From assembly GCA_951406725.2 (NCBI GenBank), contig OX597843.1, positions 10,416,001-10,480,000 on the forward strand: a stretch of DNA of 64,000 nt, given 5' to 3'. Shown piece by piece: positions 1 through 64,000 of this stretch (positions within the stretch are counted from its first letter, which is position 1; each line of letters opens with the position of its first letter). Under the pieces are notes generated by a model. It saw only the letters and a program-made list of their open reading frames with translations, had not been told where the DNA came from and did no database searches. This DNA comes from Octopus vulgaris (lineage: Eukaryota). The position numbers were made by a program, and so were the translations under genes.

Positions 1-811
1 CAGAAGTAATAAGCACTGAAAAGTGGAGTTTGCGTTATTATTTTTGTTTCATAGTTTACAATTATTTCTACAAATTCATTTTGACTTATCTTCAATCATG
101 TTTATAAACGCGACCGCTGTGCCGTCCACTATAAACATTGATTAATGTCCTATATTTAAGCGATAGACAAACACTTCAGCATATTATTTTTTGTAGAGAG
201 TTGCGAGAGATCATTTCTATGAACTGGGTATCTGTACAACGGATTTTTTACATTTTTTACATTGGACGGATATTTGTCCTCATCTTGTTTGTTGCTACCA
301 CAAAATTTCGGCTGATTTACTCTCCAGCCTTCATCAGGTGTCCTGGTAGAATTTTGAATCCAACCCTAAGTTCTAAGGTGCCACGCAATGTGAATGAACC
401 CGAAACTATGTGGCTGGTATGGCCGGTCAGGGAGTCACCTTTGCTTTCGCGCCTTTTACGTTCTTAGCCGTGGGAGACGTCTATATTGCTAAGAGTATAA
501 AAAGTGTGAAACCAATGGTAACGTCCTGACTGGTCGTAAACCACAACTACATTAGATATTACTACGATATATCTAAAAAAACATTTACTTGTCTCAGTCA
601 TTCGACATATTCTATCGGTTAATTTCGTCGAACTTCTAAGTTGCGGGGATGGAAAGGAAGTCAACAAGCGGTTGTCTGGGACAAGCACGAAGCTAGCCCC
701 CTCCGGCCCACAAACACGTATATACGACGGGCTTTTTTCAGTTTCCATCGTCCAAATCTATTTGACCTAGTGACCAGGCACCAAACTTCTTGTCACACAG
801 TCACTCCTACG

Positions 812-858
<47 letters not shown>

Positions 859-1497
859 GCACGTCCCCGTAGCTTAGCGTTTTGGAAAAAGAAACCGATA
901 GAATAAGTGCTAGGGTTCCAAAGAGTAAGTCCTGGGGTCGATTTCTATAACTAAAAAACCTTCAAACTCTGCTTGTTGTTCTTTCACCTGTCTTCGTCGT
1001 TTGTTTTCTGTAAATTTGAACTACACACACACACACACGCGCGCGCGCACACACACACACACACTCACACACACACACACGCACACATACACACGCACAC
1101 ACATATATATATAGGTAAAAGATTAATGAGTGCGTGCGTTACATAAATAATATCTTCAGGATTAAATAAAAAGACAACAAACGGAAAATATGACATATCT
1201 ATATATATATAATTAAAAATAAACGTATTGTAAATAAACAAACGAACACATACTAAATGCACAGGCGCACAGAAAACACACAAGGTCACAAATTCTTCAT
1301 CAGTTATCAGCAAGAGGAGTCAAACGCAATTTCGGGCATTATCGATACTATTGTTTCTTTCGCTGTTCGCAAAAAAGTTCGTATTCCATATTTTCGTATT
1401 TCGTATTTCCTGTTGTTTACCTTCTGTGACGTCCTGAACCCATATATGCATATGTATATACATATATATGTAAGTATATACATACACGCATACATAC

Positions 1498-1551
<54 letters not shown>

Positions 1552-1805
1552 GACATTATCTATAAACATTACAATTGTTTCGACACATTTTTACACTTGT
1601 TCATTGGTGAGATGTTGTGTAATCATTATCACCAATTCAAGGTGTGAAATGCACCTTCTTTGAGTAAGACTTTATACGAGCTTTATATAGCATACCACAA
1701 GGGTTTTACACGTATATTTACTCGCGTATGTGTGTATATGTATAAAAGCGGAGCAAGAGTACACACGAAGACAGAAAGTCAAATGACTGTAACAAATAAA
1801 AGAAT

Positions 1806-1863
<58 letters not shown>

Positions 1864-1864
<1 letters not shown>

Positions 1865-2260
1865 TAGCAGTGTCGCCCGGCGTTGCTCGGGTTTGTAAGG
1901 GAAATAACTATATAAGCATTTTTTGAGATGTAAAGTATAATAGCCATCTCAATATGGCTAACCACAAAGGGGGAGTGTTACTGTAGCTTTTTACATTCTG
2001 AGATTTAATAATACATTTTTAGAGAGTTACTTCCCTTATATAAACCGAGGGAAAATGCATTAAAAATGCGGAAAAAATTATGGTAATTTTTTTTAAAATC
2101 ATAAACTCATCGTAGACGTGCGCTAATACCCAGAAGGGCTCGATATGAATCACGACTATAAGATACCCGCTTTTGGTTACACTGCACCGCAAAATGAGGG
2201 AGTAGTTAGGAATCTAAATCGTAGGAGACAGACACACAACTTCACTTTTATATATAAAGA
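1864..2260 (-). mobile_element. Non-autonomous Helitron-like element
   Basis: Minus strand reads A|TC(TTTATATATAAAAG)...CCCGAGCAACGCCGGG hairpin...CTAG|T, the canonical Helitron termini. Confidence 0.7.
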
Positions 2261-2300
2261 TATATATATATATATATACACACATACACATATATATACA

Positions 2301-2418
<118 letters not shown>

Positions 2419-2534
2419 TATATAATGTAATATATAAATAAATATCTATAAATATGAATGATCCGATCTGATTACCTCATTTTTTCTAATATATAATAGC
2501 TGTACATCATCTCCAAACCTTTCAATAGATATAT

Positions 2535-2604
<70 letters not shown>

Positions 2605-3413
2605 TGTATATATATATATAAAATTTGAGGGAATATTATACATAACTTACAGGGAAAAATTCAATTTAGAAATACTAATCCAAATTTCACGAAATATAAT
2701 ATATATATATATATAAAATTAGAAAAAACCACCTTTTATCAATTCAAAATGAACAATCAAATTACGCCATCTAGAAAATTACATATAATAGAAATATTAA
2801 ATATAAAATAATAATATACCGATGATTAAGTAATGTGCAAAATAATAAATAAATCGTATATATCATGAATTGATAAAAGGTGTTTTTTTTCTAATTTATA
2901 TATATATATATACAGTCTTTTCTGTTGCTTGACCTGCTATATATCTCTCTCTTGCTGCCTTCGAAACACACTGCCACACATACATAGACGCACACACACA
3001 TACATGAAAGCAATTTCTCACACTCAAACACTCTAGCACTCATTCTTAAAATAATTCAAATATAAACACCAGTCATACAGAATACATTCACACTCTTTGA
3101 TTTTCCTGTACCCCCCTTCTCCTAACCGGATTCTGACCTTGAACTATCTTAACGGACATTCTCGTCTGCTTTCACCCAGCCTGGCGTCAACGCATATAGA
3201 TAGATAGTTTGTGCCATTTATTCCATGGGCTCCTCGTGAGCGTTTGTGAAAAGCTTGCTGTGCATTTTGTTGGAGAATTAAGTTCCTGGATTTTCCTGAA
3301 GAGAAGGCTGCAAAATGGACTCCTTATTCAATCCGAATTAGGGACTTTGCAGCCTTTGAAACATATGTAGAAAATAATAAAAAGGAATTTTGTTAAATCT
3401 TCGTTTCTTCCTA

Positions 3414-3489
<76 letters not shown>

Positions 3490-4546
3490 TACACACATGT
3501 GAGTGAGAACACTTTGAGATATTTTTGGTATCTTACATATGTCAGATACTGCGAGCGCTGCTTCTGATTGGTCAATCCATGGTGATGACCCGAGGTCACG
3601 GTGACAACGCTGCTTCTGATTGGTTTGCGTTATTAAATTATTGAGTTTGCGTTATTATTTTTGTTTCATAGTTTACAATTATTTCTACAAATTCATTTTG
3701 ACTTATCTTCAATCATGTTTATAAACGTGACCGCTGTGCCGTCCACTATAAACATTGATTAATGTCCTATATTTAAGCGATAGACAAACACTTCAGCATA
3801 TTATTTTTTGTAGAGAGTTGCGAGGGATCATTTCTATGAACGGGGTATCTGTACAACGGATATGACTACATCATTAATTGTGGAGTCGTTTAAAAACACG
3901 ATGCAAGATTAAGTCAACATGGAATTTTTGAAACAATCATAAATTGTTCTATATTTTAGAGATGAGGAATTCTGTACAATATTTACATTTTTTACATTGG
4001 ACGGATATTTGTCCTCATCTTGTTTGTTGCTACCACAAAATTTCGGTTGATTTACTTTCCAGCCTTCATCAGGTGTCCTGGTAGAATTTTGAATCCAACC
4101 CTAGGTTCTAAGGTGCCACGCAATGTGAATGAACCCGAAACTATGTGGCTGGTATGGCCGGTCAGGGAGTCACCTTTGCTTTCGCGCCTTTTACGTTCTT
4201 AGCCGTGGGAGACGTCTATATTGCTAAGAGTATAAAAAGTGTGAAACCAATGGTAACGTCCTGACTGGTCGTAAACCACAACTACATTAGATATTACTAC
4301 GATATATCTAAAAAAACATTTACTTGTCTCAGTCATTCGACATAATCTATCGGTTAATTTCGTCGAACTTCTAAGTTGCGGGGATGGAAAGGAAGTCAAC
4401 AAGCGGTTGTCTGGGACAAGCACGAAGCTAGCCCCCTCCGGCCCACAAACACGTATATACGACGGGCTTTTTTCAGTTTCCATCGTCCAAATCTATTTGA
4501 CCTAGTGACCAGGCACCAAACTTCTTGTCACACAGTCACTCCTACG

Positions 4547-4615
<69 letters not shown>

Positions 4616-5252
4616 ATATATGCACGTCCCTGTAGCTTAGCGTTTTGGAAAAAGAAACCGATAGAATAAGTGCTAGGGTTCCAAAGAGTAAGTCCTGGGG
4701 TCGATTTCTATAACTAAAAAACCTTCAAACTCTGCTTGTTGTTCTTTCACCTGTCTTCGTCGTTTGTTTTCTGTAAATTTGAACTACACACACACACACG
4801 CGCGCGCGCACACACACACACACACACTCACACACACACACACGCACACATACACACGCACACACATATATATATATAGGTAAAAGATTAATGAGTGCGT
4901 GCGTTACATAAATAATATCTTCAGGATTAAATAAAAAGACAACAAACGGAAAATATGACATATCTATATATATATAATTAAAAATAAACGTATTGTAAAT
5001 AAACAACCGAACACATACTAAATGCACAGGCGCACAGAAAACACACAAGGTCACAAATTCTTCATCAGTTATCAGCAAGAGGAGTCAAACGCAATTTCGG
5101 GCATTATCGATACTATTGTTTCTTTCGCTGTTCGCAAAAAAGTTCGTATTCCATATTTTCGTATTTCGTATTTCCTGTTGTTTACCTTCTGTGACGTCCT
5201 GAACCCATATATGCATATGTATATACATATATATGTAAGTATATACATACAC

Positions 5253-5360
<108 letters not shown>

Positions 5361-5618
5361 CATTATCTATAAACATTACAATTGTTTCGACACATTTTTA
5401 CACTTGTTCATTGGTGAGATGTTGTGTAATCATTATCACCAATTCAAGGTGTGAAATGCACCTTCTTTGAGTAAGACTTTATACGAGCTTTATATAGCAT
5501 ACCACAAGGGTTTTACACGTATATTTACTCGCGTATGTGTGTATATGTATAAAAGCGGAGCAAGAGTACACACGAAGACAGAAAGTCAAATGACTGTAAC
5601 AAATAAAAGAATAAAAGA

Positions 5619-5655
<37 letters not shown>

Positions 5656-5656
<1 letters not shown>

Positions 5657-6051
5657 TAGCAGTGTCGCCCGGCGTTGCTCGGGTTTGTAAGGGAAATAAC
5701 TATATAAGCATTTTTTGAGATGTAAAGTATAATAGCCATCTCAATATGGCTAACCACAAAGGGGGAGTGTTACTGTAGCTTTTTACATTCTGAGATTTAA
5801 TAATACATTTTTAGAGAGTTACTTCCCTTATATAAACCGAGGGAAAATGCATTAAAAATGCGGAAAAAATTATGGTAATTTTTTTAAAATCATAAACTCA
5901 TCGTAGACGTGCGCTAATACCCAGAAGGGCTCGATATGAATCACGACTATAAGATACCCGCTTTTGGTTACACTGCACCGCAAAATGAGGGAGTAGTTAG
6001 GAATTTAAATCGTAGGAGACAGACACACAACTTCACTTTTATATATAAAGA
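5656..6051 (-). mobile_element. Non-autonomous Helitron-like element (duplicate of 1864-2260)
   Basis: Same termini and body, carried inside the tandem duplication. Confidence 0.7.
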
Positions 6052-6086
6052 TATATATATATATATATACACACATACACATATAT

Positions 6087-6210
<124 letters not shown>

Positions 6211-6314
6211 TATATAATGTAATATATAAATAAATATCTATAAATATGAATGATCCGATCTGATTACCTCATTTTTTCTAATATATAATAGCTGTACATC
6301 ATCTCCAAACCTTT

Positions 6315-6390
<76 letters not shown>

Positions 6391-7213
6391 TATATATACA
6401 GTGTATATATATATATAAAATTTGAGGGAATATTATACATAACTTACAGGGAAAAATTCAATTTAGAAATACTAATTCAAATTTCACGAAATATAATATA
6501 TATATATATATAAAATTAGAAAAAACCACCTTTTATCAATTCAAAATGAACAATCAAATTACGCCATCTAGAAAATTACATATAATAGAAATATTAAATA
6601 TAAAATAATAATATACCGATGATTAAGTAATGTGCAAAATAATAAATAAATCGTATATATCATGAATTGATAAAAGGTGTTTTTTTTCTAATTTATATAT
6701 ATATATATACAGTCTTTTCTGTTGCTTGACCTGCTATATATCTCTCTCTTGCTGCCTTCGAAACACACTGCCACACATACACAGACGCACACACACATAC
6801 ATGAAAGCAATTTCTCACACTCAAACACTCTAGCACTCATTCTTAAAATAATTCAAATATAAACACCAGTCATACAGAATACATTCACACTCTTTGATTT
6901 TCCTGTACCCACCTTCTCCTAACCGGATTCTGACCTTGAACTATCTTAACGGACATTCTCGTCTGCTTTCACCCAGCCTGGCGTCAACGCATATAGATAG
7001 ATAGTTTGTGCCATTTATTCCATGGGCTCCTCGTGAGCGTTTGTGAAAAGCTTGCTGTGCATTTTGTTGGAGAATTAAGTTCCTGGATTTTCCTGAAGAG
7101 AAGGCTGCAAAATGGACTCCTTATTCAATCCGAATTAGGGACTTTGCAGCCTTTGAAACATATGTAGAAAATAATAAAAAGGAATTTTGTTAAATCTTCG
7201 TTTCTTCCTACAC

Positions 7214-7282
<69 letters not shown>

Positions 7283-8534
7283 TACACACATGTGAGTGAG
7301 AACACTTTGAGATATTTTTGGTATCTAACATATGTCAGATACTGCGAGCGCTGCTTCTGATTGGTCAATCCATGGTGATGACCCGACGTCACGGTGACGG
7401 CACTACTCTTGTCATTCATAAGTTACAACTAAACGTGAAGAATTTAGTTATTGGGTTAATAAAATATTATCGTTTATTCGTGTGTAATTAATAAAATACC
7501 AAACTCATTCCCTTGGATACCGTATTTATTACAACTCGTTTACAAGCCACTCGTTGTAATAAATACGGTATCCATAGGGAACTCGTTTGGTATTCTCTAT
7601 ATATATTCAGTCAAAGTAATGCACCTGCTTGTTATTCCTGCACCTGTCTTCGTCTTTTGTTGTTTTCTGTAAATATATCCTTTTATATATGTGTGCTGCA
7701 AGATTCTTGATGTGAAACCGTGCGTTGAAACAGATATTGTTGTATTTCGAGATAGTTATTTTTTCCCTCTTTTTGCCAAATAAACAGGCGCACTATATAA
7801 TTCCCTTTTCACTCATTTATTACTGTTCTTATTCTAATTTATGTTTATCGTCCGGAAATCTTTCGTCACACTGTCTGTGAACTCTTCGGCGACACTGGAG
7901 CACTGCCTTTAGTCGAGCAAATCGACTCTAGGGATTATTCTTTGTAAGCCTAGTACTTATTCTATCGGTCTGTTTTTGCCACACACACACACATACATAT
8001 ACACACACACACATACATATATACACATACGCACACACACTCACACACGTATACACACATACATCTTGTTGATTCTTGGGAGGGTCATTATGCCAATAAC
8101 GATATGGTTACACATCTGACCAACTTCGTAATCGATCGTTTGTTTGGTTAAACAATCAAAGTTTTATTTCTTCGTGAAAGTCCGTTCGTCGCTATTTTTC
8201 GCGACCTTTTCAATAGCTTGTCCTTTCTCTTCAACGTCTGCCCTGAAATTTGGCCGCGAATTAATCTTATGTCTGCGTGCATGCATGCCTTTCTATGTGT
8301 GTGTAGATGTGTGTTTGCTTAGAAGAATAAGGGTGAGAGGAAAGGAGATTATGTGCGTGCGTGCGAGTGTGTATGTGTGTGTGTGTGTGTGCGTGCGTAT
8401 GTGTGTGGTTGTGTGTACACTCGTGTGACTACTTGCATGTGTATGTGTACGTGTATGTTAGTGTGTGTAGCCATCCATGACTAGGTATGTGTATGTATAA
8501 CTGTGTCTTTATACGCACATAGATTTATATGCAA

Positions 8535-8760
8535 GAGGCGGCGAGCTGGCAGAAGCGTTAGCACGCCGGGCGAAATGCTTAGCAGTATTTCGTCTACGTT
8601 CTGAGTTCAAGTTCCGCCGAGGTCGACTTTGCCTTTCATCCTCTCGGGGTCGATAAATAAAGTACCAGTTTCGCACTGGGTCGATGTAATCGACTTAATC
8701 CGTTTGTCTGTCCTTGTTTGTCCCCTCTATGTTTAGCCCCTTGTGGGTAGCAAAAGAAAT
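8535..8760 (+). mobile_element. tRNA-derived SINE type B, with Tx1-like 3' tail
   Basis: tRNA-like head (GGCGGCGAGCTGGCAGAA...GAGTTCAAGTTCC), central GCCTTTCATCCT...GGGGTCGATAAA domain, tail TTGTCCCCTCT...GCCCCTTGTGGGT..AAAAGAAAT; several copies in the window. Confidence 0.85.
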
Positions 8761-9012
8761 ATATATCATGTATATATGTGAATAGAAGCAGGCGTGACTG
8801 TGTTGTAAGCTGTTCCGGGTTCAGTCCAGCTGCGTGGCACTTTGAGCGGGTGTTTCTACTATAGCCCTGGGTCGACTAAACCCTTGTGAGTAGATTTGGT
8901 TGACGGAATCTGAAAAAGCTTGTCATATATGTGTTTATCAATATTTAGCAGAAGCAACAGAGTGACTCGGGGGCGAGAGTTTCGTTCATTGACACTTGTC
9001 AAACTACACACA

Positions 9013-9095
<83 letters not shown>

Positions 9096-9388
9096 ACACA
9101 CACATACATATGCATGAGTGGCTGTGTGGTAAGTAGCCTGCTTACCAACTACATGGTTCTGGGTTCAGCCCCATTACGCGACGCCTTGGTCTTCTACTAG
9201 AGCCTCAGGCCAACCAAAGCCTTGTGAGTGAATTTGGTAGACGGAAACTGTGTGTGTGTTTGTGTTTGTCCCCCCGATGGTGGCATGTATATACATAATA
9301 TTATTGTTCTTTTTTGCGAAATATATAGAATTACTTTAAAGAAGTGTTCGGGTCGAAACAAGTAAAAGAATAAAAGAAAGAAAAGAAA

Positions 9389-9431
<43 letters not shown>

Positions 9432-9496
9432 TTTTTACTTTTATATACATATTTATATTTATTGCATATCTTTTACTTTTTTATATTTATATATAA

Positions 9497-10785
9497 CTAG
9501 CAGAGATACCCGGCGTTACCCGATTACATTCAATTGGAGAATTAGACTTTTCTGTTATATCTTCTGTGATGAACTGGAATATCTATGTTTCGAATTTCAT
9601 CAAAATTGCAGATGAGGGTTATTTCAATCTTTACACACCCTAAAAAATTGTAATCGTGCCACATGTATCCCATAATCCTGATTTTTATGCGCATATTCCA
9701 AAATTCCAGTCTTATTTAACTTGTTAAAAAGATTTTGTTCCTGAAAAATGAAGGTCATGGAGCTCTAAAATGTGAGAGTTAAGGCCCCTGTTGGGGGTGG
9801 GCATCTTAATGTCAACCAGAGAAGTTGAATTGTTGAAAATCTTTTTAACTTGGGTCTTATATCTATTGTTTGAATTTCTTTGAAATAGGAAATATATGTT
9901 CACTGGGTTTGTAAAAGAGAGCAAAGCTACAGGAAACCAAAAGACGAATGATCACAATAAGCAGTCAGTTACCCTACCCTAGTCGTTACCACTCCTAATG
10001 TAGGATTCCTCACCATCCTGGTGACAGGCACAGCCGTAAGATGCATTACAAATCTATAGCAATTGGAAGGGCGTGACCCAACTGAAATCAACATTAACAA
10101 CTGTTTGACGTGAGAGCTAAGGAGAAATGAAAGTGTCACCTCTGTAGTTTGCAAATGACCACTATACCGATACGTAACTGGACAGAATAAATTTAAAATC
10201 TATAAATGTCTTCGAATAACCAGTCACTCATCTGGGAAGGCCTTGAAATCAATGTTACCATCTGGGGACTATGTGTGACCGAGTGATAATAAAAAGACTG
10301 AAAGGAGGTCTGCAATCAAATAAATTTTACTCTACACTTTGCAACTGAATCAGTGGAGGCAAAGATGCCTCTCATTTACTTGACAATTTATGCAGTGTGT
10401 ATGTCAAAGCAAACTGTTACACTGTTGTACCATTGAATTACAAATAATGCTCATCTTTTATGCTCAGGTAACCCTACAGCTTCCAAGAGCACAACTGTAT
10501 TCATTTTTGCTTAGATAAAATGACAAAATTGTAGTTGTTAAGTCCCCATGGAGGGGTCTTTCTAACTTTGTAAGATGAAATTTTATAGATATTACTTCAT
10601 TTGTGTCTAATGTCTATGGTTAAAATTTCACCAACAGGAAAAATATATGAATTGTCATGGGTGTTATGGCCCTTATGCATAGAATATAATTTCCAAATTT
10701 CATAAAGATCCATTCAGTACTTTTGACCAAGTTTTGGATCATAAAAGAAATTACTAAAATTTGGGATTTAAGGCTCCCATTAGGG

Positions 10786-10856
<71 letters not shown>
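9497..10856 (-). mobile_element. Probable non-autonomous Helitron-like element
   Basis: CTAG end with adjacent CCCGGCGTTACCCG hairpin similar to the 1864 element; far end inferred from TTTTATATA..TAGA. Confidence 0.5.
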
Positions 10857-11146
10857 TACACACACACATGCACACATACAAAGATAAATTGATAGATACA
10901 ACTGAGTGAGCAAACAAAAATATGAGACACAGCCTAGTGCTTTTTTATGTTGATAAGCCTAGTACTTACTCTATTAGTTTGTTCTTGTGAAACCAGTAAG
11001 TTATGTGGATGTAAATAAGTGAACAGCAGTTGTGAAGCAGTGATGAGGGCGAAACACAGAGACAAAGACACACACATACACTTACATATATACATACATA
11101 TATATACGATTTATTTGTTACAGTTCCTGTCTACGAAATCCATATA

Positions 11147-12840
11147 TATTGTTGTTGGCATCCTTTTTGTCTCGGGAGACAATGGAGTGGCGCATAAAAT
11201 AATCTTGTCCGGCTTTTACATTTCATGTCCTAATACATCTCTTGCTGTGGCTGTGTAGTCCTATCCGGGACAAACACTCCCTCTGGCAGGTGCCGTAAAT
11301 GTAGCGAAGACTTTGCCTGACTGGTTGTAATGTCATAGTTTCTTGTTGACGTATTTTCTTGTCTTTCCATTTCTCCTTTCTCACTATGTCACTCCTTTGT
11401 GTTCCCTCTTTCACGGTACGTCGCCAATCTCCACGGTTGCTGGCAACTGCTTCCCAGTTGGTAATATTGATGTTGTAGGCATTCATGTCCCTTTTGCAAA
11501 CATCCTTGTATCGTAAGAACGGTCTTCCCACAGACCTAGTGCCCCTAGCAAGCTCTCCGTTGAGTATGTCCTTGGGGATTCTGCCATCTTCCATACGGCT
11601 AACATGTCCAAGCCATCTCATACGTCTTTGTGTGAAGAGTGCAAACATGCTTGGTATTCCTGCTTGCTTGAGGACATCTTTGTTAGGGACATGATTCTGC
11701 CATTTGATGCGATGGATTTTCCGGAGACAGCGCAGGTGAAAGATATTTAGGCGACGTATGGCGTCGTATGGCGTCGTATGGCGTGTGTATGGCGTCAAAG
11801 TCATACAGTAGAGTGCTAAGTACACATGCCTAGTAAATCTTCATTTTTGTGGTCTTGGTCAGCTTATTGTTGTCCCATGCGCGTTTGGTGAGTTGGGCCA
11901 TCACAGCAGCTGCCTTGCCAATGCGTATATTGAGCTCAGCATCAAGGGATAGGTTGTAGGTGACGGTAGAGCCAAGATAGGTAAACTTCTCCACCTCCTA
12001 TGATCTGTGGTTTCCAATATGTATGTTTGGGATGTCCGATGTAGCCTGACCCATGATGTTGGTCTTCTTGAGGCTGATAACTAAGCCAAAGTTGCCAAAT
12101 GCTTGCTCAAAACAGTTGCTGTGCCTTCGTAGGGCTTCTTCTGTGTGTGATACCAGAGCGGCATCATCAGCAAATAGCATCTCCTTGATCAGGATCCTTC
12201 TGAAATTTTGGTCTTGGCACGCAGACGCGAGAGATTGAACAGTTCCCCATCACTTCTACTGTGCAGAAACACTCCATCATCTGATGTCTCAAAGGCATGT
12301 GACAGCAGCAGCGTGAAGAAGATGCCAAATAATGTAGGAGCAAGGACACAACATTGCTCTACCCCATTTTTTATTTGGAAGGCGGCTGATGTTGAACCAT
12401 TGTGCTGTATGGTGCCTTGCATATTAGCATGGAATGATTTTATGATCCTCAGCAGCTTTGGTGGACATCCGATTTTTTGGAGCAGGATGAAGAGGCCTTT
12501 TCTACTTACCAAGTCAAAGCCCTTTGTCAGATCAATGAAGGCCATATATAATGGCATGTTCTGCTCTCTGGACTTCTGAAGTTGGCGTATGGAGAATATC
12601 ATGTCAATAGTTGATCTGCTTCTAAAGCCACACTGCGATTCTGGATAAATTCGAGAAGCAATTAGTTGCAGCCTGGACAGGATAATGCAAGCAGAGGCCA
12701 TTCCAACTGTGCTTAGAAGAGATATTCCACGGTAATTGTTACAATCATCACGGTCACTTTTATTTTTGTAAAGCGTAATGATGTTAGCATCCCGCATATT
12801 CTGAGGGACTGTACCCTCTTACCTGCACTGACACAGAAGT
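11147..12840 (-). pseudogene. Decayed, 5'-truncated RTE-clade LINE (RT and C-terminal region)
   Basis: Frameshifted pieces: MRDANIITLYKNK..NNYRGISLLS, PESQCGFR, FIDLTKGFD, MLFADDAAL, WLGHVSRMEDGRIPKDIL, SRIGLHSH; short 3' UTR with hairpin and CAA-repeat tail. Confidence 0.92.
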
Positions 12841-14170
12841 AGCCAAGACCTGGTCTAGGCGGTGGCTATCCTTGAAAGGGAGGGCGGAGGTGGCCAATGT
12901 GTTTATCGCATCGGTTATCATCTACCGCCTTTCCGTCGTTCCATGCCCTGATTCGTGGTTGACCAAGTTGGAAAGACAGCTCTTCTACTTCCTGTGGAAG
13001 GGCAGGAAACCACTTGTGAAACGCTCTACTTGCTGTCAACAACCGTTAAAGGGTGGGCTAGGGATGCCTTGGCTGATGATGCGCAGACATGCGCTGAGGT
13101 TAAGACATCTGTGGCTCTACCTGGATGGTGAACGGGTGTGGTCTCCGTTAGCAAAACTGATGTTTCCCAAGTTCACTAGTTTCGGTGGATGGGAAACCTG
13201 GTTGAATCGTAGATCGAAACTCGGTACATGGTATACGGAGTGTCGAAAGGCCCTCCTGCTATTCCGTCGCTCGGGCAACGCCTGCGGTGGGGGTTCCACC
13301 ACATTCTTCTATAGAGGGTTGGTAGAGGCGGAATGTGAAGACACCTTGGGGAAACCCTGGGTCTCGACGATAATCAGCTGGCTAGTCTGTTCCGACGTAC
13401 GTTCGGGCCGAAGACTCTGGACAACTTCCAGAAGTCTCTGGCATGGCAATGCTACAGAGGAGCTCTACCTGTTCGGGATAAACTCGCAAGGCACGGTGGC
13501 CAAGACAGTCCGATGTGTCCAAGATGCGGGCGGGATAGGGAAACCGTCCCGCACGCTATTGTTCATTGTTCGGACGTGTCTGAGGTGTGGGTTTATGCCG
13601 AACAGCTGTTGTCAAGCACACGAAGAGTACAGCTGTCGACTGAGTGTATTAAAAAAAATTGACCCACCAGATTTCCTCGCGAAAGAAGGTAAGACTTGTT
13701 TTCTCGTTGTGGTAGCAATTGCGAAGGAGGTGATATGGAAGACGAGAATGAAAGGTATACGGTCAGGCAAGTTCATATCCGGCCCTGGGTTGATGAACTA
13801 CTTCATCTACCACCTGAAAAGGAAGATAGGGCTGGAGAGAAAATGCCTGACTAAAAGAGTGTATGAAGAACGATGGAAGGATGTAGCACGGAAGTTGAGA
13901 ATGGATGACACCATATAAATGTAGATCAAAACGAAACCAAAAGTATCAGTGGTGAGGCGGGGCTCGTGGGGTCCGAGCTGAACCCGCCCCCACTCCACCT
14001 GTAGTGTCTTCCGGTCTGTTTTTTCTCATTCGATTTTTATAATTTTTGCAATTTTTGTAAATTTTTGAAATTTTTAAACTCATACTTTTGTAACCTCATA
14101 CGTGAATCTGACCCCACATCAGGTTGTATTGTCCCCTCTTTGTTGGCCCCTTGTGGGTAATAATAAAAGA
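12838..14170 (+). mobile_element. Tx1-like element copy 0, 5'-truncated (3' part of ORF2 plus 3' UTR)
   Basis: Matches the full copies from AGTAGCCAAGACC onward; ORF2 stop at 13918; two compensating homopolymer indels. Confidence 0.95.
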
Positions 14171-14404
14171 GAACCCGACAGGACGTTACTTTGACTTATT
14201 CATTGATATTCAAAAACGAAACGTGAGTTTTTTTGTCTGAAATAGTGTTGTTGAATTGAAAGTTAGTAGTTTATTGTTGCTGTGTTAATATTGTTATTTT
14301 GTGTCTTTTCAATAAGACGGTTAGTGGCCTTCGCGCGAAGGTTGTGTACGTAGTTCCCCCCCCGTGGGGGAATTATTGTGTGCCTTCGTGTACGAAACAC
14401 ATCC

Positions 14405-14435
<31 letters not shown>

Positions 14436-14461
14436 TTTCTACTAACGGCTGCAAAGCCAGA

Positions 14462-15875
14462 ATGTCTTTGGAAGGCAGTGAATGCAAACTGGAAGGAAAA
14501 TTCGAAATGGATTTCCCCATTACCTATTCACCCATCTCAGGTGATGAAGAATCTCAAACCTCGGGTGAGAGAAGCACGCCGGCGGTGACACCGGAAAAAG
14601 AATCGGCGGTAACGCCAGAACAAAAGGCCCCAACAAAGAAGTTTGCGGAAGTTGTTGGACGCAAACAGAAAGATATAGATATAGAAAACCTAGAGAAATA
14701 TGAAGACCTTCTAAAGAAAGAAGGAAATGAAATTGCAGTGAAAAAAGATATGGAAAAAAAGGAAGAGATAGAAAAGAAAAAGAATTATATACAAGACATA
14801 TAGCACGACTACAAAAAGCATACAAAAAGTGGAAGAATGCAAAATAGAGGAGTGCCTGAAGACAATCAGAAAAGATATCACTTATATAAACAGAGGAAGA
14901 CGGTACGGAACAGTAGAAGTGAGGTTCAGAACAGAAGAAATAGCTAAGAAGCTATCCACAGAACCTCAGAAAGCGGGAAATCTAGTCCTTCTACCCTTGT
15001 ACAAAGGAAGAAGGACTTCAAAGATAGTAATGAGAAATATTCCCCCAGAGGCAGACGCCTCATGCCTGGTGGCGGCAGTGATGCTGGGCCTGAAAGAAAA
15101 AATCAACATCCTCCAAGCTACAGTGGAGGAGGAGGGATTTTGGCAGGGCCAGATCATAACAATGGCTATACAAGCAGAGGCCCAGACTCTGGAAGAAATA
15201 CCAGAGGTGCTGAGGCTAGATGAGGAGGAGCGAGTTCTAGTATTTGTAGAAGGAAGAAAACCGAGGTGCTTCGGCTGCGGAAAGAAGGGGCACGTGAGAG
15301 CGGAGTGTCAACCAAAACCGCAGGTAGAAGAACCATCGGAGAAAGAAGAAACGGAGGAAAAAAAGGAAACCAAAGAGGTGGAAAAAGCTGCAGAAAAGGA
15401 AAAAGAAAACGAAAAAGAGGAGGGGTGGTCTAAAGTTACCAAAAAAAAACGGAAAACTGAAACCACCCCTCAAGAAGAAGAAAACCTAAAGAAAAGGAAA
15501 GAGGTTACTTCTTCATTTATGGCCATTAAGGCTACTAACAACAGACTTGTCAATGTGTTGGCAGCCATGGCCAAGGTGGAACGTATAAGGAAGATGAAAG
15601 ACTTCATCATATATAAAATAGGCCGGAAGGACTACAGGAGGATAAAATCCGAGTTCTTCCACGACGTGGGCCCTCTGAGACTGGACATGTCTCCATATCT
15701 ATACGAGGGCCTACGTCGGACTCCCCCACGAGCCAAAGAAAAAAAAATGAAGAAGAAGGCGAAACCGCCGAAAAAGCCAAACTACCGATATAAGGTAAGT
15801 GATGAACTACATTTGTGTTGGTTGTTTAAATGTGCGCGGCCTGGGATCAAGCGGGAAGCAAGGTCGCTTCCTTAA
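14462..15875 (+). CDS. ORF1 gag-like nucleic-acid-binding protein, ~470 aa (one +1 A frameshift near 14780)
   Basis: Starts MSLEGSECK; zinc knuckle CFGCGKKGHVRAEC (CX2CX4HX4C) followed by E/K-rich tail, typical of Tx1 ORF1. Confidence 0.85.
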
Positions 15876-18800
15876 TGATATCAGGTCGCGCAATTTGGAT
15901 GTTATTGTTGCTACAGAAACCCGGTTAAAGGGGCCAAGAGATCTACTCCCACTGTTTGACGGCTACGAGAGTTTTTTCTCTCCTGGCAGTCCTGCAGGCG
16001 GGAGTGGGGTGTTGGTCCTACTAAAAAGAAACCGGGTTTTGAGAAAAAGTTAATTTTTTCAGACCCAGAAGGTAGGCTGGTCGTCATGGATTTGACGTTC
16101 AGTAACGGTAAAGTTATCAGACTGGTTGCAATTTACGCACCCTGCAGTAATAATGGGCAAAGTGATTATTATCGTGATCTAGAGAACTTTCTCGGTACTT
16201 CGCATTCAATAGTTGTGCTAGGAGACTTTAACACAATTTGCAAAGCGGATGTAGATTGTGTTGGCTCGAATGATAGAAAAGGTAACACATGCTTCCTGGA
16301 ACTGCTAAGCCGCTTTGAGCTAGCAGATCCTTATAGGTTGGAATTTCCGAACGCTCCATTGTGGACATGGTCAAACAGCGACGGATCTTCCAGGTCATAC
16401 ATAGATAGAATTCTAATTAGAAAGGTAGACAGTAAAATAGCTAAGCGTCCACAGTTTTACCCGATCAGCTACAGTGATCATAAAATGGTCACTTGTAAGC
16501 TTGACATAGATAAGGTTAGAAAGAGAGGATCCGGTTACTGGAAACTTAATACGTCCCTTTTGGCGATTAAGGAGTACAGAGACCGGATTAGGACCATAAT
16601 TCAGAGGGCGCTGTCTGGTGCCATCATTAATAACAAATGGTGGTACGCCCTCAAACGAGCCATCAAGTTTGAGTCTATTAGATATAGCATAGGAGTAGTG
16701 TCTAGAGAGGCTAGAAGGGAAACTACTCTAGTTAAGGAATTAGAGGAAGCCATGAAAACTGGCTCTGCGGCTCAGGTGGCGTCCAAGAGACTGGTGTTAA
16801 ACCAGCACCTCGAGGCCAAACACATGGGTTGCATTGTCAGGGCTAGAATCCGTCATATGGGATGTGAAGGAATCAACGCCGTGAGATGGGCCCGAGTGGT
16901 GGAAGCCCGGAATGGCAACGATGCCACGATTCGATCTTTGAAGAACCAACAAGGTGAGTTGATAGACGAACCCGAGGAGATGTGTGAGGCCTTTCAGGAG
17001 CACTTCGCTCAGCTTTTCGGTGAGTGCGGCGGGCTGGATAGGAGGAGGGCCTTTACGGACCTACTCGACGGGCTGCCGCGCTTATCGGGGCGAGATGCGG
17101 AGGGCTGTGAAGGGCCAATCACGCCTGAGGAGGTGGTGGAGGCAATGGCGGACTGCGGCGCGGGCAAGGCGCCGGGTTTGGATGGTCTACCCTACGAGTT
17201 ATATAAGAATATGCCAGACTTGTTCGGGCACCTACTGGCGGAAGTCTATGCGAACTGGCAGCAGAACGGGTTGATACCCAGATCTGTGCGCCGGGGAGTG
17301 GTGACTCTCGTCAGAAAGGACCCGAGCAAGGGGGAGTGCATTGATAATTTCAGGCCCATCACTCTGCTAAACACAGAGTTGAAGATTTTGGCCAAAGTGT
17401 TATCGAAAAGATTGGCGCGTGTCGCGGATGGTCTGATCGGGGAGGCACAGACATGTGCCGTTCCGGGCAGAACCATTCAGGATAATCTCCATCTAATGCG
17501 GTACACTATAGAGGGGTTTAATAGTGATTCTGGCAAGGGTGGGGCACTGGTCCATTTAGACCAATCCAAAGCTTTTGATAGGGTCGACCATCGTTACCTG
17601 GTGTCTGCTCTGGCACAGTTCGGGCTGGGCCTTGGCTTCCTCAGGTGGATTATCCAAATTTACGACAACATCGACTCGGTAGTTCGGGTGAACGGCTTCT
17701 TGTCGAAGCCGTTCAAAATCAAACGCTCGGTTCGTCAAGGGTGTCCGCTCTCCCCGCTTTTGTACGTGATGGCTCTTGAGCCATTACTGCGAAAACTGAG
17801 CGGCATCCCGAGACAGCCAGGTAATGGAAAATCAGTGTCAGCGTACGCGGACGACATCACCATCATCGTGACCGAAATGGACCACCTATGTAAAGTAGGC
17901 AAGGCCATAGAGGATTACGAGACGGTGACAGGAGCAAAAGTTAATCGCGAAAAGTCAGTCGGCTTGCAACTCGGCACCTGGAGAGGCAAGTCGATGCCTC
18001 CTGACAGCGTCGTGGGACGTTGGACGGAGGGTCCGATTAAACTGCTAGGGGTCTGGTTCGGTCCAGACCTCCAAATAGAGAAGAATTGGGGCGAAGTAAC
18101 GAGCAAGGTGGCTGCAGTAGCCAAGACCTGGTCTAGGCGGTGGCTATCCTTGAAAGGGAGGGCGGAGGTGGCCAATGTGTTTATCGCATCGGTTATCATC
18201 TACCGCCTTTCCGTCGTTCCATGCCCTGATTCGTGGTTGACCAAGTTGGAAAGACAGCTCTTCTACTTCCTGTGGAAGGGCAGGAAACCACTTGTGAAAC
18301 GCTCTACTTGCTGTCAACAACCGTTAAAGGGTGGGCTAGGGATGCCTTGGCTGATGATGCGCAGACATGCGCTGAGGTTAAGACATCTGTGGCTCTACCT
18401 GGATGGTGAACGGGTGTGGTCTCCGTTAGCAAAACTGATGTTTCCCAAGTTCACTAGTTTCGGTGGATGGGAAACCTGGTTGAATCGTAGATCGAAACTC
18501 GGTACATGGTATACGGAGTGTCGAAAGGCCCTCCTGCTATTCCGTCGCTCGGGCAACGCCTGCGGTGGGGGTTCCACCACATTCTTCTATAGAGGGTTGG
18601 TAGAGGCGGAATGTGAAGACACCTTGGGGAAACCCTGGGTCTCGACGATAATCAGCTGGCTAGTCTGTTCCGACGTACGTTCGGGCCGAAGACTCTGGAC
18701 AACTTCCAGAAGTCTCTGGCATGGCAATGCTACAGAGGAGCTCTACCTGTTCGGGATAAACTCGCAAGGCACGGTGGCCAAGACAGTCCGATGTGTCCAA

Positions 18801-19195
18801 GATGCGGGCGGGATAGGGAAACCGTCCCGCACGCTATTGTTCATTGTTCGGACGTGTCTGAGGTGTGGGTTTATGCCGAACAGCTGTTGTCAAGCACACG
18901 AAGAGTACAGCTGTCGACTGAGTGTATTAAAAAAATTGACCCACCAGATTTCCTCGCGAAAGAAGGTAAGACTTGTTTTCTCGTTGTGGTAGCAATTGCG
19001 AAGGAGGTGATATGGAAGACGAGAATGAAAGGTATACGGTCAGGCAAGTTCATATCCGGCCCTGGGTTGATGAACTACTTCATCTACCACCTGAAAAGGA
19101 AGATAGGGCTGGAGAGAAAATGCCTGACTAAAAGAGTGTATGAAGAACGATGGAAGGATGTAGCACGGAAGTTGAGAATGGATGACACCACATAA
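15802..19195 (+). pseudogene. ORF2 copy 1, APE-RT, with two homopolymer frameshifts (~16040, ~18629); may be sequencing errors
   Basis: Same as the intact ORF2 except T5>T4 and G5>G4. Confidence 0.85.
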
Positions 19196-19681
19196 ATGTA
19201 GATCAAAACGAAACCAAAAGTATCAGTGGTGAGGCGGGGCTCGTGGGGTCCGAGCTGAACCCGCCCCCACTCCACCTGTAGTGTCTTCCGGTCTGTTTTT
19301 TCTCATTCGATTTTTATAATTTTTGCAATTTTTGTAAATTTTTGAAATTTTTAAACTCATACTTTTGTAACCTCATACGTGAATCTGACCCCACATCAGG
19401 TTGTATTGTCCCCTCTTTGTTGGCCCCTTGTGGGTAATAATAAAAGAGAACCCGACAGGACGTTACTTTGACTTATTCATTGATATTCAAAAACGAAACG
19501 TGAGTTTTTTTGTCTGAAATAGTGTTGTGGAATTGAAAGTTAGTAGTTTATTGTTGCTGTGTTAATATTGTTATTTTGTGTCTTTTCAATAAGACGGTTA
19601 GTGGCCTTCGCGCGAAGGTTGTGTACGTAGTTCCCCCCCCGTGGGGGAATTATTGTGTGCCTTCGTGTACGAAACACATCC

Positions 19682-19713
<32 letters not shown>

Positions 19714-19739
19714 TTTCTACTAACGGCTGCAAAGCCAGA

Positions 19740-21150
19740 ATGTCTTTGGAAGGCAGTGAATGCAAACTGGAAGGAAAATTCGAAATGGATTTCCCCATTA
19801 CCTATTCACCCATCTCAGGTGATGAAGAATCTCAAACCTCGGGTGAGAGAAGCACGCCGGCGGTGACACCGGAAAAAGAATCGGCGGTAACGCCAGAACA
19901 AAAGGCCCCAACAAAGAAGTTTGCGGAAGTTGTTGGACGCAAACAGAAAGATATAGATATAGAAAACCTAGAGAAATATGAAGACCTTCTAAAGAAAGAA
20001 GGAAATGAAATTGCAGTGAAAAAAGATATGGAAAAAAAGGAAGAGATAGAAAAGAAAAGAATTATATACAAGACATATAGCACGACTACAAAAAGCATAC
20101 AAAAAGTGGAAGAATGCAAAATAGAGGAGTGCCTGAAGACAATCAGAAAAGATATCACTTATATAAACAGAGGAAGACGGTTCGGAACAGTAGAAGTGAG
20201 GTTCAGAACCGAAGAAATAGCTAAGAAGCTATCCACAGAACCTCAGAAAGCGGAAATCTAGTCCTTCTACCCTTGTACAAAGGAAGAAGGACTTCAAAGA
20301 TAGTAATGAGAAATATTCCCCCAGAGGCAGACGCCTCATGCCTGGTGGCGGCAGTGATGCTGGGCCTGAAAGAAAAAATCAACATCCTCCAAGCTACAGT
20401 GGAGGAGGAGGGATTTTGGCAGGGCCAGATCATAACAATGGCTATACAAGCAGAGGCCCAGACTCTGGAAGAAATACCAGAGGTGCTGAGGCTAGATGAG
20501 GAGGAGCGAGTTCTAGTATTTGTAGAAGGAAGAAAACCGAGGTGCTTCGGCTGCGGAAAGAAGGGGCACGTGAGAGCGGAGTGTCAACCGAAACCGCAGG
20601 CAGAAGAACCGTCGGAGAAAGAAGAAACGGAGGAAAAAAAGGAAACCAAAGAGGTGGAAAAAGCTGCAGAAAAGGAAAAAGAAAACGAAAAAGAGGAGGG
20701 GTGGTCTAAAGTTACCAAAAAAAAACGGAAAACTGAAACCACCCCTCAAGAAGAAGAAAACCTAAAGAAAAGGAAAGAGGTTACTTCTTCATTTATGGCC
20801 ATTAAGGCTACTAACAACAGACTTGTCAATGTGTTGGCAGCCATGGCCAAGGTGGAACGTATAAGGAAGATGAAAGACTTCATCATATATAAAATAGGCC
20901 GGAAGGACTACAGGAGGATAAAATCCGAGTTCTTCCACGACGTGGGCCCTCTGAGACTGGACATGTCTCCATATCTATACGAGGGCCTACGTCGGACTCC
21001 CCACGAGCCAAAGAAAAAAAAATGAAGAAGAAGGCGAAACCGCCGAAAAAGCCAAACTACCGATATAAGGTAAGTGATGAACTACATTTGTGTTGGTTGT
21101 TTAAATGTGCGCGGCCTGGGATCAAGCGGGAAGCAAGGTCGCTTCCTTAA
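19740..21150 (+). CDS. ORF1 copy 2 (frameshifts near 20252 and 21000)
   Basis: Homologous to copy 1 ORF1; CCHC knuckle intact. Confidence 0.75.
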
Positions 21151-24100
21151 TGATATCAGGTCGCGCAATTTGGATGTTATTGTTGCTACAGAAACCCGGT
21201 TAAAGGGGCCAAGAGATCTACTCCCACTGTTTGACGGCTACGAGAGTTTTTTCTCTCCTGGCAGTCCTGCAGGCGGGAGTGGGGTGTTGGTCCTACTAAA
21301 AAGAAACCGGGTTTTTGAGAAAAAGTTAATTTTTTCAGACCCAGAAGGTAGGCTGGTCGTCATGGATTTGACGTTCAGTAACGGTAAAGTTATCAGACTG
21401 GTTGCAATTTACGCACCCTGCAGTAATAATGGGCAAAGTGATTATTATCGTGATCTAGAGAACTTTCTCGGTACTTCGCATTCAATAGTTGTGCTAGGAG
21501 ACTTTAACACAATTTGCAAAGCGGATGTAGATTGTGTTGGCTCGAATGATAGAAAAGGTAACACATGCTTCCTGGAACTGCTAAGCCGCTTTGAGCTAGC
21601 AGATCCTTATAGGTTGGAATTTCCGAACGCTCCATTGTGGACATGGTCAAACAGCGACGGATCTTCCAGGTCATACATAGATAGAATTCTAATTAGAAAG
21701 GTAGACAGTAAAATAGCTAAGCGTCCACAGTTTTACCCGATCAGCTACAGTGATCATAAAATGGTCACTTGTAAGCTTGACATAGATAAGGTTAGAAAGA
21801 GAGGATCCGGTTACTGGAAACTTAATACGTCCCTTTTGGCGATTAAGGAGTACAGAGACCGGATTAGGACCATAATTCAGAGGGCGCTGTCTGGTGCCAT
21901 CATTAATAACAAATGGTGGTACGCCCTCAAACGAGCCATCAAGTTTGAGTCTATTAGATATAGCATAGGAGTAGTGTCTAGAGAGGCTAGAAGGGAAACT
22001 ACTCTAGTTAAGGAATTAGAGGAAGCCATGAAAACTGGCTCTGCGGCTCAGGTGGCGTCCAAGAGACTGGTGTTAAACCAGCACCTCGAGGCCAAACACA
22101 TGGGTTGCATTGTCAGGGCTAGAATCCGTCATATGGGATGTGAAGGAATCAACGCCGTGAGATGGGCCCGAGTGGTGGAAGCCCGGAATGGCAACGATGC
22201 CACGATTCGATCTTTGAAGAACCAACAAGGTGAGTTGATAGACGAACCCGAGGAGATGTGTGAGGCCTTTCAGGAGCACTTCGCTCAGCTTTTCGGTGAG
22301 TGCGGCGGACTGGATAGGAGGAGGGCCTTTACGGACCTACTCGACGGGCTGCCGCGCTTATCGGGGCGAGATGCGGAGGGCTGTGAAGGGCCAATCACGC
22401 CTGAGGAGGTGGTGGAGGCAATGGCGGACTGCGGCGCGGGCAAGGCGCCGGGTTTGGATGGTCTACCCTACGAGTTATATAAGAATATGCCAGACTTGTT
22501 CGGGCACCTACTGGCGGAAGTCTATGCGAACTGGCAGCAGAACGGGTTGATACCCAGATCTGTGCGCCGGGGAGTGGTGACTCTCGTCAGAAAGGACCCG
22601 AGCAAGGGGGAGTGCATTGATAATTTCAGGCCCATCACTCTGCTAAACACAGAGTTGAAGATTTTGGCCAAAGTGTTATCGAAAAGATTGGCGCGTGTCG
22701 CGGATGGTCTGATCGGGGAGGCACAGACATGTGCCGTTCCGGGCAGAACCATTCAGGATAATCTCCATCTAATGCGGTACACTATAGAGGGGTTTAATAG
22801 TGATTCTGGCAAGGGTGGGGCACTGGTCCATTTAGACCAATCCAAAGCTTTTGATAGGGTCGACCATCGTTACCTGGTGTCTGCTCTGGCACAGTTCGGG
22901 CTGGGCCTTGGCTTCCTCAGGTGGATTATCCAAATTTACGACAACATCGACTCGGTAGTTCGGGTGAACGGCTTCTTGTCGAAGCCGTTCAAAATCAAAC
23001 GCTCGGTTCGTCAAGGGTGTCCGCTCTCCCCGCTTTTGTACGTGATGGCTCTTGAGCCATTACTGCGAAAACTGAGCGGCATCCCGAGACAGCCAGGTAA
23101 TGGAAAATCAGTGTCAGCGTACGCGGACGACATCACCATCATCGTGACCGAAATGGACCACCTATGTAAAGTAGGCAAGGCCATAGAGGATTACGAGACG
23201 GTGACAGGAGCAAAAGTTAATCGCGAAAAGTCAGTCGGCTTGCAACTCGGCACCTGGAGAGGCAAGTCGATGCCTCCTGACAGCGTCGTGGGACGTTGGA
23301 CGGAGGGTCCGATTAAACTGCTAGGGGTCTGGTTCGGTCCAGACCTCCAAATAGAGAAGAATTGGGGCGAGGTAACGAGCAAGGTGGCTGCAGTAGCCAA
23401 GACCTGGTCTAGGCGGTGGCTATCCTTGAAAGGGAGGGCGGAGGTGGCCAATGTGTTTATCGCATCGGTTATCATCTACCGCCTTTCCGTCGTTCCATGC
23501 CCTGATTCGTGGTTGACCAAGTTGGAAAGACAGCTCTTCTACTTCCTGTGGAAGGGCAGGAAACCACTTGTGAAACGCTCTACTTGCTGTCAACAACCGT
23601 TAAAGGGTGGGCTAGGGATGCCTTGGCTGATGATGCGCAGACATGCGCTGAGGTTAAGACATCTGTGGCTCTACCTGGATGGTGAACGGGTGTGGTCTCC
23701 GTTAGCAAAACTGATGTTTCCCAAGTTCACTAGTTTCGGTGGATGGGAAACCTGGTTGAATCGTAGATCGAAACTCGGTACATGGTATACGGAGTGTCGA
23801 AAGGCCCTCCTGCTATTCCGTCGCTCGGGCAACGCCTGCGGTGGGGGTTCCACCACATTCTTCTATAGAGGGTTGGTAGAGGCGGAATGTGAAGACACCT
23901 TGGGGGAAACCCTGGGTCTCGACGATAATCAGCTGGCTAGTCTGTTCCGACGTACGTTCGGGCCGAAGACTCTGGACAACTTCCAGAAGTCTCTGGCATG
24001 GCAATGCTACAGAGGAGCTCTACCTGTTCGGGATAAACTCGCAAGGCACGGTGGCCAAGACAGTCCGATGTGTCCAAGATGCGGGCGGGATAGGGAAACC

Positions 24101-24472
24101 GTCCCGCACGCTATTGTTCATTGTTCGGACGTGTCTGAGGTGTGGGTTTATGCCGAACAGCTGTTGTCAAGCACACGAAGAGTACAGCTGTCGACTGAGT
24201 GTATTAAAAAAATTGACCCACCAGATTTCCTCGCGAAAGAAGGTAAGACTTGTTTTCTCGTTGTGGTAGCAATTGCGAAGGAGGTGATATGGAAGACGAG
24301 AATGAAAGGTATACGGTCAGGCAAGTTCATATCCGGCCCTGGGTTGATGAACTACTTCATCTACCACCTGAAAAGGAAGATAGGGCTGGAGAGAAAATGC
24401 CTGACTAAAAGAGTGTATGAAGAACGATGGAAGGATGTAGCACGGAAGTTGAGAATGGATGACACCACATAA
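21077..24472 (+). CDS. ORF2: APE endonuclease, reverse transcriptase and C-terminal CCHC finger, 1131 aa from ATG
   Basis: APE motifs LNVRGL, ETRL, IYAP, GDFN, IDRI, SDH; Tx1-type GSGYWKLNTSLL; RT motifs KAPGLDG, FRPITLLN, DQSKAFD, QGCPLSP, YADD; CPRC..ETVPHAIVHC. Confidence 0.97.
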   Translation: MNYICVGCLNVRGLGSSGKQGRFLNDIRSRNLDVIVATETRLKGPRDLLPLFDGYESFFSPGSPAGGSGVLVLLKRNRVFEKKLIFSDPEGRLVVMDLTFSNGKVIRLVAIYAPCSNNGQSDYYRDLENFLGTSHSIVVLGDFNTICKADVDCVGSNDRKGNTCFLELLSRFELADPYRLEFPNAPLWTWSNSDGSSRSYIDRILIRKVDSKIAKRPQFYPISYSDHKMVTCKLDIDKVRKRGSGYWKLNTSLLAIKEYRDRIRTIIQRALSGAIINNKWWYALKRAIKFESIRYSIGVVSREARRETTLVKELEEAMKTGSAAQVASKRLVLNQHLEAKHMGCIVRARIRHMGCEGINAVRWARVVEARNGNDATIRSLKNQQGELIDEPEEMCEAFQEHFAQLFGECGGLDRRRAFTDLLDGLPRLSGRDAEGCEGPITPEEVVEAMADCGAGKAPGLDGLPYELYKNMPDLFGHLLAEVYANWQQNGLIPRSVRRGVVTLVRKDPSKGECIDNFRPITLLNTELKILAKVLSKRLARVADGLIGEAQTCAVPGRTIQDNLHLMRYTIEGFNSDSGKGGALVHLDQSKAFDRVDHRYLVSALAQFGLGLGFLRWIIQIYDNIDSVVRVNGFLSKPFKIKRSVRQGCPLSPLLYVMALEPLLRKLSGIPRQPGNGKSVSAYADDITIIVTEMDHLCKVGKAIEDYETVTGAKVNREKSVGLQLGTWRGKSMPPDSVVGRWTEGPIKLLGVWFGPDLQIEKNWGEVTSKVAAVAKTWSRRWLSLKGRAEVANVFIASVIIYRLSVVPCPDSWLTKLERQLFYFLWKGRKPLVKRSTCCQQPLKGGLGMPWLMMRRHALRLRHLWLYLDGERVWSPLAKLMFPKFTSFGGWETWLNRRSKLGTWYTECRKALLLFRRSGNACGGGSTTFFYRGLVEAECEDTLGETLGLDDNQLASLFRRTFGPKTLDNFQKSLAWQCYRGALPVRDKLARHGGQDSPMCPRCGRDRETVPHAIVHCSDVSEVWVYAEQLLSSTRRVQLSTECIKKIDPPDFLAKEGKTCFLVVVAIAKEVIWKTRMKGIRSGKFISGPGLMNYFIYHLKRKIGLERKCLTKRVYEERWKDVARKLRMDDTT

Positions 24473-25013
24473 ATGTAGATCAAAACGAAACCAAAAGTAT
24501 CAGTGGTGAGGCGGGGCTCGTGGGGTCCGAGCTGAACCCGCCCCCACTCCACCTGTAGTGTCTTCCGGTCTGTTTTTTCTCATTCGATTTTTATAATTTT
24601 TGCAATTTTTGTAAATTTTTGAAATTTTTAAACTCATACTTTTGTAACCTCATACGTGAATCTGACCCCACATCAGGTTGTATTGTCCCCTCTTTGTTGG
24701 CCCCTTGTGGGTAATAATAAAAGAGAACCCGACAGGACGTTACTTTGACTTATTCATTGATATTCAAAAACGAAACGTGAGTTTTTTTGTCTGAAATAGT
24801 GTTGTTGAATTGAAAGTTAGTAGTTTATTGTTGCTGTGTTAATATTGTTATTTTGTGTCTTTTCAATAAGACGGTTAGTGGCCTTCGCGCGAAGGTTGTG
24901 TACGTAGTTCCCCCCCGTGGGGGAATTATTGTGTGCCTTCGTGTACGAAACACATCCAAAAAAAAAAAAAAAAAAAAAAAAAAATATTTTCTACTAACGG
25001 CTGCAAAGCCAGA

Positions 25014-26426
25014 ATGTCTTTGGAAGGCAGTGAATGCAAACTGGAAGGAAAATTCGAAATGGATTTCCCCATTACCTATTCACCCATCTCAGGTGATGAA
25101 GAATCTCAAACCTCGGGTGAGAGAAGCACGCCGGCGGTGACACCGGAAAAAGAATCGGCGGTAACGCCAGAACAAAAGGCCCCAACAAAGAAGTTTGCGG
25201 AAGTTGTTGGACGCAAACAGAAAGATATAGATATAGAAAACCTAGAGAAATATGAAGACCTTCTAAAGAAAGAAGGAAATGAAATTGCAGTGAAAAAAGA
25301 TATGGAAAAAAAGGAAGAGATAGAAAAGAAAAGAATTATATACAAGACATACAGCACGACTACAAAAAGCATACAAAAAGTGGAAGAATGCAAAATAGAG
25401 GAGTGCCTGAAGACAATCAGAAAAGATATCACTTATATAAACAGAGGAAGACGGTTCGGAACAGTAGAAGTGAGGTTCAGAACAGAAGAAATAGCTAAGA
25501 AGCTATCCACAGAACCTCAGAAAGCGGAAATCTAGTCCTTCTACCCTTGTACAAAGGAAGAAGGACTTCAAAGATAGTAATGAGAAATATTCCCCCAGAG
25601 GCAGACGCCTCATGCCTGGTGGCGGCAGTGATGCTGGGCCTGAAAGAAAAAATCAACATCCTCCAAGCTACAGTGGAGGAGGAGGGATTTTGGCAGGGCC
25701 AGATCATAACAATGGCTATACAAGCAGAGGCCCAGACTCTGGAAGAAATACCAGAGGTGCTGAGGCTAGATGAGGAGGAGCGAGTTCTAGTATTTGTAGA
25801 AGGAAGAAAACCGAGGTGCTTCGGCTGCGGAAAGAAGGGGCACGTGAGAGCGGAGTGTCAACCGAAACCGCAGGTAGAAGAACCGTCGGAGAAAGAAGAA
25901 ACGGAGGAAAAAAAGGAAACCAAAGAGGTGGAAAAAGCTGCAGAAAAGGAAAAAGAAAACGAAAAAGAGGAGGGGTGGTCTAAAGTTACCAAAAAAAAAC
26001 GGAAAACTGAAACCACCCCTCAAGAAGAAGAAAACCTAAAGAAAAGGAAAGAGGTTACTTCTTCATTTATGGCCATTAAGGCTACTAACAACAGACTTGT
26101 CAATGTGTTGGCAGCCATGGCCAAGGTGGAACGTATAAGGAAGATGAAAGACTTCATCATATATAAAATAGGCCGGAAGGACTACAGGAGGATAAAATCC
26201 GAGTTCTTCCACGACGTGGGCCCTCTGAGACTGGACATGTCTCCATATCTATACGAGGGCCTACGTCGGACTCCCCCACGAGCCAAAGAAAAAAAAAATG
26301 AAGAAGAAGGCGAAACCGCCGAAAAAGCCAAACTACCGATATAAGGTAAGTGATGAACTACATTTGTGTTGGTTGTTTAAATGTGCGCGGCCTGGGATCA
26401 AGCGGGAAGCAAGGTCGCTTCCTTAA
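25014..26426 (+). CDS. ORF1 copy 3 (frameshifts near 25527 and 26298)
   Basis: Homologous to copy 1 ORF1. Confidence 0.75.
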
Positions 26427-29400
26427 TGATATCAGGTCGCGCAATTTGGATGTTATTGTTGCTACAGAAACCCGGTTAAAGGGGCCAAGAGATCTACTCC
26501 CACTGTTTGACGGCTACGAGAGTTTTTTCTCTCCTGGCAGTCCTGCAGGCGGGAGTGGGGTGTTGGTCCTACTAAAAAGAAACCGGGTTTTTGAGAAAAA
26601 GTTAATTTTTTCAGACCCAGAAGGTAGGCTGGTCGTCATGGATTTGACGTTCAGTAACGGTAAAGTTATCAGACTGGTTGCAATTTACGCACCCTGCAGT
26701 AATAATGGGCAAAGTGATTATTATCGTGATCTAGAGAACTTTCTCGGTACTTCGCATTCAATAGTTGTGCTAGGAGACTTTAACACAATTTGCAAAGCGG
26801 ATGTAGATTGTGTTGGCTCGAATGATAGAAAAGGTAACACATGCTTCCTGGAACTGCTAAGCCGCTTTGAGCTAGCAGATCCTTATAGGTTGGAATTTCC
26901 GAACGCTCCATTGTGGACATGGTCAAACAGCGACGGATCTTCCAGGTCATACATAGATAGAATTCTAATTAGAAAGGTAGACAGTAAAATAGCTAAGCGT
27001 CCACAGTTTTACCCGATCAGCTACAGTGATCATAAAATGGTCACTTGTAAGCTTGACATAGATAAGGTTAGAAAGAGAGGATCCGGTTACTGGAAACTTA
27101 ATACGTCCCTTTTGGCGATTAAGGAGTACAGAGACCGGATTAGGACCATAATTCAGAGGGCGCTGTCTGGTGCCATCATTAATAACAAATGGTGGTACGC
27201 CCTCAAACGAGCCATCAAGTTTGAGTCTATTAGATATAGCATAGGAGTAGTGTCTAGAGAGGCTAGAAGGGAAACTACTCTAGTTAAGGAATTAGAGGAA
27301 GCCATGAAAACTGGCTCTGCGGCTCAGGTGGCGTCCAAGAGACTGGTGTTAAACCAGCACCTCGAGGCCAAACACATGGGCTGCATTGTCAGGGCTAGAA
27401 TCCGTCATATGGGATGTGAAGGAATCAACGCCGTGAGATGGGCCCGAGTGGTGGAAGCCCGGAATGGCAACGATGCCACGATTCGATCTTTGAAGAACCA
27501 ACAAGGTGAGTTGATAGACGAACCCGAGGAGATGTGTGAGGCCTTTCAGGAGCACTTCGCTCAGCTTTTCGGTGAGTGCGGCGGACTGGATAGGAGGAGG
27601 GCCTTTACGGACCTACTCGACGGGCTGCCGCGCTTATCGGGGCGAGATGCGGAGGGCTGTGAAGGGCCAATCACGCCTGAGGAGGTGGTGGAGGCAATGG
27701 CGGACTGCGGCGCGGGCAAGGCGCCGGGTTTGGATGGTCTACCCTACGAGTTATATAAGAATATGCCAGACTTGTTCGGGCACCTACTGGCGGAAGTCTA
27801 TGCGAACTGGCAGCAGAACGGGTTGATACCCAGATCTGTGCGCCGGGGAGTGGTGACTCTCGTCAGAAAGGACCCGAGCAAGGGGGAGTGCATTGATAAT
27901 TTCAGGCCCATCACTCTGCTAAACACAGAGTTGAAGATTTTGGCCAAAGTGTTATCGAAAAGATTGGCGCGTGTCGCGGATGGTCTGATCGGGGAGGCAC
28001 AGACATGTGCCGTTCCGGGCAGAACCATTCAGGATAATCTCCATCTAATGCGGTACACTATAGAGGGGTTTAATAGTGATTCTGGCAAGGGTGGGGCACT
28101 GGTCCATTTAGACCAATCCAAAGCTTTTGATAGGGTCGACCATCGTTACCTGGTGTCTGCTCTGGCACAGTTCGGGCTGGGCCTTGGCTTCCTCAGGTGG
28201 ATTATCCAAATTTACGACAACATCGACTCGGTAGTTCGGGTGAACGGCTTCTTGTCGAAGCCGTTCAAAATCAAACGCTCGGTTCGTCAAGGGTGTCCGC
28301 TCTCCCCGCTTTTGTACGTGATGGCTCTTGAGCCATTACTGCGAAAACTGAGCGGCATCCCGAGACAGCCAGGTAATGGAAAATCAGTGTCAGCGTACGC
28401 GGACGACATCACCATCATCGTGACCGAAATGGACCACCTATGTAAAGTAGGCAAGGCCATAGAGGATTACGAGACGGTGACAGGAGCAAAAGTTAATCGC
28501 GAAAAGTCAGTCGGCTTGCAACTCGGCACCTGGAGAGGCAAGTCGATGCCTCCTGACAGCGTCGTGGGACGTTGGACGGAGGGTCCGATTAAACTGCTAG
28601 GGGTCTGGTTCGGTCCAGACCTCCAAATAGAGAAGAATTGGGGCGAGGTAACGAGCAAGGTGGCTGCAGTAGCCAAGACCTGGTCTAGGCGGTGGCTATC
28701 CTTGAAAGGGAGGGCGGAGGTGGCCAATGTGTTTATCGCATCGGTTATCATCTACCGCCTTTCCGTCGTTCCATGCCCTGATTCGTGGTTGACCAAGTTG
28801 GAAAGACAGCTCTTCTACTTCCTGTGGAAGGGCAGGAAACCACTTGTGAAACGCTCTACTTGCTGTCAACAACCGTTAAAGGGTGGGCTAGGGATGCCTT
28901 GGCTGATGATGCGCAGACATGCGCTGAGGTTAAGACATCTGTGGCTCTACCTGGATGGTGAACGGGTGTGGTCTCCGTTAGCAAAACTGATGTTTCCCAA
29001 GTTCACTAGTTTCGGTGGATGGGAAACCTGGTTGAATCGTAGATCGAAACTCGGTACATGGTATACGGAGTGTCGAAAGGCCCTCCTGCTATTCCGTCGC
29101 TCGGGCAACGCCTGCGGTGGGGGTTCCACCACATTCTTCTATAGAGGGTTGGTAGAGGCGGAATGTGAAGACACCTTGGGGGAAACCCTGGGTCTCGACG
29201 ATAATCAGCTGGCTAGTCTGTTCCGACGTACGTTCGGGCCGAAGACTCTGGACAACTTCCAGAAGTCTCTGGCATGGCAATGCTACAGAGGAGCTCTACC
29301 TGTTCGGGATAAACTCGCAAGGCACGGTGGCCAAGACAGTCCGATGTGTCCAAGATGCGGGCGGGATAGGGAAACCGTCCCGCACGCTATTGTTCATTGT

Positions 29401-29748
29401 TCGGACGTGTCTGAGGTGTGGGTTTATGCCGAACAGCTGTTGTCAAGCACACGAAGAGTACAGCTGTCGACTGAGTGTATTAAAAAAATTGACCCACCAG
29501 ATTTCCTCGCGAAAGAAGGTAAGACTTGTTTTCTCGTTGTGGTAGCAATTGCGAAGGAGGTGATATGGAAGACGAGAATGAAAGGTATACGGTCAGGCAA
29601 GTTCATATCCGGCCCTGGGTTGATGAATTACTTCATCTACCACCTGAAAAGGAAGATAGGGCTGGAGAGAAAATGCCTGACTAAAAGAGTGTATGAAGAA
29701 CGATGGAAGGATGTAGCACGGAAGTTGAGAATGGATGACACCATATAA
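26353..29748 (+). CDS. ORF2 APE-RT-CCHC, intact
   Basis: Uninterrupted ORF with the same motifs as copy 2. Confidence 0.97.
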   Translation: MNYICVGCLNVRGLGSSGKQGRFLNDIRSRNLDVIVATETRLKGPRDLLPLFDGYESFFSPGSPAGGSGVLVLLKRNRVFEKKLIFSDPEGRLVVMDLTFSNGKVIRLVAIYAPCSNNGQSDYYRDLENFLGTSHSIVVLGDFNTICKADVDCVGSNDRKGNTCFLELLSRFELADPYRLEFPNAPLWTWSNSDGSSRSYIDRILIRKVDSKIAKRPQFYPISYSDHKMVTCKLDIDKVRKRGSGYWKLNTSLLAIKEYRDRIRTIIQRALSGAIINNKWWYALKRAIKFESIRYSIGVVSREARRETTLVKELEEAMKTGSAAQVASKRLVLNQHLEAKHMGCIVRARIRHMGCEGINAVRWARVVEARNGNDATIRSLKNQQGELIDEPEEMCEAFQEHFAQLFGECGGLDRRRAFTDLLDGLPRLSGRDAEGCEGPITPEEVVEAMADCGAGKAPGLDGLPYELYKNMPDLFGHLLAEVYANWQQNGLIPRSVRRGVVTLVRKDPSKGECIDNFRPITLLNTELKILAKVLSKRLARVADGLIGEAQTCAVPGRTIQDNLHLMRYTIEGFNSDSGKGGALVHLDQSKAFDRVDHRYLVSALAQFGLGLGFLRWIIQIYDNIDSVVRVNGFLSKPFKIKRSVRQGCPLSPLLYVMALEPLLRKLSGIPRQPGNGKSVSAYADDITIIVTEMDHLCKVGKAIEDYETVTGAKVNREKSVGLQLGTWRGKSMPPDSVVGRWTEGPIKLLGVWFGPDLQIEKNWGEVTSKVAAVAKTWSRRWLSLKGRAEVANVFIASVIIYRLSVVPCPDSWLTKLERQLFYFLWKGRKPLVKRSTCCQQPLKGGLGMPWLMMRRHALRLRHLWLYLDGERVWSPLAKLMFPKFTSFGGWETWLNRRSKLGTWYTECRKALLLFRRSGNACGGGSTTFFYRGLVEAECEDTLGETLGLDDNQLASLFRRTFGPKTLDNFQKSLAWQCYRGALPVRDKLARHGGQDSPMCPRCGRDRETVPHAIVHCSDVSEVWVYAEQLLSSTRRVQLSTECIKKIDPPDFLAKEGKTCFLVVVAIAKEVIWKTRMKGIRSGKFISGPGLMNYFIYHLKRKIGLERKCLTKRVYEERWKDVARKLRMDDTI

Positions 29749-30290
29749 ATGTAGATCAAAACGAAACCAAAAGTATCAGTGGTGAGGCGGGGCTCGTGGG
29801 GTCCGAGCTGAACCCGCCCCCACTCCACCTGTAGTGTCTTCCGGTCTGTTTTTTCTCATTCGATTTTTATAATTTTTGCAATTTTTGTAAATTTTTGAAA
29901 TTTTTAAACTCATACTTTTGTAACCTCATACGTGAATCTGACCCCACATCAGGTTGTATTGTCCCCTCTTTGTTGGCCCCTTGTGGGTAATAATAAAAGA
30001 GAACACCGATAGGACGTTACTTTGACTTATTCATTGATTCTCAAAAACGAAACGTGAGTTTTTTGTCTGAAATAGTGTTGTTAAATTGAAAGTTAATAGT
30101 TTATTGTTGCTGTGTTAATATTGTTATTTTGTGTCTTTTCAATAAGACGGTTAGTGGCCTTCGCGCGAAGGTTGTGTACGTAGTTCCCCCCCGTGGGGGA
30201 ATTATTGTGTGCCTTCGTGTACGAAACACATTCAAAAACAAAAAAAAAAAAAAAAAAAAAATATTTTCTACTAACGGCTGCAAAGCCAGA

Positions 30291-31702
30291 ATGTCTTTGG
30301 AAGGCAGTGAATGCAAACTGGAAGGAAAATTCGAAATGGATTTCCCCATTACCTATTCACCCATCTCAGGTGATGAAGAATCTCAAACCTCGGGTGAGAG
30401 AAGCACGCCGGCGGTGACACCGGAAAAAGAATCGGCGGTAACGCCAGGACAAAAGGCCCCAACAAAGAAGTTTGCGGAAGTTGTTGGACGCAAACAAAAA
30501 AATATAGATATAGAAAACCTAGAGAAATATGAAGACCTTCTAAAGAAAGAAGGAAATGAAATTGCAGTGAAAAAAGATATGGAAAAAAAGGAAGAGATAG
30601 AAAATAAAAGAATTATATACAAGACATACAGCATGACTACAAAAAGCATACAAAAAGTGGAAGAATGCAAAATAGAGGAGTGCCTGAAGACAATCAGAAA
30701 AGATATCACTTATATAAACAGAGGAAGGCGGTTCGGAACAGTAGAAGTGAGGTTCAGAACCGAAGAAATAGCTAAGAAGCTATCCACAGAACCTCAGAAA
30801 GCGGGAAATCTAGTCCTTCTACCCTTGTACAAAGGAAGAAGGACTTCAAAGATAGTAATGAGAAATATTCCCCCAGAGGCAGACGCCTCATGCCTGGTGG
30901 CGGCAGTGATGCTGGGCCTGAAAGAAAAATCAACATCCTCCAAGCTACAGTGGAGGAGGAGGGATTTTGGCAGGGCCAGATCATAACAATGGCTATACAA
31001 GCAGAGGCCCAGACTCTGGAAGAAATACCAGAGGTGCTGAGGCTAGATGAGGAGGAGCGAGTTCTAGTATTTGTAGAAGGAAGAAAACCGAGGTGCTTCG
31101 GCTGCGGAAAGAAGGGGCACGTGAGAGCGGAGTGTCAACCAAAACCGCAGGTAGAAGAACCGTCGGAGAAAGAAGAAACGGAGGAAAAAAAGGAAACCAA
31201 AGAGGTGGAAAAAGCTGCAGAAAAGGAAAAAGAAAACGAAAAAGAGGAGGGGTGGTCTAAAGTTACCAAAAAAAAACGGAAAACTGAAACCACCCCTCAA
31301 GAAGAAGAAAACCTAAAGAAAAGGAAAGAGGTTACTTCTTCATTTATGGCCATTAAGGCTACTAACAACAGACTTGTCAATGTGTTGGCAGCCATGGCCA
31401 AGGTGGAACGTATAAGGAAGATGAAAGACTTCATCATATATAAAATAGGCCGGAAGGACTACAGGAGGATAAAATCCGAGTTCTTCCACGACGTGGGCCC
31501 TCTGAGACTGGACATGTCTCCATATCTATACGAGGGCCTACGTCGGACTCCCCCACGAGCCAAAGAAAAAAAAATGAAGAAGAAGGCGAAACCGCCGAAA
31601 AAGCCAAACTACCGATATAAGGTAAGTGATGAACTACATTTGTGTTGGTTGTTTAAATGTGCGCGGCCTGGGATCAAGCGGGAAGCAAGGTCGCTTCCTT
31701 AA
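30291..31702 (+). CDS. ORF1 copy 4 (one -1 A frameshift near 30929)
   Basis: Homologous to copy 1 ORF1. Confidence 0.8.
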
Positions 31703-34700
31703 TGATATCAGGTCGCGCAATTTGGATGTTATTGTTGCTACAGAAACCCGGTTAAAGGGGCCAAGAGATCTACTCCCACTGTTTGACGGCTACGAGAGTT
31801 TTTTCTCTCCTGGCAGTCCTGCAGGCGGGAGTGGGGTGTTGGTCCTACTAAAAAGAAACCGGGTTTTTGAGAAAAAGTTAATTTTTTCAGACCCAGAAGG
31901 TAGGCTGGTCGTCATGGATTTGACGTTCAGTAACGGTAAAGTTATCAGACTGGTTGCAATTTACGCACCCTGCAGTAATAATGGGCAAAGTGATTATTAT
32001 CGTGATCTAGAGAACTTTCTCGGTACTTCGCATTCAATAGTTGTGCTAGGAGACTTTAACACAATTTGCAAAGCGGATGTAGATTGTGTTGGCTCGAATG
32101 ATAGAAAAGGTAACACATGCTTCCTGGAACTGCTAAGCCGCTTTGAGCTAGCAGATCCTTATAGGTTGGAATTTCCGAACGCTCCATTGTGGACATGGTC
32201 AAACAGCGACGGATCTTCCAGGTCATACATAGATAGAATTCTAATTAGAAAGGTAGACAGTAAAATAGCTAAGCGTCCACAGTTTTACCCGATCAGCTAC
32301 AGTGATCATAAAATGGTCACTTGTAAGCTTGACATAGATAAGGTTAGAAAGAGAGGATCCGGTTACTGGAAACTTAATACGTCCCTTTTGGCGATTAAGG
32401 AGTACAGAGACCGGATTAGGACCATAATTCAGAGGGCGCTGTCTGGTGCCATCATTAATAACAAATGGTGGTACGCCCTCAAACGAGCCATCAAGTTTGA
32501 GTCTATTAGATATAGCATAGGAGTAGTGTCTAGAGAGGCTAGAAGGGAAACTACTCTAGTTAAGGAATTAGAGGAAGCCATGAAAACTGGCTCTGCGGCT
32601 CAGGTGGCGTCCAAGAGACTGGTGTTAAACCAGCACCTCGAGGCCAAACACATGGGTTGCATTGTCAGGGCTAGAATCCGTCATATGGGATGTGAAGGAA
32701 TCAACGCCGTGAGATGGGCCCGAGTGGTGGAAGCCCGGAATGGCAACGATGCCACGATTCGATCTTTGAAGAACCAACAAGGTGAGTTGATAGACGAACC
32801 CGAGGAGATGTGTGAGGCCTTTCAGGAGCACTTCGCTCAGCTTTTCGGTGAGTGCGGCGGGCTGGATAGGAGGAGGGCCTTTACGGACCTACTCGACGGG
32901 CTGCCGCGCTTATCGGGGCGAGATGCGGAGGGCTGTGAAGGGCCAATCACGCCTGAGGAGGTGGTGGAGGCAATGGCGGACTGCGGCGCGGGCAAGGCGC
33001 CGGGTTTGGATGGTCTACCCTACGAGTTATATAAGAATATGCCAGACTTGTTCGGGCACCTACTGGCGGAAGTCTATGCGAACTGGCAGCAGAACGGGTT
33101 GATACCCAGATCTGTGCGCCGGGGAGTGGTGACTCTCGTCAGAAAGGACCCGAGCAAGGGGGAGTGCATTGATAATTTCAGGCCCATCACTCTGCTAAAC
33201 ACAGAGTTGAAGATTTTGGCCAAAGTGTTATCGAAAAGATTGGCGCGTGTCGCGGATGGTCTGATCGGGGAGGCACAGACATGTGCCGTTCCGGGCAGAA
33301 CCATTCAGGATAATCTCCATCTAATGCGGTACACTATAGAGGGGTTTAATAGTGATTCTGGCAAGGGTGGGGCACTGGTCCATTTAGACCAATCCAAAGC
33401 TTTTGATAGGGTCGACCATCGTTACCTGGTGTCTGCTCTGGCACAGTTCGGGCTGGGCCTTGGCTTCCTCAGGTGGATTATCCAAATTTACGACAACATC
33501 GACTCGGTAGTTCGGGTGAACGGCTTCTTGTCGAAGCCGTTCAAAATCAAACGCTCGGTTCGTCAAGGGTGTCCGCTCTCCCCGCTTTTGTACGTGATGG
33601 CTCTTGAGCCATTACTGCGAAAACTGAGCGGCATCCCGAGACAGCCAGGTAATGGAAAATCAGTGTCAGCGTACGCGGACGACATCACCATCATCGTGAC
33701 CGAAATGGACCACCTATGTAAAGTAGGCAAGGCCATAGAGGATTACGAGACGGTGACAGGAGCAAAAGTTAATCGCGAAAAGTCAGTCGGCTTGCAACTC
33801 GGCACCTGGAGAGGCAAGTCGATGCCTCCTGACAGCGTCGTGGGACGTTGGACGGAGGGTCCGATTAAACTGCTAGGGGTCTGGTTCGGTCCAGACCTCC
33901 AAATAGAGAAGAATTGGGGCGAGGTAACGAGCAAGGTGGCTGCAGTAGCCAAGACCTGGTCTAGGCGGTGGCTATCCTTGAAAGGGAGGGCGGAGGTGGC
34001 CAATGTGTTTATCGCATCGGTTATCATCTACCGCCTTTCCGTCGTTCCATGCCCTGATTCGTGGTTGACCAAGTTGGAAAGACAGCTCTTCTACTTCCTG
34101 TGGAAGGGCAGGAAACCACTTGTGAAACGCTCTACTTGCTGTCAACAACCGTTAAAGGGTGGGCTAGGGATGCCTTGGCTGATGATGCGCAGACATGCGC
34201 TGAGGTTAAGACATCTGTGGCTCTACCTGGATGGTGAACGGGTGTGGTCTCCGTTAGCAAAACTGATGTTTCCCAAGTTCACTAGTTTCGGTGGATGGGA
34301 AACCTGGTTGAATCGTAGATCGAAACTCGGTACATGGTATACGGAGTGTCGAAAGGCCCTCCTGCTATTCCGTCGCTCGGGCAACGCCTGCGGTGGGGGT
34401 TCCACCACATTCTTCTATAGAGGGTTGGTAGAGGCGGAATGTGAAGACACCTTGGGGGAAACCCTGGGTCTCGACGATAATCAGCTGGCTAGTCTGTTCC
34501 GACGTACGTTCGGGCCGAAGACTCTGGACAACTTCCAGAAGTCTCTGGCATGGCAATGCTACAGAGGAGCTCTACCTGTTCGGGATAAACTCGCAAGGCA
34601 CGGTGGCCAAGACAGTCCGATGTGTCCAAGATGCGGGCGGGATAGGGAAACCGTCCCGCACGCTATTGTTCATTGTTCGGACGTGTCTGAGGTGTGGGTT

Positions 34701-35024
34701 TATGCCGAACAGCTGTTGTCAAGCACACGAAGAGTACAGCTGTCGACTGAGTGTATTAAAAAAATTGACCCACCAGATTTCCTCGCGAAAGAAGGTAAGA
34801 CTTGTTTTCTCGTTGTGGTAGCAATTGCGAAGGAGGTGATATGGAAGACGAGAATGAAAGGTATACGGTCAGGCAAGTTCATATCCGGCCCTGGGTTGAT
34901 GAACTACTTCATCTACCACCTGAAAAGGAAGATAGGGCTGGAGAGAAAATGCCTGACTAAAAGAGTGTATGAAGAACGATGGAAGGATGTAGCACGGAAG
35001 TTGAGAATGGATGACACCATATAA
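31629..35024 (+). CDS. ORF2 APE-RT-CCHC, intact
   Basis: Uninterrupted ORF with all catalytic motifs. Confidence 0.97.
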   Translation: MNYICVGCLNVRGLGSSGKQGRFLNDIRSRNLDVIVATETRLKGPRDLLPLFDGYESFFSPGSPAGGSGVLVLLKRNRVFEKKLIFSDPEGRLVVMDLTFSNGKVIRLVAIYAPCSNNGQSDYYRDLENFLGTSHSIVVLGDFNTICKADVDCVGSNDRKGNTCFLELLSRFELADPYRLEFPNAPLWTWSNSDGSSRSYIDRILIRKVDSKIAKRPQFYPISYSDHKMVTCKLDIDKVRKRGSGYWKLNTSLLAIKEYRDRIRTIIQRALSGAIINNKWWYALKRAIKFESIRYSIGVVSREARRETTLVKELEEAMKTGSAAQVASKRLVLNQHLEAKHMGCIVRARIRHMGCEGINAVRWARVVEARNGNDATIRSLKNQQGELIDEPEEMCEAFQEHFAQLFGECGGLDRRRAFTDLLDGLPRLSGRDAEGCEGPITPEEVVEAMADCGAGKAPGLDGLPYELYKNMPDLFGHLLAEVYANWQQNGLIPRSVRRGVVTLVRKDPSKGECIDNFRPITLLNTELKILAKVLSKRLARVADGLIGEAQTCAVPGRTIQDNLHLMRYTIEGFNSDSGKGGALVHLDQSKAFDRVDHRYLVSALAQFGLGLGFLRWIIQIYDNIDSVVRVNGFLSKPFKIKRSVRQGCPLSPLLYVMALEPLLRKLSGIPRQPGNGKSVSAYADDITIIVTEMDHLCKVGKAIEDYETVTGAKVNREKSVGLQLGTWRGKSMPPDSVVGRWTEGPIKLLGVWFGPDLQIEKNWGEVTSKVAAVAKTWSRRWLSLKGRAEVANVFIASVIIYRLSVVPCPDSWLTKLERQLFYFLWKGRKPLVKRSTCCQQPLKGGLGMPWLMMRRHALRLRHLWLYLDGERVWSPLAKLMFPKFTSFGGWETWLNRRSKLGTWYTECRKALLLFRRSGNACGGGSTTFFYRGLVEAECEDTLGETLGLDDNQLASLFRRTFGPKTLDNFQKSLAWQCYRGALPVRDKLARHGGQDSPMCPRCGRDRETVPHAIVHCSDVSEVWVYAEQLLSSTRRVQLSTECIKKIDPPDFLAKEGKTCFLVVVAIAKEVIWKTRMKGIRSGKFISGPGLMNYFIYHLKRKIGLERKCLTKRVYEERWKDVARKLRMDDTI

Positions 35025-35468
35025 ATGTAGATCAAAACGAAACCAAAAGTATCAGTGGTGAGGCGGGGCTCGTGGGGTCCGAGCTGAACCCGCCCCCACT
35101 CCACCTGTAGTGTCTTCCGGTCTGTTTTTTCTCATTCGATTTTTATAATTTTTGCAATTTTTGTAAATTTTTGAAATTTTTAAACTCATACTTTTGTAAC
35201 CTCATACGTGAATCTGACCCCACATCAGGTTGTATTGTCCCCTCTTTGTTGGCCCCTTGTGGGTAATAATAAAAGAAAATCACCATATAGTGCCTTACTG
35301 CTTTCTGCTGGATTTTACCTCGAGATAGGAACCCTGAGGAAGGAGGGCTGAATTTCGAATACTTCGTACAACAAACGGCTGCAGGTTAGGAAAAAAAATT
35401 TAATCGCCTCTTTCAATTTAGGTTTTTATTTTTCATGCTTATATTCGTATTTCATTGTTATGTTTATA

Positions 35469-36041
35469 TTGGGTTGTCCGGAAAGTTCGTTCCGATTTTT
35501 AAAGGAAAGTACATGGTCACTAAATACTTGCCATTACATTTTTAATGAACCAAATCTAAACCATTTCGTTGCACAATACGTCTCCATCTTACATTTACCT
35601 TAAAATACCCTCTTCCCAGAATTGGGGTGGTTTCAAGGCAAATAATTCATCAAGGTATCTTTTTACGTCATCTAAGGAATTGAAATTTTCACCATTAAGA
35701 CTATTCTGCAGAGACCTGAATAAGTGGAAATCCGAAGGAGTAATATCTGGTGAATATGGAGGGTGGGGTAAGTCACCCCAGCCAAAGCTGCAGCAATTTT
35801 TGTCTGGTTCCCAAAGCATCAAATGCCGATAATGAATTTTTCTCATCTTTTAATTTAAAGGGTTACAGAATTAACACAGGTTATTGGAACATAAACCTTC
35901 TTCCACGAAAAGATAGATTAAACTGTGCTCCAAATGGAGGTGTAGTCAAATCCTATTTTATGGACTCAAACATGTTCTAAAATAAGTCGAAAGATAAGCT
36001 ACTATAAATCTGCAAGAACTTTCCCTTGATGACAAACCCAA
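35469..36041 (-). mobile_element. Internally deleted mariner element
   Basis: Imperfect TIRs (TTGGGTTGTC..GGAAAGTTC) flanked by TA; residual transposase HPPYSPDITPSDFHLFRSLQN. Confidence 0.85.
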
Positions 36042-36515
36042 TATTTCTATATTTTTATCATGAAATTCTTAATATAAATATGTGGATATTCGTATGGAAT
36101 AATACCTCATGTGCTACATCTGAATTTTCTTGTCTGAATGTTTTAAGACAAATATCCGAAATTTTTATCGTATACCACATTTTATTAATACTTAGCTCAT
36201 ATACGGAGACAAAAATGTTGTACTATATACTGCAGGTTATCTCCATTAAAATTATATTTAGCATTAGAATTCTTCAAGTAGTATAAAAATGGTTATTGTC
36301 TGCATCATTCGAAAGCGAAATAAATTTTGCATAAGGTGTAAAAGATAAAAATAATTTGTATGGTGTTAGTAACAAAATATTTTGTAAGAAATAGAACTTT
36401 TATCGTCTGTCTTAAATATATTTTCGCCAGTGTATATATCTCAGGTCATCCCATAAGTTCTGTCTGAATTTTGGATAAAGAATACAAGTGATCAAATGTT
36501 ATATTTAATTGAAAG

Positions 36516-37509
36516 TTAATCATCAATGTACTTTCCCTAATTATCTATGACTTACCTCCATCTATTTACAAGCTTTTTAATCCCATCAACGTAAAACTCT
36601 TTTGGTTTGAAAGCGAAGAACTCTGAAATGTCAGGTTCGACCTCCCCCTGGCTTGCGAAAGTTGTATCCCCCTAATAATTCTGTAAACTATGAAACAAAT
36701 GGTATCCTGAAGGAGTAAGGTCGGGAGAATAAGTTGGATGAAGAAATTTTTCCAAACCGACCCCTTCGATCTTCTGTGATGTGATCTTTGCAGTGTGGGG
36801 TTGCGCATTGTCCTGATGAAACATCACTCGTTTTCGACTCACTAAAGCGGCTCTTTTTTCCTTCAAAGCTTGATTCAAACGCTCTAATTGCTGACAGTAG
36901 ACTTGAGCATTGATTGTTGCATTAGGTGGTAACAATATAAAGTGAATTACGCCTTTGCAATCGCACCAGATAGAGAGTAGAACCTTTTTCCCATGAAGTT
37001 CCCTTCTCGGTTGTGGTTGAGAATTTTCCCTTTTACCAAGCCACTGTTTACGACGTCTAACATTTCGATAGAAAATCCATTTTTCATCACAAGTCTATCG
37101 AAAAAGGGTGAAATGAGTTTGCGAGAATGGAGAGAAGAGCAGATGCCAACTCGGGATTTGCGGTTGCTTTCGGACAATACATAAGGCACCTATTTTCCAA
37201 GTTTAGGAATCTTTCCACGTTGTTGATGACGATGAACTGTTGTATGGTTTGAAGTAAGCTTTATTGCCAATTCTTCAACTGATAATGACGGATTTTCTTC
37301 AAGTAATGCCTCAAGGAGCTTGTCAAACTCAACTGGACATCCTGTTCGATATTCATCTTCAATTTTGCAGACGATCTCCTGCAAGTTCTTTCATTCGAGC
37401 ACTTTGCCATAAACTGAGTGTATGTTTCGAGTCACTTCGGCAGCAGAGTTACCTTTATTGTACTCATAAAGAATTATATGTGCCTTAAATGCTCCTTGGA
37501 TACTTCCAT
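36516..37509 (-). pseudogene. Degenerate mariner (D,D34D-type) transposase
   Basis: Frameshifted fragments from MEVSKEHLRH through VPYVLS, FHQDNA and HPTYSPDLTPSGYHLF to GKYIDD*. Confidence 0.9.
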
Positions 37510-37538
37510 GTTGAAAGGGTTTTAATCAAAGCAATTTT

Positions 37539-37883
37539 AGGGTGTCCACGAAGTCTGGGTTTATGGAATAAAATCATAACATAAGAAATAATAATTTTCC
37601 TTTTTTACTTTTGTTTAAATTAAATAAAAAAATACTTTACTTTTCTAAATTTATTTGTTATTTTTTCTACAGATGATCGAATGATGGCTCTGTCTAAAGA
37701 AGAAAGAATCCCAGATCGAATGATGAATCTGTCTAAAGAAGAAAGAATCGAGTTAGTATTATTAAGTGGACGAGAGGGATGGTCTTATCGCAAAATTGCG
37801 GAAGAATTTAATCTTCCACACCCTTGTAGGCAACCTATTTATTTTACTGCCGTCAGGAAATTGATCAAGACATTTAAAGAAAC
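37539..37883 (+). mobile_element. 5' end of a Tc1-like DNA transposon, cut by the assembly gap
   Basis: AGGGTGTCC TIR-like start; HTH-like N-terminus LSKEERIELVLLSGREGWSYRKIAEEFN...VRKLIKTFKE. Confidence 0.65.
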
Positions 37884-37983
37884 NNNNNNNNNNNNNNNNN
37901 NNNNNNNNNNNNNNNNNNNNNNNNNNNNNNNNNNNNNNNNNNNNNNNNNNNNNNNNNNNNNNNNNNNNNNNNNNNNNNNNNNN
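37884..37983. other. Assembly gap (100 N)
   Basis: Run of N. Confidence 1.
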
Positions 37984-38375
37984 TAAGACATCATTATCCA
38001 ACATGCCCTCCCTTTTTTAAGACAGTAGGGTGTTATACAAGGGTGATCTGGCTGCAATTTCTAGCAGTTTGAATGACCATGTAGTTGATTCATGTTGCTG
38101 TAGTTCTTGTTGTTGCTTAGCCAATTCAGCTGAACTATGGTCAAACACTATATATATATATATTTAAGACATCGTTATCCAACATGCCCTTCCTTTTTTA
38201 AGACAGTAGAGTGTTATACGAGGGTGATCTGGCTGAAATTTCTAGCAATTTGAGTCACCATGGTTGTTTTTGTTATTGTTGTTTTTTCAAACACTGTGTA
38301 TTTCAGACATCATTATCCAAGTGCCCTTCGTTTTATTAAGACAAGGTGTTACTTGAGGAAGATCTGGTTGCAGTT
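37984..38375. repeat. Three degenerate tandem copies of a ~140-180 bp unit
   Basis: AGACATCATTATCCAA...GTGTTA...GATCTGG recurs at ~37986, ~38167 and ~38305. Confidence 0.75.
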
Positions 38376-38439
38376 TGTCCTTGTCCAGAGTCAACCCTGA
38401 GAAAGCAGGCCCGTGTCCTCAAGAATACTCATATGTACA

Positions 38440-38648
38440 CTCTACTCTTTACTTTTTTACTTGTTTCAGTCATTTGACTGCGGCCATGCTGGAGCACCGC
38501 CTTAAGTCGAGCAACTTGACACCGGGACTTATTCTTTGGAAGCCCAGTACTTATTCTATCGGTCTCTTTTGCCGAACCGCTAAGTTATGGGGACGTAAAC
38601 ACACCAGCATCGGTTGTCAAGCAATACTAGGGGGAGAAACACAGAAAC

Positions 38649-38714
<66 letters not shown>

Positions 38715-38870
38715 GACAGGCTTCTTTCAGTTTCTGTCTACCAAATCCACTCACAAGGCATTGGTCGGCCCGAGGCTGTAGCAGAAGACACTTACCCAAG
38801 ATGCCACGCAGTGGGACTGAACCCGGAACCATGTGGTTGGTTAGCAAGCTACTTACCACACAGCCACTCC
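38440..38870 (-). mobile_element. tRNA-derived SINE type A (internal microsatellite, TAAAAGAG-type tail)
   Basis: Head GGAGTGGCTGTGTGGTAAG with B-box-like GGTTCAGTCC, CORE-like TTGGGCAAGTG, shared body; many copies in the window. Confidence 0.85.
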
Positions 38871-39170
38871 TTGTCTTTTTTTTTTTTATTTATCAGATCT
38901 GGTTCATTATTGTCATATAGTCCCATCTTAGCAAGTAGACACAGCAAACCAGCAAGTTGACTAGGTGTGGCCTACAGATTTATTGCTCCTCATACTGTCA
39001 AAGCTCCTGCTTAGATGGCAACCATACTGCACATTTCAACATGCAGCAGTTAACTGCATGGGACGTAGTGCAACAGTCTTGTCTCGCTGCACTCTTTCAA
39101 CTATGCAGTCTAGTTCTATGCATCTCCTGCGCTTTAGTTGTTGGTCAGCACTGTTCAAGCTAACTTATAT

Positions 39171-39335
39171 ATTTCTTTACTGCCCACAAGGGGCTAAACG
39201 CAGAGGGGACAAACAAGGACAGACAAATGGGTTAAGTCGATTACATCGACCCCAGTGCGTAACTGGTACTTAATTTATCGACCCCGAAAGGATGAAAGGC
39301 AAAGTCGACCTCGGTGGAATTTGAACTCAGAACTT
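39171..39335 (-). mobile_element. SINE type B, 5'-truncated, Tx1-like tail
   Basis: Reverse complement of the 8535-8760 family 3' half, including GCCCCTTGTGGGC..AAAGAAAT. Confidence 0.85.
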
Positions 39336-40539
39336 ATAAGCTAGTGTTCCAGCCGTGACCATCCGTGCTGAAGTAAAGGAATAGGTGTGTCGGGGAGAAG
39401 CCTGTTTCTCAACAGTATGGCTACAAGTTCAATCCCACTGCATGGCACCTTGGACATGTGTCTTCTACTATAGCCCTAGGCTGACCAAAGCCTTGTGAGT
39501 GGACTTGTTAGATGGAATTCAAAGAAGCTTGTCAAATATATACATAGTATAGATGTGTGTGTGTCTATATATATGTATGTATGTATATATGTATATGGAT
39601 ATATAATATGTATATCCATATGTATATGGATGTGTCTATATTATATATATAAGTACAAAGTGAGATAGGGGTTATGAGTGTAACCCACTATGGGATATCA
39701 GTTATCCAATATACTGCCAGTAAAGTACCCAGAAGGCAAATACATAAATGCTAAGAATTGCAATGCAATTAATTCATTTATTGTATTAGAGGGTCGAAGG
39801 TAAAATATTTTACCTCAAATTCATAATACAAATAAGAAAATGTAGGAATAGATTCCTTTCAATCATCGACTTACAGATATTACCAATTCATATTATATTA
39901 TATTTATCCCAGTGCGTAACTGGTACTTAATTTATCGACCCCGAGAGGATGAAAGGCAAAGTCGACCTTGGCGGAATTTGAACTCAGTACTTTGCCCTGT
40001 GTGCTAACGTTTCTGCCAGCTCCCCGCCTTTTCACCATACCTGAGACAATCCCTCTTAACATTTTCTTGCTTTATTCTCTCTACCTCTGTCCTCTGTCTC
40101 TCTACATCAGTCTCTACCTCCTACCTTGCTGTCTGGCTCACTGGCTGTCTGGTTCACTGGCTGTCTGACTGGCTGGCTGTCTGACTGGCTGGCTGTCTGA
40201 CTGGCTGTCTGTCTGTGTGTCCCTGCCATGTGTCACTGTGCTCCCTTCAGATAAATTTCATTGCCTTCTCTCTCCCTTTCCTTTTCTCCTCACACTATAT
40301 TACTCTATGTTTCTGTCTGTCTGTCTGTCTCTCTCACTCTCTCTCTCAATTCTACTCTTTCTCTCTCACTCCCTAACTCTACCTACTCTTCTCTCTCTCT
40401 CATCATCTCTCTGCCTCTCAACATTCCTGTCTCTCTTTCTCTTCATTCCTCAGTTTCTCTTTCTCTCTCCCCCCTCTCTCACTATCTCTGTCTCTCCATC
40501 TATTTATGTTCCCCTATCATTATCTCTCCTTTTCTCTCT

Positions 40540-40738
40540 TTCTCTCTCTCTCACACAATTCTACTCTATATATATATAATGTATATATATACACATATAT
40601 ATATATGTATATATATATATGTATATACATACATATATATATATATATATCTCTGTATTTCTTTCCTTTTATAACCATCTCACTATCTCTCCCTCTCGTT
40701 ATCTCTCTCTCTTTCTCTCTCTCTCTCACACAATTCTA

Positions 40739-40791
<53 letters not shown>

Positions 40792-40890
40792 CATACATAT
40801 ATATATATATATATCTGTATTTCTTTCCTTTTATAACCATCTCACTATCTCTCCCTCTCGTTATCTCTCTCTCTTTCTCACACAATTCTA

Positions 40891-40960
<70 letters not shown>

Positions 40961-41070
40961 TATATATATATATATATATGTATTTACATACATATATACA
41001 CATATGTATATCTGTATTTCTTTCCTTTTATAACCATCTCACTATCTCTCCCTCTCGTTATCTCTCTCTC
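40540..41070. repeat. Three tandem copies of a CT/AT-rich low-complexity unit
   Basis: CACACAATTCTACTCT(AT)n...TCTGTATTTCTTTCCTTTTATAACCATCTCACTATC repeated. Confidence 0.85.
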
Positions 41071-41791
41071 CGAAGTCCACTCCGTCTCTTTATCTCCCCC
41101 TCTGTCTCCCTCCATATATCTGTCTCCCTTTCACCATCTCACCTTCTCTCTCTCTCTCTCTCTCTCTCTATCCCTCACATTTTATTTTACTCTATTTCTA
41201 TTTCCTTATCCCATTTTTCTGTTATCCACTTTCTCTTGCTCTATTTGTTCGTCATTGTTTACTTCTGTGTCTCTCCCATACACACAAGCACTCTCTGTCT
41301 CTCCCCTTCTCTCACTCTCCCACACTCTCCCTTTCTCTCCCCCCTCTCTCTCCCCATGTGTTTGTCACCATATCTGTCTACTTACCCACACCCCCTACTC
41401 AATCCACCAGCACCACAGTGTCTTGTCATTAAATATTTACACACAAATATCAGCCAGTTTAAACTCCACTAAAGTCCTGGCTTCCTACTGAAATATTTTC
41501 TCTTCTTACTCATCTCTCCACACACTCAAGCTTCCAGCACTCCACTCTGTGTCTCTGTGTGTCTGCCGAGCTGTCTGTGTGTGCCTGTTTGTATATCTAT
41601 CTGCCTGTATGTCCGTATGTCCGTAAGTCGGTTGGTATGTCTTTGCCGTTCTGTTTGATAGTATTCCTGTTGATATGTCTTCCCTCATAGTCCATTTCTG
41701 TATGTGTGTGTGTACTTTTCTCACAAACATTCATATACACAGGTACAGAACACACGTACGCGCGCGTGTCTGTATATGTATATATATATAT

Positions 41792-42003
41792 ACTCTTTAC
41801 TCTTTTACTTGTTTCAGTCATTTGACTGCGGCCATGCTGGAGCACCGCCTTTAGTCGAGCAAATCGACCCCGGGACTTATTCTTTTGTAAGCCCAGTACT
41901 TATTCTATCGGTCTCTTTTTGCCGAACCGCTAAGTAACGGGGACATAAACACACCAGCATCGGTTGTCAAGCAATGCTAGGGGAACAAACACAGACACAC
42001 AAG

Positions 42004-42080
<77 letters not shown>

Positions 42081-42365
42081 CTGGGCCTGATGCAGCCTTC
42101 CGGCTTCACAGTCTCCAGTTGAACCGTCCAGCCCATGCTAGCATGGAAAGCAGACGCTAAATGATAATGATGATGATATATATATATATATACACACATA
42201 TATGATGGGCTTCTTTCAGTTTCCATCTACCAAATCAACTCACAAGGCTTTGGTTGGCCCGAGGCTATAGTAGAAGACACTTGCCCAAGATGTCACGCAG
42301 TGGGACTGAACCCGGAACCATGTGGTTGGTAAACAAGCTACTTACCACACAGCCACTCCTGCGCC
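41792..42365 (-). mobile_element. SINE type A with a nested (GAT)n-tailed fragment (~42080-42178, + strand)
   Basis: Family head and tail present; insert ends GACGCTAAATGATAATGATGATG. Confidence 0.8.
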
Positions 42366-42894
42366 TATATATATATCTTTTTCAGATCCTAAAGGACAAG
42401 CTTAGGACTACAGTATCCATTGTGTTTTCTGTTTTGTCAAGGTGACAAATCAATAACCTGCAAGTGTAAAAAAAAAAGGGGGGTTGTGTGATAAGAAGCT
42501 TGCTATCCGACCACATACTTCTGGGTTCAGTTCTACTGCGTAGCACCTTGGGCAAGTGTCTTCTACTATAAGCCATGAGCTGACCAAAGCCTTGTGAGTA
42601 GATTTGGTAGAAGGAAAAAGAAAGAAGCTTGTCCTAGAGTGTGCTTCTTTTCTGTGGATATATGATCCACTGATGATATCTATCTCTCTCCCTCTCTCTA
42701 TACATAAACTTGTGTGTATGTGTGTGTGTGTGTATATATGTATATATACATGTGTGGCACAGATGCAAGTATACACATATCACACATGTACATGTACATA
42801 ACCACATGTACACAGACATTCACACACAACATACATACATACATACATACATATAACTTTGATAAGTTTTGGCCAATATAGACCCAGGCCATGT

Positions 42895-43182
42895 CTAACT
42901 TAATAGCATCACCCGGTGAAGTCTTTTAGTCATATATGGGGCACCAATGGCCCGCTCTAGCAAAGAGTTATTATTGTTGGAGAGATATCCGGGTGTAGGG
43001 GGTTGGTCCGGGATTTTTTGAAGAAATTTGTCTAGTAAACATTTGAATTTTATGGGATCCGTTTCCATTTTGACGTGTTTTGGTATGGTCTTAAAGAGAG
43101 CTGGATTGGTTGAGGTAAAGTAATTGTGACGTAATGTGTCCTGAGTTTGCTTTTTGTAGTGGGCATATAGCACAGGGGCCAA
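42895..43182 (-). pseudogene. 3' fragment of a CR1-group LINE ORF2
   Basis: PALFKTIPKHVK...FKCLLDKFLQKIPDQPPTPGY resembles the C-terminus of invertebrate CR1-type RT proteins. Confidence 0.6.
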
Positions 43183-43196
43183 GATATATATATGTG

Positions 43197-43676
43197 TTTG
43201 AGGTTTTTAAGCAGATAAGGCCGAAAACGTCGCTAGAAGCTAGGATCACCAAGCATAGATTGGCATATTTCAGCCATATTATGCGGAGAGAATCCCTGGA
43301 GAAGGACATAATGCTCGGAATGGTCAGTAGCAAGAGAGGAAGAGGCCGACAAAGAACCCGCTGGCTTGACACCATCAGGAGTGATACCGGAATGGACATG
43401 GCCAGTCTGAAGGAAGCGGCCGAGGATAGAACCGACTGGAGGACATTGATCCAACGAGTGACTGAGAGTCGACTTCGACTGAGCGGATATATATATTTAT
43501 ACGGAATGGTCAGTGGCAAGAGAGGAAGAGGCCGACCAAGAACCCACTGGCGTGACACCATCAGGAGTGATACCGGAATGGACATGGCCAATCTGAAAGA
43601 AGCGGCCCAGGATAGAACTGACTGGAGGACATTGATCCAACGAGTGACCGAGAGTCGACTTCGACTGAGCGGATAG
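43197..43676 (+). pseudogene. RTE/BovB-like LINE 3' fragment with a duplicated terminal ~175 bp
   Basis: LAYFSHIMRRESLEKDIMLGMVSSKRGRGRQRTRWLD...WRTLIQRVTESRLRLS; the last part is present twice. Confidence 0.85.
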
Positions 43677-43876
43677 AGAGAGAAATATATATGTATACAA
43701 ATATTTTATAATTATAAACATAATTATGATTAATGTTCAGCTAATTGCTTCACCACATACTGAATTTAGAATTAGGAGTTAAAAATTATAAAATATTTGT
43801 ATAATTTTACCTATAAAGGTTATTTTAACATACCGATCTACTTGGTAAAATTATTAATTAATTGATTGATTAATTA

Positions 43877-44282
43877 CTCTTTACCCTTTACTCTTTTACT
43901 TGTTTCAGTCATTTGACTGCGGCCATGCTGGAGCACCGCCTTTAGTCGAGCAAATCGACCCCAGGATTTATTCTTTGTAAGCCCAGTACTTATTCTATCG
44001 GCCTCTTTTGCCGAACCGCTAAGTGACAGGGACGTAAACACACCAGCATCGGTTGTCAAGCAATGCTACGGGGACAAACACAGACTCACAAACACACACA
44101 CACACGCACACACATATACATACATATATATATATTATCATCATCATCGTTTAACGTCCGTTTTCCGTGCTAGCACGGGTTGGACGGTTCGACCGGAGTC
44201 TGGGAAGCCAGGACTGCACCAGGCTCCAGTCTGATCTGGCAGTGTTTCTACAGCTGGATAACGCCAACCACGCGAGTGTATA

Positions 44283-44334
<52 letters not shown>

Positions 44335-44502
44335 CATATATACGACAGGCTTCTTTCAGTTTCCGTCTACCAAATCAACTCACAAGGCTTAGGTCGGCCC
44401 GAGGCTATAGTAGAAGACACTTGCCCAAGGTGCCACGCAGTGGGACTGAACCTGGAACCATGTGGTTTGTAAACAAGCTACTTACCACACAGCCACTCCT
44501 GC
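43877..44502 (-). mobile_element. SINE type A with 11-bp TSD and nested (GAT)n-tailed fragment
   Basis: TTGATTAATTA at 43866-43876 and 44503-44513 flanks the element. Confidence 0.9.
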
Positions 44503-45148
44503 TTGATTAATTAATTAATTTAATTGATTAATTTTACCCTTTTATTATTAATTTAAAATTATATATATATATCTTGCAAGATTGTGGTTTTGATTCCCAG
44601 ACCAGGCAGAGTGCTCTATTCTGGAGAACACTTCATTTCACATTTTTTTCTTTGTGATCAATTTGACATCTGATATGTGGAACACCATGCCTCTGTGCAA
44701 GCTATGTTGATTTGATGGGTGGAGTGAGCTAATGTACAGCATTTATCTTTCATCACTGTAAACAAATCAGCTCTGTAGAATGCTGAGCTAGAGGAATTAT
44801 GGAACCCTGTCCCCTATGACAGGAAAATGCACACAGTACAGCAGTCCTCACCATATGGCAGGTCACCTATGGCAGTTTATTGTTTAAGCTTACATTGATC
44901 CCTCTGTGGTGTTGTTTTGCATTTATAATAAAATAAATATATACAAATTATAAAAATAATTTTTAAAAAATTAGCTATATGGTTTCGGGTTCAGTCCCAC
45001 TGCGTGGCACTTTGGGTAGGTGTCTTTCACTATAGCTCCGAGCTGACCGGAGCTTTGTGATTGAATTCGGTAGGTGGAAGTTACTGCCGTGTGTGTATAT
45101 GTGCGTGTAGGTGCTTGTGCCTCTCCGAAAGAGAGAGAGAGGGATACA

Positions 45149-45552
45149 GGCGTAGGAGTGGCTGTGTGGTAAGTAGCTTGCTTACAAACCACATGGTTCC
45201 ATGTTCAGTCCCACTGCATGGCACCTTGGGCAAGTGTCTTCTACTATAGTCCTCGGGCCGACCAAAGCCTTGTGAGTGGATTTGGTAGGCAGAAACTGAA
45301 AGAAGCCTGTCGTATATATGTACAATATATATGTATGTGTGTGTGTATATGTTTGTGTGTCTGCGTTTGACCCCCTAGCATTGCTTGACAACCGATGCTG
45401 GGGTGTTTACGTCCCCGTCAGTTAGCGGTTCAGCAAAAGAGACCGATAGAATAAGTACTGGGCTTACAAAGAATAAGTCCCGGGGTCGATTCGCTCGACT
45501 AAAGGCGGTGCTCCAGCATGGCCGCAGTCAAATGACTAAAACAAGTAAGAGA
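45149..45552 (+). mobile_element. SINE type A, full length
   Basis: Family head, body and tail. Confidence 0.85.
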
Positions 45553-45765
45553 AAAAAAAAAAAAGAAAAAATGTCTAGGTATGTGTACGTACATGTGTGT
45601 GTGTGTGCATGTGCGTGTGTCTGTATGTATATAGAGAGAAACACACAATATATATGCAAACACACGCACACACTCTCTCTCTCCCTCTATCTCTCTTTCA
45701 CTCTCTCATATATATACTTTTATATATAGTTAGATAGATATGCACACATATATAATATATATATG

Positions 45766-46170
45766 TGCTGGTAGAAACGTTAGCACGCTGGGCGAAATGC
45801 GTAGCCGTATTTCGTCTGTCGTTACGTTGTGAGTTCAAATTCCGCCAAGGCCGACTTTGCCTTTCATCCTTTCGGGGTCGATAAATAAAGTACCAGTTAT
45901 GCACTGCGGTCGATGTAAACGACTTAATCCCTTTGTCTGTCCTTGTTTGTCCCCTCTGTGTTTAGCCCCTTGTGGGTAGTAAAGAAATAGGTATTTCGTC
46001 TGCCGTTACGTTCTGAGTTCAAATTCTGCCGAGGTTGACTTTGCCTTTTCATCCTTTCGGGGTCGATAAATAAAGTACCAGTTATGCACTGGGGGTCGAT
46101 GTAAACGACTTAATCCCTTTGTCTGTCCTTGTTTGTCCCCTCCATGCTTAGCCCCTTATGGGCAATAAAG

Positions 46171-46174
<4 letters not shown>
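45766..46174 (+). mobile_element. SINE type B tandem dimer (second unit 5'-truncated), both with Tx1-like tail
   Basis: Tails end at ~45988 and ~46174; second unit starts at GTATTTCGTCTG. Confidence 0.85.
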
Positions 46175-46217
<43 letters not shown>

Positions 46218-46700
46218 CGTGTGTGTGTATGTATACACATGTATGTATGTGTGTGTATGTATACGCATATGTATGTGTGTGTATGTATACGCATACGTAT
46301 GTGTGTGTATGTATACGCATATGTATGTGTGTGTATGTATACGCATATGTATGTGTGTGTATGTATATGCATATGTATGTGTGTGTATGTATACGCATAT
46401 GTATGTGTGTGTATGTATATGCATATGTATGTGTGTGTATGTATATGCATATGTATGTGTGTGTATGTATACGCATATGTATGTGTATGTATGTATACGC
46501 ATATGTATGTGTGTGTACGTATACACATGTATGTGTGTGTATGTATACGCATATGTATGTGTGTGTATGTATACGCATATGTATGTGTGTGTATGTATAC
46601 GCATATGTATGTGTGTGTATGTATACACATATGTATGTGTGTGTATGTATACACATGTATGTGTGTGTATGTATACGCATATGTATGTGTGTGCATGTGC
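46175..46700. repeat. (AT)n plus ~24-bp minisatellite ATGTATGTGTGTGTATGTATACGC
   Basis: Directly visible tandem units. Confidence 0.9.
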
Positions 46701-47439
46701 ATAGATGTGCTTCTGTTAGTGCATGTGTGTGTGTGTGCGCACATGCTATGTCCTTCACTATGCAAAGCAATGCTGAATAAAACTACCCCTCCCTAACACA
46801 CACACGCACACACACACACACACACACCTCCAAACTCAAACCCCAGACCACAAACAGCAAGCAAACCGTACGTTTACTTTAAGCGCAGGCAATGTTTACA
46901 CATGAATATCAGCGCTTCTGCTGCTATGAAAGTAGAACAGTCTTTCCTGCACTTCTCTGCAATATCTCCATGGAATTGCTATGCTTGTACTGCTATTTCC
47001 TTCCTCTCTCTCTCCTATGCCACACCTTGCTCTACACACACCATACCATTCCATTCCATGCCATTCTCTGACAGCCGTCGTCTCCAGCATCCAATTACGG
47101 AGCTAGCAGAATGCAAAGGCATAAAACCAAACTCTGTTGCCAAAGCAACGGACGACAGCGATGACGATGACAACGACAACAACGGCGACGACGACGGTGG
47201 TGGTGGTGATAATGACCATGGTGATGGGGATGATGACGCTGACGACTGGTTTCTCTTTAGTGTGGTTTCATGGAGGATGGAAGTGCACATGTATGCATGT
47301 GCATGCGTCTGTGTGTGAGCGCATGTACATGTGTGTGTGTGTTTGTGTGTGTGTGCAATTTGAAATTTCACTTTTGCGTCTTGTCGTGTCTGCTTCTTGC
47401 ATATTGTGCATGCATATATATCTGGATATGTTGTCTGTG

Positions 47440-48170
<731 letters not shown>

Positions 48171-48356
48171 ATATGTCTGTTTGGATGATGTGGCTGTGAT
48201 CGTTTTCGGTCAGGCATTATCTATAACAGTATTTCTCAACGTTACTGTTTCGGGTCCCCTGTTTCAATCGGAACCTCCAGCTGTATGAAAATCCCCCCCT
48301 CCACACTCACCCATCAGAAAACAGCTTCAGGAGTTGTGAAGAACGAATTTTTAAGT

Positions 48357-48760
48357 AGGCGCAGGAGTGGCTGTGCGGTAGGTAGCTTGCTAACCAATCA
48401 CATGGTTCTGGGTTCAGTCCCACTGTGTGGCATCTTGGGCAAGTGTCTTCTGCTATAGCCCCGGGCCGACCAAAGCCTTGTGAGTGGATTTGGTAGACGG
48501 AAACTGAAAGAAACCTGTCGTATATATGTATATATATGTATGCGTGTTTGTGTGTCTGTGTTTGTCCCCCTAGCATTGCTTGACAACCGATGCTGGTGTG
48601 TTTACGTCCCCGTAACTTAGCGGTCCGGCAAAGAAGAGATCGATAAAATAAGTACTAGGCTTACAAAGAATAAATCCTGGGGTCGATTTGATTGACTAAA
48701 GGCGGTGCTCCAGCATGGCCACAGTCACATGACTGAATCAAGTAAAAGAGTAAAGAGAGT
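48357..48760 (+). mobile_element. SINE type A, full length
   Basis: Family head, body and TAAAAGAGTAAAGAG tail. Confidence 0.85.
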
Positions 48761-49149
48761 TTCAAAACAACAATCCCGGAAAATATTTGTTATTGGTTTG
48801 CTTCTTCCTCAAACAGCTGGCATCTCCTTGTACATACCATTCTCAATGGCATCCAGGAACAGCTGGCCATTCTGGGAAGAAGATGTCACCCAAACAAAAC
48901 AAAGTACTTAAAAACAATCGCCCTTCAGACTCATTTGTTCTTTGTTTAACCATTCATCTCATTCCCACACATCTACATTCAAACAACAAACAGGTGGCCA
49001 CTTCTTGTAACTGATCACTCCCCAAGACTCATGTTTTTGTCCAACCCATGGAATTCTAGTAGACAAATAAACAACTAGATGCCTGTTTAGACAAGCACAG
49101 ACAAAGACACACACACCATGCATTGATATATATATATATATATATACAA

Positions 49150-49385
49150 GGTGGCGAGCTGGCAGAAATGTTAGCACGCCAGGTGACGAAATAATGCGTA
49201 GCCGTATTTCGTCTGCCGTTATGTTCTGAGTTCAAATTCCGCCGAGGTCGACTTTGCCTCTCATTCTTTCGGGGTTGATAAATAAAGTACCAGTTTCGCA
49301 CTAGGGTCGATGTGATTGACTTAATCGTTTTGTCTGTCCTTGTTTGTCCCCTCTATGTTTAGCCCCTTGTGAGCAATAAAGAAAT
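49150..49385 (+). mobile_element. SINE type B with Tx1-like tail
   Basis: Head GGTGGCGAGCTGGCAGAA; tail GCCCCTTGTGAGCAATAAAGAAAT. Confidence 0.85.
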
Positions 49386-49730
49386 ATAGATATACATGTG
49401 TGACGAAGAGCTCCGCTCGAAACGTTAAACGCTCCTTCTTCCCTTCTTTCCTGAGCGTCCAATAATACTATATTTGTTCCACGTCCTCGCGTTGTGTTTT
49501 TTTGTGCTTTCTTGTTTGGATTAACTTTATATATATATACCAATTAAGGACTGAACACGAAAAGTGGACAGTCAACATGCTAGATATAGATGTCAAATCG
49601 CCATTCTCCACAAAGATTATGTTCTCAAATAATTGGTATATATAAATATTTTAATCTTCGGATTCTTTTTAATATGCTAGTCCCCTGGTTTTAATTGACT
49701 AATATCAATTTCTACCCTTAATTAATTTTA

Positions 49731-49787
<57 letters not shown>

Positions 49788-50060
49788 ATTAGGGCATATA
49801 ACTCCAAACTTATAGGGAAAAATTCAAGTTGTATAAATTATTTAAGTATATAAATGTCATCTGACCAGATACCAGTTGCTTGCCTGTCTATATTCTTGAG
49901 CAGGTGTGGGTGTGTGATAAGAAGTGTACTGACAAACTACATGATTCTGGGTTCAATCTCACTGCACGGCATCTTGGGCAAGTGTCTTCTACTATAGCAT
50001 CGAGCCGACCAAAGCCCTGTGAGTGGATTTGCTAGATGGAAAGTAAAATGAAGCCCATTG

Positions 50061-50107
<47 letters not shown>

Positions 50108-50224
50108 GTGTATATATATATATATATGTATGTGTATATATATATGTGTGTATATATATATATGTGTGTGTATATATATATATATGTGTGTGTATATGTG
50201 TGTGTGTATATATATGTGTATATA

Positions 50225-50276
<52 letters not shown>

Positions 50277-51059
50277 CATATATTGTTGTATTCTTATCCT
50301 AACTCATGTCCATTGTCTGAAAATCTTTTATCACACTCCTGTAACCTCTTCAGTGAGACTTTCTGTCTCCGTGTGTGCTCTTCCTGCACTTATCTCATTC
50401 TCTTCTTCGATGTTGTGTATCCTTATATGCACATGCGTTTGCATCCGTGTGTGTGTGTGTCCGTGTGTCCTTGTTCTTAGTAGCACTATGACCTTCCCCT
50501 CAGCTCCATCCCTTCCTCCATTGTGATAAATATAAAAAATAGAGATAGATAAAATAAAAAAATAAATAAATAAACATATTGTAGAGGCGCAATGGCCTAG
50601 TGGTTAGGGCAGCGGACTCGCGGTTCCCTGCTGTACTCTTTCACCACAATGGCGGTGCCCCAGCATGGCCACAGCTCAAGAGCTGAAACTGGAAAAACAA
50701 AAAAAAAAAAAAACATATTTATCACGTATCTGTAAAAAAATATAACAGAGATAGATCATAAATAAATATCTAAATAAATAATCTATATAAAGGTCATGGA
50801 TACAAGCAACATAGGAAGCGAACCCATATACACACACAAACACACATACAGTAAACTTCACAGACGTAGGAGTGGCTGTGTGGTAAGTAGCTTGCTTACG
50901 AACCACATGGTTCCTTGGGCAAGTGTCTTCTACTATAGCCTCGGGCCGACCAAAGCCTTGTGAGTGGATTTGGTAGATGGATTTGAGGATCAGAATCGAA
51001 ATCGATCAATGGAAATCGATCAATGGAAATTGCAGATGTGTTACCAGTGCCGATGGCAT

Positions 51060-51390
51060 GTAAGAGAACCTTCCGTTTCGCGACCGTTGCCAGCACCGCC
51101 CCATTTCGTGTCCATTGCCAGCCTCGCCTGGCCCTCGTGCCGGTGGCACATAAAAAGCACCATCCGTTCGTGGCCGTTTGCCAGCTCTGTCTGGCACCTG
51201 TGCGGGTGGCACGTAAAAAGCACCCACTACACTCACGGAGTGGTTGGCGTTAGGAAGGGCATCCAGCCGTAGAAACACTGCCAGATTTGACTGGGCCTGA
51301 TGAAGCCTTCTGGCTTCACAGACCCCAGTAGAACCGTCCAACCCATGCTAGCATGGAAAACGGACGCTAAACGATGATGATGATGATGAA
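51060..51390 (+). mobile_element. Non-autonomous retroelement with (GAT)n tail (also ~55503-55690 and ~56630-56795)
   Basis: GGAGTGGTTGGCGTTAGGAAGGGCATCCAGC...GGACGCTAAACGATGATG shared among copies. Confidence 0.7.
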
Positions 51391-51410
51391 ACTGAAAGAA
51401 GCCCGCCGTA

Positions 51411-51501
<91 letters not shown>

Positions 51502-52609
51502 GCGTGTTCTTCTACCATGGAAGAAGTTTCGTGGGAATATGTGGATTTTACAAGTGGTCCCCAACAATCCCACATGTGGAGACATCCTGTTTGTCGCAGA
51601 TAGATTGTCCATAGATGCAGGGACAGAATGACTGAGGAACCACTGGTTGCCGAAACAGACACTCCGAGGATTTTCTGCCAGGTTGTGGCCCTAATACCAC
51701 TCGGTGTCAGACCAATCTGCCTTGGGTGGCCCTACCAGGAACCGAAGTTCCTAACGGCATAGCTCTGACACTAATGAGTGAACACACATGTAGTTGTAGT
51801 TTGTCCATCGATGCGACGAAGACCATCTAGTCATCCTGGGGTGGGAGTGGGTTTTTTTTGTGAGTAAGGAGTGGAAAGAAGGATGAAAGATAACTTGTGC
51901 AAGGAAACTTTGTTTAAAGTGAGGAATGGTTGCACATCGCCGACCTCAACCTCTTGTCTGAGATCATCTTAACCAGTGGCAAGACCAGATCGAGACGACT
52001 GGGGACAGAACCAGATTCAGTGAATGACCAAGATGTCCTATAGTGCCTCATCTTGCCCCATGCACTCCACGGTGCCCTGCTGTAACCGCCCTCTTCTCTG
52101 GTGAAACCATTCTGGTGGTTTCTTCTGTAGAGTCAGCCGGCTCCAGTCTTCGTATACCCTTCCCCCCACCCCTAACCCTAACGAACCCTAACCCTAAAAC
52201 AGATTGAAATGCAATAGATCGATACTAGGGTCATAATTATGGGTGACAATTTCATATGACACCGCTAGAAAAAAACTGCCGTTCAAACGGAAAAGCTCTG
52301 ACGTTTGTTCTACAGAGCCAGAGGCAGTTTCAGCTGGTTTGGTATCAAAAGGGTTAAGTATAGTAATATATAGTATAGAACACATCTGTTGGTCTTGAGA
52401 GGCCATAGATATGCATCCATAGAAATAATGTCAGCTGTTGATGGGAGAGGCCCTCATGGGACTGGCAGTCATGTCTACAGCAAATGCATTTGAAGGAGAT
52501 CTCTCTGCTGGCTCTACTGGTTTTTCCTTCCGTCAAGTGTGTTTTTCCTTGGTGGCGAGTTCCTGTTTTTCTTTCCCTCACTTCATCTCCTTTTGCACTC
52601 ACGCAGCAA

Positions 52610-52616
52610 TTATATA

Positions 52617-52660
<44 letters not shown>

Positions 52661-52757
52661 ACACATACACACACATACATACATATATATATATATATGT
52701 GTGTGTGTATGTAGATATACATATATATGTATATATATATGTGTGTGTATATATATA

Positions 52758-52796
<39 letters not shown>

Positions 52797-53233
52797 ATAT
52801 ATGTGTGTGTATATATATACGTATATATATGTGTATATATACATATATGTATATATATGTGTATATATACATATATGTATATATATGTGTATATGTATAT
52901 ATATGTGTATATATACATATATGTATATATATGTGTATATATATATGTATGTATATATATGTGTGTGTATATATATATGTATATATGTGTATATATACAT
53001 ATATGTATATATATGTGTATATATATATGTGTATATATATGTATATATATGTGTATATATATGTATATATATATGTGTGTATGTATATATATATGTATAT
53101 GTATATATATATGTATATATATATGTATATATATGTGTATATATATATGTGTATATATATGTATATATATATGTATATATATATGTATATATATGTATAT
53201 ATATATATGTGTATGTATATATATATGTGTATA

Positions 53234-53273
<40 letters not shown>
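52610..53273. repeat. Compound (AT)n/(GT)n microsatellite
   Basis: Directly visible. Confidence 0.95.
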
Positions 53274-53279
<6 letters not shown>

Positions 53280-54301
53280 TGTGTGAGAACTCAAAAATCA
53301 CTCTTTCAAAAACATCTAGAATTTCAAAAAAAAAAAGTTGACCACAGCCATACAACTATTCTTTAATGAATACAAAAGAACAAGACCTGGAAATGCAATT
53401 ATAATTTTCACTGTAGAAATTCAAAAACGACATGTGGTTTTTCAATTAAGAACCTTGACCACTACAAAATTTTAACCACACCTCTTTACCTCTCCCACAG
53501 AAATGAATACAAAGGAATAGAGAAACAAGACCTGGAAATGCAATTATAATTTTTACTGAAGAAAGTCTGGTTTTTCAATTAAAACCATGACCAATTCAAA
53601 TACAAAAATTCTTTTTCCTTCCACACCCTAAAAGACCAGGAAGTACTAAACAAACAAGTCTGACCATACCAATATAAAAGTTATGACTCTTTACCTCCCC
53701 ATCCTTCTTGAAAAAATTTTTATCTTCTTTCTTGGCAAACCCCACAAAATTTTTTATATATAAAAAGGCCAAGTATCTAACTTTAAACCACTTTTTGATA
53801 AATCCAACAATGGAAGAAAGTGCTGAAAGTGTAAATGAAATATAAGTGAAATGTAAATAAAAAAATATATATAATCATCCAACATTCTGACTACCTTATT
53901 ATTCTAAATATATATATATATCTAATATAATAAATGTGGAAACTAATTTCTGTGTGTCAGTGTATCACACTTTGACCCCGCTCTCTCACTATTCAATGAC
54001 ACTTCCACTGTTCCTCATGATGAGGTGAGAGTAATAGTAGGCATAGAGATGGTGAGGGCAGTGGTGAAGAGAGAGAGAGGGAGAGAGAGAGAAAGAAAGA
54101 AGAGAGGGTGAGAAAGTGAGACAAATAAATTTAGGGGGAGTTGATGATGTTTTATTAAAAGTAGTAGTGTCGACAAATATGGTCATCATTGGGATATGAC
54201 TCTGGAGGAAGCAACTGCAACAAATTCTCCAAAACAAGTCAGAGATCTGTTTGCAGATCTTCCCATTCAGAGTCAGTTGCTTAAAAGCTATATACTAGCT
54301 T

Positions 54302-54830
54302 AGAGGCGCAATGGCCCAGTGGTTAGGGCAGCGGACTCGCGGTTGTAGGATCGCGGTTTCGATTCCCAGACCAGGCATTGTGAGTGTTTATTGAGCGAAA
54401 ACACCTAAAGCATCACGAGGCTCCTGCAAGGGGTGATAGTGAACCCTGCTGTACTCTTTCGCCACAACTTTCTCTCACTCTTTCTTCCTGTTTCTGTAAG
54501 AGTTTCTGTAATTTCCGGGCATTGTGAGTGTTTATTGAGCGAAAACACCTAAAGCTCCACGAGGCTCTGGTAGGGGATGGTGGTGATCCCTGCTGTACTC
54601 TTTAACCACAACATATCTCACTCTTACTTCCTGTTTCTGTTGTACCTGTATTTCAAAGGGCCGGCCTTGTCATTCTCTGTGTCATGCTGAATATCCTCGA
54701 GAACTACGTTAAGGGTACACGTGTCTGTGGAGTGCTCAGCCACTTACACGTTAATTCCACGAGCAAGCTGTTCTGTTGATCCTATCAACCGGAACCCTCG
54801 TCGTCGTAACCGACGGAGTGCTTCCATCCA
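54302..54830 (+). mobile_element. tRNA-derived SINE type C with internal duplication (heads also at ~50583 and ~63398)
   Basis: GAGGCGCAATGGCCCAGTGGTTAGGGCAGCGG (A box)...GGTTTCGATTCCC (B box). Confidence 0.8.
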
Positions 54831-57587
54831 GTATAGACAAATATGGTCATCATTGGGATATGACTCTGGAGGAAGCAATTGCAACAAATTCTCCAAAACA
54901 AGTCAGAGATCTGTTTGCAGATCTCCCCATTCGCGGTCAGTTGCTTCAAAGCTATACACCAGCTTAAAACGCTGCCCTAACCACTAAGCCATGCACCTTC
55001 GCTTCAGTCCAATGATTTCAACAAGTAAAGGATAAGATAATCTTAGTCGTCATTAGAATCATTGCCATTGTGAAAGTCATCTTCATCGTGGTAATTATCA
55101 TCATCGTCTGTCGATTACAATTTGCGCTTGTGTTGCGCACAATGGACAAACACTAATCTTATTCGTTTATTAATGTCCTAATTTATAAATGTCCACTTGT
55201 CACTGTTGCCTCATAAATTAGATAAATGGAGCTCCTGTTCTAATTGATAATTAAAGTCAACTGATAAATGTTTATCTCATTCTAATTATGTTTTGATGTC
55301 GTCTCAACGCTTAGGCATAGTTGTGTAATAAGACGTCTGCTTCGCAGCAGCATGGTTCCAGGTTCAGTCCCACTGCAAAGCACACTTTGAGCAAGCATCT
55401 TTAACTATAGCCCTAGGCTGACCAAAGCCTTGTGAGTGGCTTTGGTAGACAGAAACTGAAAGAAGCCCGTCGTATATATACACATATATATATATATATA
55501 TGTAAAAAGCACGTAAAAAGCACCCACTACACTCGCGGAGTGGTTGGCGTTAGGAAGGGCATCCAGCCGTAGAAACTCTGCCAGATCAGACTGGAGCCTG
55601 GAGCAGCCCTGGCTTCCCAGACGCCGGTCGAACCGTCCAACCCGTGCTAGCGCGGAAAACGGACGTTAAACGATGATGATGATGATGATATATTAACTGG
55701 TGTTGTTCAAGCGATGAATAGCTTCGCGTAAACCATTGGTTTGTTTTGTTCTCTTACTTTATTATCATCTTATAATCATCTCATAATAATGACTTTTATG
55801 ACTTTTATTACTACCTCAGTCAATCTAAATGTATATATTTGTCGCTACCTGTCATAAATAGCCTTTTTCTATTTGCAATATGCATTTTCGTTGATTTTTC
55901 ATATTTTACCCTTACATTTCCACGTGTATTTTATATTTTCTTTTTGTAACATATTTCTACTATATATATATATATATATATTAGAAGAAATGAGGTAATC
56001 AGAAGATTGGATGGTTTATATTTACAGATATTTATTTATATATTACATTTTTTACATATATATCATATCACTTAGATCATTAGCGCTTTCTCCCATTCTA
56101 GTGGGGTTTTCAAATCAAACTAATTTCCTTTGTGGGGAATTTTAATCATTTTATAGAGTTTCGTAGTGGTGGGGAGGAATATAAGACAGTACAAGTGGGT
56201 GAGGTGGATGAGGAGAAAGTGAGAGAGAGAACATGTGTGTATACACACACACAGAGGCACACACTGCACACAAAACACACACACAACATATACATACACG
56301 CACGCACACACACACACATACTTCAAACTACCAGATAAACACCTTTCTACTGACCATTCTCCTATGCACATTTGAAGGGAGACCCACAAATGACAGCCAC
56401 TCCTACCAACAATTCTTACTATAAATTCTTCCTACAACAATAAGTCAGGCGAGGCGATTTGCTTGACTAAAGGCGGTGCTCCAGCATGGTCGCAGTCAAA
56501 TGGCTGAAACAACTAAAAGAGTAAAGAAATATATCCCTGATGAAGTGGATTGCCTGCAAGAGCCCTGGGTCTAGAGCTTCATAAAAAGCACTTGTGCCAG
56601 CACCGTGTTCAAATGCTTGCAGTAGTGGTACATTAAAAGTACCCGACACACGCTGTAAAGTGGTTGGCATTAGGAAGAGCATCCGGCAGCTGCAGAAACC
56701 AGGCCACATCAGACTGGAATCTTGTGCAGCTCTCATCAACCTGTCCAACCCATACCAGCATGGAAATGGACATTAAAGGATGATGATGGTGATGATATAT
56801 ATATATGTGTCTTGGTCAGTAGACTGCGGTCATATTGGGACACCACCTTAGAGAAATTTTTTAGTCAAATGAATTGACCTCAGCACTTGTTTCTGAAAGC
56901 CTGGTACTTAATCTATCAGTCTCTTTTGCTGAACTGTTAAGTTATGGGATGTAAACACACTGGCACCGGTTGTCAAGTAGTAGTGAGGAGCAAACACAGA
57001 CACAAAGATATGCACACACACACACACAATGGGCTTCTTTCAGTTTCCATCTACCAAAACCACTCACAAGGCTTTGGTCCGCCTGAGGCTATCGTAGAAG
57101 ACACTTGCCCGAGGTGTCACACAGTGGGACTGAACCCAGAACCATGTGGCTTGGAAGCAAGCTTCTTACCACACAGCCACATCTCATGTGTTCTAAGCCA
57201 GAAGATTGCTTGGAGACACAGGTCATGTTATACAAATCTGCCTAATGTCAGTGTCTCCATGGCAAGAAACTATTCATAACTCTTGTTTTAAACACTGTGT
57301 ACATTAAGTGATATTTATCTCTCACAGTAAACTATATATAAATGGATGGTGTTAGCTGTGGTAGTGGTGATGAAGAGTGTGATGGTTGTTGCTGATTATG
57401 TGAGGTCAGTCATGAGTAAACAAACCTATGATCAAAGCCATTCCACTTGTGATCATCCCATTCTATCAGTTCATATATCTAACAAACATTTATGGCTGTT
57501 TCTATCTAAAGCCTGACAGCAGTTTTATTTCTTCTCCTTAATTGTAAGGCTTCAAAGAATTAAAGAGATGTACATATAATATATTAT

Positions 57588-57830
57588 AATCAAAATAAGA
57601 AAATAAGCAACAAGAATATCTTCAGTAATTTGGTACGATCGTTTCACGCTACATCATTTTATTAAACATTGTAAGTACTACAACAGTTTTAAAATGCTGA
57701 GCAACAGTTTTAAAATGTTGATGATTGCTCAACATTTTAAAACTGTTGTAATACTTACAATGTTTGATAAAATGATGTAGCATGAAACGATCGTACCAAA
57801 TTACCGAAGATATTCTTGTTGCTTATTTTG

Positions 57831-57833
<3 letters not shown>
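57588..57833. repeat. Long inverted repeat, ~105-bp arms
   Basis: Arms are reverse complements with about 5 mismatches around a ~20-bp spacer. Confidence 0.9.
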
Positions 57834-57861
<28 letters not shown>

Positions 57862-58498
57862 GACCGCGTGTGTACCGTTGGTGATTTTTTTTCCTCCGTC
57901 TTCCCTTCTCTGGATCTTTCCTTTTCCTATGTTTCTGATGAAAAGCTCCGCTCGAAATGTAAAACCCTCCTTCTTCCCTTCCTTCCTGAGCGTCCAATAA
58001 TACTATATTTGTTCCACGTCCTCACATTGTTGTGTTTTCATGTTTGGATTAACTATATATATAGTAGGCGCGGGCATGGCTGTGTGGTTAGGGAGCTTGC
58101 TTCCTAGCTACATGGTTTTGGGTTCAGTCCCACTGCGTGGCACTTTGGGTAGGTGTCTTCCACTACAGCCCCGAGCCGACTGGAGCTTTGTGATTGAATT
58201 CGGTAGGTGGAAGTTACTGCCGTGTGTGTATGTGTACGTATAGCTGCTCAGTGCCTCTCCGAAAGAGAGAGAGAGAGAGAGGGGATATATATATAAAAAA
58301 AACCATGTGTTGAGTTTTATTTTCCTATTTTTATTACTAAACCTATATATATACTCTTTACTCTCTCTTTTACTTGTTTCAGTCATTTGACTGTGGTCAT
58401 GCTGGAGCACCGCCTTTAATCGAGCAACTCGACCCCGGGACTTGTTCTTTGTAAGCCCAGTACTTATTCTATCGGTCTCTTTTGCCGAACCGCTAAGT

Positions 58499-58534
<36 letters not shown>

Positions 58535-58535
<1 letters not shown>

Positions 58536-58790
58536 CATTATATAAAAGGGCTTAGTAAAATAAATTACTTTGCCACATACTGAACTCATTAGAAATAGCA
58601 GCTAAAAAAAACTTTTTAAAACTATTTCTAATACTTAAAGAATACTTTCGTGAGTTGAATTGAGCAAGCACTATATGAGAGAGATTTTCTTTAAGTATTA
58701 GAAATAGTTTTAAAAAGTTTTTTAGCTGCTATTTCTAATGAGTTCAGTATGTGGCAAAGTAATTTATTTTACTAAGCTTTTATATAATGT
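58535..58790. repeat. Long inverted repeat, ~110-bp arms
   Basis: ACATTATATAAAAG...CTTAAAGAA mirrored by TTCTTTAAG...CTTTTATATAATGT. Confidence 0.9.
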
Positions 58791-59576
58791 AATAATTTGA
58801 ATTCGCCTTAAATGGTCCCTTTACATACTGAACACTTGGTGAAATTGATTAATAATTAATTAATTAATTTTACCCTCAATTGTTGAAATATATATATATA
58901 TATATATATGATTATATGATCAAACAGATTCCAATTAGGGTTGGGTTTGTTGGTCTGCATCAGTAAGGTTTCTACTATATAGCAAAATCGATAAAAAAAC
59001 CCACAAACTGTGGTGAACTTCTGTGAACAATGTCCTTCTTCCGAGAAAAGTTGAAAGCAAACAAAGTTACAAGAAACTTCCTCTGTATGTAGACTTATCA
59101 AACATTTAAACATATACATACGCATACCCATAGATACTGACAGACAGACAAACACACCCACACACACAATAAATAAATGCATGTAATTTATTTTCATGAC
59201 AACTTGATATACCTGCTAGCTTTTCTATTCATTACTTTTTCAATCTAAATTTGTTGAAATTAATGAAATACCAAGATTAAACGTTCTTGAAGCTAAATCT
59301 CGTATCAGGTTTTATTTATTTTTCAGTGGTGGTGGTCTTGTGATGTTGGTGGTGATGTTGGTATTTATAGCAAATGTGATGATGATTGTGATAATGAAGG
59401 TGTGGCCGTTGGTGGTTGTGGTGGTGGTAGGTGTTGTGGTTGTTGTTAGTTGTACTTGTTGTAGTGTTGGTGGTAGTTGTTTAGATGAGTGCGTTACAAC
59501 CTATTTTCATTTGCAGTACACCTTTGTTCTTTTCAAAATTCGGTGTCACACCTGAGCTAAAAATATAACTAAAAGT

Positions 59577-59795
59577 ACTCTCTTACTCTTCTACTCTTTT
59601 ACTTGTTTCAGTCATTTGACTGCGGCCATACTGGAGCACCGCCTTTAGTCGAGCAACTCGACCCCTGGACTTATTCTTTTGTAAGCCCAGTACTTATTCT
59701 ACCGGTCTCTTTTGCCGAACCGCTAAGTAACAGGGACATAAACACACCAGCATCGGTTGTCATGCAATGCTAGGGGGACAAACACAGACACACAA

Positions 59796-59826
<31 letters not shown>

Positions 59827-59982
59827 CATATATATGATGGGCTTCTTTCAGTTTCCGTCTACCAAATTTACTCACAAGGTTTTGGTCGGCCCGAGGCTAT
59901 AGTAGAAAACACTTGCCTAAGGTGCCACGAAGTGGGACTGAACCCGGGACCATGTGGTTGGTAGACAAGCTACTTACCACAC
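59577..59982 (-). mobile_element. SINE type A
   Basis: Family body and tail. Confidence 0.85.
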
Positions 59983-60103
59983 ACCTAGCATTGTCTCGCA
60001 GCACACCAGTGTGCCACAGCATGCTGGTTGTGGAGCACTGTTCTATTAGAGCCACTGTGTCACCACACAAACAATTAGCTCCCACAATGACTATTATAAC
60101 TAA

Positions 60104-60535
60104 TATTCTTTTCTACTCTAGGCACAAGGCCCGAAATTTTGGGGGAGAGGGCCAATCGATTAAATTGACCCCAGTATACAACTGCTACTTAATTTATCGA
60201 CCCTGAAAGGATGAAAGTTGACGTCTGTGGAATTTGAACTCAGAACGTAAAGACAGACGAAATACCGCTAAGCATTTTGCCCGACGTGCTAACGTTTCTG
60301 CCAGCTCACCGTCTACATATTCTTCTCTACTCTAGGTACCAGGCTTGAAATTTTGGGGGAGTGGGCCCAGTAGATTAGATCAATCCCAGTACACAACTGG
60401 TACTTAATTTATCGTCCCTGAAAAGATAAAAAGCAAAGTCGACCTCGGCAGAATTTGAACTCAGAATGTAAAGACAGATGAAATACCACTAAGTATTTTG
60501 CCCAGTGTGCTAACGTTTCTGCCACCTTGCCGCCT
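60104..60535 (-). mobile_element. Two tandem copies of a SINE type B variant with an alternative tail
   Basis: Same head and central domain as type B; tail CCCCCAAAATTTCGGGCCTTGTGCCTAGAGTAGAAAAGAATA. Confidence 0.8.
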
Positions 60536-61457
60536 TTATTCTGGCTCAAGGCTGGAAATTTTGGGGGAAGAGGCCAGTTGGCGGAATAACTACTATATTA
60601 ACTAGTAACTACTGGAGCTCCTACTACTAACTATTCTAGTCTCCACAACTGCAACTACCACTACATAAATATTTAGCTACCATAATAACTATTATAACAA
60701 GTATTAACTATTAAAAGTACAACAATAAATATCATTCCGTCTACCAAATCCACTCACAAGGCTTTCGTCGGTCCGAGGCTATAGCAGAAGACACTTGCGC
60801 AAGGTGCCACGCAGTGGGACTGCACCCAGAACCATGTGGTTGGTAAGCAAGCTACTTGCCACACAGCCACTCCTGCGCCTGTGTTATTCATTTATATTAT
60901 GAGAGATAGATAAATAGATATGTATATGTCTTAATGATGGGCTTCAACCAAATCCACGGTCAATTTGCTCAAGGTGCCACGCAGTGGGACTGAACCCGGA
61001 ACCATGTGGTTGGTAAGCAAGGTACTTACCACACAGCCACTCCTGCGCCTATATATGATTGTTATCGTAATCATTAGCATTTTAAGTCCATTTCTCGCAT
61101 GTCAGTTGTTTCTTGTCGGGTTATCAAATGTAAAGTTTCCCTTTCTAGGCATTGGTTAATCCATCACTATGGTACAAGACAGTTGCCAAGGTGTCCCACA
61201 GCGGAATCCTACGGGGAGGCCTGCGGTTGCAAAGCAAGATTGTTAATCACACAGCAAGGCTTAAATGCCGAGAGCACAAACGATTGCTGCTAAACCAATA
61301 CAACTGAGACGTGGTAAACATCGACTGACATTTCTTGTTAATTGACAAGAGACAACGTACTTGCAGCTATAATAATAACACACGACAGGAGATGAAACCC
61401 CACAAGAAATGGTGATATTTCTAGATGCCAGTCACACACACACACTCACACTCATAT

Positions 61458-61659
61458 ACTCTTTTACTCTTTTACTTGTTTCAGTCATTTGACTGCGGCC
61501 ATGCTGGAGCACCGCCTTTAGTCGAGCAAATCGACCCCAGGACTTATTCTTTGGAAGCCTAGTACTTATTCTATCGGTCTCTTTTGCCGAACCGCTAAGT
61601 GACGGGGACGTAAACACACCAGCATCGGTTGTCAAGCAATGCTAGGGGGACAAACACAG

Positions 61660-61694
<35 letters not shown>

Positions 61695-61845
61695 CATATA
61701 TATGACAGGCTTCTTTCAGTTTCCGTCTACCAAATCCACTCACAAGGCATTGGTTGGCCCGGGGCTATAGCGAAAGACACTTGCCCAAGATGCCACGCAG
61801 TGGGACTGAACCCAGAACCATGTGGTTGGTTAGCAAGCTACTTAC
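61458..61845 (-). mobile_element. SINE type A
   Basis: Family body and tail. Confidence 0.85.
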
Positions 61846-61984
61846 ACACACACACACACACACACATATTCTCTCTTTTTCTTTGGTTCTATCTTTGTCC
61901 TAAAGAGTATTCAGATTGAAGATCGTTCTTGGGCAAACTTTAAAATAATGCTTTAGAATAACTATGTATGTATGTATGTATGAC

Positions 61985-62390
61985 TGACCGCGTGTGTACC
62001 GTTGGCGATTTTTTTTTTCCTCTGTCTTCCCTTCTCTGGATCTTTCCTTCTCCTATGTTTCCGACGAAGAGCTCCGCTCGTAACATTAAACCCACCTTCT
62101 TCCCTTCTTTTCTGAGCGTCCAATAATACTATATTTGTTCCACGTCCTCGCATTACTGTTTTTTCTTGTGCTTTCTTGTTTGGATTAACTATATATATAT
62201 ATATAGTATTTTCCTCTGTCTTCCCTTCTCTGGATCTTTCCTTCTGCTATGTTTCCGACAAAGAGCCCCGCTCGAAACGTCAAACCCTCCTTCTTCCCTT
62301 CTTTCCTGAGCGTCCAATAATACTTTATTTGTTCCACGTCCTCGCGTTGTTGTGGTTTTTTTTGTGCTTTCTTGTTTGTATTAACTTTAT
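61985..62390 (+). mobile_element. Two tandem copies of a ~200-bp repeat carrying a degenerate minimal hammerhead motif (Penelope-like terminal repeat candidate; also 57860-58060 and 49401-49530)
   Basis: Consensus GTTT-CTGACGA-A-GAGC(TCC)GCTC-GAAA-CG-TH-AAAC. Confidence 0.65.
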
Positions 62391-62535
62391 GTATATATGC
62401 ATGTATGTATGTATGTATGTATGTATGAATGAATGAATGAATGCATGTATATATATATATATATGCAGAGAGAAAGAACGAGATAGAAACAGACATAAAA
62501 GTAGATATCTTTAGGTGTTGAAGCATAGTGACAAT

Positions 62536-62932
62536 ACTCTTTTACTCTTTTACTTCTTTCAGTCATTTGACTGCGGCCATGCTGGAGCACCGCCTTTAGT
62601 CGAGCAAATCAACCCCAGGACTTATTCTTTGTAAGCCCAGTACTTATTTTATCGGTCTCTTTTGCCGAACTGCTAAGTGACGGGGACGTAAACACACCAG
62701 CATCGGTTGTCGTGCAATGCTAGGAGGACACACACACAAACACACACACATATATATATATATATACATATATACGACAGGCTTCTTTCAGTTTCCGTCT
62801 ACCAAATCCACTCACAAGGCATTGGTCGGCCCAGGGCTATAGCAGAAGACACTTGCCCAAGATGCCGCGCAGTGGGACTGAACCCGGAACCATGTGGTTG
62901 GTTAGCAAGCTACTTACCACACAGCCACTCCT
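62536..62932 (-). mobile_element. SINE type A, full length
   Basis: Family head, body and tail. Confidence 0.85.
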
Positions 62933-63361
62933 GGGAAGATATGCGGAATCCACTTGTTATTTATGAATCTTTTGTAACTTGGAGCTTCATTATTCTGAGC
63001 TGACCTTTATTCTAGTAAGGTTGAACATATTAAAGGATTCATGGTTAACGGCAATTCCATTAATTACATATATTAATATTGCATGATTGTCTTCGTGGGT
63101 TAACCTTATTATGCTAGGGTGACAGTTAATTAATGGTTTCTAGTTTTGGGAGGATCTGTTGCATATATATTTTTATATATATATATATTTGAGAAAACAT
63201 TCTTCGTGGAAAATAGCGATTTGATGTCTATATCTAGCATATTGACCGTCCACTTTTAGTGGTCAGTCCTTTAAATTTTGTATGTAAAAATATTTTAATC
63301 TTTGGATTTTTTTAATATGTTAGGCCACTGGTTTTAATTGATTAATATCAATTTCTACCCT

Positions 63362-63399
<38 letters not shown>

Positions 63400-63467
63400 A
63401 GGCGCAATGGCCCTGTGGTTAGGGCAGCAGACTCGTGGTCGTAGGATCGTGGTTTCGATTCCCAGAC

Positions 63468-63512
<45 letters not shown>

Positions 63513-63744
63513 ATATATATATGATTAGATGCGTTAGCTCACACACGCATGAATTTTTCTCGCCTTGTTTCTCTCCGTTGTTTTTTTCTGGTGTATCTTT
63601 CTGTTGAAGAGCGTGTTTAGGCTCCGAAAAGTAAAAAGACTTATTCTATTTCTATTCCTGAGCGCCATACTATATACAATTGTTTGTTTGTACTCTCACA
63701 CTGCACTTCATCTTTTGTTTATACATTCGTAAACCTATCCCCGT

Positions 63745-63773
63745 TTTATATATATATATATATACATATATAC

Positions 63774-63811
<38 letters not shown>

Positions 63812-63829
63812 GTACATATATATACACAC

Positions 63830-63862
<33 letters not shown>

Positions 63863-63885
63863 CATATATATACACACATATATAT

Positions 63886-63946
<61 letters not shown>

Positions 63947-64000
63947 CATACATACATATATATATATATACATACATATATATATATATATACATATATA
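63745..64000. repeat. (AT)n/(AC)n microsatellite
   Basis: Directly visible. Confidence 0.95.

Follow-up and report, generated by a model that had tools for sequence, protein, structure and literature searches.

The window analysed here, a 64,000-nucleotide stretch of Octopus vulgaris DNA (contig OX597843.1, positions 10,416,001 to 10,480,000 of the forward strand), holds at 12838..35276 an array of five same-strand copies of a young L1/Tx1-type LINE family, set within a non-autonomous DNA transposon that we term the carrier (Table 1). The copies, U1 to U5, end at window positions 14170, 19447, 24724, 30000, and 35276. The full copies U2, U3, U4, and U5 measure 5277, 5277, 5276, and 5276 bp, respectively, U1 is a 1.3-kb remnant, and substitution divergence between array copies is 0.13-0.36%. 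No assembly gap falls within 12838-35276, and the left and right carrier arms stand in the correct order. The original prediction, made from the sequence alone, had described five copies in one orientation without poly(A), four junctions all reading GGGTAATAATAAAAGA|GAAC, and three intact ORF2s. Copy ends and the alignment of the units confirm this description: the junction recurs at 4/4 joints, poly(A) is absent, and the 1132 codons of ORF2 are open in U3, U4, and U5 and broken in U2.

Table 1. Positions of the LINE copies, their parts, and the surrounding carrier in the window
Feature	Position	Strand	Remarks
Carrier left arm, non-autonomous DNA transposon	1..12837	+	94-98% to arms on C8, C24, C27, C30
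Decayed LINE fragment belonging to carrier	11223..12837	-	Other carriers have the stretch at 95-99%
Break point, carrier/LINE base 3944	12836..12839	+	2-nt match (AG) at the join
U1, LINE 3' part	12838..14170	+	Unit bases 3944-5276; 99.85% to U5
U2, full copy	14171..19447	+	One-base indels: ORF1 14777; ORF2 16036, 18625
Joint 1 linker GAACCCGACAGGA, target-duplication type	14171..14183	+	Identical at 19448 and 24725
Target-like head module, ~47 nt	14171..14217	+	Repeated at front of U2-U5; aligns to empty hotspots
U3, full copy	19448..24724	+	ORF2 21074-24472 open; ORF1 indels 20251, 20998
U4, full copy	24725..30000	+	ORF2 26350-29748 open; ORF1 indels 25525, 26289
U5, full copy with different head	30001..35276	+	Likely founder, from substitution counts
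ORF1 of U5	30291..31702	+	CX2CX4HX4C knuckle; interrupted near 30924
ORF2 of U5, 1132 codons	31626..35024	+	APE endonuclease, reverse transcriptase, zf-RVT
LINE 3' end GGGTAATAATAAAAGA, no poly(A)	35261..35276	+	Majority of other copies: CA, not GA
Target TCACCATATAGTGCCTT, right part of carrier hotspot	35280..35296	+	Comparison with four-copy C22 array
Carrier right arm, up to assembly gap 37884-37983	35280..37883	+	95-99% to C8, C22, C24, C27, C30

The LINE has the features of the L1 group, with an N-terminal APE endonuclease, a reverse transcriptase, and a C-terminal zinc-binding region in ORF2 (PF03372, PF00078, and PF13966) and a separate ORF1. Target duplications of 13-19 bp accompany both truncated and full copies, and dispersed copies occur in 5'-truncated form. 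The closest solved-structure relative of ORF2 is human L1 ORF2p (E 4e-71), with R2 at 1e-24. The CX2CX4HX4C knuckle of ORF1 was read directly, the Pfam zf-CCHC match being weak (E 0.08 and 0.2); a CCHC zinc knuckle in ORF1 is a feature of the Tx1 clade. No named Tx1 protein appears among the 120 listed homologs, the 10 clusters, or the Atlas matches. The excerpted text of PMC4494074 defines Tx1 target preference by a multicopy sequence in >20% of flanks; here, 11 of the 18 youngest-class loci lie in the carrier hotspot, and three more lie in heads of sister families. Judged from 26 distinct flanks, the preferred target appears short and loose. In each of the four full copies (4/4), ORF1 is broken by single-base indels that lie in base runs, a point missing from the original prediction; it is open in other natural copies of the LINE. 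Of the frame-shifting indels in young copies, 58/70 fall within base runs, which points to noisy long reads.

The carrier is a dispersed element of ~20 kb with 268-bp inverted ends at 95-97%. Its left inverted repeat, part of a left end common to carriers, starts 1.87 kb before the window (G000:C30:10414129), and its left arm contains an internal duplication/inversion and old repeat fragments. The right inverted repeat was not found within the window; a microsatellite 4.4 kb downstream was rejected as the carrier end, and the inverted end lies ~8.3 kb downstream. An 8-bp duplication is exact at C26 and C3:96.0 Mb, matches at 7/8 positions at C24, and is absent at two of the five carriers checked. 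Neither a long transposase frame in the C8 carrier arms nor a transposase gene, as expected of an autonomous partner, in the three end-bounded elements fetched was found. Terminal inverted repeats, a fixed-length duplication, and the absence of its own transposase mark the carrier as a cut-and-paste, non-autonomous element; 8-bp duplications occur in hAT, Merlin, P, and Mutator transposons. The decayed fragment at its left arm, which we take from its motifs to be RTE-like, was considered as an insertion into U1 and rejected because the same stretch is part of other carriers. An RNA gene as the target was likewise rejected, as Rfam gave no match in 34900-38000 at E values up to 5.

At the left edge of the array, ~1.76 kb of carrier, the hotspot, and 3943 LINE bases are missing (5.7 kb in all); the C8 carrier runs on for 1.77 kb past the base equivalent to the break point. 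We infer that the head of U1 was lost through a deletion, at or after insertion. The original prediction had not recorded this 1.76-kb flank loss. Because the 5' flank is gone, the target duplication of the window array cannot be compared between its two sides. Of the 36 hotspot matches, 30 were fetched: 11 empty, 2 with short 3' stubs, and 17 occupied by Tx1-like elements of several families. All nine other 5'-edge loci with the exact head motif (9/9) start with a full head, and they have a common upstream flank, on six chromosomes, that reaches the common inverted repeat.

The joints between copies carry target sequence, contrary to the earlier claim that neither spacer nor target duplication is present. 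The 13-mer GAACCCGACAGGA that follows the tail is the target duplication of the dimer at C30:13.36 Mb, where it stands as GAACCCGATAGGA on both sides, and the first 13-14 joint bases serve as target-site duplications at other loci; for the window array, a flank-matching duplication within the joint is known only via the C30:13.36 Mb comparison. The linker of joint 4 is GAACACCGATAGGA, and this joint has four differences from joints 1-3 within its first 40 bases, so the window joints are not all alike. In general, the LINE tail reads TAATAATAAAA plus CA or GA, with a target duplication of 13-19 bp after it. Comparing the empty L132 with the filled C8 and C24 sites gives a 16-bp duplication, ATCGATACTCAAAAAC, and duplications of 13-17 bp occur at C22, C24, C27:19.66, C30:7.96, and C30:13.36. 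In the four-copy array at C22:14.22-14.25 Mb, TCACCATATAGTGCCTT is found on both sides and in all three joints. The arrays at C22, C24, and C27:19.66 Mb each have a joint-internal target duplication that matches the array flanks, the pattern of an R1-type double insertion. We count at least six joint types across the genome, one of which is common to C30:13.36 and C10:43.63 Mb. The head module itself resembles the empty pads: at two of the five pads tested, 0/500 shuffles score as high, which does not hold for the controls. Copies are also nested within heads of sister families, between 16-bp duplications, at C15 and C10:76.66 Mb. No carrier flank was seen around the C15 site, where a dimer lies inside one 15-bp duplication and its first copy is flanked, further in, by a 16-bp duplication.

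The array in the window is one of several. Genome-wide, 27 of 65 exact tail matches run directly into a same-family head, in nine arrays, the longest of 12 copies at C27:32.94-33.00 Mb. These counts uphold the proposal that the family builds interstitial arrays and run counter to the possibility that this is the only array among monomers. The window lies at 10.4 Mb of a 21.2-Mb contig and the arrays lie inside carriers, which is not the arrangement of telomeric HeT-A/TART arrays. Among the youngest tails, 36/43 are in carriers and 4/43 are outside carriers or heads; older tails are mostly outside too. All same-family joints lead into full heads (27/27) and truncation affects roughly half of the dispersed copies, a result that independent insertion alone would not predict. 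Three arrays end in assembly gaps, and an unplaced contig takes up the long array and extends it base for base. A tail-to-head joint also occurs in contigs of the independent run X8, and the window's own joint type is absent from the read joints listed. Several Tx1-like families are stacked on one pad and inserted into each other's heads. Older copies lie before ATT, a Helitron-linked site, and young copies before GAT-like modules in the DNA transposon; it seems that target preference has changed from one subfamily to another. In 80 metagenome loci of distant relatives (mostly <10 kb), a sample that says little either way, we found no clear tail-head joint, and 3/80 have a direct repeat >3 kb apart.

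To what extent the copies record their order of arrival can be judged from their substitutions. U5 differs from U2-U4 by 15-16 substitutions, as against 7-9 among U2-U4, which suggests that U5 is the likely founder; the 3'-most copy is unlike the rest at C22 as well. At C22:14.18 Mb, private changes number 0, 10, and 12 from 5' to 3'. Five alleles are restricted to C22 copies 1-3 and one to U2-U4, and the U4 ORF1 indel at 25525 is shared only with U3 (2/34 copies having the motif). Neighbours in the long array are 3-5 substitutions apart, and no clear founder polarity was seen in this 12-copy array. The two copies of the C30:13.36 dimer differ by 29 substitutions and lie 8 and 11 from copies elsewhere. 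A single clade of the 10 carriers holding the LINE family among 34 is rejected (AU p 0.0007), for a group defined by content after the first tree was known and with L133 left out for its short homology; the carrier tree is poorly resolved (18/32 branches open), and conversion between carriers could be another source of broken monophyly. Most variants occur at more than one locus, in a mosaic pattern that may come from gene conversion or assembly polishing, and this sharing weakens arguments from lineage.

Overall, we consider it likely that arrays at the one carrier hotspot start with target-primed insertions that recur at one site, each insertion leaving that site duplicated. Copies would pile up because the landing site is duplicated each time and a copy of the site stands at the front end of the element. 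A new copy would enter on the 5' side, using the duplication or the head module there; arrays would thus grow 5'-ward, with the 3'-most copy as founder. Heads may have gained their target modules from transcription initiated 5' of the element, and each full copy would in this way bring along its own target; annealing of the head module to the cut target may favour complete, seamless 5' joins. Local growth would afterwards extend the long uniform runs, either through unequal exchange or through new insertions of copies from within the array; the data fit both. The idea that the element targets itself is partly right, with the site placed inside the first ~50 head bases and in the host transposon rather than just upstream of the element. 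The accompanying idea that growth stops once a headless copy lands is not supported: 3' stubs of 17 nt and 51 nt, at C30:13.36 Mb and C10:43.64 Mb, each have two copies stacked 5' of them, the nine other 5'-edge loci with the exact head motif start with a full head, and the headless edge in the window is the 5.7-kb loss across carrier and LINE.

A wider reading, which we regard as possible and no stronger, is that Tx1-like LINEs, acting as a community, create the landing pad that they use, with flank capture acting as heritable retargeting and flanking bases of the RNA steering the landing together with the endonuclease. Target duplications would enter heads, and heads would then be targeted in turn by the same family and by sister families; if true, this would explain the ATT sites of older copies and the GAT-like modules of young ones.

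Copying at the DNA level probably did lengthen arrays, as the 3-5 substitutions between long-array neighbours, the array-restricted alleles, and the shared ORF1 indel suggest. That it acted alone, with carrier transposition dispersing one or two chance double insertions, unequal exchange extending them, and no site preference of the LINE, is unlikely. The intact 268-bp inverted ends, the 8-bp duplications in three of five carriers checked, and the full head at every joint would fit such a history, but the six or more joint types lie at different positions, several families occupy one pad, stubs come with separate duplications, the filled carriers do not form one clade, and the C30:13.36 dimer comprises two lineages. 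A dimer expanded by exchange alone would, moreover, repeat a single joint, whereas joint 4 is unlike joints 1-3.

We give still less credence to read-through RNAs, either spanning two or more copies and reverse transcribed whole or pairing with the target through their read-through bases and so setting the preference. Poly(A) is absent from all copies, one joint type is common to C30:13.36 and C10:43.63 Mb, the C15 dimer lies within one 15-bp duplication, and R1Bm RNA requires downstream target sequence (cited in the excerpted text of PMC7265360). The inner 16-bp duplication around the first copy of that dimer argues against this, however, and a 63-kb array seems far too long for one plausible cDNA. 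Template jumping from end to end, repeated within a single insertion event, was the other route originally proposed and is a little more doubtful again. Human L1 ORF2p makes concatemers in vitro by jumping between templates (PMC10830420, in excerpt), and within-array joints are often identical and the copies full length. Yet the joints at C22, C24, and C27:19.66 contain the flanking target duplication, which would need an RNA starting with the same target, each stub shows a separate duplication, and the 3'-most copy stands apart from the rest; given these joints, the mixed families, and the two-lineage dimer, template switching is not needed. Mis-assembly of one or two copies into an array is very improbable: despite the 58/70 indels in base runs and the three arrays ending in gaps, the window array is gap-free between correctly ordered arms with copies 7-16 substitutions apart, nine arrays have their own joints, a tail-to-head joint recurs in independent contigs, and an unplaced contig extends the long array base for base.

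The octopus arrays combine behaviours known from other elements: Tx1L in Tx1D, the R1 tandem array, and Cnl1 self-nesting. As far as the excerpts of PMC4494074, PMC1950540, and PMC6719617 extend, the DNA transposon that receives Tx1L of Xenopus laevis is the non-autonomous Tx1D, and in crocodilians Mariner-N4_AMi carries Tx1-Mar and Harbinger elements carry Tx1-9_AMi; these excerpts describe no Tx1L or Tx1-Mar arrays. Like Tx1L and Tx1-Mar, the octopus element is an APE-RT LINE that favours one place in a non-autonomous DNA transposon and makes target duplications. Its carrier differs in its ~20-kb length, 268-bp ends, and 8-bp duplications, the preference is looser, the pad is variable and shared by several families, and arrays reach 12 copies. 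In the excerpted text of PMC5932611, the R1 tandem array on the Drosophila X has a 33-nt rDNA duplication between copies, double insertion is also treated in general terms, and most Drosophila non-LTR tandems are tail-to-internal; tandem SINEU-3 copies likewise sandwich a target duplication (PMC4494074, in excerpt). Repeated insertion at one site, a target duplication between copies, and later expansion are common to the R1 and octopus arrays. The octopus target is a mobile element rather than rDNA, however, and the nine separate arrays have joints that are nearly all tail-to-head. Cnl1 of Cryptococcus is an L1-group element that, like the octopus LINE, inserts into its own copies in tandem orientation (PMC9942834, in excerpt), but its arrays are nested and subtelomeric, whereas those of the octopus are interstitial, of whole copies, and directed to a short head module shared with the host transposon. 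HeT-A, TART, and TAHRE of Drosophila, added to chromosome ends (PMC5932611 and PMC6719617, in excerpt), also form head-to-tail, same-strand arrays; the octopus arrays differ in being internal and bounded by target duplications and carrier on both sides.

Repeated insertion at one target is thus already in print, and the octopus case extends a known kind. What seems less usual is the stacking of several families on one pad, their mutual head insertion, and the apparent target shift between subfamilies. In the literature searched, mainly open-access, we found no LINE head carrying target modules used by sister families, and the supplements of PMC4494074 and PMC13282606 may hold cases. Through a site-preferring LINE, a DNA transposon here becomes host to tandem arrays as long as 63 kb, and the formation of such arrays is a proposed route from transposons to satellites. 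Within one family, two questions become testable: how APE-type LINEs join their 5' ends, given a target copy in the head, and whether target preference changes through endonuclease loops or through RNA-target pairing. Empty pad, stub, monomer, dimer, and 12-mer form a young natural series, and activity of the LINE probably persists.

The array in the window is real and well resolved. The five head-to-tail LINE copies sharing one tail (3′ end) described in the original prediction, U1 to U5, were recovered as five tail motifs ending at 14170, 19447, 24724, 30000 and 35276, with no assembly gap inside the array; U2 to U5 are 5276 to 5277 bp long and diverge from one another by 0.13 to 0.36%. ORF1 carries a CCHC knuckle, and ORF2 (1132 codons) contains APE, RT and zf-RVT domains, with human L1 ORF2p as its best solved relative. 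Repeat content and a 65%-identical Argonauta protein make an octopod host likely. As predicted, three ORF2 frames are open (U3, U4 and U5). Because all seven frame breaks of U2 to U5 are one-base indels within base runs, and the runs at 30924 and 31565 are longer in contigs of other sequencing runs, these copies may be intact despite their assembled breaks; genome-wide, 58 of 70 frame breaks in young copies are likewise one-base indels in base runs. Sequencing runs X4, X6, X7, X9 and X12 to X14, under seven other organism labels, hold 0.49 to 0.59 of the words of window 30001–36500, and X4, the one aligned, closely covers the LINE and carrier arm; these may be close relatives or mislabels.

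Mapped genome-wide for monomers and tandems, as had been proposed, the family forms nine same-family arrays, among them that of the window, which spans C30:10416001–10480000. The census query, a 27-base tail motif, gave 65 exact and 62 one-mismatch matches (35 of the 62 among the matches listed). The 3′ side was read for all 65 exact tails: 27 lead directly to a same-family head (5′ end), 9 to a common hotspot (directly, or via a 3′ stub or sister element), 3 to the head of a sister Tx1-like family, 5 to another common flank and the remaining 21 elsewhere. Among the youngest 43 tails, whose 3′ part is at least 97% identical to U5, 36 are in carrier transposons (11 loci), 3 are in sister heads and 4 are dispersed. 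The C27:32.95–32.99 Mb array stops at unit base 1015 and unplaced contig C58 begins at base 1016, so the two form one 12-copy array.

Features of the window and same-family arrays in the genome
Feature	Location	Extent
Carrier left arm	window 1–12837	
Carrier right arm	window 35280–37883	
U1	window	unit bases 3944–5276
Array	window	5 copies
Array	C22:14.22 Mb	4 copies
Array	C22:14.18	3 copies
Array	C27:31.87	3 copies, interrupted by gap
Array	C24	2 copies
Array	C27:19.66	2 copies
Array	C30:13.36	2 copies
Array	C10:43.63	2 copies
Array	C27:32.95–32.99 Mb + contig C58	12 copies, about 63 kb

All nine 5′-edge copies in which the head motif is exact have the same upstream flank; at 8 of the 10 loci examined, this flank reaches a common end after 4–15 kb. 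This carrier, a non-autonomous DNA transposon of ~20 kb, continues through a right arm of ~8.3 kb, crossing microsatellites and a 70-bp minisatellite, to an inverted copy of its left end. The inverted ends are 268 bp long and 95–97% identical, and the 8-bp duplication beside them is exact at two loci, 7/8 at one and absent at two. The genome contains 90 exact matches to a 29-base end motif, and no transposase frame was seen in the carrier arms and end-bounded elements inspected. In five carriers (L094, L098, L102, L108 and L110) a long microsatellite sits at a fixed spot ~4.4–7 kb into the right arm, differing per carrier (GAACT, AAGCC/TAAA, GCTGTT, GCCAT) and followed by the near-palindromic 70-bp and then a 29-bp minisatellite. 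The window's left arm has a 3.4–3.7-kb duplication and an inversion (within 231–7400) not present in other carriers; an assembly gap occupies 37884–37983, beyond which the carrier is not continued, its right end being absent from the window.

The hotspot was probed with the 20-mer immediately right of the insertion point (36 matches, 30 fetched): 11 sites are empty, another 2 contain 3′ stubs 30–40 bases long, and 17 are occupied by Tx1-like elements, ranging from the window family to 70%-identical and ORF1-only elements. Empty pads, 27 to 100 bases long, are composed of related short modules; since pads sum to a few kb of a 2.8-Gb genome, 11 of 18 loci at the hotspot is not chance. The 10 carriers with the window family were rejected as a single clade among 34 (AU p 0.0007 with L133 excluded; the carrier tree is weakly resolved), and carriers were therefore probably filled more than once. 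At C22:14.245–14.249 Mb (L096:90–3560), two head-to-tail 1.74-kb ORF1-only copies with a Tx1-like tail share a pad with the four-copy array, on its 3′ side; related ORF1-only elements occupy other pads (L130, L136, L139).

Target preference differs with age in these small counts, with shared flanks collapsed and older copies defined as under 94%: ATT directly follows 10 of 14 older but 0 of 12 younger copies; of the latter, 6 are followed by G and 4 by GAT. One flank starting ATT(C/T)CAGTC is common to 13 of 64 tails, all older. At C4:99.53–99.55 Mb (L268–L269), the one such locus read further, several Tx1-like elements form an older stack that stops 1.8 kb short of a Helitron-type frame (PF14214, E 1e-34).

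The canonical tail, TAATAATAAAA plus two bases, ends 44 of 64 tails examined; as dispersed copies also lack poly(A), its predicted absence is a family trait. The predicted lack of target duplications at joints (tail-to-head boundaries) did not hold, for the 13-mer at the window's joints brackets the C30:13.36 dimer as its target duplication. Similarly, the 17-mer after the window's last copy is present at both flanks and all joints of the four-copy C22 array, a 16-mer recurs at both flanks and in joints at C24 and C27:19.66, and 13–19-bp duplications bracket dispersed truncated copies and carrier insertions. Empty pads align with the first ~47 bases of the window head: none of 500 shuffles scored as high against pads L135 and L157, and 3, 10 and 17 of 500 did for the U5 head against three others; control stretches (bases 61–120; tail) gave no pad alignment. 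A copy is nested in a sister-family head between 16-bp duplications at C15 and again at C10:76.66 Mb, and two copies are stacked on the 5′ side of a short stub at each of C10:43.64 and C30:13.36 Mb. Independent contigs of run X8 contain a tail-to-head joint with 9 intervening bases, and X1 and X8 both contain a second such sequence that could represent a joint or a 5′ flank; the independent-contig matches listed did not include the joint type of the window. Two stacks are fused head to head at C10:43.615–43.645 Mb (L181–L183), and the inverted one ends in a flank that it shares with the C15 dimer.

Independent insertion contributed to the arrays: joints are of six or more types, families are mixed, and in the C30:13.36 dimer the two copies lie 29 substitutions apart, with copies elsewhere only 8 and 11 away. 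Growth appears to have been on the 5′ side, as the 3′-most copy is divergent in the window (15–16 substitutions from the others versus 7–9 among them) and likewise in the C22 array, and at C22:14.18 Mb the copies nearer the 3′ end have more private changes; no polarity trend was seen in the 12-mer. Local amplification also lengthened arrays, because alleles are confined to C22 copies 1–3 or to U2–U4, adjacent 12-mer copies are 3–5 substitutions apart and one ORF1 indel occurs only in U3 and U4. All 27 same-family joints have a full head, whereas about half of dispersed copies are truncated, which DNA-level duplication or head-module annealing would explain. Mosaic haplotypes among copies may reflect conversion, template switching or polishing. 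Single array copies (copy 2 of L168–L169 and C58 copy 9) contain segments that derive from more distant families (identity of about 79% at C22; 85 private changes in C58 copy 9), which suggests that conversion or template switching has crossed family boundaries. At the window's left edge, other carriers run 1.76 kb past the base where this one stops, and two bases at the break are common to carrier and LINE; the U1 head was thus lost together with its pad. The deletion may have arisen during a truncated insertion, which is not a general rule for these arrays.

The accessible text of earlier studies describes Tx1L inserting into Tx1D and crocodilian Tx1 families into Mariner and Harbinger elements (PMC4494074, PMC1950540, PMC6719617), SINEU-3 tandem copies enclosing a duplication (PMC4494074), an R1 array with 33-nt duplications between copies that expanded later (PMC5932611), self-nesting Cnl1 (PMC9942834) and template jumping as possible for L1 ORF2p in vitro (PMC10830420). 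The octopus LINE, a putative Tx1 member, probably works like Tx1L/Tx1D plus R1-type stacking. Thirteen recently active L1-Tx1 families appear in an octopus repeat annotation, with arrays not mentioned in its accessible part (PMC13282606), and target-built heads used across families were not found in the literature searched. In the limpet Patella caerulea, one contig carries 14 accessions of a 28%-identical relative (P0083, P0180–P0189; KAK6191799–KAK6191823), mostly alternate numbers and 97–100% alike; known here from protein accessions, they probably represent a local array of some 12 copies. An 8.7-kb contig (L286, MDSQ01001115.1) that includes a 28%-identical relative begins and ends with one identical 107-base stretch and may be a circle or a collapsed tandem.

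Follow-up and report, generated by a model that had tools for sequence, protein, structure and literature searches.

The question raised by this locus is how nearly identical retrotransposon units came to be stacked one behind the other, and where the differences between them come from. The window, i.e. the whole stretch of 64,000 nucleotides of Octopus vulgaris DNA that was analysed, contains four full-length units and one 5'-truncated unit of a LINE, arranged head to tail. Self-comparison gave a period of 5277 bp from 12838 to 35279, with 99.5–99.8% identity between repeats. The features of the array and of the host repeat in which it lies are as follows:

7884..12837, forward strand: left arm of the host repeat, similar to other host copies
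11223-12837, reverse strand: decayed relic bearing a reverse transcriptase (RT), within the host left arm
12838..14169, forward strand: U0, 5'-truncated LINE unit, last (3') 1332 bp
14170..19446, forward strand: U1, full-length, ORF1 from 14462; single-base homopolymer indels interrupt ORF1 and ORF2
14170..14217, forward strand: host-derived 5' leader, present again at about 19447, 24724 and 30000; it contains the insertion register of the internal junctions
19447..24723, forward strand: U2, full-length, ORF1 from 19740, open ORF2 21077-24472
24724..29999, forward strand: U3, full-length, ORF1 from 25014, open ORF2 26353-29748
30000..35275, forward strand: U4, full-length, at the original host junction, the most distinct unit, with a different leader allele; open ORF2 31629-35024
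35276..37883, forward strand: right arm of the host repeat, beginning within the host leader and terminating at the assembly gap 37884-37983

The 5' end of the host repeat lies about 1.9 kb upstream of the window start. U4 would be the founder unit of the array. U0, with which the array starts at 12838, lay outside the range covered by the initial annotation of this DNA.

The ORF2 product of 1131 aa, uninterrupted in U2, U3 and U4, carries an APE endonuclease (PF03372), a reverse transcriptase (PF00078) and a zf-RVT domain (PF13966), all over cut-off in a profile search. Its best match among solved structures is L1 ORF2p (E 4e-71), with R2 at 1e-24. ORF1 presents a weak, putative CCHC knuckle under the Pfam cut-off (E 0.13), and its look-alikes in the atlas belong to zf-CCHC and ZCCHC3-like clusters (0.89–0.92). 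The ORF1 frame is broken in each unit by single-base homopolymer indels. These are probably consensus errors, since each of the six tested is the rare state across 41 copies; contigs of public runs show the common state at several of them. Copies of the family have target duplications of 16–18 bp, some are truncated, and none carries LTRs. The unit can be assigned, from its ORF2 domains and these insertion features, to the L1 group of APE-type non-LTR retrotransposons, and more narrowly to an L1/Tx1 type, the Tx1 label being given by resemblance. None of the 33 homologs returned carries the Tx1 name, and the Tx1-like trait present is a preference for a multicopy target, described below.

Genome-wide motif searches covered the 2.8-Gb assembly. 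The exact 3'-end motif of the LINE occurs 49 times, and the surroundings of all 49 were inspected: 37 are followed by the same host leader, eight are off target and four lie in other families with an identical tail. Head-to-tail arrays of 2 to at least 8 units were found at nine other loci. A relative that shares 58% identity in ORF2 occupies position +1 of a U2 gene, where it is accompanied by a 14-bp duplication. The host is a dispersed repeat about 9.2 kb long, whose 5' end is sharp and whose copies have varied microsatellite tails. Its upstream motif, a putative promoter that resembles CCAAT, octamer and TATA boxes, was found at 70 places, and its downstream motif at 53. When 40 of the 70 upstream-motif sites were inspected by eye, previously seen ones being avoided, 27 were empty and 12 had other LINE-like sequence directly behind the motif; in 12 of 20 other host copies, also by eye, a related 3' tail stood immediately before the downstream motif. 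Full-length copies in C22b and C27a/b start, as judged by eye, at a word about 33–37 nt behind the TATA-like box of the promoter-side copies.

Several identities were considered for the target and set aside. No terminal inverted repeats were found in the host, so no DNA-transposon ends were seen and such a transposon was rejected. A known RNA gene was rejected as well: five loci covering three target sites matched no Rfam family at gathering score, and the upstream region is unlike a U2 promoter beyond short words (by eye). The flanks consist of the dispersed 9-kb repeat and not of 28S rDNA, the insertion site of the R1 clade proper. C27a and C27b could not be merged into a single locus, as their flanks differ beyond the host end. 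C58, an unplaced 50-kb sequence, could duplicate one of the two.

The junctions bear on how the units were added. Single copies, on and off target, have target duplications of 16–18 bp (C30c, C8, C4, C1b). In the arrays C22b, C24a and C27c the target duplication is repeated at each junction, and the register at which their internal junctions begin is that of the final junction with the host. In the window each full unit opens with a 48-bp host-derived leader, and host-leader sequence is kept at all four junctions, as it is in other arrays. The internal junction register of the window is also used by C30b2, a copy of the same subfamily that is joined downstream to host DNA; this register can therefore be a DNA cut site. 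One could also imagine a single integration, with the reverse transcriptase passing from the end of one RNA to the next through five different RNAs of the same cell. Such jumping is known for R2, as cited in a passage of PMC4494074, and would account for within-array similarity and large arrays; the order that it predicts, four full-length units and then one 5'-truncated at the far end, is the one seen, and the inferred 5' end of the RNA is near the junction. However, the register and target duplication that the internal junctions of C22b, C24a and C27c share with the host junction are as repeated DNA insertion predicts, and the end of U0 is equally explicable by deletion with microhomology. 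We consider this single event highly improbable.

U0 is indeed joined to the left flank via a 2-bp microhomology. Compared with the paralog C30c (C30:7.96 Mb), the window is without 5.7 kb, namely 1.75 kb of the host, in which the promoter-like motif lies, and 3.9 kb from the start of U0. This loss could date from the last insertion, if that was truncated and deleted target DNA, or from a subsequent deletion. The deletion of the left flank has left no target duplication at the window locus. In mixed trains of subfamilies, identity to U3 runs 99.0/97.7/96.3%, 96.2/91.5%, 94.9/89.1% and 95.2/89.6%, with the younger-type copy nearer the promoter side, and C58 shows the opposite order, its more divergent units being on the promoter side. 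Non-identical units and mixed trains, as read from their sequences, would favour separate addition events.

Of the 38 columns that vary in an alignment of the five units, 25 are substitutions and 13 are indels, the latter nearly all in homopolymer runs. We scored 24 substitutions, excluding a C within a poly-A run of U4; unit haplotypes and SNP phase are as in the assembly consensus. Seven of the scored sites are non-coding, while ORF1 has six silent and six replacement changes and ORF2 four silent and one replacement. U1 to U4 differ pairwise by 7–15 changes, private changes number 0–1 per window unit, and of the 19 scored variants confined to one unit U4 holds 12. At the remaining five sites the four full units fall into two pairs (2:2), and all three partitions are represented:

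U1 and U2 against U3 and U4: TAT/TAC; final T/I
U1 and U3 against U2 and U4: ACA/ACC
U1 and U4 against U2 and U3: one CCA/CCG; GGG/GGA

The initial annotation had pointed to three silent sites with mutually incompatible splits. All 12 bases that it quoted are as described, and the sites are real; chance recurrence is unlikely, because three recurrent hits are not expected with only about 24 changes in 5.3 kb (135 changes would give a mean of 1.7–7 doubly hit sites). The further silent changes that it named (GAA/GAG, CCA/CCG twice, GGT/GGC, AAC/AAT) are present, and T/I is the sole ORF2 replacement, as it had noticed. Its description of the changes as mostly synonymous was overstated, since the 17 coding sites comprise 10 silent and 7 replacement changes, and six ORF1 replacements were not listed (U3 positions: E/G 25171, N/D 25224, K/N 25328, T/M 25357, Y/F 25456, A/V 25875). 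The silent excess nevertheless stands against a neutral expectation of 24–31% (p 0.002–0.016; for ORF1 alone, p 0.045–0.13), and pN/pS is about 0.27, i.e. not near 1. Two mutational sources of the SNPs were discarded: A-to-I editing, as the sense strand has no A>G excess (private, 5 A>G and 5 T>C; polarised, 24 and 23), and CpG decay, which concerns just 3 of the 24 sites.

Across 30 copies of the family, 20 of the strictly private coding alleles are silent and 8 are replacements (6 and 2 of these from one copy), a ratio that suggests numerous selected sources and not decay in place. Shared ORF2 variants are not silent-biased family-wide (8 silent versus 21 replacement), and the shared replacements concentrate in the endonuclease (11 replacement versus 2 silent); the contrast between endonuclease and ORF1 has an uncorrected, post hoc p of 0.008. 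One endonuclease variant lies at S199, which aligns with S202 of L1, described in the pertinent part of PMC1950540 as an anchor of the target-reading hairpin.

Are the alleles of the window units found at other loci? Both alleles occur elsewhere at 21 of the 24 scored sites, one of them through a 94% old copy only, and three sites are private. The core set of copies used here leaves out C22b2 (internally scrambled), partial units at gaps and ten older or divergent copies. The window units are patchworks of exact tracts of up to 3.6 kb, each common to different outside copies: U1 equals C30b2 over 720-1224, including two alleles found nowhere else, U2 equals C22b3 over 720-1411, U3 equals C58_4 over 606-1150 and U4 equals C22b1 over 729-2003. 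By the four-gamete test, 623 of 2556 site pairs are incompatible among 28 young copies (clustering p 0.008), and 277 of 1225 when one copy per locus is taken (11 copies). In the latter set incompatibility climbs with distance from 0.15 to 0.30 (permutation p 0.039); under 100 bp it is already 15–23%. Recombination within C27a alone is not supported (16 of 66 pairs incompatible, p 0.56). A best tree has to accommodate 95 extra steps, spread over 52 of 143 variable sites; with one copy per locus the figures are 29 extra steps and 24 of 105 variable sites, where 1.7–7 doubly hit sites are expected. Older copies have a near-identical RT region and a 5' part that is 5–9% divergent, and in two C58 units the blocks are the other way round, which implies that modules have been exchanged; kilobase blocks of 5–8% divergence are swapped between subfamilies.

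Four public runs were compared over 12300-17500. Their short 31-mer contigs give family-wide letters without locus phase, and allele depths are unreliable (common alleles absent). A U1-only haplotype (14845-14970) was searched in the four runs at 100% likeness, with zero return from any run, an uninformative result. Contigs of independent runs do carry the alternative letter at several window variant sites. This last observation bears on the idea that the units are real but that the consensus gives their SNPs in a false phase, reads of neighbouring units or of the two parental alleles having been mixed. Uncorrected homopolymer errors, with each tested indel rare among the 41 copies and the common state in public contigs at several, speak for this idea, as do indels common to adjacent units. 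However, besides the letters seen in independent runs, mixing inside an array cannot yield contiguous tracts that match different distant loci, homoplasy remains with one copy per locus, and the blocks swapped between subfamilies are of kilobase size. We regard such an artefact as improbable.

According to the initial annotation, the units were drawn from a pool of different active, recombining source RNAs. Alleles that are not private, the silent excess and homoplasy beyond any tree all support this part, but the pool is not the whole family: window units are 7–15 changes apart, against a mean of 27 from other loci. For the arrays W, C22b and C27a the within-array distance is about 10–11 versus 27–30 between loci. 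The within/between contrast is 0.46–0.70 in all regions, an even spread that excludes endonuclease type as the only reason why units of an array are alike. At 713/719 all four window units have an allele pair in common that is missing from their closest outside relatives; together with the within-array closeness, it means that the units are not random draws from the family. A leader allele is private to U1–U3, and two homopolymer deletions are common to adjacent units (U2 and U3; U0 and U1), as conversion or shared reads would give.

Several of these resemblances speak for another route, in which a double insertion served as seed, unequal crossover expanded it, and gene conversion, with neighbours and other loci as donors, introduced the shared alleles. 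Identical junctions inside arrays and overdispersed array sizes (four loci have at least four units, where Poisson expects at most 0.2) would also fit, and this is a known route for R1 and hobo arrays in the part of PMC5932611 that treats them. Yet neighbouring units are identical in 0 of 17 pairs across arrays, although private changes are so few in the window, distance does not rise with steps along arrays (10.6, 10.6, 12.5, 9.3), several conversions per unit would be required in very little time, and mixed-subfamily trains exist. We judge this route unlikely. The absence of identical neighbours and the scarcity of private changes also uphold the earlier argument against rolling-circle copying of one template and against plain unequal crossover. 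A rolling-circle concatemer is rejected in addition by the 7–15 differences, the three partitions and the shared alleles.

What seems to us the probable explanation, held with some reserve, is that a few related, selected and recombining sources of one active period inserted serially into a target that each insertion renewed. It starts from what was observed directly, namely the domain content, the shared site, the leader that marks each junction, the target duplications of family members, the alleles found at several loci and the excess of homoplasy. The units would be separate target-primed reverse-transcription insertions, each into the host-derived leader at the 5' end of the previous copy. 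Every new copy would bring its own leader and thereby a fresh target, which would favour the growth of sites already occupied. The sources may have been several closely related active lineages; the silent excess would arise because selection for mobility filtered them, and the incompatible splits because recombination among them exchanges tracts that range from hundreds of bases to kilobases, with template switching or DNA conversion as possible routes. Arrays would grow leftward, toward the putative TATA-like host promoter that may transcribe the nearest unit. This promoter would have been lost here through the last event or a later deletion, and its removal probably makes the window array a dead end. 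Serial insertion and its rivals can act together. The initial annotation had proposed no mechanism for the stacking.

One may go further and picture the arrays as a breeding ground, where lineages stacked behind one borrowed host promoter swap segments with their neighbours and the promoter-side chimera becomes the next source. The result would be a sexual-like LINE population, with purifying selection on ORF1 and a diversifying endonuclease as subfamilies shift their cut register. We offer this as a speculation that is unlikely to hold.

LINE families are usually seen as clonal lineages of a few master copies. The octopus LINE family is a natural record of LINE recombination and of target change, with the insertion order laid out along each array. 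LINE arrays of this kind get read as satellites or mis-phased in assemblies. Stacking itself is known from R1, and here the variants of one array are traceable to tracts at other loci. Our literature search returned nothing on this LINE family and no treatment of allele pools in arrays of LINEs; an octopus annotation reports 13 recently active L1-Tx1 families, and its supplement may list this one (PMC13282606).

A preference of L1/Tx1-type LINEs for a repeat or a small-RNA gene links the octopus family with Tx1L in Tx1D of Xenopus, with Tx1-Mar and the tandem SINEU-3 of crocodilians, and with Keno in U2; according to the relevant passages of PMC4494074, Tx1 families target other transposons and U2, SINEU-3 tandems arise around a duplication by sequential insertion, and transcription from flanking DNA was proposed. 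The tandems described in those passages are of SINEs; arrays of many intact autonomous copies, as in the octopus family, do not appear there, and neither does an analysis of pools or recombination at the level of alleles (PMC4494074). The octopus host repeat differs too, in that no DNA-transposon ends were found in it. HeT-A and TART, the Drosophila telomeric elements treated in a section of PMC5932611, likewise form polar head-to-tail chains by consecutive additions from many lineages. The octopus arrays, unlike them, occupy internal endonuclease-cut sites with target duplications and not chromosome ends, and no host function is indicated.

The window array works like an R1 tandem array, yet it is not an R1. 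As in the Drosophila R1 arrays of 28S rDNA, head-to-tail copies of a site-specific APE-type LINE are spaced by target sequence (portions of PMC2718515 and PMC5932611), and in R1 the duplication that borders a resident copy on its 5' side is where new copies enter (PMC2718515, same portion). Double insertion followed by expansion is given as general in Drosophila in the corresponding part of PMC5932611. In contrast to R1, the octopus elements have their target in a dispersed mobile repeat, at its leader, and not in rDNA, the cut register differs between subfamilies, and the arrays, present at many loci, reach at least 8 units. Finally, the R1B subfamilies show little recombination in the parts of PMC2718515 and PMC5932611 that deal with them (1 of 115 informative plasmid ends), whereas the octopus LINE family is strongly mosaic.

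The host repeat, which carries the LINE array and whose leader is the insertion target, is a non-coding 9.2-kb composite containing an RT relic, mariner-type fragments and short repeats. Its copies are dispersed, 95–99% identical and each located between unique flanks; the 5' end is sharp, and the 3' end consists of long microsatellite tails that differ from copy to copy. The entire host repeat looks to have been retroposed as one piece.

G000:C24:35334248-35343400, example copy of the host repeat
C15:24861043-24870400, example copy of the host repeat
7884-12837 and 35276-37883, arms of the host repeat in the window

The left host arm in the window presents a 3.4-kb direct duplication (231-3605 versus 3971-7398, 96% identity). 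At G000:C4:19600063-19631429, four promoter-like motifs of the host repeat lie in tandem with a spacing of about 10 kb.

The host leader is also targeted by at least 12 further LINE-like families (loci L082-L121), at slightly different registers, and some of these are included in mixed trains. Unit C22b2 (G000:C22:14229571-14234678) shows internal scrambling and a patch of low identity and is probably a local misassembly. At G000:C10:43625809-43640342, two family trains stand back to back in opposite orientation, their truncated 5' ends meeting at 43630568-43630640.

A full-length relative with 58% ORF2 identity (L150, G000:C3:20812065-20817622) lies in a U2 cluster, where its insertion point is the first base of one U2 gene, and is accompanied by a 14-bp duplication. 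Across copies of the family itself, endonuclease haplotypes (ORF2 codons 2-231) track subfamily and junction register. The majority of shared variants in these codons are replacements, among them S199T, whose position matches S202 of L1.

What the first reader, a model, noticed from the sequence alone, without database searches (positions are those of the whole stretch)
35235..35280. Tx1-like LINE shares its 3' tail with a tRNA-derived SINE (candidate stringent LINE-SINE pair)
Seen: the LINE end TTGTCCCCTCTTTGTT-GGCCCCTTGTGGGTAATAATAAAAGAAAAT aligns with SINE ends at 8718-8760 (TTGTCCCCTCTATGTTTAGCCCCTTGTGGGTAGCAAAAGAAAT), ~45948-45988, ~46133-46174, ~49344-49385 and ~39171-39212 (minus). Established: SINEs borrow 3' tails from stringent partner LINEs (classically CR1, L2, RTE), whereas mammalian L1 recognises poly(A). 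Inference: this family or a close relative mobilises SINE type B, and the match independently fixes the LINE's true 3' end as lacking poly(A).
Basis: partly seen in the sequence, partly recalled or inferred. Interest (0 to 1): 0.8.

Follow-up and report, generated by a model that had tools for sequence, protein, structure and literature searches.

The report
Octopus SINE with Tx1 LINE tail
In octopus-like DNA, a short non-coding jumping element ends in the same ~45-65 bases as a young Tx1-type LINE retrotransposon, so it probably borrows that LINE family's copying enzyme; tail sharing is a familiar arrangement, but I found no published case with a Tx1 tail.

Summary
The match is real. The last ~47 nt of the LINE (35230-35276) align with five SINE ends at 83-89%, and 0 of 2000 shuffles reached the score for any copy. 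The LINE is the last unit of a five-copy head-to-tail array. It groups with U2-snRNA-inserted (Keno-like) Tx1 elements (97/95 support), and its closest named relative is from Argonauta. In contigs from four public runs, other copies stop at this tail with mixed flanks and no poly(A) consensus. The tail is also joined to many different T-rich upstream sequences, as expected if it is conserved across sibling LINE families. One such contig extends the SINE match by 12 of 13 nt, so a sibling is the likelier donor. Three different tails follow the same SINE body motif in the window, which favours LINE-to-SINE transfer. Not shown: actual mobilisation, a conserved stem-loop (no covariation), a shared insertion signature, and the tRNA origin of the head (seen only by eye). 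I found no Tx1-tailed SINE in ten literature searches; Repbase and Dfam could not be checked. Verdict: a well-supported candidate pair and a new variant of a known kind.

The parts
35230..35276 (+). Shared 3' tail of the Tx1-like LINE (last array unit), ending in three TAA units plus AAGA, with no poly(A)
   Evidence: dispersed ends
35207..35219 (+). Weaker upstream extension of the homology: 9 of 13 nt match SINE 8701-8713; a contig from another run matches 12 of 13
   Evidence: sequences printed and compared by eye; loose end at 29947; probability
35054..35100 (+). GC-rich hairpin early in the 3' UTR; not shared with the SINE, but deeply covered in other runs like the tail
   Evidence: z -1.5, not significant; depth bin 29790-29823
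31626..35024 (+). ORF2 of unit 5, 1132 aa stop to stop: APE-type endonuclease, reverse transcriptase, zf-RVT
30090..31702 (+). ORF1 region of unit 5 in two frames (one-base shift in an A run), with a single CCHC knuckle (below Pfam cut-off)
30001..35276 (+). Array unit 5, full length (5276 bp)
14171..30000 (+). Array units 2-4, full length (5277, 5277 and 5276 bp), joined head to tail with no spacer
12838..14170 (+). Array unit 1, 5'-truncated; abuts a broken RTE-like LINE on the minus strand; no target-site duplication found
8536..8759 (+). SINE B copy 1, full length: tRNA-like head, shared body, Tx1-like tail
45767..46174 (+). SINE B copies 2 and 3 as a head-to-tail dimer (copy 3 is 5'-truncated), both with the Tx1-like tail, in a TA-rich site
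49149..49385 (+). SINE B copy 4, full length, with a 12-bp TA-rich duplication (1 mismatch)
39171..39336 (-). SINE B copy 5, 5'-truncated, with an exact 8-bp target-site duplication
60095..60535 (-). Two SINEs with the same head and body but a different tail (tail 2); evidence of tail swapping at one point

Best explanation
An octopod lineage of Tx1-group LINEs carries a conserved ~45-65 nt 3' tail and no long poly(A). An abundant SINE took that tail from a sibling subfamily, most simply when reverse transcriptase began on the LINE RNA end and switched template to a SINE RNA. The SINE has since been copied by this lineage's ORF2 protein, which recognises the tail and starts target-primed reverse transcription at the short TAA/A-rich end. 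Shown: homology, terminal position, Tx1 placement, ends of dispersed copies, tail swapping on the SINE body. Inferred: direction of transfer, template switch, tail recognition, trans-mobilisation.
For: The match is terminal in both elements and far above chance. In one search the tail bin is the deepest of 30 bins in all four runs, while the middle of the 3' UTR falls 20- to 150-fold. Contigs stop at 29993/29998 with mixed flanks (X1 15+14, X4 20+10, X12 15+6, X6 3; agreement about 0.5). Many contigs join the tail at 29954/29955 from different, mostly T-rich sequences (X1 15+7, X4 14, X6 5, X12 11). Three contigs carry both the early UTR and the tail with a different middle. One X4 contig extends the SINE match by 12 of 13 nt (2e-6 per register), and the 29993 ends continue with AGAAA, as the SINE does. 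Three different tails follow one body motif in the window's SINEs, the pattern described for SINEs that borrow LINE tails. The 35-61 bp at 72-95% range accepted for bivalve pairs covers this case. Both the LINE and the SINE form spacer-less head-to-tail tandems here.
Against: No structural signal: tail folds have z -0.1 to -1.4, and neither candidate stem has a two-sided change in 6 sequences. The SINE tail is no more conserved than the body (89.9% versus 90.7%, 5 copies). The 4 SINE copies with a free 3' flank all run into TATA, while the listed LINE loose-end consensuses are A/T-rich without TATA (contigs entering TA repeats may be lost). The tail holds AATAAA, so it could be conserved for 3' end processing. 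The 66 relatives' 3' UTRs tested lack the tail, so the direction rests on indirect evidence. One search shows only 24 of 178 loose-end rows, and depth there is not copy number. The published Tx1-dependent SINEs (SINEU) end in poly(A) and were linked by target choice.
Confidence: 0.68

Rival explanations
1. The tail is of Tx1 origin but is a passenger. The SINE is copied by relaxed recognition of an A/TA-rich end, or by another abundant LINE (RTE, CR1, Dong-R4), and the LINE keeps the motif for polyadenylation.
For: No covariation or stable fold. Tail not more conserved than body. SINE flanks start with TATA while LINE loose ends do not; RTE-related SINE duplications start with T (abstract). 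AATAAA lies in the tail. Keno-like relatives end in A runs.
Against: The tail appears conserved across siblings whose UTR middles differ, over far more than the AATAAA hexamer. Array junctions and dispersed ends show no long A run to be recognised. Five independent SINE copies all end exactly at the tail.
Confidence: 0.18
2. Reverse direction: an ancestral octopod Tx1 element picked up the 3' end of this SINE (insertion or template switch) and passed it to its descendants, and the SINE's real partner is another LINE clade.
For: Tx1 relatives outside octopods do not carry the tail (66 UTRs). SINEs are very abundant in octopus.
Against: The LINE-matching stretch starts right at the point where the SINE body swaps tails, and no body sequence is found in the LINE. 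The LINE version has an extra ~10 nt that the SINE lacks. The window's RTE-like end does not match (score 21, 12 of 300 shuffles).
Confidence: 0.1
3. The shared stretch is a DNA target, not an RNA tail: a site-specific Tx1 inserts into the SINE just before its last 45 nt, so every LINE copy is followed by SINE sequence.
For: Many Tx1 families are specific for repeats. Mixed upstream sequences joining one fixed point, and mixed flanks after it, are also what this model gives. Head-to-tail joints recur in other runs (29998 to 30040 in X4, 29997 to 30189 in X12).
Against: The tail on LINE copies has LINE-specific bases fixed in all 5 units. The SINE-type insertions make up only about 6%, 10% and 14% of tail depth in X1, X4 and X12 (about half in X6), and no substitution site is listed between 29930 and 30075. 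None of the four full-length 5' ends in the window is preceded by SINE body, nor is the one dispersed 5' start listed in X1.
Confidence: 0.04

Closest known systems
Stringent LINE/SINE pairs with a shared 3' tail (eel UnaL2/UnaSINE, zebrafish ZfL2, Deu/Nin SINEs with CR1 or L2 tails; Table 1 of PMC3747384; abstract of PMC4176376)
   Same: Short terminal homology between a SINE and a LINE 3' UTR; short repeat-like end instead of poly(A).
   Different: The partner here is Tx1-group, a clade absent from that table; no stem-loop covariation or functional test here.
L1-clade stringent pairs: maize ZmSINE2/3 with LINE1-1_ZM, Chlamydomonas SINEX-3_CR with L1-1_CR (PMC3472496, PMC3747384)
   Same: L1/Tx1-superfamily LINE sharing its 3' end with a tRNA-type SINE.
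   Different: Those three are in plants and a green alga, show compensatory stem changes (maize) or poly(A) (alga); this case is in an animal and in the Tx1 branch.
Crocodilian SINEU and Tx1-Mar (PMC4494074)
   Same: A SINE proposed to be mobilised by Tx1 elements.
   Different: SINEU has snRNA heads and poly(A) tails and was linked by shared target site and 5' heads; no shared 3' tail appears in the parts I read.
Bivalve HCD-tRNA SINEs with several LINE partners (PMC11481361, section 13)
   Same: Mollusc SINEs with one body and exchangeable LINE tails of 35-61 bp at 72-95% identity.
   Different: Partners reported are CR1, CR1-Zenon, L2 and Nimb; the text has no mention of Tx1 or octopus.
Octopus tRNA-Deu SINEs and the OK/OR1/OR2 families of Ohshima and Okada 1994 (paper not seen; cited)
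   Same: tRNA-Deu and tRNA-Core are the main octopus SINE classes; this SINE is probably one of the tRNA-Deu families (label recalled, not tested).
   Different: I could not read their consensus sequences, so identity is unconfirmed; no partner LINE is named in the passages I saw.

Membership tests
Tx1-group LINE | Two ORFs; ORF2 with APE endonuclease, RT and C-terminal zinc-binding motif | tested here: met
   Pfam PF03372, PF00078, PF13966; best solved relative is human L1 ORF2p (243 bits versus 89 for R2)
Tx1-group LINE | RT groups with Tx1-clade elements rather than vertebrate or plant L1 | tested here: met
   31-row tree: 97/95 clade with L014 and L015, which sit inside U2 snRNA genes as Keno does. 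Grouping with the carp and lizard proteins is rejected (p-AU 4e-8; group named after seeing the quick tree). No named Repbase Tx1 sequence was available, and the L1 label of those two proteins is my inference.
Tx1-group LINE | ORF1 with RNA-binding domains and a CCHC knuckle | tested here: inconclusive
   One CCHC motif is visible but scores below the Pfam cut-off; weak match to a fish ORF1 of that type (E 0.05)
Tx1-group LINE | Target-sequence preference (many, not all, members) | tested here: inconclusive
   Flanks of dispersed copies are mixed; no TSD around the array
Stringent LINE/SINE pair | SINE 3' end homologous to the terminal part of the LINE 3' UTR | tested here: met
Stringent LINE/SINE pair | Conserved stem-loop in the tail with compensatory changes | tested here: inconclusive
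   Two alternative short stems are 96-97% paired but have no two-sided change in 6 sequences; folding energies are not unusual. Too few copies to exclude a stem.
Stringent LINE/SINE pair | Shared insertion signature and overlapping activity period | tested here: inconclusive
   SINE copies are about 90% alike and sit in TA-rich sites; LINE relatives at 90-95% are plentiful (344 of 832 contigs laid in X1), but their flanks show no TATA consensus
Stringent LINE/SINE pair | Tail required for cis and trans retrotransposition | not testable with these tools
   Needs a reporter assay
tRNA-derived SINE | tRNA-derived head with A and B boxes | tested here: inconclusive
   ARAGORN and Rfam find nothing; box-like motifs and complementary head ends were seen by eye
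tRNA-derived SINE | Short, non-coding, dispersed, 5'-truncated copies and TSDs | tested here: met
   About 225-240 bp; 5 copies on both strands; TSDs of 8 bp (exact) and 12 bp (1 mismatch) in 2 of 4 insertions, one ambiguous and one absent
Deu/Nin-domain SINE | Central domain homologous to the Deu/Nin consensus | not tested
   Label recalled from memory. Motif searches in two papers' supplements found nothing, with one file unsearched in each; SINEBase supplements were unavailable

The most novel reading that the evidence does not exclude
An animal Tx1 lineage uses stringent, poly(A)-independent recognition of a sequence tail. Through that tail it drove one of the large octopus SINE expansions, and the same free 3' end lets its reverse transcriptase jump between templates, producing the spacer-less LINE arrays and SINE dimers seen here. 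This would be an animal example of stringent recognition in the L1/Tx1 superfamily and a direct test of the idea that this state is ancestral to the relaxed mammalian L1.
Probability: 0.35. Interest if true: 0.72.

Novelty: new variant of a known kind. Interest (0 to 1): 0.55.

Why it matters
A survey of 58 SINE/LINE pairs found only three SINEs with L1-clade tails, all in plants or a green alga, and proposed that stringent recognition is ancestral and was relaxed in mammals. An animal Tx1 element with a conserved, SINE-shared tail and no poly(A) would extend that pattern to animals, and its ORF2 reads open in three units here, so the idea becomes testable in a reporter assay. It would also name a probable engine for part of the octopus SINE load: the O. 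vulgaris annotation lists 60.9 Mb of tRNA-Deu SINEs and 56.3 Mb of L1-Tx1 and its main text mentions no partner or tail. The principle itself is textbook, which caps the score.

Tried and rejected
No whole genome is held for this window, so no genome-wide consensus or insertion logos were built. An exact tail pattern found nothing in metagenome contigs, and ORF2 relatives were not found in viral contigs. The run search listed no holder on record as RNA; this says nothing on expression, and X6 is only guessed to be RNA. I looked for the tail in distant Tx1 relatives: a profile of the six tails gave no hit below E 1 in 131 loci, and the best of 66 3' UTRs scored 22 with 5 of 200 shuffles as high. 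A 12-nt look-alike in L008 was not among the top 12 and was dropped. A weak hit at 58668-58700 to the right flank is low-complexity and was dropped. Tail 2 and tail 3 do not match the Tx1 UTR (54-90 of 300 shuffles); tail 2 resembles tail 1 only marginally (14 of 300). No TSD was found around the array or around SINE copy 1. Rfam and ARAGORN did not recognise the SINE head. Look-ups in earlier scan findings gave nothing for this sequence or genome, and a word search returned only unrelated pairs. A search linking ZCCHC3-type domains to Tx1 found no paper, so that link is not used as evidence.

Full report
Observation. The last ~47 nt of the LINE (35230-35276) match the ends of five SINE copies at 8714-8749, 45943-45982, 46129-46168, 49340-49379 and 39216-39177 (minus), at 83-89% identity with E values of 6e-7 to 3e-4. 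Local-alignment scores of 43-53 were reached by 0 of 2000 shuffles for each of the five copies. A 14-nt core with up to two mismatches occurs only at the five LINE unit ends and the five SINE ends. The match starts 5 nt earlier than stated, and the LINE ends about 4 nt earlier.

The LINE. It is the last of five head-to-tail units spanning 12838-35276. Unit 1 is 5'-truncated; units 2-5 are 5276-5277 bp and differ by 7-19 substitutions. Each tail runs directly into the next 5' end with no spacer or A tract, and no target-site duplication flanks the array. ORF2 (1132 aa stop to stop, open in units 3-5) has endonuclease, RT and zf-RVT domains. Its best solved relative is human L1 ORF2p, and its closest named relative is an Argonauta hians protein at 63% over the RT region, so the host is most likely an octopod (inference). 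Having no named Tx1 reference, I used functional anchors: loci L014 and L015 are elements inserted inside U2 snRNA genes, the defining habit of the Tx1 family Keno (PMC4494074 introduction). In a 31-row RT tree, chosen by me from the homologues, the window's ORF2 falls in a 97/95 clade with them, apart from plant, fungal and two vertebrate L1-like proteins. Forcing it together with those vertebrate proteins is rejected (the group was named after the quick tree).

The SINE. Copies are about 225-240 bp and about 90% alike. Two of four insertions have recognisable duplications (8 bp exact; 12 bp with one mismatch), and all four free 3' flanks begin with TATA. The head looks tRNA-like by eye, but ARAGORN and Rfam do not detect it. 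The Deu/Nin label for the body is recalled and untested. The same body motif is followed by three different tails in the window, and only tail 1 matches the Tx1 UTR. The LINE-matching stretch begins just after the swap point.

Evidence from other samples. No genome is held, so I laid contigs of 4 of the 24 listed public runs on the unit 4/5 junction, 29450-30450 (add 5276 for unit 5; 832, 491, 49 and 374 contigs laid at 90% or more). First, copies stop at the tail: loose ends behind 29993 and 29998 number 15+14 in X1, 20+10 in X4, 15+6 in X12 and 3 in X6, with agreement of about 0.5-0.6 and no poly(A) consensus. Second, the tail bin is the deepest of 30 in every run, while the middle of the UTR is 20- to 150-fold lower. 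Contigs reach the tail at 29954/29955 from many different, mostly T-rich sequences (15+7, 14, 5 and 11), and three contigs join the early UTR to the tail across a different middle. I read this as a tail conserved across sibling families whose UTRs have otherwise diverged. Third, one X4 contig has a 23-letter loose end that matches the SINE just upstream of the tail at 12 of 13 nt, where the window's LINE matches 9 of 13; the chance is 2e-6 per register, one X6 contig agrees, and the comparison was made after the fact. The 29993 ends also continue with AGAAA, as the SINE does. A sibling subfamily is therefore the likelier donor, although that contig is too short to show whether it is a LINE or a longer-tailed SINE. 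Limits: only 24 of 178 loose-end rows were shown, depth is not copy number, contigs entering repeats may be lost, and contigs cannot show RNA ends.

Mechanism. Most likely (0.68), the tail is the recognition site for this lineage's ORF2 protein and the SINE acquired it by a template switch, the model set out in PMC4824008 (passages). Strict tail recognition by ORF2 is established for zebrafish L2 elements (PMC4176376 abstract) and is only inferred here. Against it: the tail folds no better than shuffles, neither candidate stem covaries in six sequences, the SINE tail is no more conserved than its body, SINE and LINE flanks do not visibly share a signature, and the tail contains AATAAA. The passenger reading gets 0.18. 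Reverse capture gets 0.10, since 66 relatives' UTRs lack the tail but no SINE body is in the LINE. The DNA-target reading gets 0.04, since LINE copies carry LINE-specific tail bases and their 5' ends lack SINE body. The absence of poly(A) holds for DNA copies only, and poly(A) and stringency are not exclusive (SART1 passage). By contrast, the Keno-like relatives end in A runs.

Comparison with print. Table 1 of PMC3747384 (read) has no Tx1 partner, and its three L1-clade tails are from maize/sorghum and Chlamydomonas (passages). SINEU is tied to Tx1-Mar by target choice and has poly(A) (passages and two sections). Bivalve SINE partners are CR1, CR1-Zenon, L2 and Nimb (PMC11481361 passages and section 13). 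PMC5786205 has no mention of Tx1 (passages). SINEBase lists LINE-derived regions for Bov-B, CR1 and two L2 (passages). The O. vulgaris annotation (first third, passages and supplement rows) and PMC8967140 (passages) report both tRNA-Deu SINEs and L1-Tx1; the former has no mention of partner or tail. I also saw passages of PMC4758252, PMC3899998 and PMC10088271 and the abstract of PMC6007223. Ten searches turned up no Tx1-tailed SINE. The library lacks most subscription papers, including Ohshima and Okada 1994. Repbase and Dfam were not available, and unread supplements hold consensus sequences that could settle the SINE's name or show that the pair is already noted.

Verdict. This is a real and well-supported candidate LINE-SINE pair. 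It works like the known stringent pairs; membership is met on sequence and untested on structure and function. What is new is the partner clade: Tx1, in an animal. Novelty: new variant of a known kind. Interest: 0.55.

Noticed in passing
window 12838-35276: Five-unit spacer-less LINE array in which only the first unit is 5'-truncated, the layout expected from template jumping; unequal recombination or assembly mixing is not excluded. Unit 5's private differences all lie in its first ~930 bp. Other head-to-tail joints with different 5' starts occur in runs X4 and X12.
   Followed up: partly
L081-L124 and L131: The sister Tx1 lineage (39% aa identity) fills contigs filed in a bacterial MAG, most likely mis-binned animal DNA, as tandem arrays. 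In the 16 loci checked the period is mostly 6.4-6.9 kb and neighbours are 90-99.9% alike, with no tRNA or Rfam spacer in those scanned. Fish relatives also sit at neighbouring locus tags. Arrays may be a trait of the lineage.
   Followed up: partly
window 60095-60535 (minus) and SINE A copies such as 61450-61860: Two further tail types follow the same SINE body motif; their partner LINEs are unidentified. SINE A looks like a composite of two SINEs joined by a TA/TG repeat.
   Followed up: partly
window 45767-46174 and 60095-60535: Two head-to-tail SINE dimers with little or no spacer, paralleling the LINE array.
   Followed up: no
window 35277-35284 and table 5c: The eight bases after the array's last tail recur between two tandem tails in a contig of run X4, which may hint at a preferred target or a longer end in one subfamily.
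   Followed up: no
window 35054-35100: A GC-rich hairpin near the start of the 3' UTR is nearly as deeply covered as the tail in other runs but is absent from the SINE; it may be a second conserved cis element.
   Followed up: partly
L126 (2107-2270 and 9032-9208): A Tx1-like element lying between U1 snRNA matches in a contig filed in a bacterial MAG; possibly a U1-associated family.
   Followed up: no
window 26-3605 and 3643-7398: A recent tandem duplication of about 3.7 kb at 97-99% identity; 100 N at 37884-37983.
   Followed up: no

Follow-up and report, generated by a model that had tools for sequence, protein, structure and literature searches.

The window, a 64,000-nt stretch of the Octopus vulgaris genome (G000:C30:10416001-10480000; genome searched, 2.8 Gb), holds a head-to-tail array of LINE units, copies of SINE B and a variant SINE with a different tail, termed here the C tail (Table 1). 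The ORF2 of the last LINE unit encodes 1132 aa with AP endonuclease (PF03372), RT (PF00078) and zf-RVT (PF13966) domains, and its best PDB match, the nearest among solved structures, is human L1 ORF2p (E 3.5e-71). With an AP endonuclease, an RT, a C-terminal zinc domain and L1 ORF2p as nearest match, the LINE belongs to the L1 clade. We take it to be presumably Tx1-like. LINE and SINE B share one terminal motif, which has 11 matches in the window at ≤2 mismatches (0.96 expected). At 8 other loci the 3′ flank of the array (window 35283-35520) recurs, either adjoining a Tx1 tail or at most 60 nt behind it; it also recurs at L287 and L295, with no visible tail there, and appears to be a shared target repeat.

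Table 1. Positions and strands of the elements and motifs in the window.
Feature	Position	Strand
Five-unit head-to-tail LINE array (L1 clade, presumably Tx1-like; unit 1 5′-truncated): ORF2 of last unit	31626..35024	+
LINE hairpin GCCC-CTTGT-GGGT and AATAATAAAAGAAAA end	35252..35279 (hairpin 35252-35264)	+
Identical LINE hairpin in other array units	14146, 19423, 24700, 29976	
SINE B tail, GCCC-CTTGT-GGGT plus AGTAAAGAAAT	45965..45988	+
Further SINE B tails	8736, 39182 (-), 46151, 49362	
Variant SINE (C1 subfamily), made up of a head in which A/B-box-like motifs were seen by eye, the shared body and a C-type tail that ends in GAAAAG	60108..60310	-
Its terminal hairpin: GGGC (60132-60129), CTTGT (60128-60124), GCCT (60123-60120); pairs G-U, G-C, G-C, C-G	60120..60132	-
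6-nt spacer AGAGTA (AATAAA position of LINE-type tails) and GAAAAG terminus	60108..60119	-
AATATT, probably target site and not element; begins the duplication in other C1 copies	60102..60107	-
Second, tandem C1 copy; decayed stem AAGC-CTGGT-ACCT (60346-60334)	60322..60534	-
Third C-type fragment, tail only; decayed stem CAGC/GCCA near 60550	60541..60575	-
3′ part of another abundant SINE (GGCGGTGC..CAGCATGGCC.CAG)	59600-59645	-
RTE-like remnants (two elements) and a CR1-like 3′ end	11412-12839 (-), 43200-43660 (+), 42946-43137 (-)	

The variant element is about 200 nt long, non-coding and multi-copy, with copies flanked by target-site duplications (TSDs), and is thus a SINE. Its head has no tRNA match in Rfam at E ≤10. 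An identity with MetaSINEs was considered and dropped: by eye the body is unlike the BivaMeta/BivaMD alignments, and its words are absent from the accessible part of the published alignment supplement. The end of the element was set from the TSDs of other C1 copies; the window copy itself yielded no TSD. By eye, the window's other abundant SINE is similar in its 3′ part to a CR1-like 3′ end (L059, about 480-520), whose LINE is a candidate partner for it.

The first-pass annotation had read the two hairpins of LINE/SINE B and variant SINE correctly, in letters and in coordinates. Within the window, the variant 13-mer is not above chance, with 2 matches against 0.83 expected and 19 of 100 shuffles reaching 2. 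Among 181 CTTGT sites, 19 are flanked by a stem of at least 4 pairs, and 10 of those 19 are by eye unrelated to these tails. The hairpin is part of the MFE structure, yet with z = 0.43 single-sequence folding does no better than shuffles. Since the variant 13-mer is within chance in the window, the fold equals shuffles and the neighbouring copies are decayed, the case rests on the genome.

A pattern that fixes the flanks and loop of the C tail and leaves all four pairs free has at least 30,710 matches in the genome and 0 in the control. By eye, the first 100 listed of these 30,710 comprise the main C-class stems TGGC/GCCA (31, of which 20 lie in four tandem arrays), GGGC/GCCT (13) and AGGC/GCCT (9), as well as 2 TGCC/GGCA and 45 others, mostly single changes. 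The paired changes belong to the family consensus, GGGC-CTTGT-GCCT, and the exact 13-mer is kept in 20 of 30 top genome matches (by eye; query-selected). A 400 kb sample taken at fixed positions holds 62 SINE bodies; about two-thirds of them have the B tail, and the majority of the rest carry a distinct, C-rich one. Three C subfamilies are told apart by their spacers: AGAGTA in C1, to which the window copy belongs, ATAGTA in C2 and AAATTT in C3. Among 38 C copies selected by context only, pairs 1 to 4 are intact in 29, 36, 34 and 33, respectively, and the CTTGT loop occurs in 21 of the 38, compared with 46 of 54 B tails. Pairwise identity averages 0.905 in B, 0.85 in C1 and 0.76-0.77 in C2/C3, by which C1 is the younger of the C subfamilies. 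One locus (L263 / L235, G000:C2:108628129) has a C2-type SINE with the spacer AATAAA, followed by GAAAGG and ATT runs; this is the expected ancestral form, in a single occurrence. Arrays with a 115-nt period and a C3 tail (G000:C1:5375732-5405881, 5768411-5769015 and 7545269-7545528) form a SINE-derived satellite.

The same kind of hairpin is found at Tx1-type 3′ ends. A context search that left the stem free gave 163 genome matches (control 0), and 30 of these loci were fetched. Eighteen pair at all four positions, 17 of them with at least three Watson-Crick pairs, just before AATAAAGAAA; the 17 stand, against a mean of 5.2 in shuffles (sd 2.0, maximum 12 in 2000). The own 3′ arm pairs in 16 of 28 distinct tails, as opposed to 118 of 600 cross-swapped arms (20%). 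A search in which position 2 could not hold the B pair yielded 663 matches (control 7) with stems GGCC/GGCC, AGCC/GGCT, GGCC/GGCT and AACC/GGTT, and 8 of the 30 loci taken from this search have ORF2 upstream. Protein-based and random sampling added Tx1-like ends with GCCC-CTTGT-GGGT, GCCC-CTAGT-GGGT, AACC-CTTGT-GGTT, AACC-GTTGT-GGTT, ACCT-TTTTAT-AGGT, AATC-TCAT-GATT and AGAT-TATATA-ATCT, all of which precede an AATAAA-type end. The stems in evidence thus include TGGC/GCCA, AACC/GGTT, ACCT/AGGT, GAGC/GCTC, GGCC/GGCC, GCCC/GGGC and GGGC/GCCT. At three further Tx1-type ends (L031, L034, L225) the tail reads AGCC-CTGTGT-GGCC or AGCT-CTGT-GGCT and ATCT repeats come next; these ends may represent a second family targeting microsatellites.

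A MAFFT alignment of 14 tails with five-nt loops, hand-picked with their stems known, has 92.9% of its 56 cells paired and a covariation of 0.571 against 0.221 when shuffled (0/500), with both sides changing at pairs 2 and 3; two of the five measures, those based on numbers of pairs or on pair types, were no higher than in the shuffles of this alignment (300 and 227 of 500). All tail classes align gap-free through the hairpin and share one layout of stem-loop, 6 nt and GAAA. The stem-free search, the arm swaps and the covariation agree with the earlier claim that a terminal hairpin is kept by compensatory change. The claim that the same five-nt loop is kept does not extend to the clan: loops vary in letters and run from 4 to 7 nt, CUUGU is common and not required, and what is conserved is the position of the hairpin. 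These tails have the hallmark of the stringent type, namely a terminal hairpin maintained by compensatory changes and common to LINE and SINE.

From the comparison of tails, the hairpin likely functions as a cis-signal for RT. A less probable role, to which only a small chance is given, lies in another step, such as 3′-end formation near AATAAA, exonuclease protection or ORF1p binding. Such a role would suit the free loop sequence and the position of the hairpin, which lies directly 5′ of a canonical AATAAA in every LINE or ORF1-only family read. However, most SINE tails have lost AATAAA (they read AGTAAA, AGAGTA, ATAGTA or AAATTT) and have retained the hairpin, the spacing and GAAA through several master genes, and C1 insertions end without poly(A). 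SINE tails with the hairpin and its spacing and without AATAAA argue against a pure polyadenylation role.

The first-pass annotation had also predicted a second Tx1-like family bearing the GGGC/GCCT tail. The pattern GGCC-N2-3-GTGCC-N-AATAAAGAA has 124 genome matches (control 0), of which 100 were listed. Sequence was retrieved for 46 distinct matches, among them each of the 8 listed ones with a five-nt loop. Most of those retrieved are the 3′ ends of ORF1-only elements, with ORF1 homology and a CCHC knuckle upstream and no ORF2. The exact GGGC-CTTGT-GCCT plus AATAAAGAAA ends L277 and L280, and also L279, which is counted apart from the ORF1-only elements; L277 and L280 each have their own 13-nt TSD and are independent insertions. 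A GGGC-TTTAT-GCCT tail is present as well, and the GGGC-CTTTGT-GCCT matches L228 and L230-L233 have common flanks and were counted as one duplicated insertion. HAL1 elements are known for an ORF1 without ORF2, a LINE-type 3′ end and dispersed copies. L280, L277 and their relatives are HAL1-like in having ORF1, a 3′ UTR, no ORF2, dispersed copies and TSDs, L277 being 5′-truncated to its UTR and assigned to the ORF1-only family by DNA similarity.

The prediction thus holds for a Tx1-derived ORF1-only carrier and is not supported for an RT-bearing one: the exact variant stem is found in 0 of 70 RT-bearing ends, many of them from two young families, and the only end able to pair as GGC/GCC, across a loop of 6 nt, is L285 (1/70). 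Among 30 exact C2 tails, the preceding sequence is SINE in 29; in the remaining one (L194, G000:C1:108452176), the C2 tail is fused to the ORF2 end and 3′ UTR of Tx1. L194 was rejected as an RT-bearing C2 family, since in L109 this Tx1 family bears a different tail of its own; L194 is taken for a single chimera whose junction would derive from a template switch or a deletion.

How the stem changed can be partly retraced. The first-pass annotation described two inner pairs swapped together. The two stems do differ and still pair; a joint swap is unneeded given the one-pair intermediates GGCC/GGCC, AGCC/GGCT and GGCC/GGCT. At pair 3 the change may have been a register slip, with one substitution and a 1-nt loop deletion in place of a double substitution. 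An L240-type tail, GGCC-CTTGT-GGCT, would yield GGC-CCTTGT-GCC by one substitution, a form seen in L284 and L285, and an additional 1-nt deletion would give GGC-CTTGT-GCC. L212, with the stem GACC/GGCT and the end GAAA-ATATT, is probably a decayed GGCC/GGCT and would then be one pair away from C1. In C3, TGCC/GGCA stands alongside TGGC/GCCA, a second change at pair 3. The basal G-U that had been noted as shared is present in C1 and B; it is probably parallel and not inherited, because in C2, the older sister subfamily, the base is mostly A-U (8 CA, 2 TA, 0 CG and 0 TG of 11).

The origin of the C tail was sought among the LINE clades sampled, namely Tx1, CR1 and RTE. At p ≤0.01 the window C1 tail aligns to 10 of 23 Tx1 tails and 10 of 13 ORF1-only-type tails, many of these rows having been found by a pattern with the loop and AATAAAGAA; of 9 rows from protein or random sampling, only the window LINE reaches p ≤0.01. 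At the same threshold it aligns to none of 8 CR1 and none of 3 RTE tails. A CR1 or RTE origin was pursued through 40 loci from PF00078 and PF14529 matches, none with a C tail end; a search with the PF09004 profile found no match, and likewise none in its controls.

The C tail is probably homologous to the Tx1 tail. A descent from another LINE clade, unsampled or extinct, with the Tx1 likeness as convergence on a short hairpin and an A-rich end, is rather improbable. It would account for the shortness of the match and its weak scores in rows that came from protein or random sampling, for the distinct C-rich part upstream (CCCCAAAATTTC), unlike the T/G-rich Tx1 context, for the lack of an autonomous carrier among the 70 RT-bearing ends and for GGCC-containing tails in two CR1-like families. 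It is opposed by the equal stem-6 nt-GAAA spacing and loop, by the exact hairpin in Tx1-derived ORF1-only elements, by terminal letters and ATT context in common with Tx1, by the 0/11 CR1/RTE tails that match and by TSDs of 13-19 nt.

The terminal letters, which lie outside the search patterns, point to a partner branch. In old RT-bearing copies, the last letters before the ATT runs are GAAAGG, AAATC or GAAA, which match C2, C3 and C1, respectively: L209, L220 and L236 end GAAAGGAT, like C2; L064, L193 and L226 end AAATCATT, as do some C3 copies; and L212 ends GAAAATATT. By eye, ATT-type runs lie behind 13 of 16 LINE ends of the old branch and behind none of the 25 other Tx1 ends; among SINEs they follow 10 of 18 C2, 2 of 7 C3, 0 of 13 unselected C1 and 0 of 54 SINE B. 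In a tree of 28 short C-terminal fragments, the old copies stand apart from the young families with a support of 0.97; 5 of the 16 old copies (L212, L214, L226, L109, L031) are outside this tree and were grouped by their ends. On balance, C SINEs were probably mobilised by this older Tx1 branch (ends GAAA-GG/TC/CG before ATT runs) and not by the young family of the window. The link is weaker for C1, because it has no ATT runs and is younger.

For C1, insertion sites provide another line of evidence. TSDs, mostly 13-19 nt long, were found for 15 of 30 copies after removal of one head-repeat artefact. They start directly after GAAAAG in 14 cases and begin AATATT in 9 of 15, at loci selected by a query containing these letters; AATAT also lies 3′ of the unselected copies L040, L113, L139 and L148. 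For SINE B, in turn, the next letters are TAGG in 37 of 78 copies. In seven loci with C1 tails (L003, L004, L014, L015, L020, L022, L023), the TSD partner lies 340-440 nt upstream, and L004, L014 and L023 are B-plus-C1 dimers in which the B tail joins a head cut at an identical point.

That the insertion sites of B and C differ is an argument for a second enzyme. Alternatively, the tail could be Tx1-derived and C1 copied by an RT that it shares with SINE B, or by that of the ORF1-only family's partner; this enzyme would read loop and shape, with the stem letters ignored, and no second autonomous family would be needed. In zebrafish L2, stem-swapped tails still retrotranspose and loop swaps fail (PMC4176376). 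With a stem that is swappable as long as it pairs, an altered stem around an unchanged loop would in itself call for no second enzyme. A single RT would also fit the absence of ATT runs in C1 (0/13), the frequent occurrence of C1 in a B-plus-C1 dimer bounded by one TSD and the exact stem in ORF1-only tails that are like SINE B in the sequence upstream. Set against it are the C1 duplications that begin after GAAAAG, 9/15 with AATATT (query-selected), versus TAGG for SINE B, and sharing of one RT is considered unlikely.

Taken together, the variant is the tail of a SINE class that likely derives from a Tx1-like LINE 3′ end, its 4-bp hairpin being a putative RT template signal without poly(A). 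By analogy with established stringent LINEs, ORF2p would bind the terminal hairpin, and target-primed reverse transcription would start at the GAAA end.

The closest known case is that of ZmSINE2/3 and the L1-clade LINE1-1_ZM of maize and sorghum, which share a 3′ end of about 45-50 nt whose hairpin is kept by compensatory changes, with a variable stem and a conserved 3′ flank (PMC3472496, PMC3747384). The likeness lies in an L1-clade LINE and SINEs with a common hairpin 3′ end. The octopus system differs in its animal, Tx1-like lineage, its 4-bp stem, a loop not conserved clan-wide, the lack of poly(A) and a layout common to two SINE tail classes and ORF1-only passengers. L1-tailed SINEs are few, three among 58 pairs in one survey (PMC3472496). 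In ZfL2-1/ZfL2-2, the 3′ stem-loop is a cis-signal whose stem letters are exchangeable provided that pairing is maintained, and recognition is loop-specific (PMC4176376). ZfL2 belongs to the L2 clade and was tested experimentally, whereas the octopus tails are known by comparison alone and their loops vary. A Tx1 partner of a SINE was proposed for crocodilian Tx1-Mar/SINEU from a common target preference; SINEU has poly(A) and snRNA heads, and the available text mentions no stem-loop (Kojima 2015, PMC4494074). HAL1 (half-L1) is the name of non-autonomous LINEs with ORF1 (PMC5786205), and the octopus ORF1-only element differs in being Tx1-like-derived and ending in a hairpin tail. The portion seen of PMC13282606 gives Tx1 and mostly unclassified SINEs and names no partners. 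No description of this tail was found in the literature covered; Ohshima and Okada 1994 and Repbase-type libraries lie outside that coverage, so the SINE may already be named.

Stem-loop tails with compensatory changes were known already; the C tail class and its candidate partner branch are added here. They bear on the question, for which few examples exist, of whether the RT ancestral to the L1 clade read a structured tail and in what way this relaxed to poly(A). Tentatively, the animal Tx1 radiation, its ORF1-only passengers and the two SINE tail classes may use a minimal shape code (any 4-bp stem, a free loop, a 6-nt spacer, GAAA and no poly(A)), in which a SINE could have switched partner branch and target site by retuning its tail. 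If true, these tails would be a natural mutagenesis series for an L1-clade state intermediate between recognition by a specific loop and recognition by poly(A) only. With an intact young ORF2 and more than 10 natural stem and loop variants in the octopus genome, the recognition rule is directly testable.
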